Origin: Clostridia bacterium
Lineage (GTDB): Bacteria; Bacillota; Clostridia; Oscillospirales; CAG-272
DNA length: 64,000 bases
Assembly (NCBI GenBank): GCA_017621475.1
Contig: JAGATA010000039.1
Span: 30,108 to 94,107 of the forward strand
Reading direction: 5' to 3'
This document shows, in pieces, positions 1 through 64,000 of the stretch; the first letter of the stretch is position 1, and each line of letters starts with the position of its first letter. The notes beneath the pieces were generated by a model, which worked only from the letters and a program-made list of their open reading frames with translations, was not told where the DNA came from and searched no databases. Made by a program: the position numbers and the translations under genes.

Positions 1-1312
1 TCTCGCTTTTGCCGGTAAGCACCTTTTCAACTCTTGACGTGAAGAAGCTGTCGCAAAGCCAGCCTGCACGTTCACGGGAAGGGCAGTCCATAAATATGGT
101 AAAGGTATTCTGACAGTACGTTTCTACCGCCGCGTCGAATATCTTCTTCATATCGGCATCATTTCCGTTATATTTTTTATCCGTGGGGTTAGCGCCGAAA
201 TAAACAAGACCTACATTTGAAATAGCGGCTTTGCCTTTTGTCACAAAAACGTGCATAGCGCCCATTGTGTAAGGTTCAAAAGTGGAAACACGGTAAGTGC
301 CTTTTTTCATTCTCCAAAGAAGCGCGTTTACTGTGTACATACGGCGGAAATTTATAAGTCCGTTTTCTCCAAGAAATTCATCAAAAGTGACGAGAACCTC
401 GGTATCTTCCTCGCAGGTAATGTCCATTTCCACTCGGCCTGTTGTGTTGAACGCCATTTTATATGTAACGCCTTTGCCGCATTCTACGGTTTGAATATCG
501 GGCTTTTTATCCGTTTTATGAACAGCACTTACCTCAATATTTCGCGCTTTCATAAAAACGTCTGTTTCAACTTCGCCGAGCGAAAATGATTTTTTGCTGG
601 GACCTGTATTTTTGCCGCGAGGAACGATATATTCGGGGTAACGAACTTCGCTTGTATCGCCGGTATAAACGTTAAAATCGAGGTGCGAAACTATCTTTTC
701 TGCGTAAATGGTATCATATTCGGTGTATTCACAACCTCGTTCTATGAAGGTTTTATCTTCTGTTTTTTGAGCGTATGCAATGGCATAATCACGTGGGTTT
801 ATTTCTTCATCCTGTACCCATTTCCGGATTTTGGGTGTGAGGTTATATATTTCACAGAAAGTGCGCTGACCTGCATAACGCTGTGCTTTCTGCTCATGCT
901 CCGTCATAACGCGGCACAAAAAGCCTTCACTGCCCGTTGCGGCGGTAATTTTGCCATCCTCTATAAGCTCTGCACAGAGGAACGACGGCTGGTTTAGGTG
1001 ATAAAAAGAATCTGCATTATAGCCGGCTACCTCGATAGTAATAACACATTTTTCTTTTATATATTCGGAGAGGTCGAGCTCATCTACACGGTAAAAGCCG
1101 TGCGCACTTCTTGCAGGACCAAAAGCTACAAATTTTCCTCCAACCTTGACGTTGTAGGCGGAAGAACCCGTAAGGCGCAAAACTGTACTTTGTGCGCCGC
1201 TTGCAATTGTACGGAAGGAAAGCCAAAGATTCATTTCATTTTCTCTTCCGAGGAGCCAAACGGGCGAAGCTTTTTCAAATTTAACTTTTTTTGCTGGGAA
1301 TTTTGTTTCCAT
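1..1312 (-). CDS. alpha-L-rhamnosidase-like glycoside hydrolase (GH78-type), N-terminal ~437 codons; 3' end lies beyond the window start
   Basis: Absent from the ORF track because it runs off the window. The reverse strand read from ATG 1312 stays open to position 1 (METKFPAKKVKFEKASPVWLLGRENEMNLWLSFRT...FMDCPSRERAGWLCDSFF). The DCPxRERxGW string is typical of GH78 catalytic domains. An AAGAGGA RBS lies 8 nt upstream. Confidence 0.6.
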   Translation of the reverse strand, partial: METKFPAKKVKFEKASPVWLLGRENEMNLWLSFRTIASGAQSTVLRLTGSSAYNVKVGGKFVAFGPARSAHGFYRVDELDLSEYIKEKCVITIEVAGYNADSFYHLNQPSFLCAELIEDGKITAATGSEGFLCRVMTEHEQKAQRYAGQRTFCEIYNLTPKIRKWVQDEEINPRDYAIAYAQKTEDKTFIERGCEYTEYDTIYAEKIVSHLDFNVYTGDTSEVRYPEYIVPRGKNTGPSKKSFSLGEVETDVFMKARNIEVSAVHKTDKKPDIQTVECGKGVTYKMAFNTTGRVEMDITCEEDTEVLVTFDEFLGENGLINFRRMYTVNALLWRMKKGTYRVSTFEPYTMGAMHVFVTKGKAAISNVGLVYFGANPTDKKYNGNDADMKKIFDAAVETYCQNTFTIFMDCPSRERAGWLCDSFFTSRVEKVLTGKSE

Positions 1313-1333
1313 AATATTTTTCCTCTTAAAACT

Positions 1334-1361
1334 AAAGCCGCCGATAAGCATCGGCGGCTTT
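1334..1361 (-). terminator. rho-independent terminator downstream of gap
   Basis: Hairpin GCCGCCGA-n6-TCGGCGGC flanked by A and T runs. Confidence 0.5.
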
Positions 1362-1383
1362 GCGGTTACTTGAGTATTCTCAA

Positions 1384-2403
1384 TTAGTTGAGTTCTGCGA
1401 AGTATTTGATTGTACGAACCATCTGGCTTGTGTAGCTGTTTTCATTGTCATACCAAGAAACAACCTGAACCTGATATGTGTCGTCATCAATCTTAGCAAC
1501 CATTGTCTGTGTTGCATCGAAGAGAGAACCGTAGGAGATACCGATAATGTCGGAAGAAACGATCTGATCTTCGTTGTAACCGAAGGATGCGGAAGCAGAA
1601 GCTTTCATAGCAGCGTTGATACCTTCAACTGTAACATCTTTGCCTTTAACAACTGCAACGAGGATTGTTGTGGAACCTGTGCATGTGGGAACACGCTGAG
1701 CGGAACCGATGAGTTTGCCGTTGAGTTCGGGAATTACAAGACCGATAGCTTTAGCAGCGCCTGTGGAGTTAGGAACGATGTTCTGAGCGCCTGCACGAGC
1801 ACGACGAAGGTCGCCTTTTCTGTGGGGACCGTCGAGGATCATCTGGTCACCTGTGTAAGCATGAACTGTTGTCATGATACCGCTCTGGATAGGAGCATAG
1901 TCATTAAGAGCTTTAGCCATAGGAGCAAGGCAGTTTGTTGTGCAAGATGCAGCAGAGATGATCTTATCTTCAGCTGTAAGTGTGTTTTCGTTTACAGAGA
2001 AAACGATTGTTTTAAGGTCTTTACCTGCAGGAGCAGAGATAACAACCTTCTTAGCGCCTGCGTTGATGTGAGCCATAGATTTTTCTGTGGAGCAGTAGAA
2101 ACCTGTGCATTCGAGAACAACATCTACGCCAAGTTCACCCCAAGGGCAGTTAGCAGCGTCTTTTTCGGCATAGATCTTGAGAACCTTGCCGTCAACTGTG
2201 ATTGTGTTAGCTTCGTCATCAGAAGTAACTGTATGACCGTCGTAGCGACCCTGAGCTGTATCGTACTTGAGAAGGTGAGCAAGCATGGAAGGCTTTGTAA
2301 GGTCGTTGATTGCAACGATCTCATAACCTTCTGCGCCAAACATCTGACGGAATGCGAGACGACCGATACGGCCAAAACCATTGATAGCAACTTTTACTGA
2401 CAT
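1384..2403 (-). CDS. gap: type I glyceraldehyde-3-phosphate dehydrogenase
   Basis: 339-aa ORF with [12 protein letters not shown]-binding start and catalytic SCTTNC. Confidence 0.95.
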
Positions 2404-2635
2404 TTTAAAATTCCTCCGAATATGATTTGAAATTTTTTTGAAAAGTGCGTTGGAAATGAATTTCCATTTACTTATATTTTATCTCCATAAGCGAAATTTT
2501 ACAATAGTTTTTTAAAAAAATTTTTCAAAAAATAAAAAAATTTAATGATTGAACATAAAAACGGTATGTTTTTTGAATTTTTTTGTACTATTGAGAGAAA
2601 AATAATTAAACCAAATAATTAAAAAGGAGTAAAAA

Positions 2636-3088
2636 ATGGAAAACAGCAAAATGAATAACGCAGCTCAAGAACTTATGCAGGCAGTATATAAGAATGCGAA
2701 AATGGGTTCGGATGCAGTAACCACGATAATTGGAAAAACGAAGGATGCAAAATTGCGCGAAGAGCTTACAAGTCAGCTTGAATCCTACTACGGATTTGAA
2801 ACCGCTGCAAAAAACAAGCTTCTTGAAATGTCCGTTGAGGCAAAAGACCCCGGTATGCTTTCGAAGCTCCCGGCAGACATCTCTATCAAAATGAGCACAA
2901 TGATGGATTCTTCAAATTCAAAAATCGCGGAGCTTATGATAGGCGGATATAATATGGGTATCGTTGATATTCAAAAAAGCATGAACCAAGCAGAAAATGA
3001 AGGCGTTTCGGAGGATGTTATGAATATTGCAAACGGTATTATGGCTTTTGAAGAGGGTAGCGCAGAGAAAATGAAAAAGTATTTGTAA
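2636..3088 (+). CDS. hypothetical helical protein
   Basis: 150-aa ORF with an AAGGAG RBS 6 nt upstream. No family recognised. Confidence 0.55.
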   Translation: MENSKMNNAAQELMQAVYKNAKMGSDAVTTIIGKTKDAKLREELTSQLESYYGFETAAKNKLLEMSVEAKDPGMLSKLPADISIKMSTMMDSSNSKIAELMIGGYNMGIVDIQKSMNQAENEGVSEDVMNIANGIMAFEEGSAEKMKKYL

Positions 3089-3094
3089 ATACGG

Positions 3095-3123
3095 AAAAAG
3101 AGGTCGCGCCGCGACCTCTTTAT
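3095..3123. terminator. bidirectional terminator between convergent genes
   Basis: AGAGGTCGCG/CGCGACCTCT stem flanked by an A-run and a T-run. Confidence 0.6.
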
Positions 3124-3124
3124 A

Positions 3125-3658
3125 TTATTCATGCACAGTTATGTTTACGGCAATTTCCGTGGTAACTATTTCTTTTTCTCCCGTTTCGCGGTCATAGAAC
3201 AGCACAAGATATTTGCCGATATACGTTCCTTCAGAAAGAGAGTGCTTGATTTTCGGAACAAGATCGAGAGTTGTAACTTTGTTACCGGGATTAATAAGCC
3301 CCGATTGAGCTATAACGGTATCTTGAACGATCAGCTGAACAATTATATCCTGGTTAGATTTTGACGGATTGCCGAACATCATACGGGCTTTTTCCGTTGA
3401 AAGGTCTATTGCAATATTTTTTGTATATGCCAAAGATGCCGCACCGCCTCCTTCGGGAGTTTCCATGGTTCCTTGCGAACCATCGTTCATTGGCTCTGCA
3501 TATTTATCCGTTTTGCTTGGTGCAATATCGGGTGAAAGCACGGGAGCTTCTTCCCTTGTGAGGAAAAGAAAAGCGCATATGCACAGCAGGAACACTATAA
3601 CGGCAACCAAAACGGATATTATGATTCTGTTTTGCATTTGAGGGGTTTTATTTTCCAA
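3125..3658 (-). CDS. hypothetical membrane-anchored protein
   Basis: 177-aa ORF with a single N-terminal TM helix (IIISVLVAVIVFLLCICAFLF). Confidence 0.6.
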   Translation of the reverse strand: MENKTPQMQNRIIISVLVAVIVFLLCICAFLFLTREEAPVLSPDIAPSKTDKYAEPMNDGSQGTMETPEGGGAASLAYTKNIAIDLSTEKARMMFGNPSKSNQDIIVQLIVQDTVIAQSGLINPGNKVTTLDLVPKIKHSLSEGTYIGKYLVLFYDRETGEKEIVTTEIAVNITVHE

Positions 3659-3664
3659 GTTCCG

Positions 3665-4354
3665 TCACTCCTCCACAGGTATTCGCTTTTTATTAAAGGG
3701 ACAAACGCTCATACAAATTCCGCATACGGCACCTCTGCCGATATGCTTGTATGTTTTCATATGCTCGGAGCATTTTTTTGCATCAAATATTTCTTTTCTT
3801 GGGTGCCCCGGAATATATTCTTCGCCGGTTATTGCATGAGCGGGGCAGGCATCGCGGCAAATATTGCAAGCGCCGCATTTGGAAGTCTGTATCTCGCCCG
3901 TGGGTTCAAGCGGCATATCTGTAAGAATGGTTGCAAGGCGCACAAAAGAGCCGTATTTATTTGTTATGAGCACGCCGCTTTTACCGATAAAGCCAAGTCC
4001 GGACATAACCGCACCTGTTTTGTGTGGGAATAGCCCCTTGTATTCTTCTTTTTCGTCCGGCGTACTTTGCGAGGCTGCTATTGGAAGCGCAAGGTAGCCT
4101 TTCTTTTCTATAAAAGATACAGCATCCAGCGCAAGAAGGTCAAGCTTTGTATTGGTTATTCTGTAATGCTGAAAATACATCATAGAAGGTGCGCCTTGTA
4201 TGGTATCTGTAACCGCGCGGGAAAGGCGGCGCACTATAGTTATTGCATATGGGTATTTAGAGAGTTCTTGCGGCAGGGAAGTTTTCACACAGGAAAAACC
4301 TATAAGATCTGCACCGTTAGCCGAAAGAAGCTCTTTGAGCTCTTTTTCAAACAA
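3665..4354 (-). CDS. 4Fe-4S double-cluster protein, epoxyqueuosine-reductase (QueG)-like
   Basis: 229-aa ORF with two ferredoxin motifs, CGACNICRDACP and CGICMSVCP. Confidence 0.6.
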   Translation of the reverse strand: MFEKELKELLSANGADLIGFSCVKTSLPQELSKYPYAITIVRRLSRAVTDTIQGAPSMMYFQHYRITNTKLDLLALDAVSFIEKKGYLALPIAASQSTPDEKEEYKGLFPHKTGAVMSGLGFIGKSGVLITNKYGSFVRLATILTDMPLEPTGEIQTSKCGACNICRDACPAHAITGEEYIPGHPRKEIFDAKKCSEHMKTYKHIGRGAVCGICMSVCPFNKKRIPVEE

Positions 4355-4486
4355 TTTAATATCACCTCTTGTCGATATATTTGTTATTTTAGCATATATA
4401 TTGTATAAAGAACAAGCCTTTTTGAGAAATATTTTAAGCTTTACGGCATAAAAATTTATTGATTATAATTTTGGAGGTATATTATT

Positions 4487-4774
4487 ATGCAAAGAGAGAA
4501 CTTTAATTCGCTTCGTGATAAAGAGGTTATAAACGTTTGCGACGGAAAAAGGCTGGGTTACATAAATGATGTTGAAATAGATGTATGCGATGGAAAAGTA
4601 TGTGCAATTGTGGTACTCTTTGACTGCCGCGTTTTCGGATTTGGAAAATGCGAGGAGCTTGTCATTCCCTGGGAGAAAATAAATTGTTTTGGTTCGGATG
4701 CAGTGCTTGTAAATATAGGCACCGAGATATATCAAAAGCTCGGTTGTGAAAGCAAAAATCAAAAGAAAAAATAA
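4487..4774 (+). CDS. YlmC/YmxH-family sporulation protein (PRC barrel)
   Basis: 95-aa ORF containing VINVCDGKRLGYINDVEID..GKVCAIVV, typical of this family. Confidence 0.8.
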   Translation: MQRENFNSLRDKEVINVCDGKRLGYINDVEIDVCDGKVCAIVVLFDCRVFGFGKCEELVIPWEKINCFGSDAVLVNIGTEIYQKLGCESKNQKKK

Positions 4775-4808
4775 TTCTAAAAAATATTAAAAAAATACAA
4801 AAAAACGC

Positions 4809-4837
4809 TTGCATTTTTGTGAAAGTTATGATAATAT
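4809..4837 (+). promoter_or_regulatory. sigma-A-type promoter for rpsB-tsf
   Basis: TTGCAT, 17 nt spacer, TAATAT, with TG just upstream of the -10. Confidence 0.5.
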
Positions 4838-4978
4838 ATGTAGGTCTGTGAAATGTTTATAATCACAGATAAAATAAATATAAAAATCCACACACGAAAA
4901 AAATGCATCGGTGCCGCACAGCGGTCTTGCATCTGACTTTTTTTCGTGGCGGACAAAACCAAAAAAGGAGAAAACAAA

Positions 4979-5743
4979 ATGTCAGTAATCACAATCAAAC
5001 AGTTGCTCGAAGCAGGTGTACACTTTGGTCACCACACAAGAAGATGGAACCCTAAAATGGCTGAATACATCTTCACAGAAAGAAACGGCATCTACATCAT
5101 CGACCTTCAGAAAACAGTTGGTAAAGTAGATGAAGCTTATATGTTCGTTCGCGAACTCGCTGCAAACGGCGGTAAGATCCTCTTCGTAGGTACAAAGAAA
5201 CAGGCTGCAGACGCAGTTAAAGAAGAAGCAGAACGTTGCGGTATGTACTATGTAAACGTACGTTGGCTCGGCGGTATGCTCACAAACTACAAAACAATCA
5301 AAAACAGCATCAGACGCCTCGAATCTCTCGAAGCTATGAAAGAAAACGGCACATTCGCTCTTCTTCCCAAGAAAGAAGTTGCTGTTCTTGAAAAAGAAAT
5401 GTCCGACCTTAACAAGAACCTTGGCGGTATCAAGGAAATGCCCGGTCTTCCCGACGCTATTTTCATCGTAGACCCCAAGAAGGAACACAACGCTGTTCTC
5501 GAAGCTAAGAAGCTCGGCATTCCGGTTGTTGCTATCGTTGATACAAACTGCGACCCCGATGACGCAGACTACATCATTCCCGGTAACGATGACGCTATCC
5601 GCGCTATCAAGCTCATCTCTTCCGTACTCGCTGACGCTGTAATCGAAGGCAACCAGGGCGAACAGAACGCTGCTGCTGAAGAAAGCAACGTTGTAGTTGA
5701 AGCTACAAGCGATATTGAAGCTGCTAAGACAGACGCTGAATAA
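4979..5743 (+). CDS. rpsB: 30S ribosomal protein S2
   Basis: [19 protein letters not shown] signature. Start placed at ATG 4979 (AAGGAG RBS 8 nt upstream) instead of the track start at 4946. Confidence 0.95.
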
Positions 5744-5802
5744 TTTCGGTTAAAACTTTACCTATATAAATATAAAGATATACAATACAGGAGGAAACTA
5801 AA

Positions 5803-6729
5803 ATGGCTAATATTAATGCAAAAATGGTTGGCGACCTCAAAAAACAGACAGGTGCCGGTCTTATGGACTGCAAAAAAGCACTTGTTGAAGCAGACGGCGA
5901 CGTTGATAAGGCAATAAAGATCCTTCGCGAAAAAGGTCTTTCCGCTGCTGCTAAAAAAGCTGACAGAATCGCTGCAGACGGTCTTGTTGACATTATGAAA
6001 GACGGCGACGTTACAGCAATGGTTGAAGTTAACACAGAAACAGACTTCGTTGCTAAGAACGCTACATTCCAGGAATTCGTAAAAGGTCTTCTCAGAACTG
6101 TTATCACAAACAGACCCGCTGATATCGAAGCGCTTAACGCTTGCAAATTCGATGGCACAGACTACACAGTTGAAGAAACCGTAAAAGACAAGATATTCAC
6201 TATCGGTGAAAAGATCTCCGTTCGTCGTTTCGTTGTTGTTGAAGGCACAACAAGCACATATATCCACGGCACAGGCGTTACAGGTGTTATCGTTAAGTTT
6301 GTTGCTGACGATGCTGCTGTAAACAACGAAGGTTTTGCAGAATTCGCAAAGAACATCGCTCTTCAGATCGCAGCATACCCTACACCTTACCTCAACAGAG
6401 AAGCGGTTCCCGCAAATGTTGTTGAAGACGAAAAAGCAGTTATCACAAACCAGATGAAGAACGATCCCAAGATGGCTAACAAACCCGCAAAGGTTCTTGA
6501 AGGCATCGTAATGGGTAAACTCGGCAAATTCTATGAAGAAAACTGCCTCCTCGACAAAGAATACGTTAAGGACGACAGCATGAAGGTTAAACAGTACGTT
6601 GCATCCTGCGCTAAAGCTTTCGGCGGCAACATCGAAGTTGTTGGCTTTGAAAGATTTGAAAAGGGCGAAGGCATCGAAAAGAGACAGGATAACCTCGACG
6701 AAGAAGTTGCAAAGATGCTCGCTAAATAA
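5803..6729 (+). CDS. tsf: translation elongation factor Ts
   Basis: 308-aa ORF with the N-terminal LKKQTGAGLMDCKKAL motif. It follows rpsB as in most bacteria. Confidence 0.95.
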   Translation: MANINAKMVGDLKKQTGAGLMDCKKALVEADGDVDKAIKILREKGLSAAAKKADRIAADGLVDIMKDGDVTAMVEVNTETDFVAKNATFQEFVKGLLRTVITNRPADIEALNACKFDGTDYTVEETVKDKIFTIGEKISVRRFVVVEGTTSTYIHGTGVTGVIVKFVADDAAVNNEGFAEFAKNIALQIAAYPTPYLNREAVPANVVEDEKAVITNQMKNDPKMANKPAKVLEGIVMGKLGKFYEENCLLDKEYVKDDSMKVKQYVASCAKAFGGNIEVVGFERFEKGEGIEKRQDNLDEEVAKMLAK

Positions 6730-6747
6730 TTAGTGAAATAAATTAAA

Positions 6748-6780
6748 AGAGAGTGCAAAACGCACTCTCTTTCTTTGTTT
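6748..6780 (+). terminator. tsf terminator
   Basis: AGAGAGTGC/GCACTCTCT stem followed by a T-rich run. Confidence 0.65.
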
Positions 6781-6826
6781 GCCTTCCCCTTTGGGGAAGG
6801 GGGACCGCAAGGCGGTGGATAAGGAT

Positions 6827-6867
6827 AAAAAAAGAACCGCGTGTTGGAAAACAACACGCGGTTTTTT
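6827..6867. terminator. bidirectional terminator
   Basis: 12-bp stem AACCGCGTGTTG/CAACACGCGGTT with an A-run before and a T-run after. Confidence 0.6.
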
Positions 6868-6883
6868 GTATGAGGTATTTTTA

Positions 6884-7213
6884 TTAGCAACCTCTGCGGT
6901 TGTAGTCTTCGGAGAGAAGATTGAGTGCTTTGAATATTTGAAAGCAATACATAAATGAATTTGTGAATTTGTAATCAATTCCTCGTCTTTCTAATTCTGC
7001 TTCGATTCGTTTCATAGAATTAGGCGCAAATACAGAATCTTTTGAACCTAAAAGAAACCTTTCGGGCTTTGTGTTTTTTCCATCGTAGCGTGTCATGATT
7101 GTATTCATGTCTTTAGCAATGGGGTAAGAACCCAAAACATACAAAAGACCAAATGTACAACCTGAAGCCAACCAAAATGAAAATGCACTTCTGTCCGTTC
7201 TTAATTTTGTCAT
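6884..7213 (-). CDS. hypothetical small membrane protein
   Basis: 109-aa ORF with one hydrophobic helix near the N-terminus, in a low-GC stretch. Confidence 0.45.
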   Translation of the reverse strand: MTKLRTDRSAFSFWLASGCTFGLLYVLGSYPIAKDMNTIMTRYDGKNTKPERFLLGSKDSVFAPNSMKRIEAELERRGIDYKFTNSFMYCFQIFKALNLLSEDYNRRGC

Positions 7214-7240
7214 ATAAAAAATCTCCTTTTTAAATGAATT

Positions 7241-7936
7241 TTATTTTTCAATAAGTTCGGCTGTGCGTTTGTGAATTTCAGCAACTCTGGAAACGCAATG
7301 CTCGTGTTTTTGAATTTTTTTTATTACATTATCGTATCGTTCTTTTAGCATAGAGCGGTAAACTGAATCTTCAGATTTTAATGCGATTTTAAATACTTTT
7401 TCTCTGCAACGATTTAGGGAATGATGCCATGACCATCCTATGATTGCAAAGAATGTAAAAAGAATTAGCAGGGAAGAAGAATTTATTATAGAGCTGTTGA
7501 CTATGAAAACGAAGATAATAAAATAGGTAAGCAGAATAATTCCGTGGATAAAATGTATCTTATTTTTATCTTTTGATGTTCGCAGATCTGGATAAAAATG
7601 TGTTGCCCAATCTTCCATAGTGTGAACGTCCGGCGGCATATAAGGAGGTTCTGAAAAGTTGGCGCATAATGCCCAAAATTCTTCTTCCAATTCAACTATT
7701 TCATCGTAATTTGGCATTTTCGTGTCGCGTTCGAAAACAAGCTTTGTAAAATCTACCGTTTGCGTTTCGGAATGGATATAAGTCAGATTTTCGTATGAAA
7801 TAGCCCCGCGCGGAGACGAGGTCTGATTGAAAATACGTTGACTGCTTTTGAGCTTCCAACCGAAGCTTTGAAAAATGGTGATGACTTTTTCCTCTTCTTC
7901 GTTTTCAACGTCAACGCTTTTTATCTCCAATGACAT
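7241..7936 (-). CDS. hypothetical membrane protein (soluble N-domain, 2 TM, coiled C-terminus)
   Basis: 231-aa ORF with TM helices IHGIILLTYFIIFVFIV and LLILFTFFAIIGWSW. No family recognised. Confidence 0.55.
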   Translation of the reverse strand: MSLEIKSVDVENEEEEKVITIFQSFGWKLKSSQRIFNQTSSPRGAISYENLTYIHSETQTVDFTKLVFERDTKMPNYDEIVELEEEFWALCANFSEPPYMPPDVHTMEDWATHFYPDLRTSKDKNKIHFIHGIILLTYFIIFVFIVNSSIINSSSLLILFTFFAIIGWSWHHSLNRCREKVFKIALKSEDSVYRSMLKERYDNVIKKIQKHEHCVSRVAEIHKRTAELIEK

Positions 7937-7955
7937 AAATACCTCCTAAATTTCG

Positions 7956-8027
7956 TTTTGTCTTGTCATAGGACAATATTGAACTGCCAATAGTGTAACA
8001 TATAAATTGTCCTATGTCAAGACAAAA
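7956..8027. promoter_or_regulatory. divergent promoter region with a 22-bp inverted repeat (candidate XRE operator)
   Basis: TTTTGTCTTGTCATAGGACAAT (7956-7977) and ATTGTCCTATGTCAAGACAAAA (8006-8027) are reverse complements apart from one base. Confidence 0.55.
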
Positions 8028-8060
8028 ATGTTGAAATTTAAAAATTCTAAGGAGAGGTAA

Positions 8061-8324
8061 ATGGCTAGAATAATTGATGGTACGGAAATGAATCTTATTG
8101 GCGATAACGTAAAAAAGTACAGAAAACTCCGAAAAATGAGTCAGCAAGAGCTTTCAAACAAAATGGAGCTTATGGGCGTTTACGTTTGCCGAGGCTCCGT
8201 TTCAAGAATTGAAGACAGGTCGAGAACGGTTACGGATATAGAGCTATACGCTCTTGCAACTGTTTTGGAAGTTTCAGTCAACGATCTTCTCAATCAAAAA
8301 GAATTAGAAGAAAAATATAAATAA
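8061..8324 (+). CDS. XRE-family helix-turn-helix transcriptional regulator
   Basis: 87-aa ORF with the HTH_3 pattern IGDNVKKYRKLRKMSQQELSNKM...GSVSRIE. Confidence 0.8.
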   Translation: MARIIDGTEMNLIGDNVKKYRKLRKMSQQELSNKMELMGVYVCRGSVSRIEDRSRTVTDIELYALATVLEVSVNDLLNQKELEEKYK

Positions 8325-8357
8325 AAAGCTGTTGCGAATTTCGCAACAGCTTTTTTT
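8323..8357. terminator. bidirectional terminator
   Basis: AGCTGTTGCGA/TCGCAACAGCT stem between an A-run and a T-run. Confidence 0.65.
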
Positions 8358-8375
8358 GCTGATAATTATTATTTT

Positions 8376-9938
8376 TTAAACTATCGTACACTGAATGGGC
8401 ACGCGTTTTTCGTATTTGTATATATGCTTAAATCCAAGCTCTTTGAGAAGCGCGAGCGTTTCAGGGAAAGCGTTTGCCGCTTTTTCAACGCTATGCTCGT
8501 CGCTTGCGAAAGTGATGAGGTAGCCGCCCATATCACGATACATCTCAATAAATTTGCGTTCGGGAAGAAGTACGTCATATGCACCGCCCACACCAGAAGT
8601 GTTGATCTCCATAGCAATGCCGTGATCAATGATAAATCTGAGGATTTTTTTGATCTTGTCCGCGTAAAGATCAATATCAACATCTTTATGATACTTACCG
8701 TTAATATAGCGAAGCGGTACTGTGAGGTGTGTCATAATATCGCAGGGCATAGTGCTGATAGTTTCCCAAAGCTCGTCGAAGTAAACATCCATAAAATCAA
8801 GGATAGTTTCTTTGTCCCAATCCGTAAAATCAATTATAGAGAACGCATGCGAATCCTTAGGATATCGTACCGTGTGAACGGAGCCAAGAACTACGTCGAA
8901 ATCACACATCGTAATAAGATTATGAACGACCTCCATTCGCCAGATGGCTTCACCGGGTTCTACTCCTGTAAATACATCAAGCTTACCGGCATATTTTTTT
9001 CTCATTGCGAGAGCATCTTTGAATGATGCTATTATATTAGCATACATATCCATCGTACCATAAAGACCGATATCGCAATGATCTGTAAAAGCACATCCGT
9101 TTACGTTGCGTTCAATATTCATTTTGCAAAGTTCATCGGGGTCGGAAACAGCATCATGAGAATTTTTTGTGTGTGAGTGCATATCGGGAATATATCCGAA
9201 GTTTTTATCGTGCTTGAATTTGCCTGTTGTTTCTATAATATCCGCGCAGAGCTCGTTTACAGCATAATCGAACTGCTCATATGTATTGAAATCAGCAGAG
9301 TGGGAAATGCCGAGAAGAGCGTATTTTTTTATTTCCTTGCAAAGCTCTTTGTCGGTGTTAAGGTAAACCCATACGGCAACGGTGCGTTCGCCGGCAAAGC
9401 GCTTGATAAAGGGAAGAACATCCGCGTCAACAAAGCCGTTATAATGTATTTCACAATCCGGAAGAAGGGGACAAAGGTCTTTTATATCTCCCACGGTTTT
9501 AAACGTGAAAATAGGCTTGGCTCCTAACTTTTTTATAATTTCAAGCAAATCTTTTTTTGCCTTTTCAGGGAGTGAAACGAATTTTTCCGATATATTTACG
9601 GTTATATTGTTTTCGGCGGCGAAAGCAAGAACTTTTTCGAAAAGAGGAAGGTTTTCGGCTTTAAATTTAGGTAAAAAAGCCACTCCGAAATCGTAGATAC
9701 GCGCTTCTTCGTATGTAATATCGGCAATATTTACGGTTTCGGAAATTTCTTTTCCGCTGCCTGTGCGCGCTGTACGATTTATTGTTTTATCGTGCAAAAT
9801 AACGATTTTTCCGTCTTTTGTAATGGCGGGATCTACGGAAACAATGTCATAACCTTGGGCGACGGCGTAGCGAAAAGCGCTCATCGTGTTTTCGGGGGCT
9901 TCTGCGCTCACGCCTCTGAATGCTTGGAGTCTTAACAT
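8376..9938 (-). CDS. glycerophosphodiester phosphodiesterase (GDPD) domain fused to a PHP/HisJ-type phosphoesterase domain
   Basis: 520-aa ORF. The N-terminus reads FRGVSAEAPENT...ILHDKTINRT (GDPD). The C-terminal half reads IPDMHSHTKNSHD...FTDHCD (PHP metal ligands). Confidence 0.75.
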   Translation of the reverse strand: MLRLQAFRGVSAEAPENTMSAFRYAVAQGYDIVSVDPAITKDGKIVILHDKTINRTARTGSGKEISETVNIADITYEEARIYDFGVAFLPKFKAENLPLFEKVLAFAAENNITVNISEKFVSLPEKAKKDLLEIIKKLGAKPIFTFKTVGDIKDLCPLLPDCEIHYNGFVDADVLPFIKRFAGERTVAVWVYLNTDKELCKEIKKYALLGISHSADFNTYEQFDYAVNELCADIIETTGKFKHDKNFGYIPDMHSHTKNSHDAVSDPDELCKMNIERNVNGCAFTDHCDIGLYGTMDMYANIIASFKDALAMRKKYAGKLDVFTGVEPGEAIWRMEVVHNLITMCDFDVVLGSVHTVRYPKDSHAFSIIDFTDWDKETILDFMDVYFDELWETISTMPCDIMTHLTVPLRYINGKYHKDVDIDLYADKIKKILRFIIDHGIAMEINTSGVGGAYDVLLPERKFIEMYRDMGGYLITFASDEHSVEKAANAFPETLALLKELGFKHIYKYEKRVPIQCTIV

Positions 9939-10097
9939 AAAAATATTCTCCTTAAAATTTATATATTAATTTATTATATAACAATAAAATAGATTTATCA
10001 AGGAGAAATCGTATAATTTTTAATTTGTGTAATCTTGATAAGTGCTTATATTTATGTTATAATCATAGAAAAGCCATATTATTTAAAAGAGGGTATT

Positions 10098-11408
10098 ATG
10101 ACTGACAAAGAAAAGCGCTCGCTCTATATGAGCAAATATTATGACAATAAATCGGAAATAGACCTTCGCATATCAAACGGCATAGAAAAATACAGAAAAG
10201 GCGAAAAAACGCTTTTCTTTAAAGATTCCGAGGGAAATCCGCTTGCAGGAAAAAAAGTAAAGATAACGCAAAAAAACCATGATTTTAAATACGGTGCGAA
10301 TATTTTTATGCTTGACGAGTTTGGAAAATCGGAGGATAACGCGGAATACCGTCGCTTTTTTAAAGAGTATTTTAATTTCGCAACGCTTCCGTTTTATTGG
10401 AATACGCTTGAGCCGAATGAGGGAAAGATGCGTTTTGAGAAAAACAGCGAAAAAATATATCGCCGTCCCGCACCTGAGCTTTGTATGGAGTATTGCCGAG
10501 AAAATGGGATTACACCAAAGCTACATTGCCTTTATTATGATAAGTTTACGCCGGATTGGTGCGCCGCAGATGATGAAAAAACGCTGCTCTTAAAGCTTGA
10601 AAAGCGTTTTTCGGAAATTGCCGAAAGATATTGCGGCAAAATGTTTGAATTTGAGGTTACAAACGAGCTTTTTGTGGTAAAAGAAAGAAAAACCGTTCTT
10701 GCACGCAAAAGGGGAATTATAAACATTTGCTTTGAGCTTGCGAGAAAGTATTTTCCGAATGAAAAGCTTACGATAAACGAAGCAAACCCGATTCCCGATA
10801 TTGCAAGGCTCGATTACTACAGCCCTTATTTTTTGCAGTGTGAAAATCTTTTAAATCAAGGCGTACCGATAGACAGAATAGGGCTTCAAAATCATCTTTT
10901 TGTGGGCGCAAGCTCACGCACGCCCGAATCCTATGAAGCGCAAATGAGGGAAAGATATTATTGGAACGATCCGTTTATGTATTACCGAGCGCTGGACGTT
11001 ATGGCGGAGCTCGGAAAACCGCTTGAAATAACGGAAGCGACCGTTCCTACCTTCGGTACAAGTGAAGCGGACGAAGAACTTCAAGCCGATATGCTTCGCC
11101 TTTGGGTGTCCATTTGGTTTTCTCATCCTGCGGTGGATGCTTTCGTCTACTGGAATACGATTGATGATTACGCTTATTCTTCTCCCGGTTGGGATGAAAA
11201 TAAATGCCGCGGCGGTCTTTTCCACCACGATCTGACGCCTAAAAAATCAGCTTTAGAGCTTAAAAATCTTTTCTCTAAAGAGTGGTACACGGAATGTGAG
11301 CTTGTTACCGATGCTATGGGAGAGGTTTCTTTCCGTGGATTTTTCGGAGATTATACTGCGGAATGTTGTGGAAAAAAGATAGAGTTCGGAATACACAATG
11401 ATAATTAA
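10098..11408 (+). CDS. GH10-family glycoside hydrolase (xylanase-like), no signal peptide seen
   Basis: FYWNTLEP, VTNE (acid/base) and ITEATV (nucleophile) strings. Start moved to ATG 10098, which has an RBS, rather than the track start at 10035. Confidence 0.7.
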   Translation: MTDKEKRSLYMSKYYDNKSEIDLRISNGIEKYRKGEKTLFFKDSEGNPLAGKKVKITQKNHDFKYGANIFMLDEFGKSEDNAEYRRFFKEYFNFATLPFYWNTLEPNEGKMRFEKNSEKIYRRPAPELCMEYCRENGITPKLHCLYYDKFTPDWCAADDEKTLLLKLEKRFSEIAERYCGKMFEFEVTNELFVVKERKTVLARKRGIINICFELARKYFPNEKLTINEANPIPDIARLDYYSPYFLQCENLLNQGVPIDRIGLQNHLFVGASSRTPESYEAQMRERYYWNDPFMYYRALDVMAELGKPLEITEATVPTFGTSEADEELQADMLRLWVSIWFSHPAVDAFVYWNTIDDYAYSSPGWDENKCRGGLFHHDLTPKKSALELKNLFSKEWYTECELVTDAMGEVSFRGFFGDYTAECCGKKIEFGIHNDN

Positions 11409-11436
11409 AAAATTCGCTCCCAGAGCGAATTTTTTG
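11407..11436 (+). terminator. terminator
   Basis: AATTCGCTC/GAGCGAATT stem followed by a T-run. Confidence 0.6.
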
Positions 11437-11491
11437 GAATCTTGAAAAATATATTTTATATAAATCAGATAACTAAAAGGAGGCATTTTTT

Positions 11492-12109
11492 ATGAAGGTT
11501 TTATTAATAAACGGTAGTCCGCGCATTGGCGGAAACACGTCTGTCGCTCTTGCGGAAATGGAAAAGATTTTTGCGCTTGAAGGCATAGAATACGAAACTG
11601 TGCAAATAGGGCAAAAAAGCATAAGAGGATGTGTTGCCTGCGGCGCTTGCAAAAAACTCGGCAAATGCGTTTTCGAAGATGATGTTAATGAGATTGCGAA
11701 AAAGTTTGAAGAAAGCGATGGTCTTGTTGTTGCAAGCCCTGTGTATTACGCATCTGCCAACGCAACGCTTATTGCGTTGCTGGACCGACTTTTTTACTCT
11801 GCACACTTTGATAAGACCATGAAGGTCGGTGCATCTGTTGCAGTTGCCCGACGCGGCGGCGCATCCGCAACTTTTGACGAGCTTAACAAATATTTTACCA
11901 TAAGCGGTATGCCCATAGCTTCAAGTAAATATTGGAACAGCGTTCACGGCGGCGCTCCGGGGCAGGCACATGAGGATGCCGAAGGGTTACAGACGATGCG
12001 AACCCTTGCAAGAAACATGGCTTTCCTTATAAAGAGCATTTCTCTTGGAAAAGAGAAATACGGTCTTCCCGAAAAAGAAGTTCCCGTTACGACAAGCTTT
12101 GTAAGATAA
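11492..12109 (+). CDS. flavodoxin-like NAD(P)H-dependent FMN reductase / iron-sulfur flavoprotein family
   Basis: 205-aa ORF with MKVLLINGSPRIGGNTS and a CVACGAC motif. Confidence 0.75.
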   Translation: MKVLLINGSPRIGGNTSVALAEMEKIFALEGIEYETVQIGQKSIRGCVACGACKKLGKCVFEDDVNEIAKKFEESDGLVVASPVYYASANATLIALLDRLFYSAHFDKTMKVGASVAVARRGGASATFDELNKYFTISGMPIASSKYWNSVHGGAPGQAHEDAEGLQTMRTLARNMAFLIKSISLGKEKYGLPEKEVPVTTSFVR

Positions 12110-12113
12110 AAAT

Positions 12114-12143
12114 CAAAAAACTCGCTCTGGAAGCGAGTTTTTT
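12114..12143. terminator. bidirectional terminator
   Basis: ACTCGCT/AGCGAGT stem between an A-run and a T-run. Confidence 0.6.
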
Positions 12144-12147
12144 GGTT

Positions 12148-12795
12148 TTATGCCGTTATAATGCGATAAATATCTTCGGCATTTTTTGCAATATGAGTAG
12201 CACCGTTTTCAGAAAGCTCATTGTAACTTCCGAATCCGTAAAGAACGCCTATGGAGTCTATTCCGACGGTGGAGGCACCTACTATATCGTGCATTTTATC
12301 ACCTATCATCAAGACCTTGCTTTTATCCGTCAAATCCATAGAATCCAGCACATAGGATATAACATCTGCTTTTGCGCTGCGCTCGCCGTTTTTGGTTGAA
12401 CCTGCGACAAAATCGAAATATTTATCAAGCGCAAAATGCTCCAAAATTATTTTTGCAAAATATTCATATTTTGAGGTTGCCAAAACAAGCGTTTTCCCTG
12501 CTTGTTTAAGGCGTTTGAAAAGCGTTTCCATATCGGGATACAGTGTGCATTCAAATACACCTTTTTCTGCATAGTATTCGCGGTAAATATCTACAGCCAG
12601 AGCGGCTTTTTCAGCAGAGAAGCCATAAAACAGCTCAAATGATTTATGCAAGGGAGGACCAATAAACCTTTTAAGAGAAGCGCGATTCTCTGCATTTATT
12701 CCGAATTTGGAAAGCGCGTATATAGCGGAATTTATAATGCCTTCCTCTGAATCAATTATCGTTCCGTCAAGGTCAAAAAGTATTGTTTCGTACAT
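12148..12795 (-). CDS. HAD-IA hydrolase (phosphoglycolate phosphatase-like)
   Basis: LFDLDGTIIDS motif I and GDKMHD motif IV. Confidence 0.8.
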   Translation of the reverse strand: MYETILFDLDGTIIDSEEGIINSAIYALSKFGINAENRASLKRFIGPPLHKSFELFYGFSAEKAALAVDIYREYYAEKGVFECTLYPDMETLFKRLKQAGKTLVLATSKYEYFAKIILEHFALDKYFDFVAGSTKNGERSAKADVISYVLDSMDLTDKSKVLMIGDKMHDIVGASTVGIDSIGVLYGFGSYNELSENGATHIAKNAEDIYRIITA

Positions 12796-12806
12796 AAAAA
12801 CCGCCT

Positions 12807-13739
12807 TTATAAATTGTCGCGTTCAGCGTCTTTGCGCTTTTTCTTGCGCACAGAACGAACAATAGCAAATGCCGCTATAATGATGACCACAACCGCTATA
12901 ACCAATATGATAACGGAATCTGAGGAAGATCTTGTAGGGAATACTTCTTCCATGTTTTCGACGACGATGACCGCGGGAATGCTCGTTGCGTTTGTAAAAC
13001 TTTCAAGCGCCGCATTTACTGTGTCTTCCGTCAATGGAATTTTTGTTTTGTTGGTTATGTGTGATTTAACCTGAATATGCTCTTCGTTGCAATCAAAGGA
13101 AGAACCGAGCGACAGTGCTGTGACTTCTTTTTCCATCTGGGACATTACCTGAGCCAGATTTTTATCAAGCGAATATTTATAGGAAGAAGCACTGATGGAA
13201 GATCCCATAGCAATACCGAGGTCGGTCTGGTTATTTCCGAACATATAGTTAATGGGGTCTTTTATGTGATCTCCCAAAAATGCTATGTAATAATAATCAT
13301 AGCAAGTTTCTTCTTCAACAAGGAAAACGATCAAAAGGTTGTCCTCGTATGCTGTGGAAGAACCGAATTCGGCAAGATATTGCGAATTTGCATAATCCTG
13401 AAAAGCGTTCTCGTCATAAATGACGTTGCTTGAGTTTCCTGTATTTGATGTTGGAAAAATAGAAATAAGCGAGTAGAGAATAAAGAAAGCCGCAAACATT
13501 ATCACAATGATAGGGGCAAATAAAGCACCAAGGCAACCGCCTCCTCCGTGATAATGCGGGCCGCGCCCCCAATGATGATGGTGATGATGAAACGGCGGCC
13601 TTCCGCCAAAATGCGGACCGCCAAACCCACCGTGTCGAGGTCCTCCGAATCCACCGCCAAAGCTGCCGCGTCCACCTCCGCCGAAGCTTCCTCCTCTGCC
13701 GCCACCGCCGCCGCGAGAGCCGCCTCCGGGTCCTGGCAT
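12807..13739 (-). CDS. membrane protein with a Gly/Arg/His-rich low-complexity N-terminal tail
   Basis: 310-aa ORF starting MPGPGGGSRGGGGGRGGSFGGGGRG...FHHHHHHWGRGPHYHGGGG, followed by a TM helix, a ~190-aa domain, a C-terminal TM helix and a KKKRK tail. Confidence 0.6.
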   Translation of the reverse strand: MPGPGGGSRGGGGGRGGSFGGGGRGSFGGGFGGPRHGGFGGPHFGGRPPFHHHHHHWGRGPHYHGGGGCLGALFAPIIVIMFAAFFILYSLISIFPTSNTGNSSNVIYDENAFQDYANSQYLAEFGSSTAYEDNLLIVFLVEEETCYDYYYIAFLGDHIKDPINYMFGNNQTDLGIAMGSSISASSYKYSLDKNLAQVMSQMEKEVTALSLGSSFDCNEEHIQVKSHITNKTKIPLTEDTVNAALESFTNATSIPAVIVVENMEEVFPTRSSSDSVIILVIAVVVIIIAAFAIVRSVRKKKRKDAERDNL

Positions 13740-13925
13740 AATACATTCCTCCTTTAAATTTGTTTTTAATTATTATTTTAATTATTATATATTATATTTT
13801 AATGTGTTTGTCAATGTTTTTCTTGAACAAAGCGTTAATTTTAGAAAAAAATCAGCACAACTTGAAAATATTTCTTTGATGTGCTATACTATGAAAATAT
13901 ATTGCAACTGATAGGAATTTTTGAA

Positions 13926-15332
13926 ATGCTGGAAAAAAGATGCTCTTTAAAAGGAAAATTAAAATGGGATATGCTTCCCATCATTTTTGTTTTGGCTTGG
14001 CCGACGATGCTTGAACAGCTTTTGCAAACGGCCGTTCAATATATAGATACAACTATGGTGGGCTCGCTCGGAACTCAAGCCACAGCCGCCGTAGGTTCAA
14101 CAACGACAGTAAACTGGCTTATAGGAAGCTCTGTTTCTGCCGTTGGTGTAGGTTTTCTTGCTTATATCTCGCAGGCATACGGAAAAGGGGATAAAGAAAG
14201 CGCAAAGAAAGCATCCGCGCAATCGGTGCTTGCTGTTTTGATATTGGGTGCATTTTTTACGGCGCTCACTCTTTCTCTTGCAAGATTTGTTCCCATATGG
14301 ATGCAGGTGGATCCCGACATCCAAGAGCTTACCGCAAAATACTTTTTCATCCTCTATCTGCCGATGTTGCCCAGATGTGCGAGCATAATTTTCGGAACGA
14401 TACTGCGCGCCGTTGGGGATACCAAAACACCTATGCGCGTTGGCGTATTGGTGAACATAATAAACGTTGTGTTAAACTTCTTCTTTATCTATCCAACACG
14501 CGAAATCTCGCTCCGGGGGCGGGTTCTTACGATTTACGGAACGGGTTGGGGCGTTATTGGCGCGGCTATTGCGAGTGCGGTTTCATTCCTCGTAGGTGGA
14601 ATTTTAATAACCGTCGTTTTGCTTTGCCATAAGGATATTTCACCGATAGGTTATTCCTTGCGCCCCGATCTTGCGGTGCTTCGTCCTTGCCTTAAAGTGG
14701 CTTTCCCCAATATGCTTCAAAGATTTGGAACGTCTCTCGGGTATGTTGCGTTTGCCTCTATGATAAATTCTTTAGGTGACGTTTCAACGGCGGCGCACAC
14801 CATAGCCAATACCGTTGAATCCGCTTTTTATATTCCCGGATACGGTATGCAAACAGCGGCTGCAACGCTTGCGGGAAACGCCGTTGGTGCTTGCGACAGT
14901 CAGCGTATGCGCGATCTTGCTCGGATGATAATATTTATCGAAGTTATACTTATGATAATATCCGGAGGACTTTTATTTGCCTTTGCTCCGCAAATGATGA
15001 AGCTTTTTTCCAAAAGCAATGAGGTTATATTCATAGGCTCCGTCGTGCTTCGTATGGTTGCGATTTCTGAACCTTTCTACGGCGTTTCCATAGTTATGGA
15101 GGGTATGCTCCAAGGGGCGGGCAAGACTATGATGCCTTTTATATTCAACATTATAGGAATGTGGGGAATACGCATTATAGCCACGTTTATATGCACGCAG
15201 ATATTTTCTTTCGGGCTTGTTGGAGCGTGGGCTTGTATGATAGCGCATAATCTTTGGCTTTTCGCTATGTTTTTGCTATATTATCTGCGAGGAAAATGGA
15301 ATCCGCTTTTGAGAAATGAGGTTGTGGTTTGA
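13926..15332 (+). CDS. MATE-family efflux transporter
   Basis: About 12 TM helices and the PTMLEQLLQTAVQYIDTTMVG start motif. The start is uncertain; the track ORF begins at 13881. Confidence 0.85.
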   Translation: MLEKRCSLKGKLKWDMLPIIFVLAWPTMLEQLLQTAVQYIDTTMVGSLGTQATAAVGSTTTVNWLIGSSVSAVGVGFLAYISQAYGKGDKESAKKASAQSVLAVLILGAFFTALTLSLARFVPIWMQVDPDIQELTAKYFFILYLPMLPRCASIIFGTILRAVGDTKTPMRVGVLVNIINVVLNFFFIYPTREISLRGRVLTIYGTGWGVIGAAIASAVSFLVGGILITVVLLCHKDISPIGYSLRPDLAVLRPCLKVAFPNMLQRFGTSLGYVAFASMINSLGDVSTAAHTIANTVESAFYIPGYGMQTAAATLAGNAVGACDSQRMRDLARMIIFIEVILMIISGGLLFAFAPQMMKLFSKSNEVIFIGSVVLRMVAISEPFYGVSIVMEGMLQGAGKTMMPFIFNIIGMWGIRIIATFICTQIFSFGLVGAWACMIAHNLWLFAMFLLYYLRGKWNPLLRNEVVV

Positions 15333-17416
15333 CTTTTGAAGAATTTGCTGAAAAATATTCCCTATCGCTTACCGCCCAACAGCGAGAGGCTGTGGTGAGA
15401 ACGGAAGGTCCTGCGCTCCTTCTTGCCGTACCCGGAAGCGGTAAAACAACGGTTTTGGTTGCAAAACTCGGGTATATGATACATTGCTGCGGAATACCTG
15501 CAGAAAATATACTTACAATGACTTACACCATAGCGGCAACAGCAGATATGAAAGCGCGTTTTTGCTTGTTTTTTGGTGAAAAATCCGCTTCAGGACTGCA
15601 ATTTCGCACGATCAACGGTGTTTGCGCAAAGATAATACAGAGCTATGAGCGCACGATGGTCAGAACCTCTTTCGAGCTTCTGACCGATGAAAAAGAGATA
15701 GCTCGGCTTCTTTCCTCGATCTATAAAAATGTTACGGGGCAGTTTGCAACGGAAAGCGATATAAAAAATCTGCGTGCGCTTATAACGTACGCGAAGAATA
15801 TGATGCTTTCCGAGGATGAGATAAAAAATCTTGACGAAAAGGAAGAGCATTTTTCCGAAATATACAAAAAATATGCTTCAGAACTGAAAAATCACCATTT
15901 TATGGACTATGACGACCAAATGGTTTATGCATACAGGATATTGCAAAAATATCCGCCCATATTGGAGCGACTCCGAAAGCAATATCCATATATTTGTGTA
16001 GATGAGGCACAGGATACTTCCAAGATACAGCACGCGATAATCTCGCTTCTGGCGGGGAAAAACGGCAATCTTTTTATGGTCGGCGATGAAGATCAGAGCA
16101 TATACGGCTTCCGTGCGGCGTACCCGGAAGCACTCGTGAATTTCGAAAAAGAGCACGAACACGCAAAAGTGCTTCTTATGGAAGAAAATTTCCGTTCAAA
16201 TGCAAAAATAGTGCGTGCGGCGGACAAGTTTATTTCGGCTAATTTTTTCAGACACGCAAAATCAATAAAGCCAGCGCGCGGCGAGGGAAGCGATATAAAA
16301 GAAATAGCTTTGCCGGGAAGAAACGCGCAATACAGCTACCTTTTAAATGTCGCGGAGAATTGCAAAAAAGAAACAGCCGTACTTTACAGAGATAACGAAA
16401 ATGTGCTTCCGATAGTTGACCTTTTGGAAAGAAACAATATTCCTTATAAAATAAAAAATACGGATTACACGTTTTTTTCTCACCGTGTTGTGCAGGATAT
16501 TTCTAATATAATGCTTTTTGCATATGATCCGCGAAACACGGAGCTGTTTTTGCAGATATACTATAAAGTAAGCACTTATCTTAACAAAGCTTCCGCACTT
16601 GCCGCCTGCGAAATAAGCGCAAGAACGGGTATTCCCGTGCTTGATGCGGCGCTGATGCACGGAAATCTCACAACGGGTACGGAAAAGAGCTGTAGAGAAA
16701 TAAAAGCGCATTTGGATAGCCTTGTAACGGAGCGCGCGGATAACGCCGTTTTCAGAATAGCGCATCACATGGGCTATAACGATTATTTGGGAAGAATGGG
16801 CATAAGCACAAATAAAGTTTCCATTCTTGAATCTATCGGCGCGGGGCAGGAAAATGCTGCGGCACTCCTTAAAAGACTTACCGAGCTTTGTGAAATACTT
16901 AAAGAAAAACGCCCTTGCGGGGAGAATTTCATTCTTTCCACGATACATTCAAGTAAGGGCTTGGAATACGATAGCGTTTATATGCTGGATGTTTGCGACG
17001 GTATCTTTCCCGAAACCGTTATAAAGGACAGAAAAAACGCTTCAAAGGACGATATAAAAGCTTACGAGGAAGAAAGAAGGCTTTTTTATGTTGGTATCAC
17101 TCGTGCCAAAAACGAGCTTTCCATATTCACGTTCGGTTCGGGAAAATCGATTTTTTCCGATGAGCTGTTTAGCAAAAATACTTCTGTGCGTAGCTTTGGA
17201 AAAAACGGAAATTCCGCTTCTGAAGCCGCTTTTTCCAAAAAAGAGTATGAAGATTTCTGTGATCGTTTTTATAAAGGAGTAGCTATTTCTCATAAGATTT
17301 TCGGGCGCGGCAAGGTCATCTCCCGTGAGGATGATATCGTGAATGTGATATTTGACAGCGGGGCTGTGAAGAAGCTCTCTCTTCGTTTCCTTCTGGAGCG
17401 CGGACTTTTAAAATAA
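15329..17416 (+). CDS. UvrD/PcrA/Rep-family ATP-dependent DNA helicase
   Basis: Walker A AVPGSGKTT and motif II VDEAQDTS. The C-terminus carries a FGRGKV small domain. The TTG start overlaps the MATE stop. Confidence 0.85.
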   Translation: MTFEEFAEKYSLSLTAQQREAVVRTEGPALLLAVPGSGKTTVLVAKLGYMIHCCGIPAENILTMTYTIAATADMKARFCLFFGEKSASGLQFRTINGVCAKIIQSYERTMVRTSFELLTDEKEIARLLSSIYKNVTGQFATESDIKNLRALITYAKNMMLSEDEIKNLDEKEEHFSEIYKKYASELKNHHFMDYDDQMVYAYRILQKYPPILERLRKQYPYICVDEAQDTSKIQHAIISLLAGKNGNLFMVGDEDQSIYGFRAAYPEALVNFEKEHEHAKVLLMEENFRSNAKIVRAADKFISANFFRHAKSIKPARGEGSDIKEIALPGRNAQYSYLLNVAENCKKETAVLYRDNENVLPIVDLLERNNIPYKIKNTDYTFFSHRVVQDISNIMLFAYDPRNTELFLQIYYKVSTYLNKASALAACEISARTGIPVLDAALMHGNLTTGTEKSCREIKAHLDSLVTERADNAVFRIAHHMGYNDYLGRMGISTNKVSILESIGAGQENAAALLKRLTELCEILKEKRPCGENFILSTIHSSKGLEYDSVYMLDVCDGIFPETVIKDRKNASKDDIKAYEEERRLFYVGITRAKNELSIFTFGSGKSIFSDELFSKNTSVRSFGKNGNSASEAAFSKKEYEDFCDRFYKGVAISHKIFGRGKVISREDDIVNVIFDSGAVKKLSLRFLLERGLLK

Positions 17417-17478
17417 GAAACGCTGTTTAATATTTTTCAAATTTATTTAATATTCAGAATATTTTTTGTATTTTCCTG

Positions 17479-17507
17479 TTGAAAGATCGTCCAAAATATA
17501 CTATAAT
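17479..17507 (+). promoter_or_regulatory. sigma-A-type promoter for uxuA-eda-kdgK
   Basis: TTGAAA, 17 nt spacer, TATAAT. Confidence 0.5.
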
Positions 17508-17516
17508 TAAGATGTA

Positions 17517-17532
17517 TGTAAAATCTATTACA
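17517..17532. promoter_or_regulatory. possible operator (imperfect palindrome)
   Basis: TGTAAAATCTATTACA has 6 of 8 symmetric pairs and sits just downstream of the -10. Confidence 0.3.
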
Positions 17533-17569
17533 ATGCGCTATTGCGTTATTTTGAATGGAGGAATTAAAA

Positions 17570-18622
17570 ATGAATATGAAAATGTCTTTCCGCTGGTATG
17601 GCGAGAGCGACCCCATTTCCTTGGAATACATTTCCCAAATTCCCGGAATGCGTTCTATCGTTTCTGCGGTTTATGATGTAAAGCCCGGCGAGGTTTGGCC
17701 CGAAGAAAGCCTTGCAAAGATGAAAGCACAGTGTGAAGCTCACGGCCTTGTTTTTGATGTAGTTGAGTCTATTCCCGTACACGAGAATATCAAACTCGGC
17801 AGAGGAAATGTTGACCATCTTCTCGACGTTTATTGCGAAAATGTGCGCCGTTGCGCAAAATACGGCGTTAAGTGTATAACATACAACTTCATGCCTGTTT
17901 TCGACTGGACTCGTACACAGCTTGATAAAAAAGCACCCGACGGCTCCACAAGCCTTGTTATGTATTGGGATCAGATGAGAGGACTCGACCCTCTTAAAGA
18001 TGATATTCATCTTCCGGGCTGGGATTCCAGCTATACGCAGGAGGAAGTTCGCGAACTTATCACGGCGTACGGCGAACTTGGTGAAGAAGGCCTTTGGAAG
18101 AACCTTGAAAAATTCCTTAAGAAGGTTATCCCTGTTGCGGAAGAATGCGGTGTAAGAATGGCTATCCATCCCGATGATCCGCCGTATCCGATTTTCGGCC
18201 TTCCTCGCATTATCACCTGCGAAGCAAATCTTGACAGATTTTTGAAACTTGTTGACAGTCCCGCAAACAGCCTTTGCCTCTGCACAGGCAGCCTTGGCTG
18301 TGCGAAAACAAACGACGTTGTCGCTATGGTTCGCAAATATGCGGCTATGGACAGAATCGCATTTATGCATATGAGAAACATTATGATTATGGAAGATGGT
18401 TCTTTTGAGGAACGTGCTCACCTTTCTTCCTGCGGTTCTCTCGATATGTTTGAGGTTACAAAAGCGCTTGTTGACAACGGATTTTCTTGGTACGTTCGTC
18501 CCGACCACGGCAGAATGGTTTGGGGTGAGACAGGTAAACCCGGTTACGGTCTTTTCGACCGTGCGCTTGGCGCAACATATATCAACGGTCTTTTTGAAGC
18601 CTGCGAAAAACTTGCAAAATAA
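17570..18622 (+). CDS. uxuA: mannonate dehydratase
   Basis: MNMKMSFRWYGESDP start is typical of UxuA. GGAGG RBS upstream. Confidence 0.9.
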   Translation: MNMKMSFRWYGESDPISLEYISQIPGMRSIVSAVYDVKPGEVWPEESLAKMKAQCEAHGLVFDVVESIPVHENIKLGRGNVDHLLDVYCENVRRCAKYGVKCITYNFMPVFDWTRTQLDKKAPDGSTSLVMYWDQMRGLDPLKDDIHLPGWDSSYTQEEVRELITAYGELGEEGLWKNLEKFLKKVIPVAEECGVRMAIHPDDPPYPIFGLPRIITCEANLDRFLKLVDSPANSLCLCTGSLGCAKTNDVVAMVRKYAAMDRIAFMHMRNIMIMEDGSFEERAHLSSCGSLDMFEVTKALVDNGFSWYVRPDHGRMVWGETGKPGYGLFDRALGATYINGLFEACEKLAK

Positions 18623-18643
18623 TTTTTATAGGAGATAAAGATA

Positions 18644-19285
18644 ATGGATATCAACAATCGTATTTCCGAGATCGGCGTTGTGCCGGTCATCAAACTTTCC
18701 AACCCTGAACGCGATGCGGCTCCCCTTGCAAAAGCTCTTACAGCAGGCGGCGTTCCCGTTGCAGAGGTTACTTTCCGTGCAGCAGGTGCCGACACAGCTA
18801 TCCGTCTTATGAAGGAAGCTTGCCCCGATATGCTCGTTGGTGCAGGCACAGTTCTTACAACAGAACATGTGGACAAGGCTATTGCGGCAGGTGCAGAGTT
18901 TATCGTAACACCCGGTTTTGACCCTGAACTTTGCGCTTACTGCGCTGAAAAGGAAATTGCTATTTACCCCGGATGCACAACTCCCACGGATTACCACGCG
19001 GCTCTTAAATTCGGTCTTAAAGTGCTTAAATTCTTCCCGGCGGAACAGTCCGGCGGTCTTGCAAAGATCAAGGCAATGAGCGCTCCTTTCCCTATGTTTA
19101 AGGTTATGCCAACAGGCGGCATCTCCCTTAAAAACCTCAAAGAATACCTCTCTTGCCCCGTTATCTGCGCTTGCGGCGGTTCTTATATGGTAACTGCAGA
19201 TCTCATCGAAAACGGCAAGTGGGATGAAATTACAGACCTTTGCAAAAAATCTTGTGAAATAGTTAAGGAGGCCCGCAATGGCTAA
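18644..19285 (+). CDS. eda: 2-dehydro-3-deoxyphosphogluconate / 4-hydroxy-2-oxoglutarate aldolase
   Basis: 213-aa ORF with VPVIKL...GGVPVAEVTFR...GAGTV motifs, in the uxuA-kdgK context. Confidence 0.9.
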   Translation: MDINNRISEIGVVPVIKLSNPERDAAPLAKALTAGGVPVAEVTFRAAGADTAIRLMKEACPDMLVGAGTVLTTEHVDKAIAAGAEFIVTPGFDPELCAYCAEKEIAIYPGCTTPTDYHAALKFGLKVLKFFPAEQSGGLAKIKAMSAPFPMFKVMPTGGISLKNLKEYLSCPVICACGGSYMVTADLIENGKWDEITDLCKKSCEIVKEARNG

Positions 19286-20300
19286 AATAGTTACTTTCGG
19301 CGAGCTTATGCTCCGCCTTTCCCCCAACGGTTATTACCGTTTCTTCCAGAACGATCAGCTTCAGGCTACTTTCGGTGGCGGCGAAGCTAACGTTGCAGTA
19401 TCCCTTGCAAACTACGGTATGGAAAGCGTTTACGTTACAAAGCTTCCCAAGCACGCTATCGGACAGGCTGCTGTTGACTCTCTCCGTTATTTCGGTGTTG
19501 ACACATCCAAGATCGTTCGCGGCGGCGACAGAGTAGGTATCTACTACCTTGAAAAAGGCGCTTCCCAGCGCGGCTCCGTTTGCATCTATGACCGCGCTCA
19601 TTCCGCTATCCAGGAAGCAAGCGCTTCCGATTTTGATTGGGATGCTATCTTTGAAGGCGCAGATTGGTTCCATTTCACAGGTATTACTCCCGCGCTCGGT
19701 GCGAACGTAGTTGAGATCTGCCGTGATGCTTGCAAAGCGGCAAAAGCAAGAGGCGTTAAGATCTCCTGCGACCTTAACTACCGTGGCAAGCTCTGGACAC
19801 GCGATGAAGCTCGCGCAGCTATGACAGATCTTTGCCAGTATGTTGATGTATGTATCGCTAACGAAGAAGACGCTAAAGACGTGTTCGGTATCGAAGCTGA
19901 AGACACGGACATCTACGGCGGTAAGCTCAACCACGAAGGCTACAAATCCGTTGCTAAAAAGCTCGCTGATACATTTGGTTTTGAAAAGGTTGCCATCACG
20001 CTCCGTACTTCCATTTCCGCAAACGATAACGACTGGGCAGGTATGCTTTACGACGGCGAAAACTATTGCTTCTCCAAGTCTTATCACCTCCACATCGTTG
20101 ACCGTGTAGGCGGCGGCGACTCTTTCGGTGGCGGTCTTATCTACGCACTTTTGAACGGCAAGACAACGCAGCAGGCTATTGAATTTGCTGTTGCCGCTTC
20201 TGCCCTCAAGCACTCCGTTGAAGGTGACTACAACCGTGTTACTGTTGCGGAAGTTGAAAAACTTGCCGGCGGTGACGGTTCCGGCCGTGTACAGAGATAA
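19278..20300 (+). CDS. kdgK: 2-dehydro-3-deoxygluconokinase (PfkB family)
   Basis: 340-aa ORF with FGGGEANVA and VDRVGGGDSFGGGL motifs. Confidence 0.85.
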   Translation: MAKIVTFGELMLRLSPNGYYRFFQNDQLQATFGGGEANVAVSLANYGMESVYVTKLPKHAIGQAAVDSLRYFGVDTSKIVRGGDRVGIYYLEKGASQRGSVCIYDRAHSAIQEASASDFDWDAIFEGADWFHFTGITPALGANVVEICRDACKAAKARGVKISCDLNYRGKLWTRDEARAAMTDLCQYVDVCIANEEDAKDVFGIEAEDTDIYGGKLNHEGYKSVAKKLADTFGFEKVAITLRTSISANDNDWAGMLYDGENYCFSKSYHLHIVDRVGGGDSFGGGLIYALLNGKTTQQAIEFAVAASALKHSVEGDYNRVTVAEVEKLAGGDGSGRVQR

Positions 20301-20323
20301 ATTCTGATAAGAATATTATTTTA

Positions 20324-20354
20324 ATTACTCCCGTCAAAAGGCGGGAGTAATTTT
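20324..20354 (+). terminator. terminator
   Basis: TTACTCCCG/CGGGAGTAA stem followed by a T-run. Confidence 0.6.
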
Positions 20355-20374
20355 ATCTTGCAGGAGGATTTATT

Positions 20375-20698
20375 GTGGAAGATACGGTAAGAGTAATTAT
20401 TGACCGTCCTAAAGGCAGCGTTCATCCAAAACATAAAAACATATTTTACGAGATAAATTACGGTTTTATACCCAACATTTTTGCACCCGATGGGGAAGAA
20501 CAAGATGCGTATATAATAGGCGTTAGCGAACCTTTAAAAGAATTTACAGGAAAAGTTGTTTCTATAATACATCGTCGGAATGACGTTGAGGATAAATGGG
20601 TGGTAGCTCCCGAAGATATGAGCTTTACAAAAGAAGAAATATGGGAAGCTGTTAAATTCCAGGAACAATATTTTGAAATTGAAATAATTTTAAAATAA
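20375..20698 (+). CDS. small inorganic-pyrophosphatase-like protein
   Basis: 107-aa ORF with a GTG start. The YGFIPN..DGEEQDAYIIG pattern resembles the PPase fold. Confidence 0.5.
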   Translation: MEDTVRVIIDRPKGSVHPKHKNIFYEINYGFIPNIFAPDGEEQDAYIIGVSEPLKEFTGKVVSIIHRRNDVEDKWVVAPEDMSFTKEEIWEAVKFQEQYFEIEIILK

Positions 20699-20815
20699 AT
20701 AATTCTTTTCTCAACTCTCGGTTGGATAGAACAAAAACGCCTCTATTGTTTCAAACCGTTATTTGTGCTACAATAAAGACAACGGTACCGAAAGAATATT
20801 TTTTGGAGGTTCTAT

Positions 20816-21673
20816 ATGAACGATAATAAGATTTCCACAAGGATTGCAGAATTGCGTCGAGAGAAAGGACTAACGCAGGAAGAGCTTGGTGCGCTCGTAG
20901 GAGTTTCGGGACAGGCAGTTTCCAAATGGGAAAGCGGCGGTATGCCCGATGCGGTTCTTCTGCCGCAAATTGCATCTGCACTTGGCTGTAGCATAGATTA
21001 TCTTTTCGGTTGCGAAAAAAGCGTGCAGGATATAAGTAGGGATGAACTCTACGACATCGTTTTCAAAAATTTAAGCGGAAAGATTTCCCAAAAAGAGATA
21101 TGCTCTGTGCAAATAGAGATTGCTTGGATACTGCAATGCGCTTTCTGGGAATATGAAAAAAGAGTTCCTATGAAAGAAGCTATGGATTATCATTCCGAAT
21201 TTGCTCAGGTTTCTTCACAGAATATAAGTGATTATGGTGTTAACTATTTTTCACTCACGCACGGGTTCCCCATATTTTACGCCGTTCCCGAAAATGAAGG
21301 AATATCGAAAAAGATATTGTCAGAAGCGGATTTTTCCGAATTTTTCTCCCTCTTTTCCGATGAGGAGGCATTTAAGGTCGTGATATTTACCCTTACGGAA
21401 AAACCGGAAGCTAAAAGATGCACCGCAAAGGTATTTGCAGAGAAAGTGGGTATTACCGAAGAAAAATTCCGCGAGCTTTGCCCAAAACTTAAAAAATTTG
21501 GTTTTATCAATGAGGAAGTTCTTTCCCTTGACGATGAAAGCATAAAGACGTATCATACTTGGGCAAACCCGCAGATAGTACCTATGCTTATGATAGCGCA
21601 CGAATATATACACAAAAGACAGTGCTATTATAATTTTACCTGTAACAGAAAAAAGCCGTATCTCGATAAATAG
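20816..21673 (+). CDS. XRE-family HTH regulator with a ~210-aa C-terminal domain
   Basis: RIAELRREKGLTQEELGALVGVSGQAVSKWESG. Confidence 0.75.
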   Translation: MNDNKISTRIAELRREKGLTQEELGALVGVSGQAVSKWESGGMPDAVLLPQIASALGCSIDYLFGCEKSVQDISRDELYDIVFKNLSGKISQKEICSVQIEIAWILQCAFWEYEKRVPMKEAMDYHSEFAQVSSQNISDYGVNYFSLTHGFPIFYAVPENEGISKKILSEADFSEFFSLFSDEEAFKVVIFTLTEKPEAKRCTAKVFAEKVGITEEKFRELCPKLKKFGFINEEVLSLDDESIKTYHTWANPQIVPMLMIAHEYIHKRQCYYNFTCNRKKPYLDK

Positions 21674-21678
21674 TTTTG

Positions 21679-21704
21679 AAGGGCGCGTATGCGCCCTTTT
21701 AATT
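21679..21704 (+). terminator. terminator
   Basis: AAGGGCGC/GCGCCCTT stem followed by a T-run. Confidence 0.6.
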
Positions 21705-21783
21705 TTATTATTGCAATAGATCTGATAATGTGGTATTATAAAAACAAGATTTGAGATTGAACGCATTTTCAAAGGGGATTTTT

Positions 21784-21972
21784 ATGAATATTATAAAATT
21801 CGAAACAGGAAATATTCTGGAAATGAGAAAACCGCATCCTTGCGGCGGAAGTTGTTTTGAGGTGCTTCGCACTGGTTCGGACATAAGAATAAAGTGTGCC
21901 ACTTGCGGCAGAGATATGACTTTGCCACGAGTGAAGCTGGAAAAGAGCATAAAGAAAGTTTTTAACGAATAA
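21784..21972 (+). CDS. DUF951-family small protein
   Basis: MRKPHPCGG..FEVLRTGSDIRIKCATCGR pattern. Start placed at ATG 21784. Confidence 0.7.
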   Translation: MNIIKFETGNILEMRKPHPCGGSCFEVLRTGSDIRIKCATCGRDMTLPRVKLEKSIKKVFNE

Positions 21973-22175
21973 ATGCGACGATTTAAAGCCCCTCGTTTTG
22001 TGTAAAATACATAAAATTATCGCGTTTTGATAATTTATTTTAGAATACTCTTGAAAAAAATCAAAAAAAAGTGTATTATATTCATAAGAAAGAAGGCATA
22101 CTCCCAAACGGAGCGGTTTGCGACGGAAAAGCCGTATTGCCTCTGTATATCTCCGTCGAGAAAGTTGGTTAAGTT

Positions 22176-22583
22176 ATGCTTAAAATGATCGTTGGTGTTA
22201 AAGGCACCGGTAAAACAAAAACTCTTATCTCTATGGTAAACGCCGCTACGGAACTTTCTTCCGGTGCAGTAGTTTGTCTTGAAAAGGGTACTAACCTTCG
22301 CTTTGATATTAAATATCAGGCAAGACTCATCAACGTTGAAGAATACTCTCTTGTTGATGCTCAGTCTCTTTACGGTTTCATCGCCGGCATCCACGCTTCC
22401 AACAAGGATATAACACACATTTTTGTTGACGGTACTTACAGAATCTGCAACAAGAATATTACTGAGTTTGAAAAATTCGTTCTCGAATGTGCTAAATTGG
22501 CTGACGAAGCTGACATCAATATCGTTATGACAGTTTCTATGCCTGTTGAAGATATTCCCGAAAGCGTTAAAAAATATATGTAA
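22176..22583 (+). CDS. hypothetical small P-loop protein
   Basis: 135-aa ORF with a Walker-A-like GVKGTGKT at residues 7-14. Confidence 0.5.
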   Translation: MLKMIVGVKGTGKTKTLISMVNAATELSSGAVVCLEKGTNLRFDIKYQARLINVEEYSLVDAQSLYGFIAGIHASNKDITHIFVDGTYRICNKNITEFEKFVLECAKLADEADINIVMTVSMPVEDIPESVKKYM

Positions 22584-22729
22584 TCAAGGTTATATTCCTA
22601 AAAACGACGGTACATAAAAGTATCGTCGTTTTTATTTTTTCTAAAAATATTACTCAAAAAGCCAACCTTTTTAACTCTCCGAAAGACTAATATGTGAAAT
22701 TCGAATTTCCGAAGAAAGGAAAATAAAAC

Positions 22730-24520
22730 TTGAAAGAAATAGAAAAATCGATGCTTTTTGACGGCACAAATAAAGAGTTTGAAAACATCGTGGAGAAGAA
22801 CAAGCTTTTGCTGTACAGCGTGGTTTACGGTATCGCGGGAGGCGCGGACGCGGACGACATCGTGCAGGAAACCTTTATCCACGCTTACTATAATTACGGA
22901 ATGCTCAAGGATAAAGAAAAAATATCTTCCTGGCTTTGCGCCATAGCGCGTAACAAGGCGTACGATGCGGCAAAGCGGCTTTCTCGTACAGTTTCAATGG
23001 ACGACCTTAGTATGCGTGCACACTCCAATTCCCCCGAAAACATATTTTTGCGCCGAGAGAAAAGCACGGAGATAATGGAGAAAATAACGGCGCTTCCCGA
23101 AAAATACCGCGAGACCGTTTTGCTTCATTATTTTGCCGAGAAAAGTATTGCGGAAATTTCACAAATATTGGACTTGCCCGAGGGAACGGTAAAATTCCGT
23201 CTTTTTGAGGGGCGCAAGAAACTGAAAAAGGAGCTTATACATATGATGAATGAAGAAAAGAAATTTATCGAACGCAAAAATATTTGGGAAAAAATCAAAA
23301 ACAGCGTAAAAGAGGCCAATGACCTTATACGGAAAAACGATACAAAGAACGCAAGCAACATATGCGATGAATATTTGAATGAAGAATACGACCTGAAATC
23401 TCTTTCAAGGTCGGAGCTGGAGATACTCGACCGTCTTTACGGCGCGAAATTCAATGCGGTGCGTCACGTGGAAGGTCTTGAAAAATGCATGAAATATCTT
23501 GAAAAGCACATGGAAATAGCAGAGATATTGGGTGGAGAAATAGGAATGATGAACGCCTACAGCCTCTATTCCACAGAGCTTTCCAATTTAGGCAATGCCG
23601 AAAAATGCGAAGAATACAGAGCCAAAGCCGCAGAGATAGCAAAGAAGCTTGGAAACGCCAAAGACCTAGCGGACTCTCTCTATTGGCAAGCAATGGACCT
23701 TTTAGGAAGAACAGATGATAACGAAGCAAATGAGAAACTGATAGGAGAGGCTCTTGAAAAGCTTGAAAGCGGGCTTTCTTATGAAGACGTGCTCATGCAG
23801 AGCGATTCAGGGAAAGTGACGTACGCTCTTCTTCTTGCCGCGAAAAAAGCTATCGTACGAACAAGGGATATCGCTAAAACAACGGGACAAGTTTCCACGG
23901 TACCTATGATAAGAAAAACGGAAGAGGGATATTTTCTTGCAGGTCAGCCAGGCTTTAGTATGGGGAAATATTGCGACTTCGTGTTGAGGGACATATTTTA
24001 CTTCGTGAATATGATAGAACCCTCTCTTTGCGAGGGGATAGAGGAGGGATACACTTTCCAAAAGAATACGTTCTCTTTTTCTCACGAACCTGTTAAAACG
24101 GTTTTCGAGGTTGTGTCGATGGCGGAAGCTTATGAAACGCCTGCGGGCATTTTTGAAAACTGCCTGCACACAAGATATACAAACGAAACGAGCGAAAACC
24201 GTAACTTCCGCAGAAACGGCGTGAGCGACTTTTGGTTTGCATCCAACGTAGGAATAGTAGGCTATCATTTCAAAGCGATAAGCGACGTCGAAATGACGCT
24301 TAAGCTTTTGGAATATAAAGTTACACCCTCCGAAAAAGAGGGTAAGTGCGCGCTTTATCTTCCTCTTGAAATAGGGAACAGCTGGAGCTATCAAACATAC
24401 GGTGCGGACGGCAAGCCGTTCGAGAAGGTTGATTACGAAAACACTTTCGAGGTCATCTCAAAACTTGAAAAAGGCGATGTTACGCTTATTGCGCACAGCG
24501 GTTGGATATGCGAAAAATAA
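22730..24520 (+). CDS. ECF-type sigma-70 factor fused to a ~400-aa C-terminal extension
   Basis: Region 2 reads DDIVQETFIHAY...WLCAIARNKAYD. Region 4 reads YRETVLLHYFAEKSIAEISQILDLPEGTVKFRL. A helical-repeat and beta-rich region follows. Confidence 0.75.
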   Translation: MKEIEKSMLFDGTNKEFENIVEKNKLLLYSVVYGIAGGADADDIVQETFIHAYYNYGMLKDKEKISSWLCAIARNKAYDAAKRLSRTVSMDDLSMRAHSNSPENIFLRREKSTEIMEKITALPEKYRETVLLHYFAEKSIAEISQILDLPEGTVKFRLFEGRKKLKKELIHMMNEEKKFIERKNIWEKIKNSVKEANDLIRKNDTKNASNICDEYLNEEYDLKSLSRSELEILDRLYGAKFNAVRHVEGLEKCMKYLEKHMEIAEILGGEIGMMNAYSLYSTELSNLGNAEKCEEYRAKAAEIAKKLGNAKDLADSLYWQAMDLLGRTDDNEANEKLIGEALEKLESGLSYEDVLMQSDSGKVTYALLLAAKKAIVRTRDIAKTTGQVSTVPMIRKTEEGYFLAGQPGFSMGKYCDFVLRDIFYFVNMIEPSLCEGIEEGYTFQKNTFSFSHEPVKTVFEVVSMAEAYETPAGIFENCLHTRYTNETSENRNFRRNGVSDFWFASNVGIVGYHFKAISDVEMTLKLLEYKVTPSEKEGKCALYLPLEIGNSWSYQTYGADGKPFEKVDYENTFEVISKLEKGDVTLIAHSGWICEK

Positions 24521-24626
24521 ATTTGTGTCAACAGGGCATCTTCCATCATAAAATACGGTAGGAGAGAAATTCATTCTCTCACCCCCGTATTTCGGGGCTA
24601 TCTTACTTTCGAAAGGAAGATGTTTT

Positions 24627-25475
24627 ATGCCTGAAAACAGAAATATATCTTGCACGGGTGTAGAATTCGGACGCGATACGGTTTATATAGATACAAACAG
24701 AATTCTTGATTGCTGCCGCGATAAAGACTGTTTTGAGGATGCAACCGTATATATCGCCGCCCCCTGTGCAGACATTTTGCAATCTTGTGTAAATATAAGG
24801 ACGAAAAGCGCGGAAATTATCGCCGCCAATATCGGCGTTGACGAAATTGCGTTCAACCCGGGATTTTTCCAGATAAACATAAGGATGTTCTTGAAAATTA
24901 AATTTGAAGTTTGCCTTGGTAACGGAAGATCGGATGAGATATACGGTCTTTGCGTTCTTGACAAAAGCGTTATTCTTTTCGGCAGCGAGGGTAGTGTCAG
25001 CATCTTCAAATCCCGTTCCGATAACGATACCTTCTGCGCAGGAATACAGACGAATAAAAAACGCACAAATCTTCCCACAGCTGTATTCGAGGTAGCTTCT
25101 CCCGTTGTGCTCAATACAAAGGTTACGGAGCTTTTGCCCGGTATGAGATGCGGCACTTGCCCCTGCGACATTCCGGAATGTATTGCGGATTGTTTCGACG
25201 GTTGTATGAATTTTTCTTCCAACTTACCTCGAATGATAACGGTTTCTATTGGAATTTTCTCCGTCGTGCGTCTCGAACGCCCCGGTCAGTATCTTGTTTC
25301 GGGAACGGAATATGCAGTTCCCGAAAAGGTTTGCCCGCCCGACACGCCCAACGACCCTTGCGATATGTTCAGAAGAATGAGCTTTCCCGTAAATGAATTT
25401 TATCCTCCATCGGCAGAGCTCTGCCATACGAAGCCGCAGAGCCCGGGTACGTGCGGATGCAAAGGAAAATCATAA
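24627..25475 (+). CDS. hypothetical cysteine-rich protein
   Basis: 282-aa ORF with clustered Cys (DCCRDKDCFED, CGTCPCDIPECIADCFDGC, GTCGCKG). Confidence 0.55.
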   Translation: MPENRNISCTGVEFGRDTVYIDTNRILDCCRDKDCFEDATVYIAAPCADILQSCVNIRTKSAEIIAANIGVDEIAFNPGFFQINIRMFLKIKFEVCLGNGRSDEIYGLCVLDKSVILFGSEGSVSIFKSRSDNDTFCAGIQTNKKRTNLPTAVFEVASPVVLNTKVTELLPGMRCGTCPCDIPECIADCFDGCMNFSSNLPRMITVSIGIFSVVRLERPGQYLVSGTEYAVPEKVCPPDTPNDPCDMFRRMSFPVNEFYPPSAELCHTKPQSPGTCGCKGKS

Positions 25476-25482
25476 AGCTGTT

Positions 25483-25515
25483 AAATCCACCGTGAAAACG
25501 GTGGATTTTTCTTTT
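25483..25515 (+). terminator. terminator
   Basis: AAATCCACCG/CGGTGGATTT stem followed by a T-run. Confidence 0.65.
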
Positions 25516-25697
25516 GTAAAAGAATGAAACACTTTGGGAATTTTCGCTTTCACCGAGTTTTTCCAAGCTGAATTATAAATTTACAACCTTGTGAGATGTA
25601 TCAAAAATTTACAAAAAAATCGACATCTCTTTTATGCAGTATATCGCATTTTTGTATGCGGTGGCATACATTTTTGATAAAATTTCAAAAAAATATA

Positions 25698-25726
25698 TTG
25701 ACCCTTTATATATTAAGAGTTATAAT
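25698..25726 (+). promoter_or_regulatory. sigma-A-type promoter of the atp operon
   Basis: TTGACC, 17 nt spacer, TATAAT. Confidence 0.55.
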
Positions 25727-25785
25727 AATATATAACGTATCTGAAAAGATATTTTAACGGCAGAAACGGAAGGAGGTAATTGAAA

Positions 25786-26166
25786 ATGAAGAAAATAGAC
25801 CCGAACATTCTGAAAGAAACTATATATATCGGCACGATAGCCTTCTTGTTCAATGTCGTTATGCAATCTGTTTTCCTTATAATAGGAAAATGGGATATAA
25901 CGATTTTGCTCGGAGGTCTTTTGGGATTTATAGCTTCGGTTGGGAATTTTTTTCTTATGGGGTTATCTGTACAGTCCGCTGTGAATAAAGATGAAAAGGA
26001 CGCGAAAACTACAATGAAGCTTTCGCAGAGCTTGCGCCTTTTGCTTCTTTTCGTTATAGCGGTAATAGGTTACGTTGTTCCCGTGTTCAACATAATCGCG
26101 GTTATAATTCCGTACATCTTTCCCAGACTTGCAATCGCGCTTACGCCGCTGTTAAGAAAGAAATGA
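25786..26166 (+). CDS. atpI: ATP synthase protein I
   Basis: Small 4-TM protein, first gene of the atp operon. ATG 25786 lies 9 nt after AGGAGG. Confidence 0.7.
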   Translation: MKKIDPNILKETIYIGTIAFLFNVVMQSVFLIIGKWDITILLGGLLGFIASVGNFFLMGLSVQSAVNKDEKDAKTTMKLSQSLRLLLLFVIAVIGYVVPVFNIIAVIIPYIFPRLAIALTPLLRKK

Positions 26167-26190
26167 TTTTTTATCTCAAAATGAAAGTAG

Positions 26191-27096
26191 GTGATGCTTT
26201 TGAGAAAAAACAGTTTAAAATTCAGAATAATCGATATTTTTTATATCGTTATGATGATTTTTCCATTGGTTTTCGGAATTGTCGTTAACGTTCTTACAGA
26301 GCCGCAGACGGAAGGAATAACAATAACCGGTGCGCGCATATTCTTTACCATACCAATGCCGATACAGGATTTTCCTATAACGGAATCTCAGCTTAATTCG
26401 GCGCTGGTAATGGTAACGCTGTTTTTCCTTTGCCTTTTCTTAACACACGGTCTTAAAGAGCATATAGAGCTTAAAAGACAGCATTTGGCGGAAATGATAG
26501 TGGAAAAGGTTGATGCTCTTGTTGCAGAGAATATGGGCGAGCATTTCAAAGGATATTCCGCATTTATTATAGCGATACTTGCTCTTTCGGGCTTTTCAAG
26601 CCTTATGTCTCTTTTAGGTCTTTTCCCACCGACGTCTGACTTAAACATCGTTGGCGGTTGGGCTATACTCGTTTTCATCTTGATTACATATTACAAGATG
26701 AAATGCGGTTTTCTCAATTATTTAAAAGGATTTACACAGCCCGTTGCGCTTCTCGCGCCGATAAATTTTATAAGTGAATTTGCTACGCCCATATCTATGG
26801 CTTTCCGTCATTACGGAAATGTGCTTTCCGGTTCTGTTATATCGGTACTTTTGGGTACGGCACTTGCAGGGCTTTCTTCTATGGTCCTCGGCGCTCTCCC
26901 CGGATTTTTGGCGGACATTCCGCTTTTTCAGATGGGTATTCCCGCTGTACTTTCCATCTACTTCGATGTATTCAGCGGATGTTTGCAGGCGTTTATTTTC
27001 GCTATGCTAACAATGCTTAACGTTTCGGGTGGTTTTGATATTGAAACATACGAAAAACGTAAAGCAAAAAAACTTGCTAAAAAAATTAAAAATTAA
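26191..27096 (+). CDS. atpB: F0F1 ATP synthase subunit a
   Basis: Polytopic protein with the conserved AFRHYGNVLSG arginine motif. Confidence 0.9.
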   Translation: MMLLRKNSLKFRIIDIFYIVMMIFPLVFGIVVNVLTEPQTEGITITGARIFFTIPMPIQDFPITESQLNSALVMVTLFFLCLFLTHGLKEHIELKRQHLAEMIVEKVDALVAENMGEHFKGYSAFIIAILALSGFSSLMSLLGLFPPTSDLNIVGGWAILVFILITYYKMKCGFLNYLKGFTQPVALLAPINFISEFATPISMAFRHYGNVLSGSVISVLLGTALAGLSSMVLGALPGFLADIPLFQMGIPAVLSIYFDVFSGCLQAFIFAMLTMLNVSGGFDIETYEKRKAKKLAKKIKN

Positions 27097-27102
27097 AATT
27101 AA

Positions 27103-27414
<312 letters not shown>

Positions 27415-27452
27415 TCTGTAGTATTTCTGTTTTGGAATAAAGGAGTGAAACT

Positions 27453-27953
27453 ATGCAAACCCTGGACGTTATATCGGTAAATCTATGGCAGCTCTTGGTT
27501 TCGCTTGTTAATCTTGTTTTGTTGTTTTTGATCGTTAAAAAATTCCTTTATAAACCGGTCAAAAAAATGCTCGAAACTCGTCAGAGTAATATCGAGGGGC
27601 AGTATGCTGCCGCAGATGAAGCAAAAAAACAGGCTTTTGCCGACAGAGATGCTTATGAACAGAAATTATCTTGTGCAAAAAGCGAAGCGGACGGCATAAT
27701 TCAATCTGCTGTTTCAATTGCAAAAGCAAGAGAAAAAGAGATCGTGGCTGCCGCAAGATCAGATGCAGAAAGCATTATGCGTCAAGCGGAAGAACAGGCG
27801 GCTCTTGAAATGAGAAAAGCAGAAGGTGTTATCAAAGAAGAGATCGTGGACGTTTCCACAAAGCTTACGGAAAAGCTTTTGGAACGTGAAATAAACTCCA
27901 AGGATCACAAGAAATTGATAGATTCCTTCATTGATGAAATAGGTGACGAATAA
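27453..27953 (+). CDS. atpF: F0F1 ATP synthase subunit b
   Basis: N-terminal TM helix plus a long charged helix; operon position. Confidence 0.85.
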   Translation: MQTLDVISVNLWQLLVSLVNLVLLFLIVKKFLYKPVKKMLETRQSNIEGQYAAADEAKKQAFADRDAYEQKLSCAKSEADGIIQSAVSIAKAREKEIVAAARSDAESIMRQAEEQAALEMRKAEGVIKEEIVDVSTKLTEKLLEREINSKDHKKLIDSFIDEIGDE

Positions 27954-28483
27954 TGACGGAAATCAGTAAAGAGTATGCAGTGGCTCTCTTTATGCTTGCC
28001 GCCGAAAACGGTCTTGTTAATGAATACAGCGCGCAGCTTAATGATATAAAAGAATTGGCAAAAGAAAATCCGGACTATGTAAATATCCTGGAATCTCCTG
28101 CCATCCCTCTTTCCGAAAGACTTGCTCTTGTTGATGCGGCTTTTTCGGAAGAATATTACGAATATATCGTATCTTTTATAAAATTGCTCTGCGAAAATAG
28201 ACACATACGCAGTTTGTGTGCTTGCATAGACGAATTTATCGAGCTTGCAAGAGTTGCTCAAAACTGTGTTGTTGCTACTGTATATTATGTTGAACCGCTG
28301 ACAAAAGCGCAAAAGGATAAGCTTATTTTGAAGCTTTCTAAAATCAGCGGTAAAAAAGTAGAAGCCGTTTATGTGGAAGATAAATCACTTATCGGCGGTA
28401 TAAAGATTCAGCTCGACGACAAGTTGCTGGACGGCAGCCTGTCAGGTCGCCTCAATAAGGTAAAGGGAGTGATAAGCGAATGA
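27953..28483 (+). CDS. atpH: F0F1 ATP synthase subunit delta
   Basis: 176-aa OSCP-like protein ending LIGG..I..GD...DGS. TAATG overlap with atpF. Confidence 0.85.
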
Positions 28484-29970
28484 ATAGTCCCACAGAGATC
28501 AGTAATGTTATAAAAGCACAAATAGAAAATTATAAAAACAGAGCCGAAATGCTTGAAACCGGAAAGGTTATCCTTGTCGGTGACGGCATTGCGCGTGTGT
28601 ACGGACTTCAGAATTGTATGGCAAACGAGCTTTTGGAGTTTGAAGACGGCAGCGTTGGTATGGCTCAAAACTTGGAAAAAGAAACGGTTTCCGTTGCCGT
28701 TCTTTCCAATGAAAATAATATAAAAGAAGGTACTCTTGTAAACAGAACGGGAAAGGTTTTGTCCGTTCCCGTTGGTGAAAAGTTCCTCGGACGAGTTGTA
28801 AATGCGCTTGGAGAACCCATCGACGGTAAAGGTCCTATAAGCTATAGCGAAACCCGACCTATAGAAGCGGAAGCACCCGGTATTATCGAAAGAAAGAGCG
28901 TATGTGTCCCTCTCCAGACAGGTATCAAAGCTATAGACAGTATGATTCCGATCGGCCGCGGTCAGCGTGAACTTCTTATCGGCGACCGCCAGACAGGTAA
29001 AACGGAAATTGCTATTGATACGATCATAAATCAGAAATACAGCGACGTTATTTGCATTTACGTTGCTATCGGTCAGAAAAACACGTCCGTTGCAAAGCTT
29101 GCAAGCGAGCTTGCACATAACGGAGCGATGGATTACACAATAATTGTTTCCGCAACGGCGGCTGAAAGCTCTCCGCTTCAGTATATTGCACCGTACAGCG
29201 GATGCGCTATGGCAGAATATTTCCGCGAACAGGGAAAAGACGTACTTATCATTTATGATGACCTCAGTAAGCATGCTGTTGCTTACCGTGCGCTCTCCTT
29301 GCTCATACGCCGTCCCCCGGGCCGTGAAGCGTACCCAGGCGACGTATTCTACCTCCATTCCAGACTTCTTGAACGTGCGGCTTGTGTTGCAGAAGAATAT
29401 GGCGGCGGTTCTATAACGGCGCTTCCCATCATCGAAACACAGGCAGGCGACGTTTCCGCGTATATCCCCACAAACGTAATTTCCATTACGGACGGTCAGA
29501 TATTCCTTGAATCCGAGCTTTTCCACGCAGGCGTTATGCCGGCTATAAACCCCGGTATTTCCGTAAGCCGTGTTGGCGGCTCCGCACAGCTTAAAGCTAT
29601 GAAAAAGGTTTCGGGTGAGCTCAAGCTCCTTTACTCTCAGTACCGCGAGCTTCAGTCTTTTGCACAGTTCGGAAGCGACCTTGACGCAGATACGAAAAGA
29701 CGCTTGGCGCTCGGCGAACGTATAGTTGAAATACTCAAACAGGGAAGAAATTCCCCCGTAAGAGTAGGCTGCCAGGTTGCTATAGTTTATGCAACGATCA
29801 ATGGTTACCTTGATTCCGTTCCCGTTTCCAAGGTTCACGAATACGAGGCACGCCTTTTCGCCAAGATCGAAAACGAACACGGCGAATGGCTTTCTCGCAT
29901 AGAGTCAGGATTCTATGAAAAAGAAGACGAAGAGGCTCTCAAAGGAATTCTTGCGGAAATGAAGGTGTAA
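28480..29970 (+). CDS. atpA: F0F1 ATP synthase subunit alpha
   Basis: Walker A GDRQTGKT; full length. Confidence 0.95.
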
Positions 29971-29973
29971 GCT

Positions 29974-30780
29974 ATGTCGAACACCAAAGCCCTTCGCATA
30001 CGAATAAAAAGCGTAAAATCCACAGAACAGCTCACCAAAGCAATGGGTCTTGTTGCTTCTTCAAAGATACGCAGAGCTAATGAAGCTATGTTTAAGGCAA
30101 GGGAATACACAGAAGCTATAGAAAATTCTGTGTCTCTGCTTACAAACCAAAACGAATCTCTCAAAAGTCCTTATATGAAGAACAGAGGTGAAGAGAGAAC
30201 CAGGATCGTTGTAATAGCGGGAGACAGAGGACTTGCAGGCGGATACAACTCAAACGTTTTCCGTCTTTGCCGAGAGTTCGATGGTGCTGAATTTATCCCT
30301 ATCGGAAAAAGAGCTTGCGAGAGATTTTCAAGCCCTGTAAATTCTTCCGAAAAGTTTTCCTTTGCCGATGCAATAAAGCTTGCGGACACGCTTTGCGCGG
30401 ATTTTAAAAACGAAAAATTTGACAGGCTCGGTGTTATATTTACGGAATATCGCTCCGTTATGACGCAGGAGGCAAAAATAAAATGGCTTCTTCCGCTTGA
30501 AAGAAGCGAAAGAACGGACGGTGCGGGCACTATCTTTGAGCCCGACCACCTTACCGTTCTCAACCTTGCCGTGAGAGAGTACGTTGCGGGAATATTGACG
30601 GCTTGCGCCAGAGAGAGTTTTGCTTGCGAGGTTTCCGCAAGAAGAATGGCTATGGATTCCGCAGGCAAGAACGCAAAACAAATGATAGATGACCTCAGCC
30701 TTGAATATAACAGAGCAAGACAGGGCGCTATCACTCAGGAAATTACGGAAATTGTCGCGGGCAGCGGTAATCAGCTATAA
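29974..30780 (+). CDS. atpG: F0F1 ATP synthase subunit gamma
   Basis: IKSVKSTEQLTKAM N-terminus and ITQEITEIVAG C-terminus. Confidence 0.9.
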   Translation: MSNTKALRIRIKSVKSTEQLTKAMGLVASSKIRRANEAMFKAREYTEAIENSVSLLTNQNESLKSPYMKNRGEERTRIVVIAGDRGLAGGYNSNVFRLCREFDGAEFIPIGKRACERFSSPVNSSEKFSFADAIKLADTLCADFKNEKFDRLGVIFTEYRSVMTQEAKIKWLLPLERSERTDGAGTIFEPDHLTVLNLAVREYVAGILTACARESFACEVSARRMAMDSAGKNAKQMIDDLSLEYNRARQGAITQEITEIVAGSGNQL

Positions 30781-32189
<1,409 letters not shown>

Positions 32190-32190
<1 letters not shown>

Positions 32191-32453
32191 TGAAGGCTTT
32201 TCGCTTGGTAGTTTCTTCTCCCGACGGCAATAAATTCGATGGGGACGTTGTAAAATTCGACGTTCGCGGTGTTGAAGGTGAACTTGCTATAATGGCAGGT
32301 CATACGCCTTTTGTGACATCGGTGCTGAGTGCGCCTTGTGCAGTTTGGCTTGATGAAGACACAAAAAAAGCCGCATTTTGCGACGGCGGACTTCTTACCG
32401 TCGGCGCGGACGGTGCGACGTTTATTTCCGGCTCTTTTGAATTTACGGAATAA
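32190..32453 (+). CDS. atpC: F0F1 ATP synthase subunit epsilon, short form (beta-sandwich only)
   Basis: 87-aa ORF with LVVSSPDG...GELAIMAGHTPF. A stop is followed directly by a terminator. Confidence 0.85.
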
Positions 32454-32470
32454 AACGATTTATAAAGTTC

Positions 32471-32508
32471 GACCGCCGAAAGTAACTGTTTTGTTACTTT
32501 CGGCGGTC
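32471..32508. terminator. bidirectional terminator
   Basis: 16-bp stem GACCGCCGAAAGTAAC/GTTACTTTCGGCGGTC. Confidence 0.7.
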
Positions 32509-32513
32509 AAATT

Positions 32514-34067
32514 TTATTGCCTTATCATTACGTCGCAGTAGCAATTTTTTGACGGCATTTCAAAATATCCGTTTTTCTGCGCATAGTCAACTACGTTAAC
32601 GTACAATGCAGAAAAGATATTTTGGCACATACGGTCAACGTCATCGCTTAAATGCTTGGGGAACAGCTTTTTGTAATCGGAAATGAAATCTTCTGCTATT
32701 TTAGTGTATTCGGGCATCAGCTTTGCAAAATGCTTTTCTACTATGGCATTGAAGCTTTGCTTCTGTTTGGCAGTGAAGCAGGGAACAGTTACAAAAAAGC
32801 TGCCGTCTTCCTTTTTGATGATATATCCGTCTTTTATCGCGTTTGCCACGGAATGTATATCTTCGGATTTGCCATTGAAAATAATGTCTTCACAAGCATT
32901 TATATAGTTATCGAACATCATCTTTCTGAAAGAGATGCCATTCATACCATAATATGTGGTATGGGAGCAAGTGCCTCTACTTCCGCGGTTAGCACTGATT
33001 TGACTGCCGAGCTTTGTTCTTTTGTGCTTGCCTGTTTCTGTGCTGCCGATATAATTCCAACGGTATCCATCATATTTTTGCTTTATCTCCGGAAAGGGTA
33101 AAGTGCAATAACTCCTGCTTATATGCTCGAACGCAAGCATACCGTAAAGATAGAGCAAGTCGGACTCTTTTTTCTCCGCTTTATAAAAGTCTATTTCAGC
33201 AGCCTCTTTTGCAACTGCTTTGATCGCACAGATCAGCTTATCCATAATCGGCATCAATGCTTTTTCTGCGTTTTCTTCGCAAAAAATGCCGTATTTGTCG
33301 GACCAAATGATAAAATCTGTTTGATATCTTCCTTTAGATACTTCAATAACGGCTTCACGCTCCAACAGATTGTTTATCCTGTCCTCGATATAATATGCGG
33401 GAACTCCGCATAATCTTGCCAATTCTTCGATCGTTGCAGGCTTTTCATATGAATAATAAAGTATGTTTTGTGAAAGCGCATCGTTTATATATTTGCTTGG
33501 AAAAGGCATCATCTTGCCGTCATATTCACCGCTTCCGTAAATATCAATTCTCATCTTTATAGGACGAAGAGCTGTTTCTTTCATTTCGGTACACTCCTTT
33601 TTGAGTTTTCTCCGAGCCTCTGAAAGCCGCCAAGTAACTGTGCCTTCGGGGATGTTCAATCGCTCGGATATTTGCTTTGTCGAAAGGCTGTCATAGTAGT
33701 AAAGAACGATGATATCGCGGTATATCGAAGAAAGCATTGCGATCTTGGTCCGCAAAGCTTCGTATATAGCTTCCTGCCCGTCATAGTAATCTTCTTCATA
33801 TGCCATATCTTCAGGGATATCATAGGAATACATCGCGCGCTGTTTTCCCATTTTACGCCGAAAGCTCTTTGTTACGTTGCCTGCAATTCCCCAAAGCCAC
33901 GGTTCGAATTTGTTCTCATCATTTAGCTTGGGCAATTCTCGTACAGCTGTAAAAAGTATTTCCTGCGATAGATCATCGGCCTCTTCGCGGGAATAGGTGT
34001 GATTTATCGCATATCCATATATCTTTTCAATATAGGTCTCAATAATTGCCGCATCCATTGTTTTCAC
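32514..34067 (-). CDS. ECF-type sigma-70 factor fused to a ~340-aa C-terminal extension
   Basis: DDLSQEILFTAV...WLWGIAGNV (region 2) and LSTKQISERLNIPEGTVTWRLSEARRKL (region 4). Confidence 0.75.
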   Translation of the reverse strand: MKTMDAAIIETYIEKIYGYAINHTYSREEADDLSQEILFTAVRELPKLNDENKFEPWLWGIAGNVTKSFRRKMGKQRAMYSYDIPEDMAYEEDYYDGQEAIYEALRTKIAMLSSIYRDIIVLYYYDSLSTKQISERLNIPEGTVTWRLSEARRKLKKECTEMKETALRPIKMRIDIYGSGEYDGKMMPFPSKYINDALSQNILYYSYEKPATIEELARLCGVPAYYIEDRINNLLEREAVIEVSKGRYQTDFIIWSDKYGIFCEENAEKALMPIMDKLICAIKAVAKEAAEIDFYKAEKKESDLLYLYGMLAFEHISRSYCTLPFPEIKQKYDGYRWNYIGSTETGKHKRTKLGSQISANRGSRGTCSHTTYYGMNGISFRKMMFDNYINACEDIIFNGKSEDIHSVANAIKDGYIIKKEDGSFFVTVPCFTAKQKQSFNAIVEKHFAKLMPEYTKIAEDFISDYKKLFPKHLSDDVDRMCQNIFSALYVNVVDYAQKNGYFEMPSKNCYCDVMIRQ

Positions 34068-34171
34068 CGCCTTTCACCTGTAAAGTGCTTAAAACCGAAG
34101 CTTCATTGGGTGTTTTTTTACTTTTTTAATAATTATATCATATAATGCTCAAGGATTTGTGTGGTATAGAG

Positions 34172-34209
34172 AAAAAAGTACAGAGAAGTTTAACTTCTCT
34201 GTACTTTTT
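34172..34209. terminator. bidirectional terminator
   Basis: GTACAGAGAAGTT/AACTTCTCTGTAC stem between an A-run and a T-run. Confidence 0.6.
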
Positions 34210-34226
34210 ACGTCATTTTCTTTATT

Positions 34227-34690
34227 TTATCTTAAAACTATACCCATGCACATCGTACTCTTGGAGGGATTTTCGGGAATTGTGAGTCTTCCTGCTTCAA
34301 CCTCGTCATGAAGTGTCATCATACGGATATCGCACATTTGCATATCAACGCAGTAATTAAGCTGACTGTGTAATATGGGATTGGAATTTTCTTTGAGTAT
34401 CGCTTTTGTTTTATTGCGTGCGGTATCAAAAAACTCCAATGCCTTGCTAAACAGAGGGTGAGTTTCCATAAAGGAATGTATTTTATCAAACGCGGGATTA
34501 TCGAAAACGAGAATATCGGGAATTATATTTCCGTTTTCGTCCGCGTGTGCGAAGCGTTTTTCAATGCCTTTCCAAACTTCTTTCCGTTACATCTTTTGGG
34601 CCTGTGATAAAGATCTTCTGTTTGCTTACGGACACGAATATAATCTATGAGATTAAGTATAGCCCACCATTTAATATCCACGCGGAAAAG
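34227..34690 (-). pseudogene. degraded gene fragment (frameshifted, no N-terminus)
   Basis: The 80-aa ORF 34227..34469 continues in frame without a start codon up to a stop at 34587-89 (..KEVWKGIEKRFAHADENGNIIPDILVFDNPAFDKIHSF-METHP..). A different frame further upstream reads DIKWWAILNLIDYIRVRKQTEDLYHRPK. Confidence 0.4.
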
Positions 34691-34750
34691 CTTTCGCTAA
34701 TATAGTGTGGAGAAAAGCGAATCGGTTTCAAAAAAATGAAAAATCAAAAG

Positions 34751-34780
34751 AAAAAAGACGGTCTCTTGCGAAACCGTCTT
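34751..34780 (-). terminator. terminator downstream of tRNA-Thr
   Basis: AAGACGGT/ACCGTCTT stem followed by a T-run on the minus strand. Confidence 0.6.
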
Positions 34781-34782
34781 CC

Positions 34783-34858
34783 TGGAGCTGCCAATCGGAT
34801 TCGAACCGACGACCTCGTCCTTACCAAGGACGTGCTCTACCTGCTGAGCCATAGCAGC
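34783..34858 (-). tRNA. tRNA-Thr (anticodon GGT), CCA encoded
   Basis: The reverse complement GCTGCTATGGCTCAGCAGGTAGAGCACGTCCTTGGTAAGGACGAGGTCGTCGGTTCGAATCCGATTGGCAGCTCCA folds as a cloverleaf by eye. Confidence 0.9.
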
Positions 34859-35039
34859 GTACTTTAATATTATATCATTTTTTTGAGTTTTGTCAAGATG
34901 TTTGAAAAAAATTATAAATTAAAAAATTATTATGATTTTATTAGTATCGCCATTTATTGTTGACAAAACTCATTTAAAAATGTAAAATATATAATATATG
35001 ACATATTGATTGCCTAAGATAACAGACAAAGGAGCAACT

Positions 35040-35846
35040 ATGGATTATAAGAATATACGCCTGTTTCTGTTTGATATGGACGGAACTATTTATCTTGGAA
35101 ACAATCTTTTCCCGTTTGTACCCGAGCTTTTGCGTCTTATCCGCGAGCAGGGAAAGCATTATCTGTTTATGACAAACAATTCCTCCAAAAATATCAACGG
35201 CTACGTTGAAAAGCTTAAAAAGCTTGGAATTGATGCTACGAGAGAGGATTTTGTAAACTCCACAACAGTTACCGTCAACTATATCAAAAAACACCTTGAC
35301 GGCAAAAAGCTTTACGTTTTCGGAACACAGGCTCTTAAAGATGCATTTATCGCAGAGGGCATAGACGTTCACGAGGATTACAGCGAGGACATCGAAGGCA
35401 TCGTTATGGGTTTTGATACGGAGCTTACGTTTAAAAAGCTCGATGACGTTTCTAAGCTCCTTACAGAGAAAGATATTCCTTATATTGCGACCAATCCGGA
35501 CTACGTTTGCCCCACTGAATATGGCTACGTTCCCGATTGCGGTTCTATCGCGGATGCGCTCTATAATGCAACAGGAAAGCGTCCTCTGTTTATCGGCAAG
35601 CCCGAACCTGCTATGCCTCTCTATGCAATAGAAAAAATGAGCGAGATAGACCCGCTTGTAACGCGAGAAAACACGCTCGTTATCGGAGATAGACTTTATA
35701 CGGATATTGCTTGCGGAATAAACGCCGGAATTAACTCGATGCTCGTTATTTCCGGTGAAACAACACAAAAGATGGCTGATGAAAGTGAATTCAAACCTAC
35801 TGTTACAGTTAAGGATTGTTCAATTCTTTTGGACGAACTTAAATAA
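35040..35846 (+). CDS. HAD-IIA hydrolase (NagD-like sugar phosphatase)
   Basis: LFDMDGTIYLG and VIGDRLYTDI motifs. Start placed at ATG 35040, which has an AAGGAG RBS. Confidence 0.8.
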   Translation: MDYKNIRLFLFDMDGTIYLGNNLFPFVPELLRLIREQGKHYLFMTNNSSKNINGYVEKLKKLGIDATREDFVNSTTVTVNYIKKHLDGKKLYVFGTQALKDAFIAEGIDVHEDYSEDIEGIVMGFDTELTFKKLDDVSKLLTEKDIPYIATNPDYVCPTEYGYVPDCGSIADALYNATGKRPLFIGKPEPAMPLYAIEKMSEIDPLVTRENTLVIGDRLYTDIACGINAGINSMLVISGETTQKMADESEFKPTVTVKDCSILLDELK

Positions 35847-35867
35847 ATTTACATAAGGAGAACAACC

Positions 35868-36455
35868 ATGGCAAAAGAAAAAATTAAAAAGTCAAACGGT
35901 ATCCCTTTTAAGGAGGAGGCCGCTGTCGGCAATTACGCCGAATACAGCGTTTCCCGCAAAACGGACAAGCACGCAAGACTTCAAAGGCTCGGCTTTATAG
36001 GCATATACCTTGCCGTTATCGCGGTATTCGTTTATTTCTTCGTATACCTTACACCTCTTTTCCCGATCGTAGGTGTTGCCGTTATTATCGACTATATCCT
36101 TTTCCTTGCAACGTGGCACCTTTCCAAGGTTGAATTCACTTATATAGTTGAAAAGGGTAATTTTCACATCTACCGCATCTGCGGCAGATGCAAGGCTAAA
36201 GAGGTCATCAACGTAAAGCTTGAAGAAAATCTTGGCATTTACCCTGCAAACGACGACGATTATAAAGCCGCACTCGACGAATGCGAAGTTAAGCTTGATT
36301 ATTGCGAAGCTTTGAATGCGGACGACATTTATTTCGCTATCTTCAATATCAACGGTAAAAAGACAGCTGTTTACTTCAGCGCGGCTAATAAGCTTTTGAC
36401 TACAATGAAATATTTCGGTGGAGAAAACGTTGTCGTTACATATGTAAGACACTGA
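35868..36455 (+). CDS. hypothetical membrane protein (2 TM)
   Basis: 195-aa ORF with an RBS. No family recognised. Confidence 0.55.
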   Translation: MAKEKIKKSNGIPFKEEAAVGNYAEYSVSRKTDKHARLQRLGFIGIYLAVIAVFVYFFVYLTPLFPIVGVAVIIDYILFLATWHLSKVEFTYIVEKGNFHIYRICGRCKAKEVINVKLEENLGIYPANDDDYKAALDECEVKLDYCEALNADDIYFAIFNINGKKTAVYFSAANKLLTTMKYFGGENVVVTYVRH

Positions 36456-36467
36456 TGAGGTAGAAAA

Positions 36468-37160
36468 TTGAAGCTGAAAACTTTGTTGCACAAATATAAC
36501 CATATATGGCTTTTGGTCTATGTTCCGATATATGTTATCTCATTCTTTTTTATAGAAGAGTTTATTGTATCGTCATCGGATAATTATTGGGTATCTTACA
36601 CACCGATAGACGATAAAATACCTTTTTGCGAATGGTTTGTTATTCCTTACGTTTTGTGGTATCCGTTTATGGGTCTTACGGGGCTTTACCTGTTCTTTGC
36701 AGATACAGACGCTTTTCGCAGATATTTGTGGTTCGTTATAATAGGGTTTTCTTCGACACTTTTATTTTACATCATCTTTCCTAACGGACAAAATTTGCGT
36801 CCCGAAGCTTTTGAAAACGATAATATTCTTACAAGAATAATGGCTCATATATACGAGAACGATACAAATACCAACGTTTTGCCGAGCTTACATTGTATCG
36901 GTTCGGTTGCGGCGTTTTTGACCTACTTTGATTGCAAAAAACTTTATAAACGCAAATGGCTTGTTGTAAGCGCGGGCATTATGTGCGTACTTATATGTAT
37001 GTCAACGTGCTTTTGTAAACAGCACTCTTTCCTGGATGTTGTTGCGGCGCTTATCTGGTCTGCCGTTACTTATGTTATAGTTTATGTGTTTATGAAGCAC
37101 CGTATGCAGAAGAAAAAGAAAGCCAAAACAACGGAAGGAATCTCTTATTCGGTCAAATGA
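36468..37160 (+). CDS. PAP2-superfamily membrane phosphatase/transferase
   Basis: LPSLH and KQHSFLDVV motifs in a polytopic protein. Confidence 0.7.
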   Translation: MKLKTLLHKYNHIWLLVYVPIYVISFFFIEEFIVSSSDNYWVSYTPIDDKIPFCEWFVIPYVLWYPFMGLTGLYLFFADTDAFRRYLWFVIIGFSSTLLFYIIFPNGQNLRPEAFENDNILTRIMAHIYENDTNTNVLPSLHCIGSVAAFLTYFDCKKLYKRKWLVVSAGIMCVLICMSTCFCKQHSFLDVVAALIWSAVTYVIVYVFMKHRMQKKKKAKTTEGISYSVK

Positions 37161-37176
37161 TTTTAGATATTTTATT

Positions 37177-37617
37177 ATGAACAAAAAGAAAATTTTAAGA
37201 TATACCATCCTCGGCTTTGCGGGAATTATGATGATAGTTATATTCATCTTCTCTTCGCAAAGTGCGGCTATCTCCAATAAAGTGAGCGAATTTTTCACCG
37301 AACGCGTTTTCTCGGCTTTTGGATTTTCCGAAAGATTCGTGCGCAAAGCGGCGCACTTTACCGAATTTTTTGTGCTCGGTTCACTTGTTATGATATTCTT
37401 GTCAACTTTTGATATTAAACATTTTATATGTGCTTTAATATCGGTTGTGGGCTGCACTTTTTATGCGGCATTTGACGAATTTCATCAGATTTTTGTAAGC
37501 GGCAGAAGCGGACAGATAAGTGATGTTTTGCTTGACACCTGCGGTGCGGTATTCGGTGTTTCTTTGGTATTTCTTATATTGTATTTAATTTCTTTAAAAA
37601 ACAAAAATCAACAATAA
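37177..37617 (+). CDS. VanZ-family membrane protein
   Basis: KAAHFTEFFVLG and DEFHQIFVSGRSGQISDVLLD motifs. Confidence 0.8.
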   Translation: MNKKKILRYTILGFAGIMMIVIFIFSSQSAAISNKVSEFFTERVFSAFGFSERFVRKAAHFTEFFVLGSLVMIFLSTFDIKHFICALISVVGCTFYAAFDEFHQIFVSGRSGQISDVLLDTCGAVFGVSLVFLILYLISLKNKNQQ

Positions 37618-37621
37618 TAGC

Positions 37622-37652
37622 AAAAAAACTCGCTCCCGGAGCGAGTTTTTTT
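37622..37652. terminator. bidirectional terminator
   Basis: ACTCGCTCC/GGAGCGAGT stem between an A-run and a T-run. Confidence 0.65.
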
Positions 37653-37656
37653 GCAT

Positions 37657-38559
37657 TTAATCGACTTTTTTGACAGGTATCCAAAGCTCGCGATAGCGTT
37701 CGTTTTTGTACGGAGCCCAAAACCAATGAGTTACAACGATCTCGGGTGCGTTTATAATTTCATATCCGGAATCGGGAAGCCATTCTGCATAGATCTGCTT
37801 TCGTAGTTCAAGAAAAACCTCTGTGGGAAATTTGCAGCGTTCCGTTTCGAAAACAGCGTATGTTTGCTCCGGTATAGTAATATGCTCAAATTTCTCCGCA
37901 TACTCTTTGCCAAAGAGATCGCTGTTCATAAAATCACGCATATTTTTTTCGAGATTTTGTGCAATATAGAAATCAAAACCGTCATCATCTATGTTGGTGA
38001 TTATATCATAGTTTGTTTCGTAATTCTCTTTTTTCATTCCTTTAAGCAAAAATTGAAGAGGGCGCGTAGTTATATAAAAATCTGCTTCCTGCTCCAGGCG
38101 CTCTCCCGGTGCTCCGTTAAAACGGCGTTTATATCCCGTTAAAATCATTTCGGGTTTTGTTTCAATTCTGTAATTCATAATATTACCACCTTCGAAAGAT
38201 ATTTTTACTGACAAACGAGAAAATGACTTGAGCATGGCTTTGTTATTCTTGGCTTGCGACGGGGATATCCCGTGAAACTTTTGAAAAGCCTTTGCAAAGC
38301 TGTCTGGGTTTTCATAGCCGTATTTTAAAGCAACGTCTATAACTTTTTCATTTCCTTGTGCAAGCTCTTTGCCGGCGATAGAGAGCCTGCGGTTGCGGAT
38401 ATATTCTCCGAGAGTAATTCCGCAAAGAATACTGAAAACTCTCTGAAAATGATAATTTGAAGAAAAACTTTGTGCCGCAACGGCTTCATAGTCTATTTCT
38501 TCTGTAAGATGTGCTTCGATATAATTTATGGCTTTTTGAAGACCTGTTACCCAATCCAT
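37657..38559 (-). CDS. AraC-family regulator with a GyrI-like effector domain
   Basis: HTH_18 pattern (SSNYHFQRVFSILCGITLGEYIRNRRL, YGYENPDSFAKAFQKFHGISP) plus a C-terminal GyrI-like half. Confidence 0.85.
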   Translation of the reverse strand: MDWVTGLQKAINYIEAHLTEEIDYEAVAAQSFSSNYHFQRVFSILCGITLGEYIRNRRLSIAGKELAQGNEKVIDVALKYGYENPDSFAKAFQKFHGISPSQAKNNKAMLKSFSRLSVKISFEGGNIMNYRIETKPEMILTGYKRRFNGAPGERLEQEADFYITTRPLQFLLKGMKKENYETNYDIITNIDDDGFDFYIAQNLEKNMRDFMNSDLFGKEYAEKFEHITIPEQTYAVFETERCKFPTEVFLELRKQIYAEWLPDSGYEIINAPEIVVTHWFWAPYKNERYRELWIPVKKVD

Positions 38560-38710
38560 CTTTATCCCTCCTGTCTGACAATATTATAAATTATCAAGCG
38601 CAATAAATCCCGACATTTTGTGCGCTTCTATAACTGATAATATATTATCACATAAAAACTATTTATGCAAAGAAAAATGCCTGCAAAAAAACAGGCATTT
38701 TTCATCTATA

Positions 38711-39448
38711 TTACAGTTCTTTTCTTAAAAGTGCAAAAATCTTTTTTTCCTCTCGGGATATTTTAACCTGTGTAAGCCCCAATATATCCGCTGTCTGTTG
38801 TTGGGAGAGCTCCTTAAAAAAGCGCAGATGTACTATTTTTTGCTGGGTCTCATTTAAATGGGAAATAGCTTCGCGAAGCGCGATATTATCTATAACAGAT
38901 TCGATCTCATTGGAATCGGAAGCTGTCATTTCCTCTATTGTTGCGGAATTGTCTCCGTTTCCGATGCTTTCCTGGAGCGAGGAAACGGGACTTGAGGCAT
39001 CGAGTGCATAAACGATTTCTTCCTCGGAATATCCGCAAATTGCGGCAAGCTCCGATATTTTAGGTTCTCGCTGATGTTCTTTTTCAAATTCTTCCTTAGC
39101 GTGCAAAATTACAGAGCCTTTTTTGCGAACGTCACGGCTTACCTTTATAATTCCGTCATCGCGCAGAAACCGCCTTATTTCGCCTATTATAAGCGGAACG
39201 GCATAGGTAGAGAAGACTGTATTATAGCTTTCGTCGAAGCTTTTTGCGGCTTTTATCATACCAATAGAACCTATTTGAACGATGTCCTCATATTCAACTC
39301 CTCTTCCGAAAAAACGGCGGGCTATATTTTTAACAAGCCCGATATTTTCCGAAATAAGCTCCTCCATAGCGTTTTTATCGCCGTTTTTGGCTTTGCGTAT
39401 AAGCTCTAGATTTTTTTCACCTTTTTGCTTTTCCTCTGTTATGGGCAT
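38711..39448 (-). CDS. sigF: sporulation sigma factor SigF
   Basis: 245-aa sigma-70 family protein, third gene after spoIIAA-spoIIAB. Confidence 0.9.
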   Translation of the reverse strand: MPITEEKQKGEKNLELIRKAKNGDKNAMEELISENIGLVKNIARRFFGRGVEYEDIVQIGSIGMIKAAKSFDESYNTVFSTYAVPLIIGEIRRFLRDDGIIKVSRDVRKKGSVILHAKEEFEKEHQREPKISELAAICGYSEEEIVYALDASSPVSSLQESIGNGDNSATIEEMTASDSNEIESVIDNIALREAISHLNETQQKIVHLRFFKELSQQQTADILGLTQVKISREEKKIFALLRKEL

Positions 39449-39467
39449 TTTTTACCTCCATAAAAAA

Positions 39468-39908
39468 TTATGTAACATCGGGAGAGGAAAGCTTTTTTGT
39501 AAGAGTAACGCGTGTGCCTTTGCCAATTTGAGATTTAACATCAAGTTTATCTGAAAAGCTTTCCATAATGGAAAAGCCCATTCCGCATCTATCCTCATCG
39601 GGCAGTGTAGTGTAAAGCGGTTTTCTTGCCAAGGCTACGTCGGGAATACCGCAGCCCTTGTCCGCAATTATCATTTTAAAGGTTCTGTCGTCATAAGCTT
39701 TGAGCGTGAGCGTGATATTGCCAACACTTTTTTTATATGCGTGAACGATGCAGTTTGTAACGGCTTCGGAAACGGCGCAACGAAGGTCTGCCAGTTCTTC
39801 TACGTCAGGGTCCAGAGGAAGCAAAAAGCCGGAAACGATGCTTCTTGCAAGACCTTCGTTTTGGGAAAGCGAAAGAAAGGTGCATTTTATTTCATTTATC
39901 TGATTCAT
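39468..39908 (-). CDS. spoIIAB: anti-sigma F factor (serine kinase)
   Basis: 146-aa HATPase_c protein (EAVTNCIVHAY, DKGCGI, GMGF). Confidence 0.9.
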   Translation of the reverse strand: MNQINEIKCTFLSLSQNEGLARSIVSGFLLPLDPDVEELADLRCAVSEAVTNCIVHAYKKSVGNITLTLKAYDDRTFKMIIADKGCGIPDVALARKPLYTTLPDEDRCGMGFSIMESFSDKLDVKSQIGKGTRVTLTKKLSSPDVT

Positions 39909-40234
39909 TATTTGATCTCCTTATCGTGAATAATCTTTATAAGTTTGTCCGTACCTGCCATACGGAATATTTTTTCTGTACGTTTAGAAGGGTTTTTTAC
40001 AACAACCTCTATACCAAGTTCTTTTGCTTTTGCATATCTGCCGAGAACAAGACCAAGCCCGGAACTGTCCATAAAATTTACCTCAGATAGATCAAAAACG
40101 AGCGCACGCGGCATTTCTTTATAAAGCCTATCATCTATCTCATTGCGAACAGAAACGGCGCTGTGGTGGTCTATTTCGTTTTTCAGTGTTGCCGTTAGCA
40201 CTTCGTTACGGCAAGAAAGAGAAAGATTCTCCAT
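39908..40234 (-). CDS. spoIIAA: anti-sigma F factor antagonist (STAS)
   Basis: 108-aa STAS protein with the phosphorylatable FMDSSGLG motif. Confidence 0.9.
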   Translation of the reverse strand: MENLSLSCRNEVLTATLKNEIDHHSAVSVRNEIDDRLYKEMPRALVFDLSEVNFMDSSGLGLVLGRYAKAKELGIEVVVKNPSKRTEKIFRMAGTDKLIKIIHDKEIK

Positions 40235-40543
40235 TTAACATCCTCCAAAATAAAAATGATATCCTTGAAAAAGGATACCATTTTTTGTGTGAAAATATTG
40301 TCATAATGTGGTATGAATATGAGAAAATCTTTCGACTGTGATATTCATACCCATTCAACCATCAGTTGAATAAACATTCTTTATTTTAGACATTATTCAA
40401 CAAATCTTTTATTGCTTTTGCAAGTGTGCTATGTTAAAATAAATGTGTAGAAAAGATGCGCATCAAAAAACAAAAAAGTCTCCAACTTTTTTCGGATTTT
40501 ATACACTATTATACTGAACAAACCGAAAGGTAAAAAAGAAAGG

Positions 40544-41377
40544 ATGATGATTATGAATAATAATTTTGACTATACTGCTATACTTTGTGAAAATATAGGG
40601 AAGCTTCGCCGCGCAAAGGGATTTACACAGGATGAGCTTGCGAGTATGCTTGGTATTACGTTTCAGGCTGTTTCCAAATGGGAAACGGGCGGCTCTTGCC
40701 CTGATATGGCAACGCTACCGAAGCTTGCCTCGATTTTGGGAGCAAGTATAGACGCGCTTTTCGGCATCGAAAAAGAAGTGAAGAAACAAGAACTTTCATG
40801 GGAGGATGACGGCAAGCTTCACGTAGCTGTTTTTGAAGGCACACGCCCGGTTTCTCAAACAGAATACAGAAATGAAAAAATGAAGATAGCCGTTCAGCTT
40901 GAGGGAAATGTTCGCGACGTAGCTTGCGATTGCTGTGTTGTTTGCGAGAATATTGGTGGAGACGTTTTGATGACACTCGGCAGTGCGAAAGGCGGGCAGT
41001 TAAACATCGCTTGCGAGAATATCGAGGGTGACGTTATAGTAAGCCTTAAAGAATGTGAAAAAGCTCCCGTAACTATCGCCTGCGACGATATAGAGGGGGA
41101 TGTGACGGTATCTTCTTCTGCCGATATTACTATCTCTTGTGACAATATCGAGGGGGATGTTACTTTGTCCACCAAGGCAGAATGCTCCGTGACCTGCGAT
41201 AATATTGATGGGGACGTGACTGTCACAGGGCAAACAAGGATAAGTAGCGGAAACATAGCGGGAAATATTACCTCGTCGGATGGCACTGCGGAATGCTACA
41301 TAACCTGCGATAACGTTGATGGTGATGTTGCTGTCACAGGAAAAGCAACGATAAACTGCGATAATATCGACAGATAG
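40544..41377 (+). CDS. XRE-type HTH regulator fused to a C(D/E)NI(E/D)GDV repeat (beta-helix-like) domain
   Basis: N-terminus LRRAKGFTQDELASMLGITFQAVSKWETG. The C-terminus has at least 6 repeats: ACENIEGDVIVS, ACDDIEGDVTVS, SCDNIEGDVTLS, TCDNIDGDVTVT, TCDNVDGDVAVT, NCDNID. Confidence 0.7.
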   Translation: MMIMNNNFDYTAILCENIGKLRRAKGFTQDELASMLGITFQAVSKWETGGSCPDMATLPKLASILGASIDALFGIEKEVKKQELSWEDDGKLHVAVFEGTRPVSQTEYRNEKMKIAVQLEGNVRDVACDCCVVCENIGGDVLMTLGSAKGGQLNIACENIEGDVIVSLKECEKAPVTIACDDIEGDVTVSSSADITISCDNIEGDVTLSTKAECSVTCDNIDGDVTVTGQTRISSGNIAGNITSSDGTAECYITCDNVDGDVAVTGKATINCDNIDR

Positions 41378-41422
41378 GTGATTTGAGAAAAATAAGCAGT
41401 AACAAAGTTGACTTCGTCAACT

Positions 41423-41448
41423 AAAAACGCCCTTAAAAGGGCGTTTTT
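41423..41448 (+). terminator. terminator
   Basis: AAAAACGCCCTT/AAGGGCGTTTTT hairpin. Confidence 0.65.
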
Positions 41449-41514
41449 GCATAAGGAAAACTTTGTTTGAACAAGCAAAATTGCGCACGAATTGCGCGCA
41501 ATTTCCTATGTTAT

Positions 41515-41706
41515 AAAAAAGACGGCTCGTGCCCAATGTTATTAAGTTAACAAAAAGAAAAGGCTCTCCCTTCGGGAGAGCTCCCGCCGTAGGCGGGTGA
41601 GAGGGCGATATTCCTATGGTAACCGCCCTCTCCGTCACGCTTCTCGTGCCACCTCCCCCGGAGGGGGAGGCTTAACTTAATGATATTGGGCTCGTGCCGT
41701 CTTTTT
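41515..41706. repeat. MITE-like / REP-like element: ~35-bp imperfect terminal inverted repeats around a GC-rich multi-hairpin core
   Basis: Left arm AAAAAAGACGGCTCGTGCCCAATGTTATTAAGTTAA. Right arm TTAACTTAATGATATTGGGCTCGTGCCGTCTTTTT, about 33/37 complementary. The core holds the hairpins CTCTCCC-TTCG-GGAGAG, CCCGCC-GTAG-GCGGG, GAGAGGGCG..CGCCCTCTC and CCTCCCC-CG-GAGGGGAGG. Confidence 0.5.
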
Positions 41707-41717
41707 ATCATTTTAAT

Positions 41718-42656
41718 TTAATTCTTATTCTGTTGTGCGTTTTCTTCGCGCGCTTTTTTTGCCGCTTCAAATTTTGCTTTGCGCTTTACGTCTGCGCGGC
41801 GCGTAAGGATTATAACAACGGGTACAACTATCGCCGCAATTATAATAACGGGGAGCAACCAAACCAAAGCGATAACAAATCCTTGGCAGAAGTCAACAAA
41901 GTTTTCGAAGGTACCAACAAAAGCTTCTTTTATTCTCATACCGAACGTGGGGTCTTCTTCAACAATTTCCGTATATTCTACGACTTCGTCAAGGGAAATA
42001 TATACGTATGACATATCAACGCTCTTGTCGTATTGCTGAAGGCGCTTGTTGAGGGAATTTATCTGAGCGCGGATAGATGCGAGCTTATCTTCAAGCTGAA
42101 TAAGATAATCGAGCGTATCGGCTTTTTCAATAAGAGCTTCAATGCGTTCTTCCTGTGCTACAAGGCTTTCAAGCTGAGATTCGATATCGTAGTAAGCCGT
42201 GGTTATGTCTTCCGTAGAAAGTCTTTTGGAGAGAACGGAAACGTTCTCGCAAACCGCGTCTACAAAAGCATCGATCTTTGCGCTTGGAACGCGAACGGTA
42301 AACGTAGCCGTACGGTCTTTTTTGCCGCTGTAAGTTACGTTATCTTTTTCTGCGGATTCCGCGATATAACCGCCCATAGCTGAGGTGGTATTTATTATGT
42401 TATTTTTAGCGGAATCGTAATTTTTTGTTTCGAGAGTGAGATTATAGGTCTTGATTATCTTACGCTCGTAATCAGTTTCTTGTTCCGGAGCATAGGAAGA
42501 ACCCGTATTTTCGGAAACATCGGCAGAATATGAAGGACTTTCCGATTTATCATAGTATCCTCCTCCGTTTGTTTCAGCCATATCGCTTGCTCCGCAGGAA
42601 ACAAACATACAAAGAGCAATTAAAAGAACTATTGTAAGAGCGATAATTTTTTTCAT
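41718..42656 (-). CDS. DUF4349-like lipoprotein with C-terminal TM helices
   Basis: Lipobox LCMFVSCGAS, a central coiled coil and two C-terminal TM helices. Start placed at ATG 42656. Confidence 0.7.
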   Translation of the reverse strand: MKKIIALTIVLLIALCMFVSCGASDMAETNGGGYYDKSESPSYSADVSENTGSSYAPEQETDYERKIIKTYNLTLETKNYDSAKNNIINTTSAMGGYIAESAEKDNVTYSGKKDRTATFTVRVPSAKIDAFVDAVCENVSVLSKRLSTEDITTAYYDIESQLESLVAQEERIEALIEKADTLDYLIQLEDKLASIRAQINSLNKRLQQYDKSVDMSYVYISLDEVVEYTEIVEEDPTFGMRIKEAFVGTFENFVDFCQGFVIALVWLLPVIIIAAIVVPVVIILTRRADVKRKAKFEAAKKAREENAQQNKN

Positions 42657-42785
42657 TGTAACACAACCTTTCAAAGATATTTTGTTCTTTACATTTTAGT
42701 CGGTGTCAGGTATAAAAAATCTCACTTATTTGTAAAAATATTTTTTCACCCGCTGAAAATATTCGGCGGGTGAAAAGTTTATAGT

Positions 42786-45407
42786 TTAAGAACGGTATTT
42801 TGCGATGGATTCGTCGATGGTTTTTAGCTTATCGGCATAACCTTCGCGTTTTTTGCGTTCGCCTTCGATAACCGCGGCAGGAGCTTTTGCAACAAAGCCT
42901 TCGTTGGAAAGCTTCTTGTCTATACGTTCGATTTCGGAAACCATTTTTGATCTTTCTTTGTTGAGACGAGCGATCTCTGCATCGAAATCTATCATTTCTG
43001 CAAGAGGAATGTAGATAACTGCGTGGTCTGCAACGATCTGAACGGCACGTTCATCGTGGAAATCCGCAAGGTATTCAACCTCGGATGCGGAAGCCAGCTT
43101 CTGGAAGAAGGGTGTTACCGCGGGGTTGAAAGTAGCGTTATCATTTGTTACGATAAAGAGTTTAGCTTTCTTGGAGGGGGCAACATTCATTTCCGCACGG
43201 CGGTTACGAATAGCGCGTATAGCGGAAATAAGGCGTTCCATAGAGCGTTCCTCGTTCGGGAAATTGAAAGCTTCCGTATATTCGGGATAATCTGTAACAA
43301 CGATGCTTTCGCCATCGTGGGGAAGAGCCTGCCATATTGTTTCGGTAATGAAAGGCATATAGGGGTGGAGAAGCTCCATAGAAGTGCGGAGAACGTAGGA
43401 AAGTACGCGGCAAGCGTTTTCGCAATCATCCGCAAATCTGGGCTTGAGAACCTCAATATACCAGTCGCAGAAGTTGTTCCAGATGAAGTCGTAGAGTTTT
43501 GCAAGCGCAACGCCAAGCTCGTATTTTTCGATGTTTTCCGTAACCTCTTTAACAAGAGTATTGAGCTTGGAAAGTATCCATTTATCCTCAATACGCATAT
43601 CCTCTTCTTTGGGAAGTGCGGTGTCTTCAAGCGTTTCGGGAATGTTCATAAGAGCAAAACGGGAAGCGTTCCAAATCTTATTTGTAAAGTTACGTGCGGC
43701 TTCGATCTTTTCGGGGGAGAAACGCATATCGTTACCGGGAGAGTTACCCGTAAGAAGCGCAAAGCGCAAAGCATCCGCGCCGTATTGGCTGATAATATCA
43801 AGTGGGTCTATGCCGTTGCCAAGGGATTTGGACATCTTGCGTCCCTGTGCGTCACGCACAAGACCGTGGATAAGAACCGTATCGAAAGGAATTTTATCGG
43901 TATATTCAAGGGCAGAGAATATCATACGGGAAACCCAGAAGGTGATGATATCGTAGCCTGTAACGAGAGTATTTGTAGGATAGAATTTTTTGAGGTCTTC
44001 CGTTTCGTGTGGCCAACCCATTGTGGAGAAGGGCCAAAGAGCGGAAGAGAACCAGGTGTCAAGCGTATCGGGATCCTGAGTCATATGACCGCCGCACTTG
44101 GGGCAAACCGTGCAATCGTCCTTGCTAACAACGGTTTCACCGCAGGAATCGCAATAGAATGCAGGGATGCGGTGACCCCACCAAAGCTGACGGGAGATAC
44201 ACCAATCCTGGGTGTTTTCCATCCAGTGGAAATAGTTTTTGTCAAAGCGTTCGGGAACGAATTTGATTCTGCCATCGCGTACAGCTTCAACAGCAGGTTT
44301 TGCCAAGGGTTCCATCTTAACGAACCACTGAAGGCTTATCATAGGTTCGATAGTTGTGCCGCAACGGTAGCAAGTTCCAACCTCGTGAGAAAGATCCTCG
44401 ATCTCGCAGAGGTAACCGCCCTCTTTGAGGTCTTCAAGAACGGCTTTTCTTGCTTCATAGCGATCCATGCCTGCGTATTTGGGATAGTTTTCTGTAATCT
44501 TTGCTTCTTCCGTGAGAACAACTTCCATAGGAAGATGGCAACGACGGCCAACCTCAAAGTCGTTGGGGTCGTGGGCAGGTGTTATCTTAACGCAACCTGT
44601 GCCTTTATCAAGCTGCGCGTGTTCATCGGCGACAATTGGAATTCTTCTTCCAACGAGGGGAAGAACAACATATTTGCCGATCATATCTTTATAGCGCTCG
44701 TCACTCGGATTAACCGCAACAGCTGTATCGCCAAGCATAGTTTCGGGACGCGTTGTGGCAACTTCAACAAAGCCGCCGCCACCAACAAGGGGATAGCGAA
44801 TGTGCCAAAAGTGACCCTGCAGTTCCTTATAATCAACTTCTGCATTGGATATAGATGTTTTACAGTGAGGACACCAGTTGATGATTCTTTCGCCGCGGTA
44901 GATAAGACCTTTATCGTAAAGACGCTTGAATACCTCGCGTACAGCTTCACTGCAGCCTTCGTCAAGAGTGAATCTTTCACGAGACCAATCGCAGGAGGAG
45001 CCCATTTTTTTGAGCTGTTCAACTATACGACCGCCATACTGCTTTTTCCAATCCCAAGCACGTTCCAAGAATTTTTCACGGCCTATGTCTTCTTTTGTAA
45101 GACCTTCCTTGCGCATAGCTTCAACGATCTTCGCTTCTGTTGCAATGGAAGCGTGGTCTGTTCCGGGGAGCCAGAGGGTAGAGAAGCCCTTCATTCTCTT
45201 ATAGCGGATAAGCGTATCCTGGAGAGTGTTGTCAAGGGCGTGACCCATATGGAGCTGCCCTGTGATGTTGGGAGGGGGAATTACGATGGAGTAATTTCCT
45301 TTAGTGCTGTTTTCTCTGGGGAGAAAATAGCCGTTTTCACACCAGGTTTGGTATGTTTCTTTTTCGATTTTTGAGGGGTCATAATTTTTTTCAAGTTCTT
45401 TTCTCAT
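42786..45407 (-). CDS. valS: valine--tRNA ligase
   Basis: HMGH (QLHMGHAL) and KMSKS motifs and a C-terminal coiled coil. Start set to MRKELEKNYDP (45407), 5 nt after the upstream gene's stop. Confidence 0.95.
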   Translation of the reverse strand: MRKELEKNYDPSKIEKETYQTWCENGYFLPRENSTKGNYSIVIPPPNITGQLHMGHALDNTLQDTLIRYKRMKGFSTLWLPGTDHASIATEAKIVEAMRKEGLTKEDIGREKFLERAWDWKKQYGGRIVEQLKKMGSSCDWSRERFTLDEGCSEAVREVFKRLYDKGLIYRGERIINWCPHCKTSISNAEVDYKELQGHFWHIRYPLVGGGGFVEVATTRPETMLGDTAVAVNPSDERYKDMIGKYVVLPLVGRRIPIVADEHAQLDKGTGCVKITPAHDPNDFEVGRRCHLPMEVVLTEEAKITENYPKYAGMDRYEARKAVLEDLKEGGYLCEIEDLSHEVGTCYRCGTTIEPMISLQWFVKMEPLAKPAVEAVRDGRIKFVPERFDKNYFHWMENTQDWCISRQLWWGHRIPAFYCDSCGETVVSKDDCTVCPKCGGHMTQDPDTLDTWFSSALWPFSTMGWPHETEDLKKFYPTNTLVTGYDIITFWVSRMIFSALEYTDKIPFDTVLIHGLVRDAQGRKMSKSLGNGIDPLDIISQYGADALRFALLTGNSPGNDMRFSPEKIEAARNFTNKIWNASRFALMNIPETLEDTALPKEEDMRIEDKWILSKLNTLVKEVTENIEKYELGVALAKLYDFIWNNFCDWYIEVLKPRFADDCENACRVLSYVLRTSMELLHPYMPFITETIWQALPHDGESIVVTDYPEYTEAFNFPNEERSMERLISAIRAIRNRRAEMNVAPSKKAKLFIVTNDNATFNPAVTPFFQKLASASEVEYLADFHDERAVQIVADHAVIYIPLAEMIDFDAEIARLNKERSKMVSEIERIDKKLSNEGFVAKAPAAVIEGERKKREGYADKLKTIDESIAKYRS

Positions 45408-45411
45408 TGTG

Positions 45412-46386
45412 TTATACTTCCTGATAATTATAATCTGTTTGGGCTTTTGAAGAGTTCGCTTCTCCTTCGTGGAAAGCCATGAGAGAACATCCTTCCGGCA
45501 TAGAGAAAGAGAGAGCACGTGGAACAACTTCAATATCAAAATTTGTTTCTTGTACTATTTCACCGTCAACTGATACGCCTATAGGCTCATCGGATTCAAA
45601 GTGAATTTTTTTGCATTTTTTATATGTTATAAAAGAAAGGTCGAGATGTTCACCCTTTTTATATTTTCCTACACATTTAATAAATGCCAGACGAGATATT
45701 TTTTTTGCTATACACGCATCAATATATCCATCGTCGGCAACAGCGCAGGGAAGAGACTTAAAACCGCCGCCATAATAAGAGCCTTTGCCAAAAGCTGCAA
45801 GCAGATATTCGTTTTCGGCAATAGGTTCATCATCAAGCGTGACTTTAAAACGCGAACCGTATTTGCCGAAGAATGCAGAGATCAACGCAAATATATATGC
45901 CATTTTGGAAGGAACCAACGGATTACGTTTTATCTGAGACATTTTTTCGGCAACAGAACAGTCAAGCCCTACATTCATCACATTTACGCAGTATTTTCCG
46001 TTGAAGCTCAAAAGGTCGATTTTTAAAATATCGCCTCTGATCTGTCTTTTAAGATTCATAAAAAATTTAGGATTTGAAAAATTCTTTACAAAATCGTTAC
46101 CCGTACCAACAGGTATGACTGCCACCTGAGCATTAGGAAACCTTACTGCGGCATTTATAACTTCGTTAAGAGTACCGTCGCCCCCACAAGCATAAAAGCG
46201 AAGAGGTTCTTCTGTTATTGCTTCGAATTTTGACATAACGAAGCGTGTTGCATCGCCTCTTGATGTTGTTTCATATATTTTATATGAAATGTCTTCTGAA
46301 ATAGCCGCGGAATTTATTGCGGTAAGAAGACTATCTTTTCCTTTAGATTTTCCGGCAACGGGATTTATAATAAAGTAATGTTGCAT
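45412..46386 (-). CDS. diacylglycerol/lipid kinase (YegS/DagK family)
   Basis: FIINPVAGKSKG, ACGGDGTLNEV and PVGTGNDF motifs. Confidence 0.85.
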   Translation of the reverse strand: MQHYFIINPVAGKSKGKDSLLTAINSAAISEDISYKIYETTSRGDATRFVMSKFEAITEEPLRFYACGGDGTLNEVINAAVRFPNAQVAVIPVGTGNDFVKNFSNPKFFMNLKRQIRGDILKIDLLSFNGKYCVNVMNVGLDCSVAEKMSQIKRNPLVPSKMAYIFALISAFFGKYGSRFKVTLDDEPIAENEYLLAAFGKGSYYGGGFKSLPCAVADDGYIDACIAKKISRLAFIKCVGKYKKGEHLDLSFITYKKCKKIHFESDEPIGVSVDGEIVQETNFDIEVVPRALSFSMPEGCSLMAFHEGEANSSKAQTDYNYQEV

Positions 46387-46583
46387 ATTTCCTCGTTTCT
46401 GTGAATAGTTTCATCAAATGGGGAATAAGATATTATATAAAATAAGTATATCAATATTCAATAGGTGTGTCAAGCGTTTTTAGATGATACTGAAAAATTT
46501 TGCAAAAATAAAATAATTTTTTTAAAAAATGTATTGACAAAAGGAAAACATTGTGTTATTATAATGGAGCAGTAAACAAACGG

Positions 46584-46672
46584 GCCGGAATGGCGGAACA
46601 GGCAGACGCCCGGGACTTAAAATCCCGTGGGACTAACATCCCGTACCGGTTCGATCCCGGTTTCCGGCACCA
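46584..46672 (+). tRNA. tRNA-Leu (anticodon TAA), long variable arm, CCA encoded
   Basis: GCCGGAA acceptor, CGGGA-CTTAAAA-TCCCG anticodon arm, variable arm GGGA-CTAACA-TCCC, T arm ACCGG-TTCGATC-CCGGT. All stems pair canonically. Confidence 0.9.
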
Positions 46673-46692
46673 TTACGGCAAACTTAATATAT

Positions 46693-46770
<78 letters not shown>

Positions 46771-46800
46771 TCAAAGGGCGATAAAAAAGATATCGCCACA

Positions 46801-46828
46801 AAAAGCCTTGATTTTTCAAGGCTTTTTT
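46801..46828 (+). terminator. terminator after the tRNA pair
   Basis: AAGCCTTGA/TCAAGGCTT stem followed by a T-run. Confidence 0.6.
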
Positions 46829-46933
46829 CGTTTTTCAGAGCGAAATATCGAGATACAAAAATGGAGATATAAAATCGCTATTTCCCCACAGTTCAGGGAT
46901 TTGAACTCTGTCGGGGCAGAATATCAGCCACCC

Positions 46934-46974
46934 AAGGCACATGGAAAAGAAAAATCCGTGTGCCTTTTTCTTTT
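46934..46974 (+). terminator. terminator-like hairpin in the leader of the first element gene
   Basis: AAGGCACATGGA/TCCGTGTGCCTT stem followed by TTTTTCTTTT, about 30 nt before ATG 47006. Confidence 0.45.
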
Positions 46975-47005
46975 GCCAAAAATAAAAAATCAGGAGGAAA
47001 AATAC

Positions 47006-47659
47006 ATGAGCATTTACCAAGAAGAAATGATGCGAAAGCTCCCGAAGCTCGGATGCACAGGAACGCTCGATGAAGCCACAGGAACGCTGTCGATCAGGCA
47101 GAACGGCGTACTCCTCTGTCGGCAGCTTGTGGACGGAACACTTCTCTATACTGATGATAAGGTTACCTCGCAGAACTTCGGTGACACCTTCACGGCGATC
47201 AGCGACGAAGCCTATCGCATCCGTGAATACGTGAATCTATATGAGCGATCCCCCAAGATGCCAATTCCCGAGGTCAGCCAATACCGAAAGTTCTCCGAAT
47301 ACGGCGATACCGTCCTCGCCGGAGCGTATGGCAGTCACGGGTTTCTATTTTGCACGTGGAAACAGGCGCGAAATGGAACGTATGTGGCGCACGGAGATTA
47401 TACGCCCGACTTTGAACACGCCAAGGAATCCTTCATCACCCGATCACAGCTCATGGACAAAAACAGGATGTTCAGCGAGGATGAGGCAAGCCTGCTCTAT
47501 CGGTGCATCGCCTACGTAAGAGATAACTGCGAATCGCTGACCTACGAACAGGATCAGAAGCTCGACGGTCTGATCGAAAAGCTGACCTACGGCTACCAAA
47601 GCCTTGCAGATGAACAACCGTCCTTCGATCAGGACAACACCCCACAATTAAAAATGTAA
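47006..47659 (+). CDS. hypothetical protein (element cargo)
   Basis: 217 aa from ATG 47006 (AGGAGG RBS 9 nt upstream). The track ORF 46709.. reads through the tRNA gene. Confidence 0.6.
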   Translation: MSIYQEEMMRKLPKLGCTGTLDEATGTLSIRQNGVLLCRQLVDGTLLYTDDKVTSQNFGDTFTAISDEAYRIREYVNLYERSPKMPIPEVSQYRKFSEYGDTVLAGAYGSHGFLFCTWKQARNGTYVAHGDYTPDFEHAKESFITRSQLMDKNRMFSEDEASLLYRCIAYVRDNCESLTYEQDQKLDGLIEKLTYGYQSLADEQPSFDQDNTPQLKM

Positions 47660-47666
47660 ATCACCC

Positions 47667-47711
47667 AAGCCAATCGTTTACGGAGTACGCTCCCAAACGG
47701 TTGGCTTTTTT
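47667..47711 (+). terminator. terminator
   Basis: AAGCCAATCGTTT/AAACGGTTGGCTT stem followed by a T-run. Confidence 0.6.
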
Positions 47712-47737
47712 CATTTTAACGAAAAGGAGATCAAAAT

Positions 47738-48415
47738 ATGCTACTTACCATTACCTATATCGACCGAGAGCTTGAAAGGCTGATGACTCGCATCCCGAAC
47801 TTCCGTCCGAGAGGATACGGCGTATTCGTTTTTAATAAATTCGAGTACACCGCAAAGGACTGCGATTGCAGATACTGCCTGCATTGGCAGAAAGGAATCG
47901 GATGCACCGAGGGCAAATGCCCGTACATGAAGGAGCGCATCACCGCAGGCGCAGTACCGATCAAAGAAGCTCTGCTCGAAGCATTCTCCCCCGTGAACCA
48001 TTTTGCCTTTCAGTTGCGGCTCCGCCACCATATCAGAGAAAGCGAGGAAAACACCATGCAATTCAAAAATGATAAGCACAAAGAAGCCTTTACCGAGGCA
48101 GTCAGGAAGATGAACAAAAAGGACAACGCGCTTATGGCGGCGGTCTATCTCTTCACCGCAGACGGACGGCTGTGGAATCAAGTGAGCCGATACGTTGATC
48201 GATGCGAGATCGCATACGACCGTATCCGCATCAGCAACACCACCGAAGCTGGATATGCCTTGTTCTGCTGTGCCAAGGATCTCGCCATTGGAACAAAGCA
48301 CCTCACTATCAGCGACCTTGCCGACAGCAATCTCATTCCCCCGAAGCTCTTCGGTGTGATCTGCAACGCAATGGCGATCCGCCGATACGGTCTCGGCGCA
48401 ATTCAATTCAAATAA
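47738..48415 (+). CDS. hypothetical protein with an N-terminal Cys-rich (zinc-ribbon-like) segment
   Basis: 225 aa with CDCRYCLHWQKGIGCTEGKCPYMKER. AAGGAG RBS. Confidence 0.6.
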   Translation: MLLTITYIDRELERLMTRIPNFRPRGYGVFVFNKFEYTAKDCDCRYCLHWQKGIGCTEGKCPYMKERITAGAVPIKEALLEAFSPVNHFAFQLRLRHHIRESEENTMQFKNDKHKEAFTEAVRKMNKKDNALMAAVYLFTADGRLWNQVSRYVDRCEIAYDRIRISNTTEAGYALFCCAKDLAIGTKHLTISDLADSNLIPPKLFGVICNAMAIRRYGLGAIQFK

Positions 48416-48427
48416 GGAGAAGCAGCT

Positions 48428-48838
48428 ATGGACTATTTCGAACATGAAATGCAAATGTTTTTCGGAGAGTCAGCACTCTTGTCGGCTGACACCGTATTCT
48501 CGCATCGCGCAATGGTCAGCGATATCGGCAAGGATCTCCGTGCCAAGGTAGAGTTCATCAACACCAAGATCGCCTCCCAATACGATGCTTTGAAGCTGTC
48601 CATCATCAACCGCACAATGGGCGTGGTGGACACACAGACATTCAAGTTTTCGGATATCATCGGCAAAAAGAACGGAAGCGATCCGTACATCTGGGAAAAC
48701 GACGGTACTGCCAAATGGTACGGATACCGTCCGAATGCCCTTGAATTTGAGCAAATCCAAGGAAAGGTCGAGGAATATATAGAAATGTATGCCGACCAAG
48801 AATTGAGATATCAAGGCCATACGATGGGAGGGATGTAA
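48428..48838 (+). CDS. hypothetical protein
   Basis: 136 aa with an AAGGAG RBS. Confidence 0.6.
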   Translation: MDYFEHEMQMFFGESALLSADTVFSHRAMVSDIGKDLRAKVEFINTKIASQYDALKLSIINRTMGVVDTQTFKFSDIIGKKNGSDPYIWENDGTAKWYGYRPNALEFEQIQGKVEEYIEMYADQELRYQGHTMGGM

Positions 48839-48841
48839 TAT

Positions 48842-49180
48842 ATGGCTGTGCTTTTTTCTGCGGTTACCGTAACCGCAGGTGATCAGGAAAAGGAATTCCT
48901 CGTAAGAGGGATTCCGAGAGAGCTTGGTGACATTGAGGGATATACCGCATTTGAAGAATTCATGGAGGATATCGACGAGGAAACCGAGGTCAGCGTTCAC
49001 GCCGAAGCCTATCTCTACGGCGAGGGCGAAACCTATACGGCAACCCTTGAAGAACTCGCCTATTTTTATCTGCGCATAGAGATGCGCGAGGATTTCCTCT
49101 CTACCCGATGCGACAACATCGAGGATGTGGATTTTACCTTCGGATGGTCGCCCGATGAACTATTCGGCATGAAAATGTAG
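48842..49180 (+). CDS. hypothetical acidic protein
   Basis: 112 aa, rich in Glu/Asp. Confidence 0.55.
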   Translation: MAVLFSAVTVTAGDQEKEFLVRGIPRELGDIEGYTAFEEFMEDIDEETEVSVHAEAYLYGEGETYTATLEELAYFYLRIEMREDFLSTRCDNIEDVDFTFGWSPDELFGMKM

Positions 49181-49189
49181 GAGGTAAAT

Positions 49190-49330
49190 TTGGAGTATGA
49201 AATCATCATTCCCGACTCGCTGGTCGAGCAGCTTCTGATCGAAGCCGCCGAGCGAGAGGTCTCGGTCGAGGAAATCGTGACCGAAGCCATTCAAAAATTT
49301 ATAGAAAGGACTGAAAACATTGCCGACTAA
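49190..49330 (+). CDS. possible 46-aa ribbon-helix-helix protein (TTG start)
   Basis: Below the track's size cut-off. GTAGGAGGT RBS 5 nt upstream. The product (M)EYEIIIPDSLVEQLLIEAAEREVSVEEIVTEAIQKFIERTENIAD follows a beta-strand/helix/helix RHH pattern. Confidence 0.4.
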   Translation: MEYEIIIPDSLVEQLLIEAAEREVSVEEIVTEAIQKFIERTENIAD

Positions 49331-49847
49331 CGAAAAGAAAGGGATAACCGTCAAGATCGATGCAGAGCTTCATGCCGAGGTAAGGCAGTATTTGGAGCAG
49401 CACAGCATGACCATGGCAGACTTCGTCACGATGGCTCTGCAAGACGAGTTACATCCCAAAATTGAACAGAAAGAGGAAAAATCAATGGAAAAGATGCGTA
49501 CCTTGGCGTTTCAGGTACCGGAAGATCTGTTTCAAAAGATCAAGGATTACCTGCACCGCAACAATATGACACAGAGGCAGTTCGTCATCGGACTGATCGA
49601 AAACGAGATCGAGCGTGATCTCACCGAGCGACAGGCACAGACGGAGGCGCAAGAGCCGACCGAGGATCAGGACGAGGAAGAAACCGAGGAACTGACCGAA
49701 GATGCCGCAGAGGAAGAATATGAGGACGAGATCGAGGAATCGGAGGAAGAACTCGAAGATGAGGAATTGACCGAGGACGAGGAATCCGAGGAAGAAGAAC
49801 TCACCGAGGATGAGGAAGAAACCGAAGGAATGGTCATGAGAATGTGA
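49320..49847 (+). CDS. tandem RHH-like protein with a poly-acidic C-terminal tail
   Basis: Two RHH-like units (ITVKIDAELHAEVRQYLEQHSMTMADFVTMAL and LAFQVPEDLFQKIKDYLHRNNMTQRQFVIGLI), then about 65 residues that are almost all E/D/T with ELTED repeated three times. Confidence 0.6.
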   Translation: MPTNEKKGITVKIDAELHAEVRQYLEQHSMTMADFVTMALQDELHPKIEQKEEKSMEKMRTLAFQVPEDLFQKIKDYLHRNNMTQRQFVIGLIENEIERDLTERQAQTEAQEPTEDQDEEETEELTEDAAEEEYEDEIEESEEELEDEELTEDEESEEEELTEDEEETEGMVMRM

Positions 49848-49885
49848 GGTGATAAGACAATAACGGACGAAGGTCGTGATGCCCC

Positions 49886-51022
49886 ATGTCAAGACATGAG
49901 GCAATCCGATTTTTTGATATGTTTTCGGGGATCGGAGGATTCAGAAGCGGTCTTGAAGCTGTAGGCGGGTTTGAATGCATCGGTCATTGTGAGATCGACA
50001 GGCACGCCAACCAAGCATATAACGCAATCTATCAACCGAAAGGAGAATTTTACTGTGACGATGCACGAAAAATCAACCCCGAAACCATGCCCGACTTTGA
50101 CGTCCTCTGTGCCGGATTTCCTTGCCAAAGCTTCAGCGTTGCGGGAAAGCGGCTCGGATTCGACGATATGCGAGGCACTCTCATCTTTGAGGTTGCCCGA
50201 ATCATTGCAGCAAAACGGCCTGCATTTTTATTTTTGGAAAACGTCCCCGGCTTGCTATCGCATGACGGCGGCAGGACGCTTGATACCATCTTCTCCACGC
50301 TTGTTGAAATGGGGTATCATCTCGAATGGTGTGTGCATAACAGCAAACATTTCGGAGTCCCACAGCAACGGAGGCGATTGTATATTGTCGGATATCTTGA
50401 ACCAAGATGTGCCGGACAAATATTTCCTCTCGCCTGCGGCAATGCGCAAGCTCTCAAGCAACTTATCCCCGGACCGCAAGGACAGCGCGTCTACGAAACA
50501 GACGGAATAGCCTGCACCCAATGCGCGGGAGCAGGCGGTTGGGGCGGCAAGACAGGACTGTATTTTATAGACATGAATGTCAATCCCGTGATCACCGATC
50601 ACGCAAGGTGTATCACCGCCCGTCAGGATTCGGGCATCAGCAACCACCGAGGTGAACACTCGGCTGTGCTGATCGAGGACGAAGCTCCGAGAGCCATCCT
50701 CACTCCCGACCGAGAAACCGTCCGACAGCAAGGACGGCGCGTCAAAGAACCCGACGAGCCGATGTTCACCATCACAGCGCAAGACCGCCACGGCGTATGG
50801 CACAGAGGTCGCATCCGAAAGCTCATGCCCGTGGAATGTTGGCGGCTCCAAGGCTTTACGGACGAGCAGTTCCGCCGCGCCGAGGCGACAGGACTCAAGG
50901 ACGGACACCTATATAAAATGGCGGGCAATGCGGTCAGCGTTCCCGTCATTTCTGCTATAGGTAGAAAAATCCTTGCCTTCAACGAACAATATCAAATCAT
51001 AAAAGGAAGTGATGACCGATGA
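49886..51022 (+). CDS. dcm: DNA (cytosine-5)-methyltransferase
   Basis: Motifs I FSGIGG, IV GFPCQSFS, VI ENV, VIII QRRR and X GNAVSVPV. Confidence 0.9.
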   Translation: MSRHEAIRFFDMFSGIGGFRSGLEAVGGFECIGHCEIDRHANQAYNAIYQPKGEFYCDDARKINPETMPDFDVLCAGFPCQSFSVAGKRLGFDDMRGTLIFEVARIIAAKRPAFLFLENVPGLLSHDGGRTLDTIFSTLVEMGYHLEWCVHNSKHFGVPQQRRRLYIVGYLEPRCAGQIFPLACGNAQALKQLIPGPQGQRVYETDGIACTQCAGAGGWGGKTGLYFIDMNVNPVITDHARCITARQDSGISNHRGEHSAVLIEDEAPRAILTPDRETVRQQGRRVKEPDEPMFTITAQDRHGVWHRGRIRKLMPVECWRLQGFTDEQFRRAEATGLKDGHLYKMAGNAVSVPVISAIGRKILAFNEQYQIIKGSDDR

Positions 51023-51735
51023 ATGTAAAGGAGCGCATTGAAGCGTTCAACGAAGAAAACCGACCGTTTTATATCGTAGATCACGATGATGGGAAGTTCA
51101 GCCTCTGCCTCCCGCTTGGTTTCATCAGCGGCGAATATGAGGACTTCGGACAAAAAGCATTTGATGCCTACGCCTTGGAGATTGGAGAGCCGCCCGTCGA
51201 CAGCCGAGGATTTCAAACCCACGGCAACGGCTATGAATGGGAGGCGGCATTTTGCCAAGCCTTCGAGGGCGATCCCAACCTCCGCCGTTTTGCCTTTGAC
51301 TGCGAATCAAGCGGATTTTTTATGGATTGCGATGACCTCTCCCTGCTCGAAGAATACGGCGCGAGGTTCAGAGAGATCTGCATGGACACGGAGAGGTTTA
51401 CGACCATTGTCTCCCAAGGCATCAAACGCATGGATCAATGGCTTGCGGAGCAAGAGAAGCTGGCGAATACCGTCCGTGGCGCACTCCTTGAAAACCCAAG
51501 CTCCACCTTTGACATTATGACACCCGACGGCAATATCCGTATCACACCACAGGACACAAAGCAGCTACTCGATGGGGATATGCAATTCGTCCATATCGGC
51601 GGCGCTCAATACTGTGCCTTTGAGCTGCTCGATCAGGAGATCGCCCAAAAGCAGACCGATCTGTTCGACGAGGATCTCATCCGCATGAAAACCCAAGAAC
51701 CCGAACAGGAGCTTGGCTTCAAAATGACGATGTAA
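51019..51735 (+). CDS. hypothetical acidic protein, translationally coupled to dcm
   Basis: 238 aa. ATGA overlap with the dcm stop. No family recognised. Confidence 0.6.
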   Translation: MNVKERIEAFNEENRPFYIVDHDDGKFSLCLPLGFISGEYEDFGQKAFDAYALEIGEPPVDSRGFQTHGNGYEWEAAFCQAFEGDPNLRRFAFDCESSGFFMDCDDLSLLEEYGARFREICMDTERFTTIVSQGIKRMDQWLAEQEKLANTVRGALLENPSSTFDIMTPDGNIRITPQDTKQLLDGDMQFVHIGGAQYCAFELLDQEIAQKQTDLFDEDLIRMKTQEPEQELGFKMTM

Positions 51736-51748
51736 GGAGGTGATTCCC

Positions 51749-53020
51749 GTGGCAAAAACAATCAAGATAGAACTCGCAAAGGAGAATCCCCAAGGCGTTG
51801 GATGGTTTTATGGTTACGTGGAACTGCCTGCCGAGGAACATGAGATTCGGGATGCCTATCAGAAAGCAAGGATCACAGATAATGATAATGCCTATCACGA
51901 CATCGCCATCCTCGATTGTCCGCGTCTGCCCGAACTCACGCAGATCAGGATCGACGGCGCGACCATCGACGAGCTGAACTTCCTTGCCAAACGGCTCGAC
52001 TCGCTGACCGACGAGGAATGCGATATCCTCGAAGCGGTTGCTCCCAAAATCATTCATGGAGATGAGGAAGAACTCGTCAGCATGAAAGACCTCATCAACC
52101 TTACCTACGGACTCGATGTGTCGGTGCTTTCAAATGTCGGCAACGATATCGAGCTTGGAAAGTTTGTGATTGAAAACGATCTTCATGAGGACGTGGCGGC
52201 GATCCCCGAACAGTCCTTATATCTGATCGATCCCGCCGCAGTCGGAAGGCTTCAGCGAGGCTTGGATGACGGCGTATATGTCAATGGTAAATATATCCTT
52301 GCAGGCGAATATGAACACCCAAAGGTATATGACGGTCAGCAGCTCCCGCAGAGCGACGTGTCCACTTGGTACGCTTTCCGTTTGGAGGTCACCTATCCGC
52401 CTATCTATGAGGATGACGAGCTGAACTCCAAGACGGTATGGCTCTCGCTCCCCGCAACCGAGGATGAGATCAAAGCGGTTACCGACGAACTCAGCATGAG
52501 CGATATCCGAAGCTGTGTATATTACGCCTTTGAATCCTCCGTCCCGCAGATCGAATCCGATCACTTCGGGGATATGCAGGACTTCGACTCGCTCAACAGC
52601 CTTGCGGAGATGATGGTAGAGATGACACCCGCCGATCAGGTCAAATTCAAAGCGGTACTCTCCGCCGAAGAACCATCCAAGATCGAGGATATCCTCGACA
52701 TCGCAAGAAATCTGCATCAATATGAGCATTCGTATATGGTGGACGATTCCTCGGACTTTTTCAGAGAATATATACTCCGCCACATGGACTCCCGCCTCGA
52801 CAGCCATTGGTTCGATACGCTCCTCACAAGAAACGAGGGCGACCGACTGCTCACACGGCTCGGAGCAACAGAAACCGATTACGGTGTTATCTCTGCCCGT
52901 GGGCGTTCTCTTTATGAGCTTGTCCCCTATGAGGAACAGCAGACCGAACAAGCGCAGACCGAGGATCAGGACGAGGACTTGGAGCAAGACCGAGGCATCC
53001 AACGCCTCACGATGAAATAA
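51749..53020 (+). CDS. large acidic protein, two ArdA-like (antirestriction) repeats suspected
   Basis: GTG 51749 sits 8 nt after AGGAGG; the track start is 51740. By-eye alignment to Tn916 ArdA in both halves: GWFYGYVELP..IDELNFLAKRLDSLTDEE in the first, and LSLPATEDEIKAV..LNSLAEMMVEMTPAD in the second. Confidence 0.5.
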   Translation: MAKTIKIELAKENPQGVGWFYGYVELPAEEHEIRDAYQKARITDNDNAYHDIAILDCPRLPELTQIRIDGATIDELNFLAKRLDSLTDEECDILEAVAPKIIHGDEEELVSMKDLINLTYGLDVSVLSNVGNDIELGKFVIENDLHEDVAAIPEQSLYLIDPAAVGRLQRGLDDGVYVNGKYILAGEYEHPKVYDGQQLPQSDVSTWYAFRLEVTYPPIYEDDELNSKTVWLSLPATEDEIKAVTDELSMSDIRSCVYYAFESSVPQIESDHFGDMQDFDSLNSLAEMMVEMTPADQVKFKAVLSAEEPSKIEDILDIARNLHQYEHSYMVDDSSDFFREYILRHMDSRLDSHWFDTLLTRNEGDRLLTRLGATETDYGVISARGRSLYELVPYEEQQTEQAQTEDQDEDLEQDRGIQRLTMK

Positions 53021-53043
53021 CCGACAGAAAGGAAAAAAACAAT

Positions 53044-53190
53044 ATGGCAACACTACTTTGGTTTCTCGCCGGACTCTTGATCGGCGGGTGCATCGGCACG
53101 GTTGTCCTCTGCTGTGTGCAGATCAACCGAGCCAATCACTATGAGCGCGAAATCCGACAGCTCCGCAACCAACTCCATCAGCGTAAGTAA
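53044..53190 (+). CDS. possible 48-aa single-TM protein
   Basis: MATLLWFLAGLLIGGCIGTVVLCCVQINRANHYEREIRQLRNQLHQRK. Below the track's size cut-off. Confidence 0.35.
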   Translation: MATLLWFLAGLLIGGCIGTVVLCCVQINRANHYEREIRQLRNQLHQRK

Positions 53191-53194
53191 CCCA

Positions 53195-53238
53195 AGACGG
53201 TATCAATCGCCCCGAAACGATTGATACCGTCTTTTTTT
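53195..53238 (+). terminator. strong rho-independent terminator
   Basis: 15-bp stem AGACGGTATCAATCG/CGATTGATACCGTCT followed by T7. Confidence 0.75.
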
Positions 53239-53272
53239 GTTTCGGGAGCGATGGATACCCCACGAAAGTGAG

Positions 53273-54259
53273 GTGATCACCATTAAAACCCCCGTTTCAA
53301 GGGTGGGCAACAAATCCTCGATCCTCCATATCCTCTATGCGGTGTTTCCACCGAAATACGGCAGATTTATCGACGTGTTCGGTGGCTCGGGCAGCGTACT
53401 GCTCGGTAAGCCGGAGATACATCCCTTTGAGGTGTATAACGATTTTGATCGCAACCTCGTCAATCTGTTCCGATGCATGAAGGAGAGGACGATGGCGACG
53501 ATCCGAGAGATCGGCTTCTGCAACCTCAACTCCCGTGAGGACTTCATAGCCATAAAGAGATTTTTTGAGCATGAAGCTTTTGACGATAAGTATATGAACG
53601 AGGAACTGCAGCTAACTGAGATACTGTTCCCACCGCCCGAAGCCAAGGAGCTTGCGGAGATACGCAGGCGTATCACCGAGAATCACGACGTGCGCCGTGC
53701 CGCGATGTTCCTCAAATTGCTCCGCTACAGCTATTCAAGCGGATGCAAATCCTTTGCCTCACAGCCCTGCGACATCCGCAGGCTGTTCGCTCTCATCCGA
53801 GAACTCGAAGATCGCATGGCAAACGTAGTGATCGAGAATCAGGACTTTGAAACCCTCATCAAGCACTACGACCGCCCCGATGCCTTCTTTTATGCCGATC
53901 CGCCCTACTACTCCACAGAGGATATGTATGCGGTAGGCTTCGGATGGGAGGATCACGTGCGCCTGCGGGATACGCTTGCAGGCATCAAAGGAAAGTTTCT
54001 CTTGTCCTATAACGACTGTCCCGAAATCCGTCAGCTTTACGAGGGCTTCTCGTTTTTCGATTTTTCAAGAGCGCATTCGATGGCACAGCGTTATGAGGCA
54101 GGCAAGGAATTCAAGGAGCTTCTCATAGCCAACTACGATCTGTATGAGAGAGAGCGAGAAAAGCCGAAGCAGCTCACGCTGTTCAGCGAAGTGGACAATG
54201 AATTCAACTACGAAAAAGTATTAAAGGAGTGTATTATTTCATGCAAAATCCGAAATTGA
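53273..54259 (+). CDS. N6-adenine DNA methyltransferase (Dam/D12 class)
   Basis: VGNKSS (GGK-like), DVFGGSGSV (motif I) and FFYADPPYY (DPPY). The track start 53237 lies inside the terminator, so GTG 53273 is preferred. The start remains uncertain. Confidence 0.85.
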   Translation: MITIKTPVSRVGNKSSILHILYAVFPPKYGRFIDVFGGSGSVLLGKPEIHPFEVYNDFDRNLVNLFRCMKERTMATIREIGFCNLNSREDFIAIKRFFEHEAFDDKYMNEELQLTEILFPPPEAKELAEIRRRITENHDVRRAAMFLKLLRYSYSSGCKSFASQPCDIRRLFALIRELEDRMANVVIENQDFETLIKHYDRPDAFFYADPPYYSTEDMYAVGFGWEDHVRLRDTLAGIKGKFLLSYNDCPEIRQLYEGFSFFDFSRAHSMAQRYEAGKEFKELLIANYDLYEREREKPKQLTLFSEVDNEFNYEKVLKECIISCKIRN

Positions 54260-54459
54260 GCATTGACTGCGTTCTGCTTTCCGTCCCCGTGGAGCTGTTC
54301 GTCGAAGCAGGCATCACGGACGGCGATCTCGTGCAGCTCACGGCAGAAGAAGGAAGAATCGTCATCACAGCCGAACCCGACACAACCAACTATGTATGCG
54401 ACGGCATCTGCGAGGATTGCCCGATCAATGAAGAATGCGAAGAAAGCGAGGTGCTTTGA
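54241..54459 (+). CDS. AbrB/MazE/SpoVT-like small protein with a Cys-rich acidic tail
   Basis: SVPVELFVEAGITDGDLVQLTAEEGRIVI swapped-hairpin pattern, with C-terminus CDGICEDCPINEECEE. Confidence 0.55.
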   Translation: MQNPKLSIDCVLLSVPVELFVEAGITDGDLVQLTAEEGRIVITAEPDTTNYVCDGICEDCPINEECEESEVL

Positions 54460-54462
54460 TAT

Positions 54463-54762
54463 ATGGCCAAATTACTCCGAATCCTCGGTAAGAGAGGAAG
54501 AATCACCATCCCCTATGAGATCAGACAGAAGGTAGGCTTCGCCTATAACGACGTGCTGTCCTTCACCGAGGGCAGCGACGGCAGAACTGTCATCGTCCGC
54601 AGAGAGCGCATCTGCGACTGTGAAAAGGCAAAACCCGTAAAAAAGGACGATGAGGTCACCCTCCTCGATTTCCTCAATGGTCTCTCTCCCGAACAGCAAA
54701 GAGCCGCGCTTGTGCATCTGTCCGTGATGTGGGCAGAAAAACAGGGCGGTTTTTTTGTATAA
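54463..54762 (+). CDS. AbrB/SpoVT-domain protein
   Basis: GKRGRITIPYEIRQKVGFAYNDVLSF. Confidence 0.65.
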   Translation: MAKLLRILGKRGRITIPYEIRQKVGFAYNDVLSFTEGSDGRTVIVRRERICDCEKAKPVKKDDEVTLLDFLNGLSPEQQRAALVHLSVMWAEKQGGFFV

Positions 54763-54875
54763 AAGCATACCGAAAAAGCGAGGTGATGATAAATATGGCG
54801 CGATGCTCCCGTCCCGAATCCAAGCTAAGAACGGAGGTAACACAGCATGAACAGAAAGAGATGGAGAGGCGCATG

Positions 54876-55214
54876 ATGAAGAAAGTATATATCTGTGCGC
54901 CCCTCGGAGGCAATGTCAGCGAGAACCTCGAACTCGTCAAGACCTATACCGAATATGCCCTCAAGTGCGGAACGGCTCCTGTCGTCCCGCATTTTTACGC
55001 TCTCTGCCTCGATGACAGTATCGAAAAGGAGCGCGAGATCGGCATGGCGGCAGGGCTGAGCCTTTTGTGGTTCTGCGACGAAATGTGGATCTTCGGGGAT
55101 GAGGTGACCGAAGGTATGCAGGCAGAAATCCGCTTCTGCCAAAACCTCAATATCAAAATGAAGAAAATCCGCTACCACGAAATCAACAAAAAGATCGGAG
55201 GAAAAAGAATATGA
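54876..55214 (+). CDS. DUF4406-like (nucleoside deoxyribosyltransferase-fold) protein
   Basis: MKKVYICAPLGG...PHFY...DEMWIFG pattern. ATG 54876 lies 6 nt after GGAGAGG. Upstream in-frame starts (54795, 54861) remain possible. Confidence 0.6.
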   Translation: MKKVYICAPLGGNVSENLELVKTYTEYALKCGTAPVVPHFYALCLDDSIEKEREIGMAAGLSLLWFCDEMWIFGDEVTEGMQAEIRFCQNLNIKMKKIRYHEINKKIGGKRI

Positions 55215-55573
55215 ATAAGATCATGAAGAACAAGAAGCTCGCAAAGCTCCTCATCTGCGTGGCAATGGTCGCGCTCCTCGTTTCCATCATGTCGGTTTCC
55301 GCTTTCGCCGCGACTCCCACGGGTGACGTTGCCGGAGCCGTCGAGGACACATGGAACTCTGCCAAGGGGCAGATCAAGCAGGTGACCAACAATGTCATCT
55401 TTCCCATTGTGGACTTGATCCTTGCCATCCTTCTGTTCGTGAAGCTCGGTACGGCATACTTTGATTATCGCAAGCACGGTCAGTTTGAATTCACCGCACC
55501 TGCCATTTTGTTCGCCTGCCTTGTGTTCACGCTCACCGCACCCCTTTATATTTGGAACATCATCGGCATCTGA
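55211..55573 (+). CDS. VirB2/TrbC-like small T4SS membrane protein
   Basis: 120 aa with a signal peptide (..MSVSAFAA) and two hydrophobic helices, lying directly upstream of the VirB6-like gene. Confidence 0.55.
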   Translation: MNKIMKNKKLAKLLICVAMVALLVSIMSVSAFAATPTGDVAGAVEDTWNSAKGQIKQVTNNVIFPIVDLILAILLFVKLGTAYFDYRKHGQFEFTAPAILFACLVFTLTAPLYIWNIIGI

Positions 55574-55600
55574 TGACCGAACACACAGAGAAATATCAAG

Positions 55601-55624
55601 CCGCAGGCGGTTCGCCGCCTGCGG
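55601..55624 (+). promoter_or_regulatory. intra-operon RNA stem-loop (10-bp GC stem, UUCG loop), no T-run
   Basis: CCGCAGGCGG-TTCG-CCGCCTGCGG. Confidence 0.6.
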
Positions 55625-55643
55625 AGAACGGAGGTAAAACGAA

Positions 55644-56576
55644 ATGTTTGATTGGCTTCAAGATCTGATCGACGGGATCACCGATGCCATAGCAAACGCC
55701 TTCAGCGGGATAGGTCAGCAGATCTCAAACACGATATGGAACACGATGATGAAATGGTTTTACGAAACCATATACGGCGCGGTTGCCGACTTCTTTACGA
55801 TGATGGGCAACATGGGCGCGGAGATATTCGACCTCAAATGGGTGCAAGCCACCGTCCATCTGTTTACGCTCTTCGGATGGGCGTTGTTTATCGCAGGCGT
55901 TGTCGTTGCCATCTTCGACGTGGCAATTGAATATCAAAGCGGCAGAGCGAATATCAAAAATACCGTTCTCAATATTCTCAAGGGATTTTTTGCGTGTTCG
56001 CTGATCGGCGTTGTTCCCATAGAGCTATATCGTTTCTGCATCTCTCTGCAAAACACCTTCTCCCATGACCTCTCAAGGCTGTTTGCAAACGGTCAGTCGG
56101 TGGACATTGCCGACATGAGCCTGCGTGTGCTGACAGGAGGATTCCAAGGTGCGGCGACACAGTCAAGCCTGCTCAATATTCTTGTGCTGATTGCATTTGC
56201 GTACTGCGTGGTCAAGATATTTTTCCAAAATATCAAGCGCGGAGGCATTCTGCTCGTGCAGATGTCGGTGGGAGCGTTGTATATGTTCTCCGTACCGAGA
56301 GGATATACGGACGGCTTCGTGCAATGGATGAAGCAAGTGGCAGCGATCTGCCTCACGGCATTTATGCAGACAACCCTATTGTTCCTCGGACTCATCACCT
56401 TCCCCGGAAATATGCTCCTCGGACTCGGCATTATGCTTGCGGCTAACGAAGTGCCTCGCATTGCACAGCAGTTCGGACTCGATTCCTCGGTCAAGGTCAA
56501 TATGATGAGCGTTGTTCACGCAACCACCACGGCGGTCAATCTGACTCGCTCTGTGGCAAAAATTGCGGGCAGATAA
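55644..56576 (+). CDS. VirB6/TrbL-like polytopic T4SS protein
   Basis: 310 aa with at least 5 TM helices, in the T4SS operon position. Confidence 0.6.
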   Translation: MFDWLQDLIDGITDAIANAFSGIGQQISNTIWNTMMKWFYETIYGAVADFFTMMGNMGAEIFDLKWVQATVHLFTLFGWALFIAGVVVAIFDVAIEYQSGRANIKNTVLNILKGFFACSLIGVVPIELYRFCISLQNTFSHDLSRLFANGQSVDIADMSLRVLTGGFQGAATQSSLLNILVLIAFAYCVVKIFFQNIKRGGILLVQMSVGALYMFSVPRGYTDGFVQWMKQVAAICLTAFMQTTLLFLGLITFPGNMLLGLGIMLAANEVPRIAQQFGLDSSVKVNMMSVVHATTTAVNLTRSVAKIAGR

Positions 56577-56587
56577 GGAGGCAAGCT

Positions 56588-56848
56588 ATGACAAGATTTT
56601 TGTACCCGCAGAACCTCAAGGCCAAGGCAAATATGTGGCTTTGGGGAATGCGGGATTTTATTATTCTCGCCATCGGCGCACTGCTCTCGGTAGTGGCGGC
56701 GGTGGAGCTTGGATGGCTGATTCCCGGAGCAGCAACCCTCTGCTTCGGATTCCTCACCATCCGCAAGGATGATATGACCATCCTTGACTTTATCAAATAC
56801 GCCGTGCGGTACTTCATATCCGCACAGCAATATTACGAATGGAGGTGA
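56588..56848 (+). CDS. PrgI/VirB3-like small T4SS membrane protein
   Basis: 86 aa with 2 TM helices, immediately before VirB4. Confidence 0.6.
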   Translation: MTRFLYPQNLKAKANMWLWGMRDFIILAIGALLSVVAAVELGWLIPGAATLCFGFLTIRKDDMTILDFIKYAVRYFISAQQYYEWR

Positions 56849-56854
56849 CCGACT

Positions 56855-57469
56855 GTGGCAAAGAAGAAAACGCAGTCAAAAACTGCCCCGCAGACAAAGA
56901 AAAAAGGCGCGTCGGTGCAGGATCTCATCGGCATCAAGACCTTCACCGATTACGGCATCGTCACAAACCGTGGCGAGCTGTTATATTACCTCGTAACCCC
57001 CACCAACATCTCGGTGCTGTCGGCGGCGAATATTGAGAATAAGATTAGGCAACTCAAACTCGTCCTCTCCACCGAAACCGACATTGAGATCACCGTCACC
57101 GACTCCTCGGAGTGCTTCGATGACAACAAGCTCTACCTCATGGACAGGATCGAGCAAGAGCCGAATCTCAAGGTCAGGAGCCTGCTCGAAAAGGACATCA
57201 CCTTCCTCGATGCGGTGCAGATGGAGATGTCGACGGCGCGACAGTTTATCTTTACGGCACGATGCCGTAACCTCAAGCCGTCTCAGGTGTTCAAGAGAGC
57301 CAACGAGATCGAAAAGACCATCTCCGAGCAGGGCTTCGAGGTTCACCGTATGAAAAAACAAGAGATCAAGAGATTCCTCGCTCTGTATTTTGAGGCATCC
57401 ATGCAGGGCGAGCTGATGTCGGATGCCGACGGCATTCAGTATCTCGACGAAGAAGGAGGCGATGCGTAA
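56855..57469 (+). CDS. VirB4 N-terminal-domain-like protein (separate ORF)
   Basis: 204 aa. SVQDLIGIKTFTDYGIVTNRGELLYYLVTPTNISVLS resembles the N-terminus of single-chain Gram-positive VirB4 ATPases. TAATG overlap with the next ORF. Confidence 0.6.
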   Translation: MAKKKTQSKTAPQTKKKGASVQDLIGIKTFTDYGIVTNRGELLYYLVTPTNISVLSAANIENKIRQLKLVLSTETDIEITVTDSSECFDDNKLYLMDRIEQEPNLKVRSLLEKDITFLDAVQMEMSTARQFIFTARCRNLKPSQVFKRANEIEKTISEQGFEVHRMKKQEIKRFLALYFEASMQGELMSDADGIQYLDEEGGDA

Positions 57470-59301
57470 TGTTTAAGAGAAAGCCCAAGGTGCTGACCGA
57501 GGAACAGTTGGAGGAAATCCGCACAAAGGACTTCTTCGACTGTATCCTCCCCGGCACGATCAAGTTTATGACCGACCATTATATCGTAGGCGACAGCTAT
57601 CGCTCGGCGTGGGTGATTCGTGAGTATCCGCCCTCCACCGAGGAACTGGCGATCCTCTCGTCCCTTGCCGATAAAAGCGGTGTTACGCTCCGCATCTATC
57701 ACCGTCTCGTCGAACACATGGAGCAGAGGCGCATCATTCAGAATGCCACCCGCAAGAACAAGATGAAGCGCGTTGCCGATGACGTGAACGATGCCATCGA
57801 GGCCGAGGGCAACCTTCAGGACGTGATGGAGCTTGCCGCCACCCTCAACCGCAACAAAGAACCGCTTCTGCATTGCTCGGTGTTCATCGAGCTGAAGGCC
57901 AAGAGCCTCGAATCCCTCAAGGAATTGCAGAGCGAGGTTGGCATGGAGCTGACCCGCGCCAAGATTTCGGTGGACAGACTGACTCTCCGACAGAAAGAAG
58001 GATTTTTATCTGTTCTGCCCGTGGGCTCGAATCAGTTCGGCGCACAGTATGAGCGCGTACTGCCTGCAAGCTCGGCGGCAAACTTCTATCCCTTCAACTA
58101 TTCGGGCAAGACCGACTCCCACGGCTTGTATATCGGGCGTGATAAATACGGCACAAACATCCTTGTGGACTTCGACAAGCGTGCCGAGGATAAGACCACA
58201 AGCAATATCCTCATTCTCGGAAACAGCGGTCAGGGCAAGAGCTATCTCATGAAGCTGTTGCTCACCAACCTCCGTGAATCCGGCAAGAGCATCATCTGCC
58301 TTGATCCCGAAGCGGAATACGAGGATCTGTGCGTAAGCCTCGGCGGTTGCTATATTGATTTCCTTTCAGGAGCATATACCATCAACCCGCTTGAACCCAA
58401 GGCGTGGAGCGATGGCACGGAGGACACCGAGAGCGACTCCCCCGAAGCATTCAGAAAGGTAACGCGCCTGTCACAGCACATCGCATTCCTCAAGGACTTT
58501 TTCCGTTGCTATAAGGAATTCAACGACAGTCAGCTCGACACCATCGAAATCCTCCTCGCAAAGCTGTATGCGAGATTCGGCATCACCGATTTTACCGACT
58601 ATGATAAGCTCCGCCCCACCGACTATCCCACGATGGAGGACTTCTATCATCTGTGCGAGGAAGAATATATGACCTACGATAAGCAGAGGAAATACCTCTA
58701 TACCGAGGAAACTCTGCAGGAGGTCTGCCTCGGCATCAACTCCATGTGCGTCGGCTCGGAGAGCAAGTATTTCAATGGTCACACCAATATCACCGACGGC
58801 GACTTCCTCTGCTTCGGAGTCAAAGGACTCATGGACAGCAACAAACGCCTCAAGGATGCGATGCTGTTCAACATTCTGTCCTTTATGAGCAATCAGCTCC
58901 TCGGCAAGGGCAACACCGTGGCATCGGTGGATGAGCTGTATCTGTTTCTCACCAACATGACCGCCATTGAGTATATCCGTAACTGCATGAAGCGCGTCCG
59001 CAAGAAGAACTCCTCTGTGGTGCTGGCGTCGCAGAACATTGAGGACTTCCTCATTCCGAGCATCCGAGAATTCACAAAGCCTCTGTTCAGCATTCCCACA
59101 CACCACTTCCTCTTCAATGCCGGGCAGATCAATCCCAAGGAATATATGGATGCCCTGCAGGTCGAGCCGAGCGAATTCGAGCTGATCAAGTATCCCGAAA
59201 GAGGAACTTGTCTCTACCGTTGCGGAAACGAGAGGTATCTGCTTCAGGTCAAAGCTCCCGACTATAAGGCGGCGCTCTTTGGAAAGGCGGGTGGGCGTTA
59301 A
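57469..59301 (+). CDS. VirB4-family conjugal transfer ATPase (ATPase part)
   Basis: Walker A GNSGQGKSYLMK. 610 aa. Confidence 0.85.
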   Translation: MFKRKPKVLTEEQLEEIRTKDFFDCILPGTIKFMTDHYIVGDSYRSAWVIREYPPSTEELAILSSLADKSGVTLRIYHRLVEHMEQRRIIQNATRKNKMKRVADDVNDAIEAEGNLQDVMELAATLNRNKEPLLHCSVFIELKAKSLESLKELQSEVGMELTRAKISVDRLTLRQKEGFLSVLPVGSNQFGAQYERVLPASSAANFYPFNYSGKTDSHGLYIGRDKYGTNILVDFDKRAEDKTTSNILILGNSGQGKSYLMKLLLTNLRESGKSIICLDPEAEYEDLCVSLGGCYIDFLSGAYTINPLEPKAWSDGTEDTESDSPEAFRKVTRLSQHIAFLKDFFRCYKEFNDSQLDTIEILLAKLYARFGITDFTDYDKLRPTDYPTMEDFYHLCEEEYMTYDKQRKYLYTEETLQEVCLGINSMCVGSESKYFNGHTNITDGDFLCFGVKGLMDSNKRLKDAMLFNILSFMSNQLLGKGNTVASVDELYLFLTNMTAIEYIRNCMKRVRKKNSSVVLASQNIEDFLIPSIREFTKPLFSIPTHHFLFNAGQINPKEYMDALQVEPSEFELIKYPERGTCLYRCGNERYLLQVKAPDYKAALFGKAGGR

Positions 59302-59846
59302 TGGCGGCACCCGCCCTCATACCGATCATCAAAAAGGTTGCGACCTATATTGCGACCAACCCCAAAGCACTCAAAAAGGTGGTCGGGATCGTGATCGGAG
59401 TGGTGGTGATTATCGCCATGCCGATCATTGCGCTCCTCGGAATTTTTACGGGAGGTGTGGATCTCAATATAGACCGATTGCAAGAGATGATCGTGGAGAA
59501 CCAATCCTCGGCATCTGGCGTGATGACCGAGATCGAGGAAAAGATGCTGTCCGCAGGATATAGCCATCTGAATGTCAAGGAGGCGCAGGCGATTTATTCG
59601 CTTGCGCTCTTCACCCGTGGCTCGGAGGAAGGATTTACGGATACGCTCGTCGGATGCTTCTCGGAAGGACAGAGTGATGAGGATCTCATCGCAAAGGTCA
59701 ATGCAGCCTTCGGTACGAACATCCTCGCTTCGGATTTTACCTCTGCCGTGCGGAAAATGCGCGATGAGCATATCGAACCCGAACCGCCTCCCGAAGAAAC
59801 AGAGCTGCCCGACACAAATGAAACGGAGGTGACCACAGCACCATGA
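59301..59846 (+). CDS. membrane-anchored T4SS-associated protein, no hydrolase domain seen
   Basis: 181 aa with a TM helix (VVGIVIGVVVIIAMPIIALLGIF) and a Pro/Glu-rich tail. TAATG coupling. Confidence 0.5.
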   Translation: MAAPALIPIIKKVATYIATNPKALKKVVGIVIGVVVIIAMPIIALLGIFTGGVDLNIDRLQEMIVENQSSASGVMTEIEEKMLSAGYSHLNVKEAQAIYSLALFTRGSEEGFTDTLVGCFSEGQSDEDLIAKVNAAFGTNILASDFTSAVRKMRDEHIEPEPPPEETELPDTNETEVTTAP

Positions 59847-60949
59847 CAGACAGAAGAAAAACAGAACTCCTCGGTAACTTTATTGGATGGTTTCTCGATC
59901 ACCAAACGAGCGATGAGGGATTGTTCCGTGACCTCCACGTGGAGATCGGGATGACCAAGGATGAATTGCACGACTTCAGCATCGACAGCCTCGACGAGCT
60001 GTTCGACCGAGCAGAAAAAGAACACCAAAAGGAGATCGAGGAAACCGCCGACACTATCACAGCCGAGGACTTGGTGGAGCAAGCCGTCTATGCCGCCAAC
60101 GCTCCCGACTTTCTCACCGAGGAAGAACAGGCTGAGGATATGCTCGGAATGCTCGGCGCAAATATTATGGACGAGGGCTTGCAGACGGTGGACTCGCAGA
60201 GTCTGATTGCTTCTGCCGTTGCCGATCTCGTCATCAAGCAAAGCATCGAGGATCAGACCGAAGGTCGCTATACGCTGACAGCCGATACGCTCCACAAGTT
60301 ATCGAATGGCAAGATGATGGCTCCTACGGTCATCGAGGATCTTCTGCTCGATAGAAAAGAGATCGAACTCATCGAGGGCAATTGGGAAACCGACGAACTC
60401 TATCTCTACCTTGCGCCGGAGTACGTTCGCATGGAGGACGAGAGCGATCTGCGGTCATTGAGTCAGGAAGAAGTGGAGGCGATGTGCGCCGACCATGTCC
60501 TATGGCTGAACGATGCAGGCGGCAAGCAAGCCGACTTCTCAAACTGCGTGATCCGTGGAATGGATCTGTCGCTGAAGAATCTCATGAACGCAAACTTCAA
60601 CGGAGCGAAGCTGGCAGAGGTCAATCTCTATCGCACTGAGCTGAATTTTTCCGACTGCGAGGGCGCGAAGTTTTATAACTGTCATGCCGAGGGTGTGTAC
60701 TCCGAGGAAGTCAGCTTCAAGGATGCGGTGTTCCGCAACTCACAACTCTTTGGCGGTATGTTCACACACAGCAATTTCAGCAACGCACAGTTCAATGCCT
60801 GCGATCTCTGCTACGCAAGCCTGCAAAACTGTTGCCTCGACGGAACAGACTTTGGAGATTCCATCTGCGATCAGATGAGCAGACGCGGGTGCAGCTACGA
60901 TGAAGAAGCGTGGACGGCTCACGCGCTATCTCCCAATCTCAAAATGTAA
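59843..60949 (+). CDS. pentapeptide-repeat protein with an acidic N-terminal domain
   Basis: The C-terminal ~150 aa are A(D/N)LxX repeats: ADFSNCVIRGMDLSLKNLMNANFNGAKLAEVNLYRTELNFSDCEGAKF... Confidence 0.8.
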   Translation: MTDRRKTELLGNFIGWFLDHQTSDEGLFRDLHVEIGMTKDELHDFSIDSLDELFDRAEKEHQKEIEETADTITAEDLVEQAVYAANAPDFLTEEEQAEDMLGMLGANIMDEGLQTVDSQSLIASAVADLVIKQSIEDQTEGRYTLTADTLHKLSNGKMMAPTVIEDLLLDRKEIELIEGNWETDELYLYLAPEYVRMEDESDLRSLSQEEVEAMCADHVLWLNDAGGKQADFSNCVIRGMDLSLKNLMNANFNGAKLAEVNLYRTELNFSDCEGAKFYNCHAEGVYSEEVSFKDAVFRNSQLFGGMFTHSNFSNAQFNACDLCYASLQNCCLDGTDFGDSICDQMSRRGCSYDEEAWTAHALSPNLKM

Positions 60950-60961
60950 GGAGTGATCACT

Positions 60962-61228
60962 ATGAAGAAAACAACCATCAGCGTGTCCTTCGAGGACGAG
61001 AAGCTCTCCGCGCTCAAGATGTATCTTGAACAGCGTGGGCAGACGGTCGAGGGCGAACTCGAAAAGGCTCTCGACACTCTCTACGCCAAGACCGTGCCTG
61101 CGGGTGTTCGTGAGTTCCTCGATCTGCGTTCAGGAGTCGTGCCGACTCCTCCCAAGGCGAAGAAGCCGAAACCTCCCACAGCCTCTGCCGAGAGTAATTC
61201 CGACGAGAACAAGGGCGCGGATCAGTAA
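60962..61228 (+). CDS. small conserved ICE protein with a Lys/Pro-rich tail
   Basis: MKKTTISVSFEDEKLSALKMYLEQRG... AAGGAG RBS 8 nt upstream. Confidence 0.55.
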   Translation: MKKTTISVSFEDEKLSALKMYLEQRGQTVEGELEKALDTLYAKTVPAGVREFLDLRSGVVPTPPKAKKPKPPTASAESNSDENKGADQ

Positions 61229-61591
61229 CCGCCCGTGAGCCACCGTGTCGCCCCGTGTGGCGATTTGGAGGACGAGGTCGGGCAAACACCCAAGAGAGGC
61301 AAAACGAGCGCAAATGAGGCGATTTGCGAGAGGTACGGAGAGAGCGAAAATCGGGCAGTATTACGCTGTCCGATTGGATTGCAGGAATAAGCGCAGGGGT
61401 TGCAAAGCACCCTCTGCGCCTCTCACAGCAGACGGCAATGCCGACTGCACAAGGACTTTTTACGCCTCAACGCCAAGGGGTTGCAAATCGCCCGTTTTTA
61501 CGGTCAAGGAGTCACGAAATACGAAAGCGTAAGCGTGGCGTGGCATTATGCGGGGGTTGTACCCGTAAATACGGCAGAAAGGAGAAAAAAC
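61229..61591 (+). promoter_or_regulatory. candidate oriT / relaxosome promoter region
   Basis: 363-bp non-coding gap upstream of the RHH-relaxase pair, with several inverted and direct repeats (see findings). Confidence 0.4.
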
Positions 61592-61999
61592 ATGGCCAAT
61601 CCAAAGGATAAGCAGAAATTCGCCCTATGGACATATCCCGAAACCATGAAAAGAGTGGAAACGCTCTACCGTGATGACGGATGCAAGAGCAAGTCAGAGT
61701 TCATAGAAAAGGCGATCAATTTTTATTGCGGATACCTAACCGCAGAAAACTACCGTGAGTATTTTCCGTCCGTCATCCTCTCTACCGTCAAGGGTACGCT
61801 CGACAGCTTTGAGAATCGCATGGCAGGATTGCTGTTCAAGATGGCGGTGGAGCTTTCGATGATGCTCCATGTCACGGCAGCCAACAGCGAGATCGACGAG
61901 GACAGCCTCACACAACTGCAAGGTCTCTGTGTCAGCGAGGTCAAGCGGCTCAACGGCAAGGTGTCCTTCGAGGATGCCCGTAGGTTTCAGAAAGGATAG
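61592..61999 (+). CDS. RHH-type relaxosome accessory protein (MobC-like position)
   Basis: 135 aa. KFALWTYPETMKRVETLYRDDGCKSKSEFIEKAINFY has an RHH pattern. It lies directly upstream of the relaxase. Confidence 0.6.
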   Translation: MANPKDKQKFALWTYPETMKRVETLYRDDGCKSKSEFIEKAINFYCGYLTAENYREYFPSVILSTVKGTLDSFENRMAGLLFKMAVELSMMLHVTAANSEIDEDSLTQLQGLCVSEVKRLNGKVSFEDARRFQKG

Positions 62000-62004
62000 T
62001 ACCG

Positions 62005-64000
62005 ATGGCACGAATGATTTTGAAGTGGCGGTATATCAAAGCGGGTACGCCGAAGCACGGAGAGCATCTCGTAAAATATATTGCTACGCGCGAGGGCGTT
62101 GAGAAATGCGATGAGTCGTGGAAGCATCAGAACGCTACCGTTGAACAGGGGCGGCTCATCGCAAAGCTCATCCGTGACTTTCCCGAAGCCAAGGACAGCT
62201 TTGAGTATCAGGATTACTGTGAAAGCAAAACGAAATATAACGCCTCGGAGTTCATCAGCCGAACCATCGACGAGAACGTGGATCTCATCGGACGAAAAGA
62301 AAACTACGTTGGCTACATCGCCATGCGACCGCGCGTGGAGAAGCTCGGCTCTCACGGGCTGTTCTTCCAAGACGATACGCCCATCAATCTATCCGAGGTA
62401 TCGAAAACGGTTTCCGAGCATCAAGGTCTCGTCTGGACCACCGTGATCTCTCTGCGCCGTGAGGATGCCGAAAGGCTCGGCTACGATAACGCCAAGGCGT
62501 GGCGGGATATGCTTCGCAGTCAGGCAGATAAGCTTGCGGGTAGCATGGGCATCCCCCTTGCCGATCTGCGTTGGTATGCAGCCTTTCACAACGAGGGCAA
62601 CCATCCTCACATCCACCTCATATCTTACTCGGTCGGCAAAGAGCCGTACATGACCGAGCGAGGACTGGTGAAGATGAAAGCCAACTACGCTCACGAAATA
62701 TTCAAGCAAGACCTATACCACATCTACCGTGAGCAGACGGCGCACCGAGATGAGCTGAAGCGCGTGAGCAAGGCGCAGATCGCCTCGATCATCGAAGCCA
62801 TCAACCGCGGAGCTTATGAAAATGAAACCGTCGAGCTGATGCTCCGTCAGTTTGCTGACAAGCTAAAGGATTACTCCGGCAAAAAGGTGTACGGATACCT
62901 TCCGAAGTCCTGCAAAAATCTTGTGAACGGTATCGTGGATGAACTTGCCAAGGACGAGAGGATCGCAAAGCTCTATGACCTATGGTACGAGCAGAAAGAA
63001 AATATCCTCAAGACCTATACGCAGACCATGCCCGAAAGGATTCCGCTGTCACAAAACGAAGAATTCAAAAGCATACGCAATGCCATCGTCACCGAAGCGT
63101 TCAACCTTGCCCTCGGTCTTGACGTTGTGGAAGAACCCGAAGAAGAAGAAAGCATCCCCGACCGAGAGCCGACCGAGGATGAGGTGGAACAAGATGAGGA
63201 TCAAGAGCCGAAGAACAAATGGGAGCTGTACCGCAGAGCCAAGGAACTGCTCGACGATGACAGCGAGGACTACGATCCCAACCGCGCGGTGGAATATCTT
63301 ATTGACTCTGCAAAGCAGAACAATCCCGTCGCAAAATATCTGCTCGGCAAGCTGTTCCTCAAAGGCGAACACGTTCCGAAGAACGCAGACTACGCTCTGC
63401 GATGGCTCGAAGAAGCAGCGGAGGACGGCAATCCCTTTGCCGAATATCTCCTCGGCAAGACTCTGCTCAAGGGCGAGGACTGCGATCAGGATACCGAGAG
63501 AGCCGCGGATCTGCTCCGCCGATCTGCGGATCAAGGCAACCGCTATGCGGCATATACCCTCGGCAAGGCTTTGCTCGACGGAGATGTCCTTCCGCAAGAT
63601 ATTCCCGAGGCCATTCGATTGCTGAAAGAGTCAGCCGACAGCGGTTTCTCCCAAGCGCAGTATGTTCTCGGAAAACTGTTGTACCGTGGAGAACTGACCG
63701 AACAGGACATCCCGAAAGCTCTTGAATATCTTGAAAGAGCCTCGGCGCAGAAAAATCCCTATGCCGCCTACCTTGCGGGAAAGATCAGACTGACCGAGGA
63801 CGCACACAAGGACATCGCCAAAGCCATACGGCACTTCGAGATTGCCGCCAAAGAAGGGAACGACTACGCCGAATACCAACTCGGCAAGCTCTATCTCTAC
63901 GGCAAGGACATCCCGCAAGACTACGATAAGGCAATTGAGTATCTGACCGCCTCTGCGGAACACGGAAACAAGTACGCCGATCAGCTTCTCCACAACATAA
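62005..64000 (+). CDS. conjugative relaxase (MobL/MOBP-like histidine triad) fused to C-terminal Sel1-like repeats; 3' end lies beyond the window
   Basis: Absent from the track because it runs off the window. It is open from ATG 62005: MARMILKWRYIKAGTPKHGEHLVKYIATREGV...FHNEGNHPHIHLISYS. From ~63.25 kb it carries at least 6 Sel1 units, e.g. NPVAKYLLGKLFLKGEHVPKNADYALRWLEEAAEDG. Confidence 0.8.
   Translation, partial: MARMILKWRYIKAGTPKHGEHLVKYIATREGVEKCDESWKHQNATVEQGRLIAKLIRDFPEAKDSFEYQDYCESKTKYNASEFISRTIDENVDLIGRKENYVGYIAMRPRVEKLGSHGLFFQDDTPINLSEVSKTVSEHQGLVWTTVISLRREDAERLGYDNAKAWRDMLRSQADKLAGSMGIPLADLRWYAAFHNEGNHPHIHLISYSVGKEPYMTERGLVKMKANYAHEIFKQDLYHIYREQTAHRDELKRVSKAQIASIIEAINRGAYENETVELMLRQFADKLKDYSGKKVYGYLPKSCKNLVNGIVDELAKDERIAKLYDLWYEQKENILKTYTQTMPERIPLSQNEEFKSIRNAIVTEAFNLALGLDVVEEPEEEESIPDREPTEDEVEQDEDQEPKNKWELYRRAKELLDDDSEDYDPNRAVEYLIDSAKQNNPVAKYLLGKLFLKGEHVPKNADYALRWLEEAAEDGNPFAEYLLGKTLLKGEDCDQDTERAADLLRRSADQGNRYAAYTLGKALLDGDVLPQDIPEAIRLLKESADSGFSQAQYVLGKLLYRGELTEQDIPKALEYLERASAQKNPYAAYLAGKIRLTEDAHKDIAKAIRHFEIAAKEGNDYAEYQLGKLYLYGKDIPQDYDKAIEYLTASAEHGNKYADQLLHNI

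Follow-up and report, generated by a model that had tools for sequence, protein, structure and literature searches.

A GC-rich block of conjugation genes beside an initiator tRNA-Met gene is probably the left part of an integrative and conjugative element of gut Clostridia that ends in three serine recombinase genes

The 64,000-nucleotide stretch of the Clostridia bacterium contig JAGATA010000039.1 analyzed here (the window) ends in a GC-rich block of conjugation genes that begins beside two tRNA genes, which raises the question of what kind of element this is, where it begins and ends, and which enzyme placed it at a tRNA gene. Our study indicates, with a probability of about 0.8, that the block is the left part of an integrative and conjugative element (ICE) of uncultured gut Clostridia, ~39.5 kb long and located 3' of the CCA of an initiator tRNA-Met gene. 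The element is of an ordinary kind; what is unusual is its pairing of recombinase and target, a trio of serine recombinases being found where tRNA sites usually carry a tyrosine integrase.

The GC-richer composition noticed in the initial annotation was borne out by calculation. The GC content steps from 0.42 to 0.52 at the element, with no overlap in values between the 2-kb windows of the host (n = 23; 0.420 ± 0.027, maximum 0.487) and those of the element (n = 8; 0.517 ± 0.011, minimum 0.497; Mann-Whitney p = 3.6e-5), and the GC3 of the element genes is 0.54-0.72 versus 0.29-0.48 in the flanking host genes. As had also been described, the genes share one orientation and are coupled: all 23 between 47006 and 64000 lie on the + strand, with overlaps of 1, 4, 11 or 19 nt at six junctions, and the remaining gaps are mostly no longer than 13 nt. 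The features identified are given in Table 1.

Table 1. Features of the left part of the element and of the adjoining host flank, in window coordinates.
Feature	Coordinates	Strand	Basis
tRNA-Leu(TAA), host flank	46584..46672	+	ARAGORN; Rfam tRNA 52 bits
Initiator tRNA-Met(CAT) with encoded CCA, integration target	46693..46770	+	ARAGORN; Rfam
Left junction (attL)	46769..46772		conserved block from CCA followed by TCAAAGGG in all copies
Left terminal non-coding region	46771..47005	+	96-98% identity in copies with unrelated upstream flanks; terminator scan
g01, 217 aa, first element gene	47006..47659	+	no Pfam match
g02, 225 aa, weak DUF6075 match	47738..48415	+	Pfam
g03 (136 aa) and g04 (112 aa), no assigned function	48428..49180	+	
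g05, 175 aa, weak RHH-type (RepB-RCR_reg) match	49320..49847	+	E = 3e-4, exactly at curated cut-off 21.0 bits
Orphan C5 cytosine DNA methyltransferase	49886..51022	+	PF00145, E = 1e-77
g07, 238 aa, weak Imm51-like match	51019..51735	+	under curated cut-off
ArdA-like antirestriction protein	51740..53020	+	PF07275, 42.6 bits vs cut-off 27
Orphan D12-class N6-adenine DNA methyltransferase	53237..54259	+	PF02086, E = 1e-23
AbrB/MazE-fold small DNA-binding protein	54463..54762	+	PF04014, 26.4 bits vs cut-off 24.7
DUF7768 protein	54795..55214	+	PF24963, E = 1e-31
DUF3852, VirB2/TrbC-like pilin candidate	55211..55573	+	PF12963 E = 2e-46; weak TrbC E = 0.005
TrbL_5, VirB6-type channel protein	55644..56576	+	PF19511 E = 1e-128; at least 4 hydrophobic segments
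86-aa membrane protein, VirB3/PrgI position	56588..56848	+	hydrophobic stretch, residues 18-51
204-aa stand-alone protein	56855..57469	+	1-nt overlap with next gene
VirB4-type ATPase without N-terminal domain	57469..59301	+	Pfam P-loop_TraG, AAA_10, DUF87
181-aa protein, N-terminal membrane anchor, no assigned function	59301..59846	+	Pfam, hydrophobicity
368-aa protein, C-terminal pentapeptide repeats	59843..60949	+	PF00805, E = 1e-15
DUF6103 protein	60962..61228	+	PF19598, E = 2e-16
oriT candidate, largest intergenic gap of transfer region	61229..61591		inverted repeats 61349-61375, 61380-61430
135-aa protein 5' of relaxase	61592..61999	+	order kept in L099, 44% identity
Relaxase, MobL/MobP3 N-terminal domain and Sel1 repeats	62005..64000 (cut by window end)	+	PF18555, Sel1

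The window contains 17.2 kb of the element, and the downstream 22 kb were taken from the public scaffold_657, which matches the window at 100% identity over 58091-64000 and at 99.99% over 37738-58415. In window-equivalent coordinates the element extends from 46771 to about 86268, with ~22.3 kb beyond the window, in agreement with the earlier estimate that at least as much again lay downstream. At the right end, the GC content falls from 0.51 to 0.30 just past the third of three recombinase genes, and ordinary chromosomal or housekeeping genes follow; in a close relative whose cargo differs and whose right flank is unrelated, homology ends 109 nt past the stop codon of that gene, after TATAATATA. 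The right terminus is placed from these two contexts only, and an outward-facing promoter-like site is present at this tip. Several contigs end at or near tRNAs (L003, L004, L005 and the start of scaffold_2618), as would happen if the junction were a chimera of two organisms assembled at a repeated tRNA. We give this explanation almost no credence: each junction is present in at least three independent assemblies, the window, scaffold_657 and k141_298100 agree exactly at the left one, the right one is shared by scaffold_657, k141_233626 and several Logan contigs, which come from various samples and were built with different assemblers, and scaffold_657 runs unbroken from host flank across the element to host flank.

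On the left, the element begins directly 3' of the tRNA CCA, between 46770 and 46771; the initial annotation had rightly set the edge at the tRNA-Leu/tRNA-fMet pair, but its boundary of ~46.83 kb (46831) lies 60 nt inside the element. Both tRNAs were confirmed, and the tRNA-Met(CAT) has a C1xA72 mismatch and three G:C pairs (GGG/CCC) in its anticodon stem and is therefore an initiator. Its proposed role as an integration locus is well supported, since the element starts at the base right after a tRNA in seven independent contexts, always as CCA followed by TCAAAGGG. The targets are tRNA-fMet (in at least four backgrounds), tRNA-Gln(CTG) and a non-initiator tRNA(CAT). Copies at 96-98% identity to the right of the junction (L128-L133) adjoin tRNA-fMet in other hosts, two of which (L132 and L133) also have the Leu-fMet pair; upstream of the tRNA, identity is 44-74% where measurable (L131-L133), the higher values being due to the conserved tRNA-Leu. 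An 88% copy (L125) adjoins tRNA-Gln and a more divergent one another tRNA(CAT); L134 diverges from the element after a few hundred nucleotides, and in L126, which has no tRNA, homology begins 30 nt inside the element. Near-identical copies occupy unrelated chromosomal contexts, and the presence of near-identical left ends in at least five of these argues for recent movement.

The fact that the conserved sequence is always preceded by a tRNA could also mean that the element includes the tRNA gene and has its true boundary further left. This is extremely unlikely, given that the tRNAs vary in identity (fMet, Gln, other CAT) and in sequence while the element DNA of the closest copies is 96-98% identical, that the sequences 5' of the tRNAs are unrelated between contexts, and that the window tRNAs come after host genes (DAGK, ValRS) at host GC. 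The tRNA acceptor stems are not alike between contexts; consequently, the element leaves the tRNA 3' end unreplaced. The candidate crossover dinucleotide is AT (46770-46771), the sole dinucleotide that fits both junction windows. Within the left non-coding region, the terminator scan identified an intrinsic-terminator-like hairpin at 46800-46827, which belongs to element DNA, and a second hairpin with a T run at ~46936-46970; the element would supply its own terminator just 3' of the tRNA gene.

The conjugation set proposed earlier was recovered by family matches for the VirB2-like, VirB6, VirB4, methyltransferase and relaxase genes. Two of its members stand less firmly: the RHH protein has a weak match, and the PrgI/VirB3-like gene is a candidate by size, position and hydrophobicity, with no family match in Pfam or NCBIfam. 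Among the left-hand genes, g01 has homologues in 23 clusters, the nearest with 307 members, and the length of the D12 methyltransferase differs between assemblies (255, 328 or 340 aa by the gene callers). The DUF3852 protein shows a pilin-like topology, with an N-terminal hydrophobic leader and two hydrophobic helices. In two NCBIfam VirB4 models the alignment of the VirB4-type ATPase covers positions 284-893 of 894 and 179-729 of 752, with scores under the cut-offs, and the 204-aa protein is probably the VirB4 N-terminal domain encoded as a separate gene: the best Foldseek matches of its AF2 model (pLDDT 86.8) are TrwK/VirB4 chains (E = 3.5e-3, probability 0.99, TM 0.40). Judged by the 838 representative homologues of this protein, the best 150 of which are mostly stand-alone, ~190-280 aa long and never of VirB4 length, the two-gene VirB4 is a conserved arrangement and not a frameshift. 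The minimal mating-pore set would comprise VirB2-like, VirB6/TrbL, VirB3-like and two-gene VirB4 components.

The initial annotation was correct that the window lacks a recombinase, a coupling protein and a cell-wall hydrolase. The first two, together with the right end, were found downstream; the hydrolase was not, and family profile searches recognized neither a peptidoglycan hydrolase nor a VirB8-like protein in the whole element. The pentapeptide-repeat protein occupies the slot of an M23 peptidase in a distant relative (L099), and the two proteins have no similarity to each other. In addition, among contigs bearing the flanking genes every junction is filled, and neither the empty site suggested as a check nor an excised (attP) junction or circular form was found. 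Together with a split VirB4 that scores under family cut-offs, these observations are what a decayed or non-autonomous derivative would show, that is, a defective ICE or mobilizable element that moves in and out but needs another element's mating pore. We consider this unlikely, because intact genes, coupled in translation, encode the relaxase, VirD4, the VirB4 ATPase, VirB6 and the pilin-like protein, the VirB4 arrangement is conserved, the left ends are nearly identical across unrelated hosts, and several proteins of no assigned function could fill the missing roles.

The transfer genes are consistent with the favored reading of an ICE. The gap upstream of the 135-aa protein is a candidate oriT, on the basis of its size and inverted repeats; the DUF6103 gene before it also precedes the relaxase module in L099, and the 135-aa protein, which has no family match in Pfam or NCBIfam, is possibly a relaxase accessory factor. 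Downstream of the window follow the rest of the relaxase (721 aa in full; NCBIfam MobP3 371 bits versus a cut-off of 150, scored on the complete L100 protein), a Toprim protein and a VirD4-type coupling protein (253.7 versus the CD1115 cut-off of 250, NCBIfam). The gene order may be read as a succession from establishment and antirestriction (the ArdA-like protein and two methyltransferases) through the mating pore, DNA processing (relaxase/Toprim/VirD4), cargo and regulators/PemK to the serine recombinases. The recombinases would cut the element out as a circle, the relaxase would nick oriT, possibly at 61229-61591, and one strand would be exported to the recipient through VirD4 and the T4SS. 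There, the antirestriction protein and methylases would shield the incoming DNA, synthesis of the complementary strand may be primed by the Toprim protein, and the recombinases would then insert the circle at the CCA that ends a tRNA gene, duplicating little or no sequence.

The variable cargo slot is filled here by an NRPS cluster, which lies behind an invertible promoter that has a small tyrosine recombinase of its own, and further right lie regulators and a PemK toxin. The right end carries three adjacent large serine recombinase genes. Two are full-length with intact catalytic motifs; the middle paralogue, of 304 aa, has no Resolvase catalytic domain, and its role may be that of an accessory or directionality factor. 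In L099, the modules follow in the same order and end in an orthologous trio. From position and family, we infer that the serine recombinases perform integration. Since tyrosine integrases usually target tRNA 3' ends and the element does contain one tyrosine recombinase gene (279 aa), a classical tRNA-targeting island, with this enzyme acting within the tRNA 3' end, must also be weighed. It is very unlikely: the gene is separated by ~20 kb from the tRNA and by 17 kb from the right end, shows no linkage to transfer genes in 78 of the 80 genomes that have it, and adjoins the invertible segment, which accounts for the element's only tyrosine recombinase. This segment is a conserved 230 bp with inverted repeats on both sides and a TTGACA-17-TATACT promoter, found in the two orientations 21 versus 4 times across genomes. 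Moreover, the acceptor stems differ between contexts, and no repeat of the tRNA end reaching 12 nt is present at the far end, nor is the long direct repeat of the junction that the initial annotation had proposed to look for. In the Williams 2002 scheme, tRNA-targeting islands and ICEs with tyrosine integrases carry a tRNA 3'-end repeat of 15-50 bp at the far junction. Like these islands, the element inserts at a tRNA 3' end and the tRNA stays functional; unlike them, it has no tyrosine integrase beside the tRNA, its junction falls exactly at the CCA, and its targets include several kinds of tRNA.

Streptococcal ICEs with serine integrase triplets, reported as external, middle and internal clades, insert into and disrupt the protein-coding genes mutT, traG and hsdM (Ambroset et al. 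2016, PMC4701971). The element resembles them in having three adjacent, co-oriented serine recombinase genes at one end of an ICE of the T4SS type, with little or no direct repeat. It differs in inserting just 3' of the CCA with the tRNA intact, in the catalytic domain missing from its middle gene, and in its conjugation module, largely of DUF families. An ancestral origin of the trio is suggested by the orthology of each of its positions between the element and L099, matching the reported clades. As in Clostridioides difficile-type modules (CD1110 VirB4, CD1115 VirD4), the T4SS is of a Firmicutes kind, includes TrbL and pilin-like genes, and has a VirD4 that reaches the CD1115 cut-off; CD1110 is the second-best match of its VirB4, after the Mbov_0397 VirB4 family, at 172 versus a cut-off of 325 and with the N-terminal domain in a separate gene. 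The TrbL, pilin-like and small proteins match no NCBIfam model.

The N-terminal domain of the relaxase matches MobL (PF18555, E = 2e-27) as in the MOB_L/MobP3 relaxases of Firmicutes plasmids, from which it differs by a C-terminal Sel1/TPR repeat domain. Its closest annotated plasmid relative, at only 34.5% identity, is on the 8.1 kb Subdoligranulum variabile plasmid OY725859.1; relaxases of the MOB_L type are also linked to pLS20. Tn916/ICEBs1-type ICEs are, like the element, integrated, with single-strand transfer, one gene orientation and an antirestriction gene. Their coupling protein is of the FtsK/TcpA type, their relaxase is MobT, they integrate by a tyrosine integrase and need a cell-wall hydrolase, and they are not known to have VirB2-like or VirD4 genes. 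Compared with these systems, the element has, by its family matches, a VirD4, a MobP3 relaxase, a VirB2-like gene and serine recombinases.

Our analysis delimits, in an uncultured Clostridia bacterium, what we read as an ordinary and complete-looking ICE of ~39.5 kb at the CCA end of tRNA-fMet, with an unusual pairing of recombinase and target and with atypical details in its mating pore and cargo. It extends from 46771 to ~86268 (window-equivalent, that is, carried on past 64,000 along the matching public scaffold scaffold_657), with 17.2 kb inside the window and host DNA on either side; the flanks differ among related copies. The initial annotation had placed an inserted conjugative element at 46831-64000, starting with a compositional step. 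Composition, gene content and the location of both ends support the insertion, and the computed GC profile bears out the step near 47 kb. The 2-kb windows of the host part have a GC of 0.420 ± 0.027 (n = 23, maximum 0.487) and those beyond 47 kb of 0.517 ± 0.011 (n = 8, minimum 0.497), with zero overlap between the two sets of values (Mann-Whitney p = 3.6e-5). GC at third codon positions is 0.54-0.72 in the element genes versus 0.29 and 0.48 in two flanking host genes, and the element as a whole has 0.49 versus 0.419 in the host part. All 23 genes between 47006 and the window's right edge are on the + strand; neighbours overlap at six junctions, by 1, 4, 11 or 19 nt, and the other gaps are mostly of 13 nt or less. 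Within the host part, local GC peaks of 0.46-0.49 occur at 18001-20000 and 28001-33000.

The left junction is also present in two further assemblies, scaffold_657 (ERZ28654748) and k141_298100 (ERZ28018929), which were chosen through public contigs encoding exactly the proteins of the window. Scaffold_657 is 100% identical to the window over 58091-64000 and 99.99% identical over 37738-58415, and because of this near-identity it was taken as the window's continuation. NCBI names proteins of the element as 'MAG: ... [Clostridia bacterium]', and sample labels, together with titles of related records, suggest metagenomes of the ruminant gut. The coupling protein, the recombinases and the right end, all missing from the window and expected by the initial annotation further along the contig, are found downstream on this scaffold.

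Features of the element and its flanks, from left to right. Positions are window coordinates unless a record is named, and a tilde marks window-equivalent positions; L006, L104 and L112 are stretches of the element and its right flank beyond the window.
Feature	Coordinates	Assignment and remarks
Valyl-tRNA synthetase; diacylglycerol-kinase-family protein		left host flank
tRNA-Leu(TAA)	46584-46672	ARAGORN and Rfam
tRNA-Met(CAT)	46693-46770	ARAGORN and Rfam
Terminator-like hairpin	46800-46827	just past the tRNA gene
Four small proteins		left part of element; function not recognised
RHH-type protein		weak match
C5 cytosine methyltransferase		E = 1e-77
ArdA-like antirestriction protein		in the window part of the element
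D12 N6-adenine methyltransferase	53021-54259 (stretch)	gene after a 252-nt gap
AbrB/MazE-fold protein; DUF7768 protein
DUF3852 protein		weak TrbC/VirB2 match, pilin-like topology
TrbL_5, VirB6 type		E = 1e-128
86-aa membrane protein, VirB3 position		no family match; assigned by position and size
204-aa protein and 610-aa VirB4-type ATPase	56855-59301	overlap of 1 nt
181-aa membrane-anchored protein
368-aa pentapeptide-repeat protein	59843-60949
DUF6103 protein; 135-aa protein
MobL/MobP3 relaxase with Sel1 repeats		truncated by window end; full length 721 aa
DUF3991-Toprim protein		directly after the relaxase
VirD4 coupling protein		NCBIfam CD1115, 253.7 bits (cut-off 250)
HTH_36 protein; DUF6809 protein
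279-aa Xer-like tyrosine recombinase and switch	L006 18348-19455 = L104 194-1300; ~68.2-69.3 kb	just upstream of the NRPS gene
NRPS cluster		1916-aa NRPS, 356-aa protein, free-standing adenylation enzyme, carrier protein, phosphopantetheinyl transferase
Response regulator; HTH_3 repressor; sigma-70-family protein
pemK RNA motif	L104 13212-13327	Rfam, 55.6 bits; upstream of the PemK toxin gene
PemK toxin
Three adjacent large serine recombinase genes	L104 14114-18163	518, 304 and 545 aa
Middle serine recombinase (304 aa)	L104 15667-16581; ~83.7-84.6 kb	Recombinase domain only
Middle serine recombinase of the distant relative L099	L099 17328-18311	327 aa
Outward promoter-like site	L104 18241-18269	3 nt from the right terminus
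Three genes directly right of the element	L112 10001-14319; ~86.35-90.7 kb	512 aa of unrecognised function, 701-aa TPR protein, 207-aa protein
70-nt non-coding stretch	L112 14522-14591; L119 13149-13218	91% identical in otherwise unrelated right flanks
LD-carboxypeptidase; pseudouridine synthase; dehydrogenases		right flank past the element

The tRNA-Met(CAT) gene that precedes the element has, when read from its sequence, a mismatch at C1xA72 and an anticodon stem closed by three G:C pairs; as these are hallmarks of an initiator tRNA, the name tRNA-fMet first given to it is correct. The region preceding the first gene of the element was aligned between the window and nine other copies from different samples, to which a JGI contig (L134) was later added. 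The conserved sequence starts at one same point, directly past the tRNA CCA (...CCA/TCAAAGGGCGATAAAAAAGATATCGCC..., with the slash at 46770/46771 in the window), and insertion right after the CCA was seen in seven contexts. To the right of the junction, copies L128-L133 are 96-98% identical; upstream of the tRNA, where L131-L133 allowed a measurement, identity is 44-74%, the higher values being due to the conserved tRNA-Leu. A further copy (L125) has 88% identity to the right of the junction, and the JGI contig diverges past a few hundred nt. The initiator tRNA-Met is the target in at least four backgrounds, namely the window, L131 (which has no tRNA-Leu), L132 and L133, the last two with divergent tRNA-Leu genes and unrelated DNA upstream. 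In L125 the target is tRNA-Gln(CTG), which lies beside a capsule/LytR locus; L128 has a Gln-like 3' end at this place and L134 a non-initiator tRNA(CAT). The acceptor-stem 3' strands vary among these contexts, and therefore the element does not replace the tRNA 3' end and the crossover lies at or just past the CCA. With its start at 46771, the element also includes the hairpin that the initial annotation had set outside it, which scores as strongly intrinsic-terminator-like in a terminator scan. One copy is an exception: L126 (2691-3006) has no preceding tRNA and its homology begins ~30 nt inside the element (window 46801), which may reflect a rearrangement or an insertion at a secondary site. 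A contig break at 46814, with a 55-nt overlap with the contig L123 (46760), was considered as an att branch point and rejected, since T-run length variants in the hairpin loop (L126, L133) explain it better.

The right terminus is known from two contexts. Directly past the third serine recombinase gene, GC falls from ~0.51 to ~0.30. A close relative known from other studies (L119-L121) ends in a recombinase of the same 90%-identity cluster, and its regulator, toxin and recombinase end is 94% identical to the element at the DNA level; its cargo differs (Hsp70/DnaJ-like, TM2 and JAB proteins) and its right flank has no protein similarity to the element's own. DNA homology between the two ends 109 nt past the recombinase stop codon, just after TATAATATA, which places the right terminus at this point. 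The promoter-like site at this tip (ATGACT-17-TATAAT, with an extended -10 TG) faces outward, and in each of the two contexts known, a host gene starts at a distance of 26-79 nt past it; the distant relative L099 has a loosely similar layout. By means of its left-tip terminator and this outward promoter, the element may repair transcription units broken by its insertion. The three genes directly to the right have a GC of 0.28-0.36 versus the host mean of 0.42, and the cluster of the 512-aa protein has four members only; perhaps they form another, older island at this site.

To judge from their place at the element's tip, the serine recombinases, and not the tyrosine recombinase, are the predicted integration enzymes. 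The first and third combine Resolvase, Recombinase and Zn-ribbon domains with a YCRVS catalytic motif, while the middle one has no catalytic Resolvase domain and aligns solely to residues 175-499 of the first. In the distant relative L099, whose proteins are 36-62% identical to those of the element and whose genes keep the same order between DUF6103 and HTH_36, the end is likewise formed by an orthologous trio (548, 327 and 553 aa), and its middle member also lacks the catalytic domain. The two middle proteins have only 26% identity, and because the catalytic-domain-less form has been kept at such a distance it seems to have a function, perhaps that of an accessory or directionality factor. 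In the element, L099 and L119-L121, the trio occupies one extremity in the same orientation. We also weighed the 279-aa tyrosine recombinase as the integrase, which would give an element of ~22 kb. Its gene has a low GC, and its family is very large, counting no fewer than 7,957 clusters at E <= 1e-60 and 188 relatives in the species-representative genomes scanned. This candidate was rejected on two grounds: in 78 of 80 genomes the family has no link to transfer genes, and the gene adjoins an invertible segment.

Serine recombinases leave a short core only. A direct repeat of the junction, which the initial annotation had proposed at the far end, was looked for: no exact word of 12 nt or more is shared between window 46560-47010 and ~8 kb of downstream DNA. 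The shared words are of at most 11 nt, which is chance level, and the right junction has at most ATCAA in common with the tRNA end. Given such a short core, the absence of a longer repeat fits integration by a serine recombinase. From the two right junctions we infer AT (46770-46771) as the crossover dinucleotide, the sole one compatible with both junction windows.

The element is thus an ICE with a serine recombinase triplet, a known kind, with a different class of target and a degenerate middle paralogue. In streptococci, serine-integrase triplets at an ICE extremity insert in mutT, traG or hsdM, disrupting them and leaving 2-8 bp repeats (PMC4701971), and the serine integrases of mobilisable elements 'almost all' insert within genes (PMC5357655). 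The likeness to the streptococcal triplet ICEs lies in the three adjacent serine recombinase genes at one extremity and in one orientation. The differences are two: the Resolvase domain (PF00239), expected in all three proteins of such a triplet, is missing in the element's middle one, and the target is the CCA end of a tRNA instead of a protein-coding gene. Sites attB that overlap tRNAs are typical of tyrosine integrases, and in the streptococcal surveys a tRNA-end target, here paired with a serine trio, was reported for tyrosine integrases only (PMC4701971, PMC5357655). Unlike the tRNA-targeting islands with such integrases, in which the enzyme usually lies beside the tRNA and a copy of the tRNA 3' end marks the distal junction, the element has its only tyrosine recombinase in mid-element, tied to a promoter switch, and its right junction shares at most ATCAA with the tRNA end.

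A more novel possibility, with a probability of roughly 0.4, is that the trio reads a generic tRNA 3' end, made up of the T-loop, the acceptor strand and the encoded CCA, instead of a single gene, so that one element family would insert past the CCA of several tRNAs (fMet, Gln and another CAT tRNA) and leave them undamaged. The middle paralogue would be the targeting or directionality subunit, and from the element's ends the tRNA operon would gain a substitute terminator and the host gene downstream an outward-facing promoter; this would be a tRNA strategy carried out by the 'wrong' recombinase superfamily. The same element end beside at least three kinds of tRNA would, if confirmed, be of interest to those engineering large serine recombinases towards new target sites. 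ICEs are among the chief carriers of gene flow in gut Firmicutes, and few of those in uncultured Clostridia have been described; the ends of this one are now delimited. Other points of interest are its pared-down mating-pore set (a two-gene VirB4 and no recognisable hydrolase) and a secondary-metabolite (NRPS) locus that is horizontally mobile and probably phase-variable. None of these points overturns current understanding.

The mobility of the element is suggested by its near-identical ends in unrelated contexts, by modular exchange of cargo and by sharp boundaries of homology and composition. The contigs carrying the exact left-flank or the exact right-flank protein all have filled junctions or end at the tRNAs, and a JGI scan with a host-specific promoter 39-mer gave no match; the empty site that related genomes had been expected to offer was found in neither set. 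Scans with the left-terminal 28-mer for an excised form returned one more attL (L134) and no attP. The predicted junctions are ...CTCCGCAACCAT/ATCAAGAATCTATTC... for attB and ...TTATGATATAATAT/CAAAGGGCGATAAAAAAG... for attP.

The element has all three signatures of an ICE: a relaxase, a coupling protein and a VirB4-type ATPase. The relaxase scores 371 bits with the MobP3 model (cut-off 150); its sole full-length match among the relatives on annotated plasmids has 34.5% identity and belongs to a small Subdoligranulum plasmid. The ATPase is of VirB4 type by Pfam and by NCBIfam alignment, with scores under the equivalog cut-offs (172 bits with CD1110, cut-off 325); it aligns only to positions 284-893 of 894 or 179-729 of 752 of the NCBIfam VirB4 models. 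The 204-aa ORF next to it could be taken for the N-terminus of a frameshifted VirB4. This was rejected because its homologues are stand-alone proteins: there are 838 representative ones, and the best 150 are mostly of ~190-280 aa, with none of VirB4 length. Its structural model (pLDDT 86.8) has the R388 TrwK/VirB4 chains as best matches, which are weak (E = 3.5e-3, TM ~0.4). A two-gene VirB4, coupled and conserved, is therefore likely, and not an error. No element protein matched a peptidoglycan hydrolase or a VirB8-like family, and this lack is the main ground for caution on self-transmissibility. The slot of the M23 peptidase of L099 is held in the element by the pentapeptide-repeat protein, which has variants of 445 and 291 aa in other copies; it was discarded as a diverged form of that hydrolase, since the two have no similarity. 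Among almost identical assemblies, the D12 methyltransferase is called with 255, 328 or 340 aa, which reflects either an ambiguous start site or a small sequence difference.

DNA conservation around the tyrosine recombinase gene reaches ~190 nt past its stop codon. The adjoining segment, ~195 bp here and ~230 bp in related genomes, is bounded by the inverted repeats ACCACATAATGCGGATTAAGTGGT and ACCACTTAATCCGCATTAAGTGGT, whose core ACCACATAAT lies ~20 and ~255 nt past the stop in 27 of the 30 loci listed; in the remaining three, the contig stops at the recombinase gene. Across genomes, the segment has the orientation seen here in 21 cases and is inverted in four, and all nine near-identical copies of the switch share one orientation, which gives no direct sign of inversion in the population of this element itself. 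In the element, a promoter-like sequence (TTGACA-17-TATACT) faces away from the NRPS gene, while two terminator-like hairpins face it. By its anatomy, the segment is a putative invertible promoter, in the OFF orientation here and served by an invertase of its own, and it probably puts the mobile NRPS cluster under phase-variable control. Gut Clostridia carry this module of recombinase plus switch in great abundance (7,957 protein clusters or more). In a related transfer module on a GTDB MAG contig (CALWJX010000097.1; L046 3619-12243), the homologues of the 204-aa and VirB4 ATPase genes have precisely between them a segment of ~6.2 kb with this module, which suggests that the unit of switch plus cargo can itself move or be exchanged.

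Follow-up and report, generated by a model that had tools for sequence, protein, structure and literature searches.

A gut Clostridia bacterium is the host of an ICE of the MOBL type (~22 kb) that adjoins a tRNA-Met gene, and the left end of this element, at positions 47006 to 55214 of the 64,000-nucleotide stretch of DNA analyzed (the window), raises the question of what its 14 genes do for the element. The first-pass annotation had proposed an anti-defense island with new functions among its unassigned genes. We consider it likely, though far from certain, that the block is an accessory establishment and anti-restriction module of the ICE acting through the mechanism proposed below. The GC content rises from 0.40 to 0.50 directly past the tRNA gene, and the block is foreign DNA; the same tRNA-Met is the break point of a contig from a second sample. 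The setting of the element is gut or rumen. The order along the ICE is tRNA-Met, island, minimal T4SS, oriT, MobL relaxase, T4CP, and tyrosine integrase. The gene content first described for the island was borne out, with all 14 genes in the same orientation. The features are as follows.

46692 to 46769, plus strand: tRNA-Met (ARAGORN and Rfam); the element starts immediately downstream (left junction)
46934 to 46972, plus strand: terminator-like hairpin and U tract before g1 (-18.6 kcal/mol, z -4.0)
47006 to 47659, plus strand: g1, 217-aa acidic protein, pI 4.8, C terminus ...PQLKM
47667 to 47712, plus strand: terminator-like hairpin and U tract after g1 (-23.2 kcal/mol, z -4.5)
47738 to 48415, plus strand: g2, 225-aa basic protein, pI 9.1
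48428 to 48838, plus strand: g3, 136-aa acidic protein, C terminus ...GHTMGGM
48842 to 49180, plus strand: g4, 112-aa very acidic protein, pI 4.05, 25% D+E, C terminus ...LFGMKM
49190 to 49330, plus strand: g5, 46-aa RHH-like protein
49320 to 49847, plus strand: g6, 175-aa tandem RHH protein with poly-acidic tail, C terminus ...EGMVMRM
49886 to 51022, plus strand: g7, C5-cytosine DNA methyltransferase without a nuclease partner
51019 to 51735, plus strand: g8, 238-aa acidic protein, pI 4.3, C terminus ...LGFKMTM
51749 to 53020, plus strand: g9, 423-aa protein built from two ArdA-like halves homologous to each other, C terminus ...RLTMK
53044 to 53190, plus strand: g10, 48-aa membrane peptide, DUF3789-like
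53194 to 53240, plus strand: perfect 16-bp hairpin and U tract after g10 (-24.9 kcal/mol, z -7.0)
53273 to 54259, plus strand: g11, D12-class N6-adenine DNA methyltransferase without a nuclease partner
54241 to 54459, plus strand: g12, 72-aa acidic protein with a Cys-rich end, weakly AbrB-like
54463 to 54762, plus strand: g13, AbrB/MazE-type DNA-binding protein (PF04014, E = 6.5e-6, exceeding the cutoff)
54795 to 55214, plus strand: g14, DUF7768, nucleoside 2-deoxyribosyltransferase-like (PF24963, E = 1e-31; phrog_355, E = 1e-16)
55211 to 61228, plus strand: T4SS genes (DUF3852, TrbL_5, 86-aa ORF, VirB4-like in two ORFs, 181-aa ORF, t7, DUF6103)
59843 to 60949, plus strand: t7, acidic pentapeptide protein within the T4SS genes
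61229 to 61591, no strand: candidate oriT, noncoding, before an accessory gene and the MobL relaxase
From 61592, plus strand: t9, 135-aa accessory gene product, between the candidate oriT and the relaxase
From 62005 past the window end at 64000, plus strand: MobL-family relaxase (tblastn to MobP3/MobL relaxases)
Past the window end (walk along the contig): Toprim, T4CP, HTH, DUF6809, and tyrosine integrase

Gene content of the island

Both methyltransferases had been reported without an endonuclease, and this was confirmed. The g7 protein (PF00145, E = 1e-77; TIGR00675, E = 2e-84) matches M.HhaI over the catalytic part only (E = 3e-52), its PADLOC matches being confined to methyltransferase models; g11 matches PF02086 (E = 1e-23) and DpnM-like chains (E = 1e-11); and no nuclease or PADLOC restriction model matched any island ORF. 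On record g11 has 328 residues, with a shorter 255-residue call on one contig, and the starts on record in identical contigs are 51749 (g9), 53273 (g11), 54241 (g12), and 54795 (g14). The two ArdA-like halves described for one acidic protein were also found in g9 (pI 4.3, net charge -53), which matches ArdA PF07275 in two stretches (E = 1.3e-10; 42.6 bits versus a Pfam cutoff of 27) and whose halves are homologous to one another (hhalign 98.4%, E = 5e-15). A PDB sequence search with g9 gave nothing at E ≤ 1, and the protein is only remotely ArdA-like.

The g8 protein, encoded by a gene that overlaps g7 by 4 nt, combines an Imm51-like N-terminal domain with a beta-rich C-terminal domain. Its relatives belong to PF15595 and carry the NCBI name "immunity 51 family protein," and its conserved residues W74 and D94-x-E96 correspond to the published Imm51 signature of W and Dx[DE] (PMC3482391). 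The AlphaFold model of g8 is confident (pLDDT 90.6), and Foldseek found no match to its fold in the PDB. The match of g10 to PF12664 (E = 2e-4) falls slightly under the cutoff; g10 was missing from the first-pass gene list.

Four proteins had been described as unassignable, which holds for g1 (no match in Pfam, NCBIfam, PHROG, PADLOC, or PDB), for g3 and g4 (no match in Pfam, NCBIfam, PHROG, or PADLOC), and for g2, whose sole match in Pfam, NCBIfam, PHROG, and PADLOC is a subthreshold one to DUF6075, with none above threshold in PDB or Pfam. Homologs of g1 are present in 9 related loci, and none of the more than 220 relatives of g2 or the ~300 relatives of g4 is named. An alignment of g2 with its relatives displays an N-terminal PNFRPRG motif, a cluster of Cys residues that varies, and a C-terminal domain that is conserved; g2 is probably a regulator or DNA binder, a simpler reading than anti-defense. 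The AlphaFold model of g4 is confident (pLDDT 83.6), and Foldseek found nothing similar in PDB or BFVD. The profile, structure, and Foldseek comparisons suggested at first pass gave no anti-defense match for the unassigned genes: none resembles a known anti-defense protein in sequence, and the modeled g4 and g8 match none in fold, so that an anti-defense role for these genes is one that we infer.

The tiny RHH protein was recovered weakly as g5 (RHH_1, E = 0.009; Arc-like PHROG, E = 2e-4) and the tandem RHH protein as g6, which matches the repressor phrog_876 (E = 1e-9) and has a 68-residue tail with 60% D+E. A small RHH-like ORF directly followed by a g6 homolog is kept as a pair in a Massiliimalia relative (L031). 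Relatives of g6 form 679 representative clusters, among which 44 acidic-tailed representatives have tails of 34 to 285 aa, with a terminal Met in 36. Two AbrB-type proteins had been proposed; g13 stands, and g12, with no match in Pfam, aligns weakly with an AbrB neighbor family (c7; hhalign 50%). For the RHH and AbrB proteins, a regulatory role is the simpler reading. The DUF4406 fold assigned to g14 was replaced by DUF7768. The g14 family lies directly 5' of the t1/t2 genes in L013, L026, L036, L046, L064, and L077 and keeps its synteny with the T4SS genes wherever relatives carry them, so that g14 is part of the transfer operon. The first-pass interpretation is supported in part, among other things by the ArdA-like protein, the methyltransferases without a nuclease, and the patterns considered next.

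Palindrome avoidance and gene shuffling

Restriction-type palindromes are strongly avoided across the element. GGCC occurs 10 times versus 83.5 expected, CCGG 23 times versus 122, CTAG 0 times versus 8.5, and CGATCG 0 times versus 16, with GATC and GCGC at expectation. This avoidance shows that the element is under real selection from restriction. Across 78 related loci, the families of g8, g9, g2, g4, and g11 recur together, with an order that differs between loci. The commonest neighbor of g8 relatives is g2 (27 loci), followed by ArdA-like (23), Dam-like (23), and dcm (12) genes, and phage contigs are nearly free of the g8 family (1 locus). Slots are replaced in syntenic islands, g3 by another ArdA-like family and g5/g6 by DUF4314. 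In L032, L033, L036, L072, L077, and L080, t9 and the relaxase have relatives of g8, g9, or g4 as neighbors, and in several relatives island families lie directly beside the putative oriT on its leading side. Co-recurrence, shuffled order, and placement beside oriT are the behavior of accessory anti-defense genes. The anti-restriction reading is thus supported by homology, palindrome avoidance, and family shuffling in the 78 loci.

Evasion would be passive through the avoided sites and active through methyltransferases that would modify the element's own DNA, through DNA mimicry by which the ArdA-like protein would block Type I enzymes, and through the Imm51-like and small acidic proteins, which may counter other effectors (nucleases or NADases).

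A shared C-terminal tail

The g1, g3, g4, g6, g8, and g9 proteins end in an acidic stretch and a GMxM-like tip, of the form G-[MFL]-x-M-x-M or MGGM. With the tail defined by 2 or more Met among the 7 C-terminal residues, 129 of 1,411 ORFs were positive versus 15 of 1,411 at an internal control window, as were 14 of 81 neighbor families versus 0 of 81; the tail was found in 0 of 47 host ORFs. It marks at least 10 unrelated protein families in related elements. Taken per family, C termini were positive for g1 (Met-terminal in 6 of 7 distinct C termini), g3 (Met within the last 4 residues in 5 of 5), g4 (likewise in 88% of relatives), g8 (85% Met-terminal), and g9 (Met in the last 4 residues in 11 of 12 distinct C termini) and negative for g2, which itself has no Met tail, and for g7, g11, g13, g14, and the T4SS proteins. 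Overlap with a Shine-Dalgarno sequence (26% versus 22% in controls) does not explain the motif, nor do the stop codon, the Gly codons used, or the spacing to the following gene; the tail is a protein-level feature without a nucleotide-context explanation. The C termini are disordered in both AlphaFold models (g4 and g8). Through the tail, the unassigned g1, g3, and g4 are linked more closely to the ArdA-like and Imm51-like proteins than through adjacency.

The tail would single out the acidic proteins for a shared step of handling, most likely docking to the coupling protein, with timed proteolysis as the alternative. Docking would mean that the acidic proteins are delivered as proteins along with the DNA, and there is precedent for leading-region proteins that pass through the T4SS of a conjugative system (PMC8406263, PMC11288057). 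The relaxase of this ICE ends in ...KQAHGLRL, without Met, and its relatives end in ...QGQKMG, so that a connection of the tail with T4SS substrates is no more than suggestive. Lachnospiraceae elements contain some of the tail-bearing families, with Tad/Flp-like neighbors instead of this T4SS.

Proposed transfer polarity and timing

The candidate oriT is kept in L032, L033, and L036, where compensatory changes preserve its hairpin, a conservation that supports an oriT at 61229 to 61591. In pLS20, a distant MOBL plasmid, oriT likewise lies upstream of accessory genes and the relaxase, which nicks the template strand (PMC5313138). A similar nick at ~61.4 kb, on the template (minus) strand, would bring the T4SS genes in first and the island 6 to 14 kb later. 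By this analogy the island, which is not adjacent to the candidate oriT here, would enter after ~6 kb of T4SS genes; the question raised at first pass of which end enters first would thus be answered against a leading island, with ~6.2 kb preceding it.

Timing may be set by repression through the RHH (g5/g6) and AbrB (g12/g13) proteins, which fit an arrangement like the zygotic-induction scheme of p576; an RHH repressor has precedent (PMC8708921). Three internal terminators, each preceded by ACCCAAG (at 46934, 47667, and 53194), imply possible read-through control, the second ending 26 nt before the g2 start. Neither a sigma-70-like or single-stranded DNA promoter nor a repeated operator was found inside the island.

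Alternative readings

The tail might instead be a degradation tag, with a burst of acidic proteins produced upon entry or induction and then cleared by a cellular protease, without protein transfer. Such removal would keep anti-defense activity transient, as is expected of establishment functions (PMC8708921). The tails are disordered with nonpolar end residues, and their presence alongside apparently different transfer genes is more in keeping with a host-wide reader than with a single coupling protein. Absence of the tail from the 47 host ORFs and the long acidic run ahead of the tip, which known degrons lack, nevertheless make a degradation tag unlikely, and to our knowledge the tip is unlike the C-degrons described in bacteria, ssrA-type LAA among them. 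The tail also bears on whether g8, possibly along with other small acidic proteins, is orphan immunity cargo that would protect the host from contact-dependent toxins of neighbors, as an acquired interbacterial defense, rather than an inhibitor of anti-MGE defense. The Imm51 family was defined in polymorphic toxin loci as conferring immunity against the Tox-RES and Tox-URI1 toxins (PMC3482391), and both the W and DxE signature kept in g8 and the gut or rumen setting agree with such a role. It is decidedly improbable, however, in view of the tail common to g8 and ArdA-like proteins and of g8 relatives that lie within T4SS operons (between two VirB4-like ORFs) or adjacent to oriT, beside ArdA and methyltransferases and not beside toxins or poly-immunity arrays.

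A block devoted mainly to regulation and maintenance, made up of repressors or antitoxins, g2, and epigenetic methyltransferases with the acidic proteins as the regulators' partners and not as inhibitors, would account for the DNA-binding-type proteins among 4 or 5 of the 14 genes, for g14 in the T4SS operon, and for terminators without downstream promoters, which point to an elaborate control of transcription; AbrB/MazE and RHH are folds common among antitoxins. It is clearly unlikely, as no toxin partner was detected in the island, the ArdA match of g9 exceeds the Pfam cutoff, palindrome avoidance shows that restriction acts as a selective pressure, and the families behave as independent mobile cassettes, oriT-adjacent in relatives, which is not typical of core regulators. 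It is common for restriction nucleases to show no recognizable homology, and the g7/g8 overlap could hint that the methyltransferases belong to complete restriction-modification systems with nucleases too divergent to recognize (g8, for example), forming a defense or addiction module. That is scarcely credible for a very acidic, Imm51-like g8 whose confident model matches no nuclease fold and which lacks a dcm neighbor in 44 of 56 loci, with PADLOC restriction matches absent.

Probable role in establishment

On the preferred reading, as an establishment and anti-restriction module, the island encodes proteins that probably shield the element from the restriction enzymes of a new host. The shared tail is a new result, a feature without a described function that may serve as a signal for recruitment to the T4SS or as a degron.

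Layout and boundaries of the element

The GC content rises from about 0.40 to 0.50 directly after a tRNA-Leu/tRNA-Met pair (tRNA-Met, 46692-46769), and all credible genes from this jump to the end of the window lie on the + strand. Exact-protein look-ups identified the window as part of an 87.9-kb metagenome scaffold, which made it possible to walk past position 64000. The element is an ICE of about 22 kb with the following parts.

Parts of the ICE from left to right
47006-55214, +, island with genes g1 to g14, left portion of the ICE
Right of the island, +, minimal T4SS: DUF3852, TrbL_5, an 86-aa ORF, a VirB4-like ATPase (2 ORFs), a 181-aa ORF, a pentapeptide-repeat protein, and DUF6103
61229-61591, noncoding gap of ~364 bp between the T4SS genes and t9, candidate oriT
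Right of the gap, +, t9 (135-aa ORF) and a 721-aa MobL relaxase
Right of the relaxase, DUF3991/Toprim protein, VirD4-type coupling protein (656 aa), HTH_36, and DUF6809
Right end of the element, tyrosine integrase, 279 aa, after which the GC content drops

Relatives of the ICE occur in Oscillospiraceae, Ruminococcus, Lachnospiraceae, and other Clostridia genomes of gut and rumen origin. A direct repeat of the 3' end of tRNA-Met was not found near the integrase, so that the right junction is placed by the GC drop only. The gene for a 1916-aa nonribosomal peptide synthetase, which is either cargo or host DNA, begins ~300 bp past the integrase (19481-21107 of L006, the locus used for the part beyond the window end; about window 69.3 kb onward). 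A megablast search of the island against PLSDB plasmids gave no match, and tblastn searches of plasmids with g8, g6, and g9 gave nothing or unannotated Subdoligranulum and Vescimonas records only.

The two ORFs of the VirB4-like ATPase encode 204 aa and 610 aa (56855-59301). A frameshift was considered as the cause of this split and rejected; in four relatives (L010, L012, L013, and L046), a homolog of the Imm51-like g8 gene sits between both ORFs, and the split is therefore a family trait and not a sequencing frameshift. The pentapeptide-repeat protein t7 (59843-60949), encoded in the T4SS operon, has 368 aa with the repeats at its C-terminal side, a pI of 4.24, a net charge of -47, and the terminus NLKM. 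Since Qnr, MfpA, and other pentapeptide-repeat proteins of this kind act as DNA mimics, t7 is a further DNA-mimic candidate outside the island. A GC-rich 10-bp hairpin without a U tract (55601-55624) separates TrbL_5 from the pilin-like DUF3852 gene; it may serve as an attenuator or stabilize the RNA after the most highly expressed gene.

Gene content of the island

Searches of Pfam, NCBIfam, PHROGs, and PADLOC recovered 14 genes at 47006-55214, as the first-pass annotation had described them from the sequence alone, with minor corrections.

Genes of the island
g1, 47006-47659, +, no match in Pfam, NCBIfam, PHROGs, or PADLOC
g2, 47738-48415, +, DUF6075 below threshold only
g3, 48428-48838, +, no match in Pfam, NCBIfam, PHROGs, or PADLOC
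g4, 48842-49180, +, no match in Pfam, NCBIfam, PHROGs, or PADLOC
g5, 49190-49330, +, weak RHH
g6, 49320-49847, +, tandem RHH; phrog_876 repressor, E = 1e-9; 68-residue tail, 60% D+E
g7, 49886-51022, +, C5 methyltransferase; PF00145, E = 1e-77; TIGR00675, E = 2e-84
g8, 51019-51735, +, Imm51-like, pI 4.3
g9, 51749-53020, +, ArdA above the Pfam cutoff; two homologous halves
g10, 53044-53190, +, DUF3789-like membrane peptide, 48 aa
g11, 53273-54259, +, D12 N6A methyltransferase; PF02086, E = 1e-23
g12, 54241-54459, +, weakly AbrB-like
g13, 54463-54762, +, AbrB/MazE
g14, 54795-55214, +, DUF7768, nucleoside 2-deoxyribosyltransferase-like

The tandem RHH protein with a poly-acidic tail was confirmed as g6. 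The protein that had been assigned a DUF4406 fold, g14, is instead a DUF7768 protein, and of the two proposed AbrB-type proteins g13 is a clear AbrB/MazE member and g12 is weakly AbrB-like. Two 37-nt stretches that are 73% alike (54431-54467 and 54763-54799) each span a ribosome binding site and a gene start, the first that of g13 and the second that of g14 in its 139-aa version, and they support the g14 start at 54795.

No relatives of g1 or g2 were detected among solved structures or Pfam families, and sequence and profile searches of the PDB with g1, g2, g4, g8, and g9 gave chance-level matches only. The basic g2 protein, in which a PGFRPRG-like motif is conserved and a Cys cluster varies, has more the look of a nucleic-acid-binding protein or a regulator. 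The g4 family comprises ~300 relatives of 112 to 114 aa with many invariant residues. Structure prediction and Foldseek searches, which the first-pass annotation had suggested for the island, were run on g4 and g8 and gave confident AlphaFold models (pLDDT values of 83.6 and 90.6, respectively) and no structural match: there was nothing with an E value below 0.03, and no consistent fold, in PDB and BFVD for g4 or in PDB for g8. These are two widespread families with confident models that lack structural relatives in PDB (both) and BFVD (g4).

A C-terminal tail shared by unrelated proteins

The feature of the locus that is of most interest and lends itself best to testing is a C-terminal tail, consisting of an acidic run followed by a Met-rich tip, that is carried by g1, g3, g4, g6, g8, g9, and t7, which are unrelated proteins and are all acidic.

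C-terminal residues of the tailed island proteins
g1, PQLKM
g3, HTMGGM
g4, LFGMKM
g6, GMVMRM
g8, GFKMTM
g9, RLTMK

A scan of one genome per species yielded 78 loci with g8 relatives. In these, at least two Met residues occur among the last seven residues of 129 of 1411 ORFs, compared with 15 of 1411 at an internal control window, and 14 of 81 families with at least three members have the motif in at least 40% of their members (control window, 0 of 81). None of the 47 host ORFs in the window has two or more Met among its last seven residues. The tailed families include three ArdA-like families and the Imm51-like, DUF4314, DUF3849-like, g4, and RHH-acidic families as well as several of no assigned function, and the SpoVG-like and YodL families have Met-containing tips too; about 10 independent tailed groups are left once families related by hhalign are merged.

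The tail is conserved across divergent homologs. In the g8 family, 85% of members end in Met, and Met is present among the last four residues of five of five distinct g3 termini and 11 of 12 distinct g9 termini. Homologs of g6 form 679 representative clusters in which a hypervariable poly-acidic tail extends the tandem RHH; in the 44 acidic-tailed representatives this tail has 34 to 285 aa (median, 99) with 44% D+E, the tips include GFSMGM, GFAMRM, and GMSMGM, and the final residue is Met in 36. The tail was absent from the homolog C termini of g2, g7, g11, g13, g14, and the T4SS proteins. It is disordered, with low pLDDT, in both AlphaFold models (g4 and g8), and no description of it was found in the literature searched.

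Overlap of the tail codons with the Shine-Dalgarno sequence or start codon of the following gene was considered as the origin of the tail and rejected. Shine-Dalgarno-like words in the last 15 nt are no more frequent than in controls (26% versus 22%); the tailed genes use each of the three stop codons and each of the four Gly codons; and in half of the cases there is no start codon within 30 nt, with downstream contexts that vary and include some terminators.

By this common mark, g1, g3, g4, and g8 belong with the ArdA-like and RHH-acidic proteins in one sequence-defined class. The unknowns could not be assigned by homology, nor, for g4 and g8, by fold.

ArdA-like and Imm51-like proteins

ArdA is a DNA mimic that blocks Type I restriction-modification and has an elongated three-domain fold whose dimer mimics B-DNA (PDB 2W82). 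The g9 protein matches PF07275 in two stretches at 42.6 bits (cutoff, 27; E = 1.3e-10), and its halves are homologous to each other (hhalign, 98.4%, E = 5e-15), in agreement with the two ArdA-like halves recognized in the first reading. The whole protein is strongly acidic (pI 4.28, net charge -53, 21% D+E), and a phmmer search of PDB sequences gave nothing at E <= 1. Like the ArdA proteins of Tn916 (Orf18) and of IncI/IncN plasmids, g9 has a Pfam match above the cutoff and a very low pI and is encoded on a conjugative element; unlike those proteins of about 166 aa, it is a 423-aa fusion of two diverged ArdA-like units, has a Met-rich C-terminal tip, and lacks a PDB sequence match. Relatives hold several more ArdA-like paralogs (families c18 and c30).

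The window copy of g8 scores 24.3 bits against PF15595, under the Pfam cutoff of 29.8; most of its relatives carry PF15595, and one is named "immunity 51 family protein" by NCBI. W74 and D94 are invariant in the family and E96 is nearly invariant, so that g8 keeps the published Imm51 signature of W and Dx[DE] (PMC3482391). In the AlphaFold model, an alpha+beta Imm51-like N-terminal domain is connected by a helical linker to a beta-rich C-terminal domain. The g8 family resembles Imm51 of polymorphic toxin systems (PF15595; PMC3482391) in its PF15595 matches and retained signature and differs in its additional beta-rich domain and Met tail and in its T4SS/anti-restriction contexts, not beside toxins. 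Neither a polymorphic toxin (Tox-RES or Tox-URI1) nor a poly-immunity locus was found beside the family, whose neighbors are ArdA-like genes, methyltransferases, T4SS genes, and recombinases, and the family is nearly absent from 2.9 million viral contigs, where it was found at one locus. The possibility that g8 is the missing restriction nuclease of the dcm gene (g7) was considered and rejected.

The Imm51-like domain of g8 also resembles the C-terminal subdomain of the g9 ArdA-like repeat (51019-51735 versus 51749-52393; hhalign, 95.3%, range 90 to 95%, E = 2e-8). This is a lead only, because the aligned identity is 11% and no ArdA entry is among the Foldseek matches to PDB listed for the g8 model (best E, 0.13). 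If the link is real, Imm51 and ArdA domains would be of common ancestry.

Methyltransferases and restriction pressure

The first-pass annotation had reported a C5-cytosine and an N6-adenine methyltransferase without an endonuclease, and this arrangement holds: g7 and g11 each contain a complete catalytic methyltransferase domain, and Pfam and PADLOC searches found no restriction nuclease partner or restriction model for any island ORF, within the limit that a strongly diverged nuclease could escape detection. The target-recognition parts of g7 and g11 do not align to solved enzymes, and M.HhaI aligns to the catalytic half of g7 only. Palindromes were counted in the 22.2-kb element (46800-64000 plus L006 to the integrase) relative to a maximal-order Markov expectation.

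Palindrome counts in the element
GGCC, 10 observed, 83.5 expected (0.12 of expectation)
CCGG, 23 observed, 122 expected (0.19 of expectation)
CTAG, 0 observed, 8.5 expected
ACGT, 28 observed, 61 expected
CGATCG, 0 observed, 16 expected
CTCGAG, 0 observed, 11 expected
GAGCTC, 1 observed, 13.8 expected
GATC, 166 observed, 171 expected (at expectation)
GCGC, 90 observed, 90 expected (at expectation)

This depletion shows selection by restriction enzymes. The host portion of the window has another pattern, with CATG at 0.27 and GATC at 0.62 of expectation. The counts of GATC and GCGC, the two 4-nt palindromes that escape depletion, would fit a role of the DpnM-like and HhaI-like methyltransferases of the element in protecting GATC-like and GCGC-like sites, without being proof of it.

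The island as a shuffled module

Comparative evidence from the sequences of relatives indicates that the island is an accessory, shuffled module. The most frequent neighbors in the 78 loci are members of the g2 family (27 loci), ArdA-like g9 (23), Dam-like g11 (23), dcm g7 (12), g1 (9), and g4 (9). In syntenic islands, slots are filled by other families, with the ArdA-like family c18 in the place of g3 and DUF4314 in that of g5/g6. Besides their position between the two VirB4-like ORFs, g8 relatives are found between t7 and the DUF6103 gene t8 or directly before t9 and the relaxase, and ArdA-like and g4 relatives adjoin the putative oriT in two loci (L077 and L080). The g14 gene always accompanies the transfer genes t1/t2 (DUF3852/TrbL_5) and is best counted in the transfer operon.

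In eight Lachnospiraceae relatives (L040, L041, L042, L051, L060-L062, and L076), equivalent islands, which hold the g8 N-terminal domain, g2, two ArdA-like genes, a Dam-like gene, and AbrB, adjoin RcpC/CpaB-like and TadZ/ParA-like genes. These neighbors are machinery of the Tad/Flp-pilus type and not the T4SS of this ICE.

Transfer polarity and regulation

The relaxase falls in the MobL/MobP3 group. The founding member of the group is RelLS20 of pLS20, which acts on an oriT placed immediately before two accessory genes and the gene for the relaxase (PMC5313138). The ICE has the same layout, with the gap at 61229-61591 ahead of t9 and the relaxase gene. This gap is conserved in L032, L033, and L036. 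It contains a hairpin, AATCGGGCAG/CTGTCCGATT, whose pairing is kept by compensatory changes in relatives, followed by a conserved TTGCAGGAATAAG and then by a second, imperfect inverted repeat, GCGCAGGGGTTGC/GCACCCTCTGCGC. These features and the analogy to pLS20 make the gap a likely oriT. A pLS20-type nick in the template strand would make the minus strand the T-strand, moving 5' to 3' leftwards, and the T-strand would be the template for every island gene. The T4SS genes would enter first, the island next, at 6.2 to 14.4 kb from nic, and the relaxase last. As to which end enters first, a point raised in the first reading, the analogy places the island on the leading side and, with the T4SS genes between it and the candidate oriT, not at the leading edge. 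Relatives have members of the island families right at the putative oriT.

Three strong terminator-like hairpins with U tracts (z of -4 to -7) are located before g1 (46934-46972), after g1 (47667-47712), and after g10 (53194-53240); each is directly preceded by the heptamer ACCCAAG, and three units in the island result. Because g2 and g11 start 26 to 33 nt past a terminator, which leaves no promoter room, and a sigma-70 scan found no sigma-70-like promoter inside the island, expression is probably achieved by upstream read-through, which could come from across the circular junction after excision. An Rfam search returned two tRNAs only. The arrangement suggests regulated read-through or antitermination in one long operon. 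By analogy with the RHH repressor Reg576 of p576, which gives zygotic induction of establishment genes (PMC8708921), the RHH (g5/g6) and AbrB (g12/g13) proteins would be the obvious candidates for control. A repeat search and a promoter scan found no counterpart of the p576 arrangement, in which repeated operators flank strong promoters upstream of each establishment operon.

Comparison with known establishment regions

The locus resembles the leading-region anti-defense islands described by Samuel et al. (2024; PMC11541004) in its clustering of ArdA-type genes, orphan methyltransferases, and many unknowns, in its location on the side of the candidate oriT opposite the relaxase, in a gene content that differs among relatives, and in an orientation that, by analogy, would let the T-strand serve as template. 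Unlike those islands, it is part of an ICE from Clostridia whose relaxase is of the MOBL type, T4SS genes of ~6 kb stand between it and the candidate oriT, and its proteins share a C-terminal tail; no SSB, PsiB, anti-CRISPR, or Frpo-like ssDNA promoter was seen, with promoters covered by the sigma-70 scan and Rfam. The pLS20/p576 regulons (PMC8708921 and PMC5313138) share with it a MobL-type relaxase, an oriT that precedes an accessory gene and the relaxase gene, the grouping of an anti-restriction gene with other establishment genes, and RHH proteins, in line with zygotic induction of the Reg576 type. In contrast, the anti-restriction gene is ArdA-like here and ArdC there, the RHH protein of this island is a tandem form extended by a long poly-acidic stretch, and neither EGeRS-like repeats nor repeated operators were found; the transferred strand of pLS20 is the non-template strand for establishment genes, whereas here it would be the template.

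The interpretation of 47006-55214 as an anti-defense island is thus partly supported: it holds as an anti-restriction/establishment module of a Clostridia ICE, with unknowns that homology does not assign. Anti-defense islands are established for Proteobacterial plasmids and Bacillus pLS20-like plasmids, and hardly any description exists for the ICEs that abound in gut Clostridia. The locus is such an island in a compact MOBL-type ICE, and the tail offers a practical means of enumerating its members, as it marks ArdA-like proteins along with at least 10 unrelated unannotated families.

Possible functions of the tail

The tail looks like a targeting signal in being short, disordered, and located at the extreme C terminus of unrelated proteins from one kind of mobile element. 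C-terminal T4SS signals include the Dot/Icm E-block and the Arg-rich tails of VirB/D4 substrates, and Dot/Icm signals are acidic with a hydrophobic residue near the end. The tail is like the known signals (F/pED208, Dot/Icm, and VirB/D4) in being short, disordered, and C-terminal, and to our knowledge its motif, G-Phi-x-M-x-M or MGGM, is unlike every described T4SS signal. It is proposed, tentatively and with more doubt than confidence, that the coupling protein of Clostridia ICEs recruits its protein substrates by the acidic run with G-[FML]-x-M-x-M or MGGM. A set of anti-defense and establishment proteins (ArdA-like, Imm51-like, RHH-acidic, DUF4314, YodL, DUF3849, SpoVG-like, and several unknowns) would then be injected into the recipient alongside the DNA, and protein delivery would offset the late entry of the island. 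Conjugative T4SSs do deliver leading-region and maintenance proteins to recipients (F/pED208; PMC8406263 and PMC11288057), and the experimental evidence on substrate recruitment in Gram-positive systems is limited according to a 2025 review (PMC12857230). Several relatives have relaxases that end in QAQGQKMG or KQAMGLRD; as a link between the tail and T4SS substrates these ends are only suggestive, since the relaxase of this ICE ends in KKQAHGLRL, without Met.

The main rival to a recruitment signal is a degradation tag that keeps the proteins transient, which is an unlikely explanation, and the tail may also be a docking tip for some other partner. The remaining probability falls to another common function or to none.

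Should the tail prove to be a T4SS signal, no protein-translocation signal would have been defined before it for a conjugative T4SS of Gram-positive bacteria; Gram-positive elements would then be seen to pre-load recipients with anti-defense proteins, and the tail would provide a sequence handle for finding new ones. If it is a degron, it would explain the transience of establishment functions. Either way, the tail makes of the "unknown genes next to ArdA" a class that is defined by sequence and can be tested.
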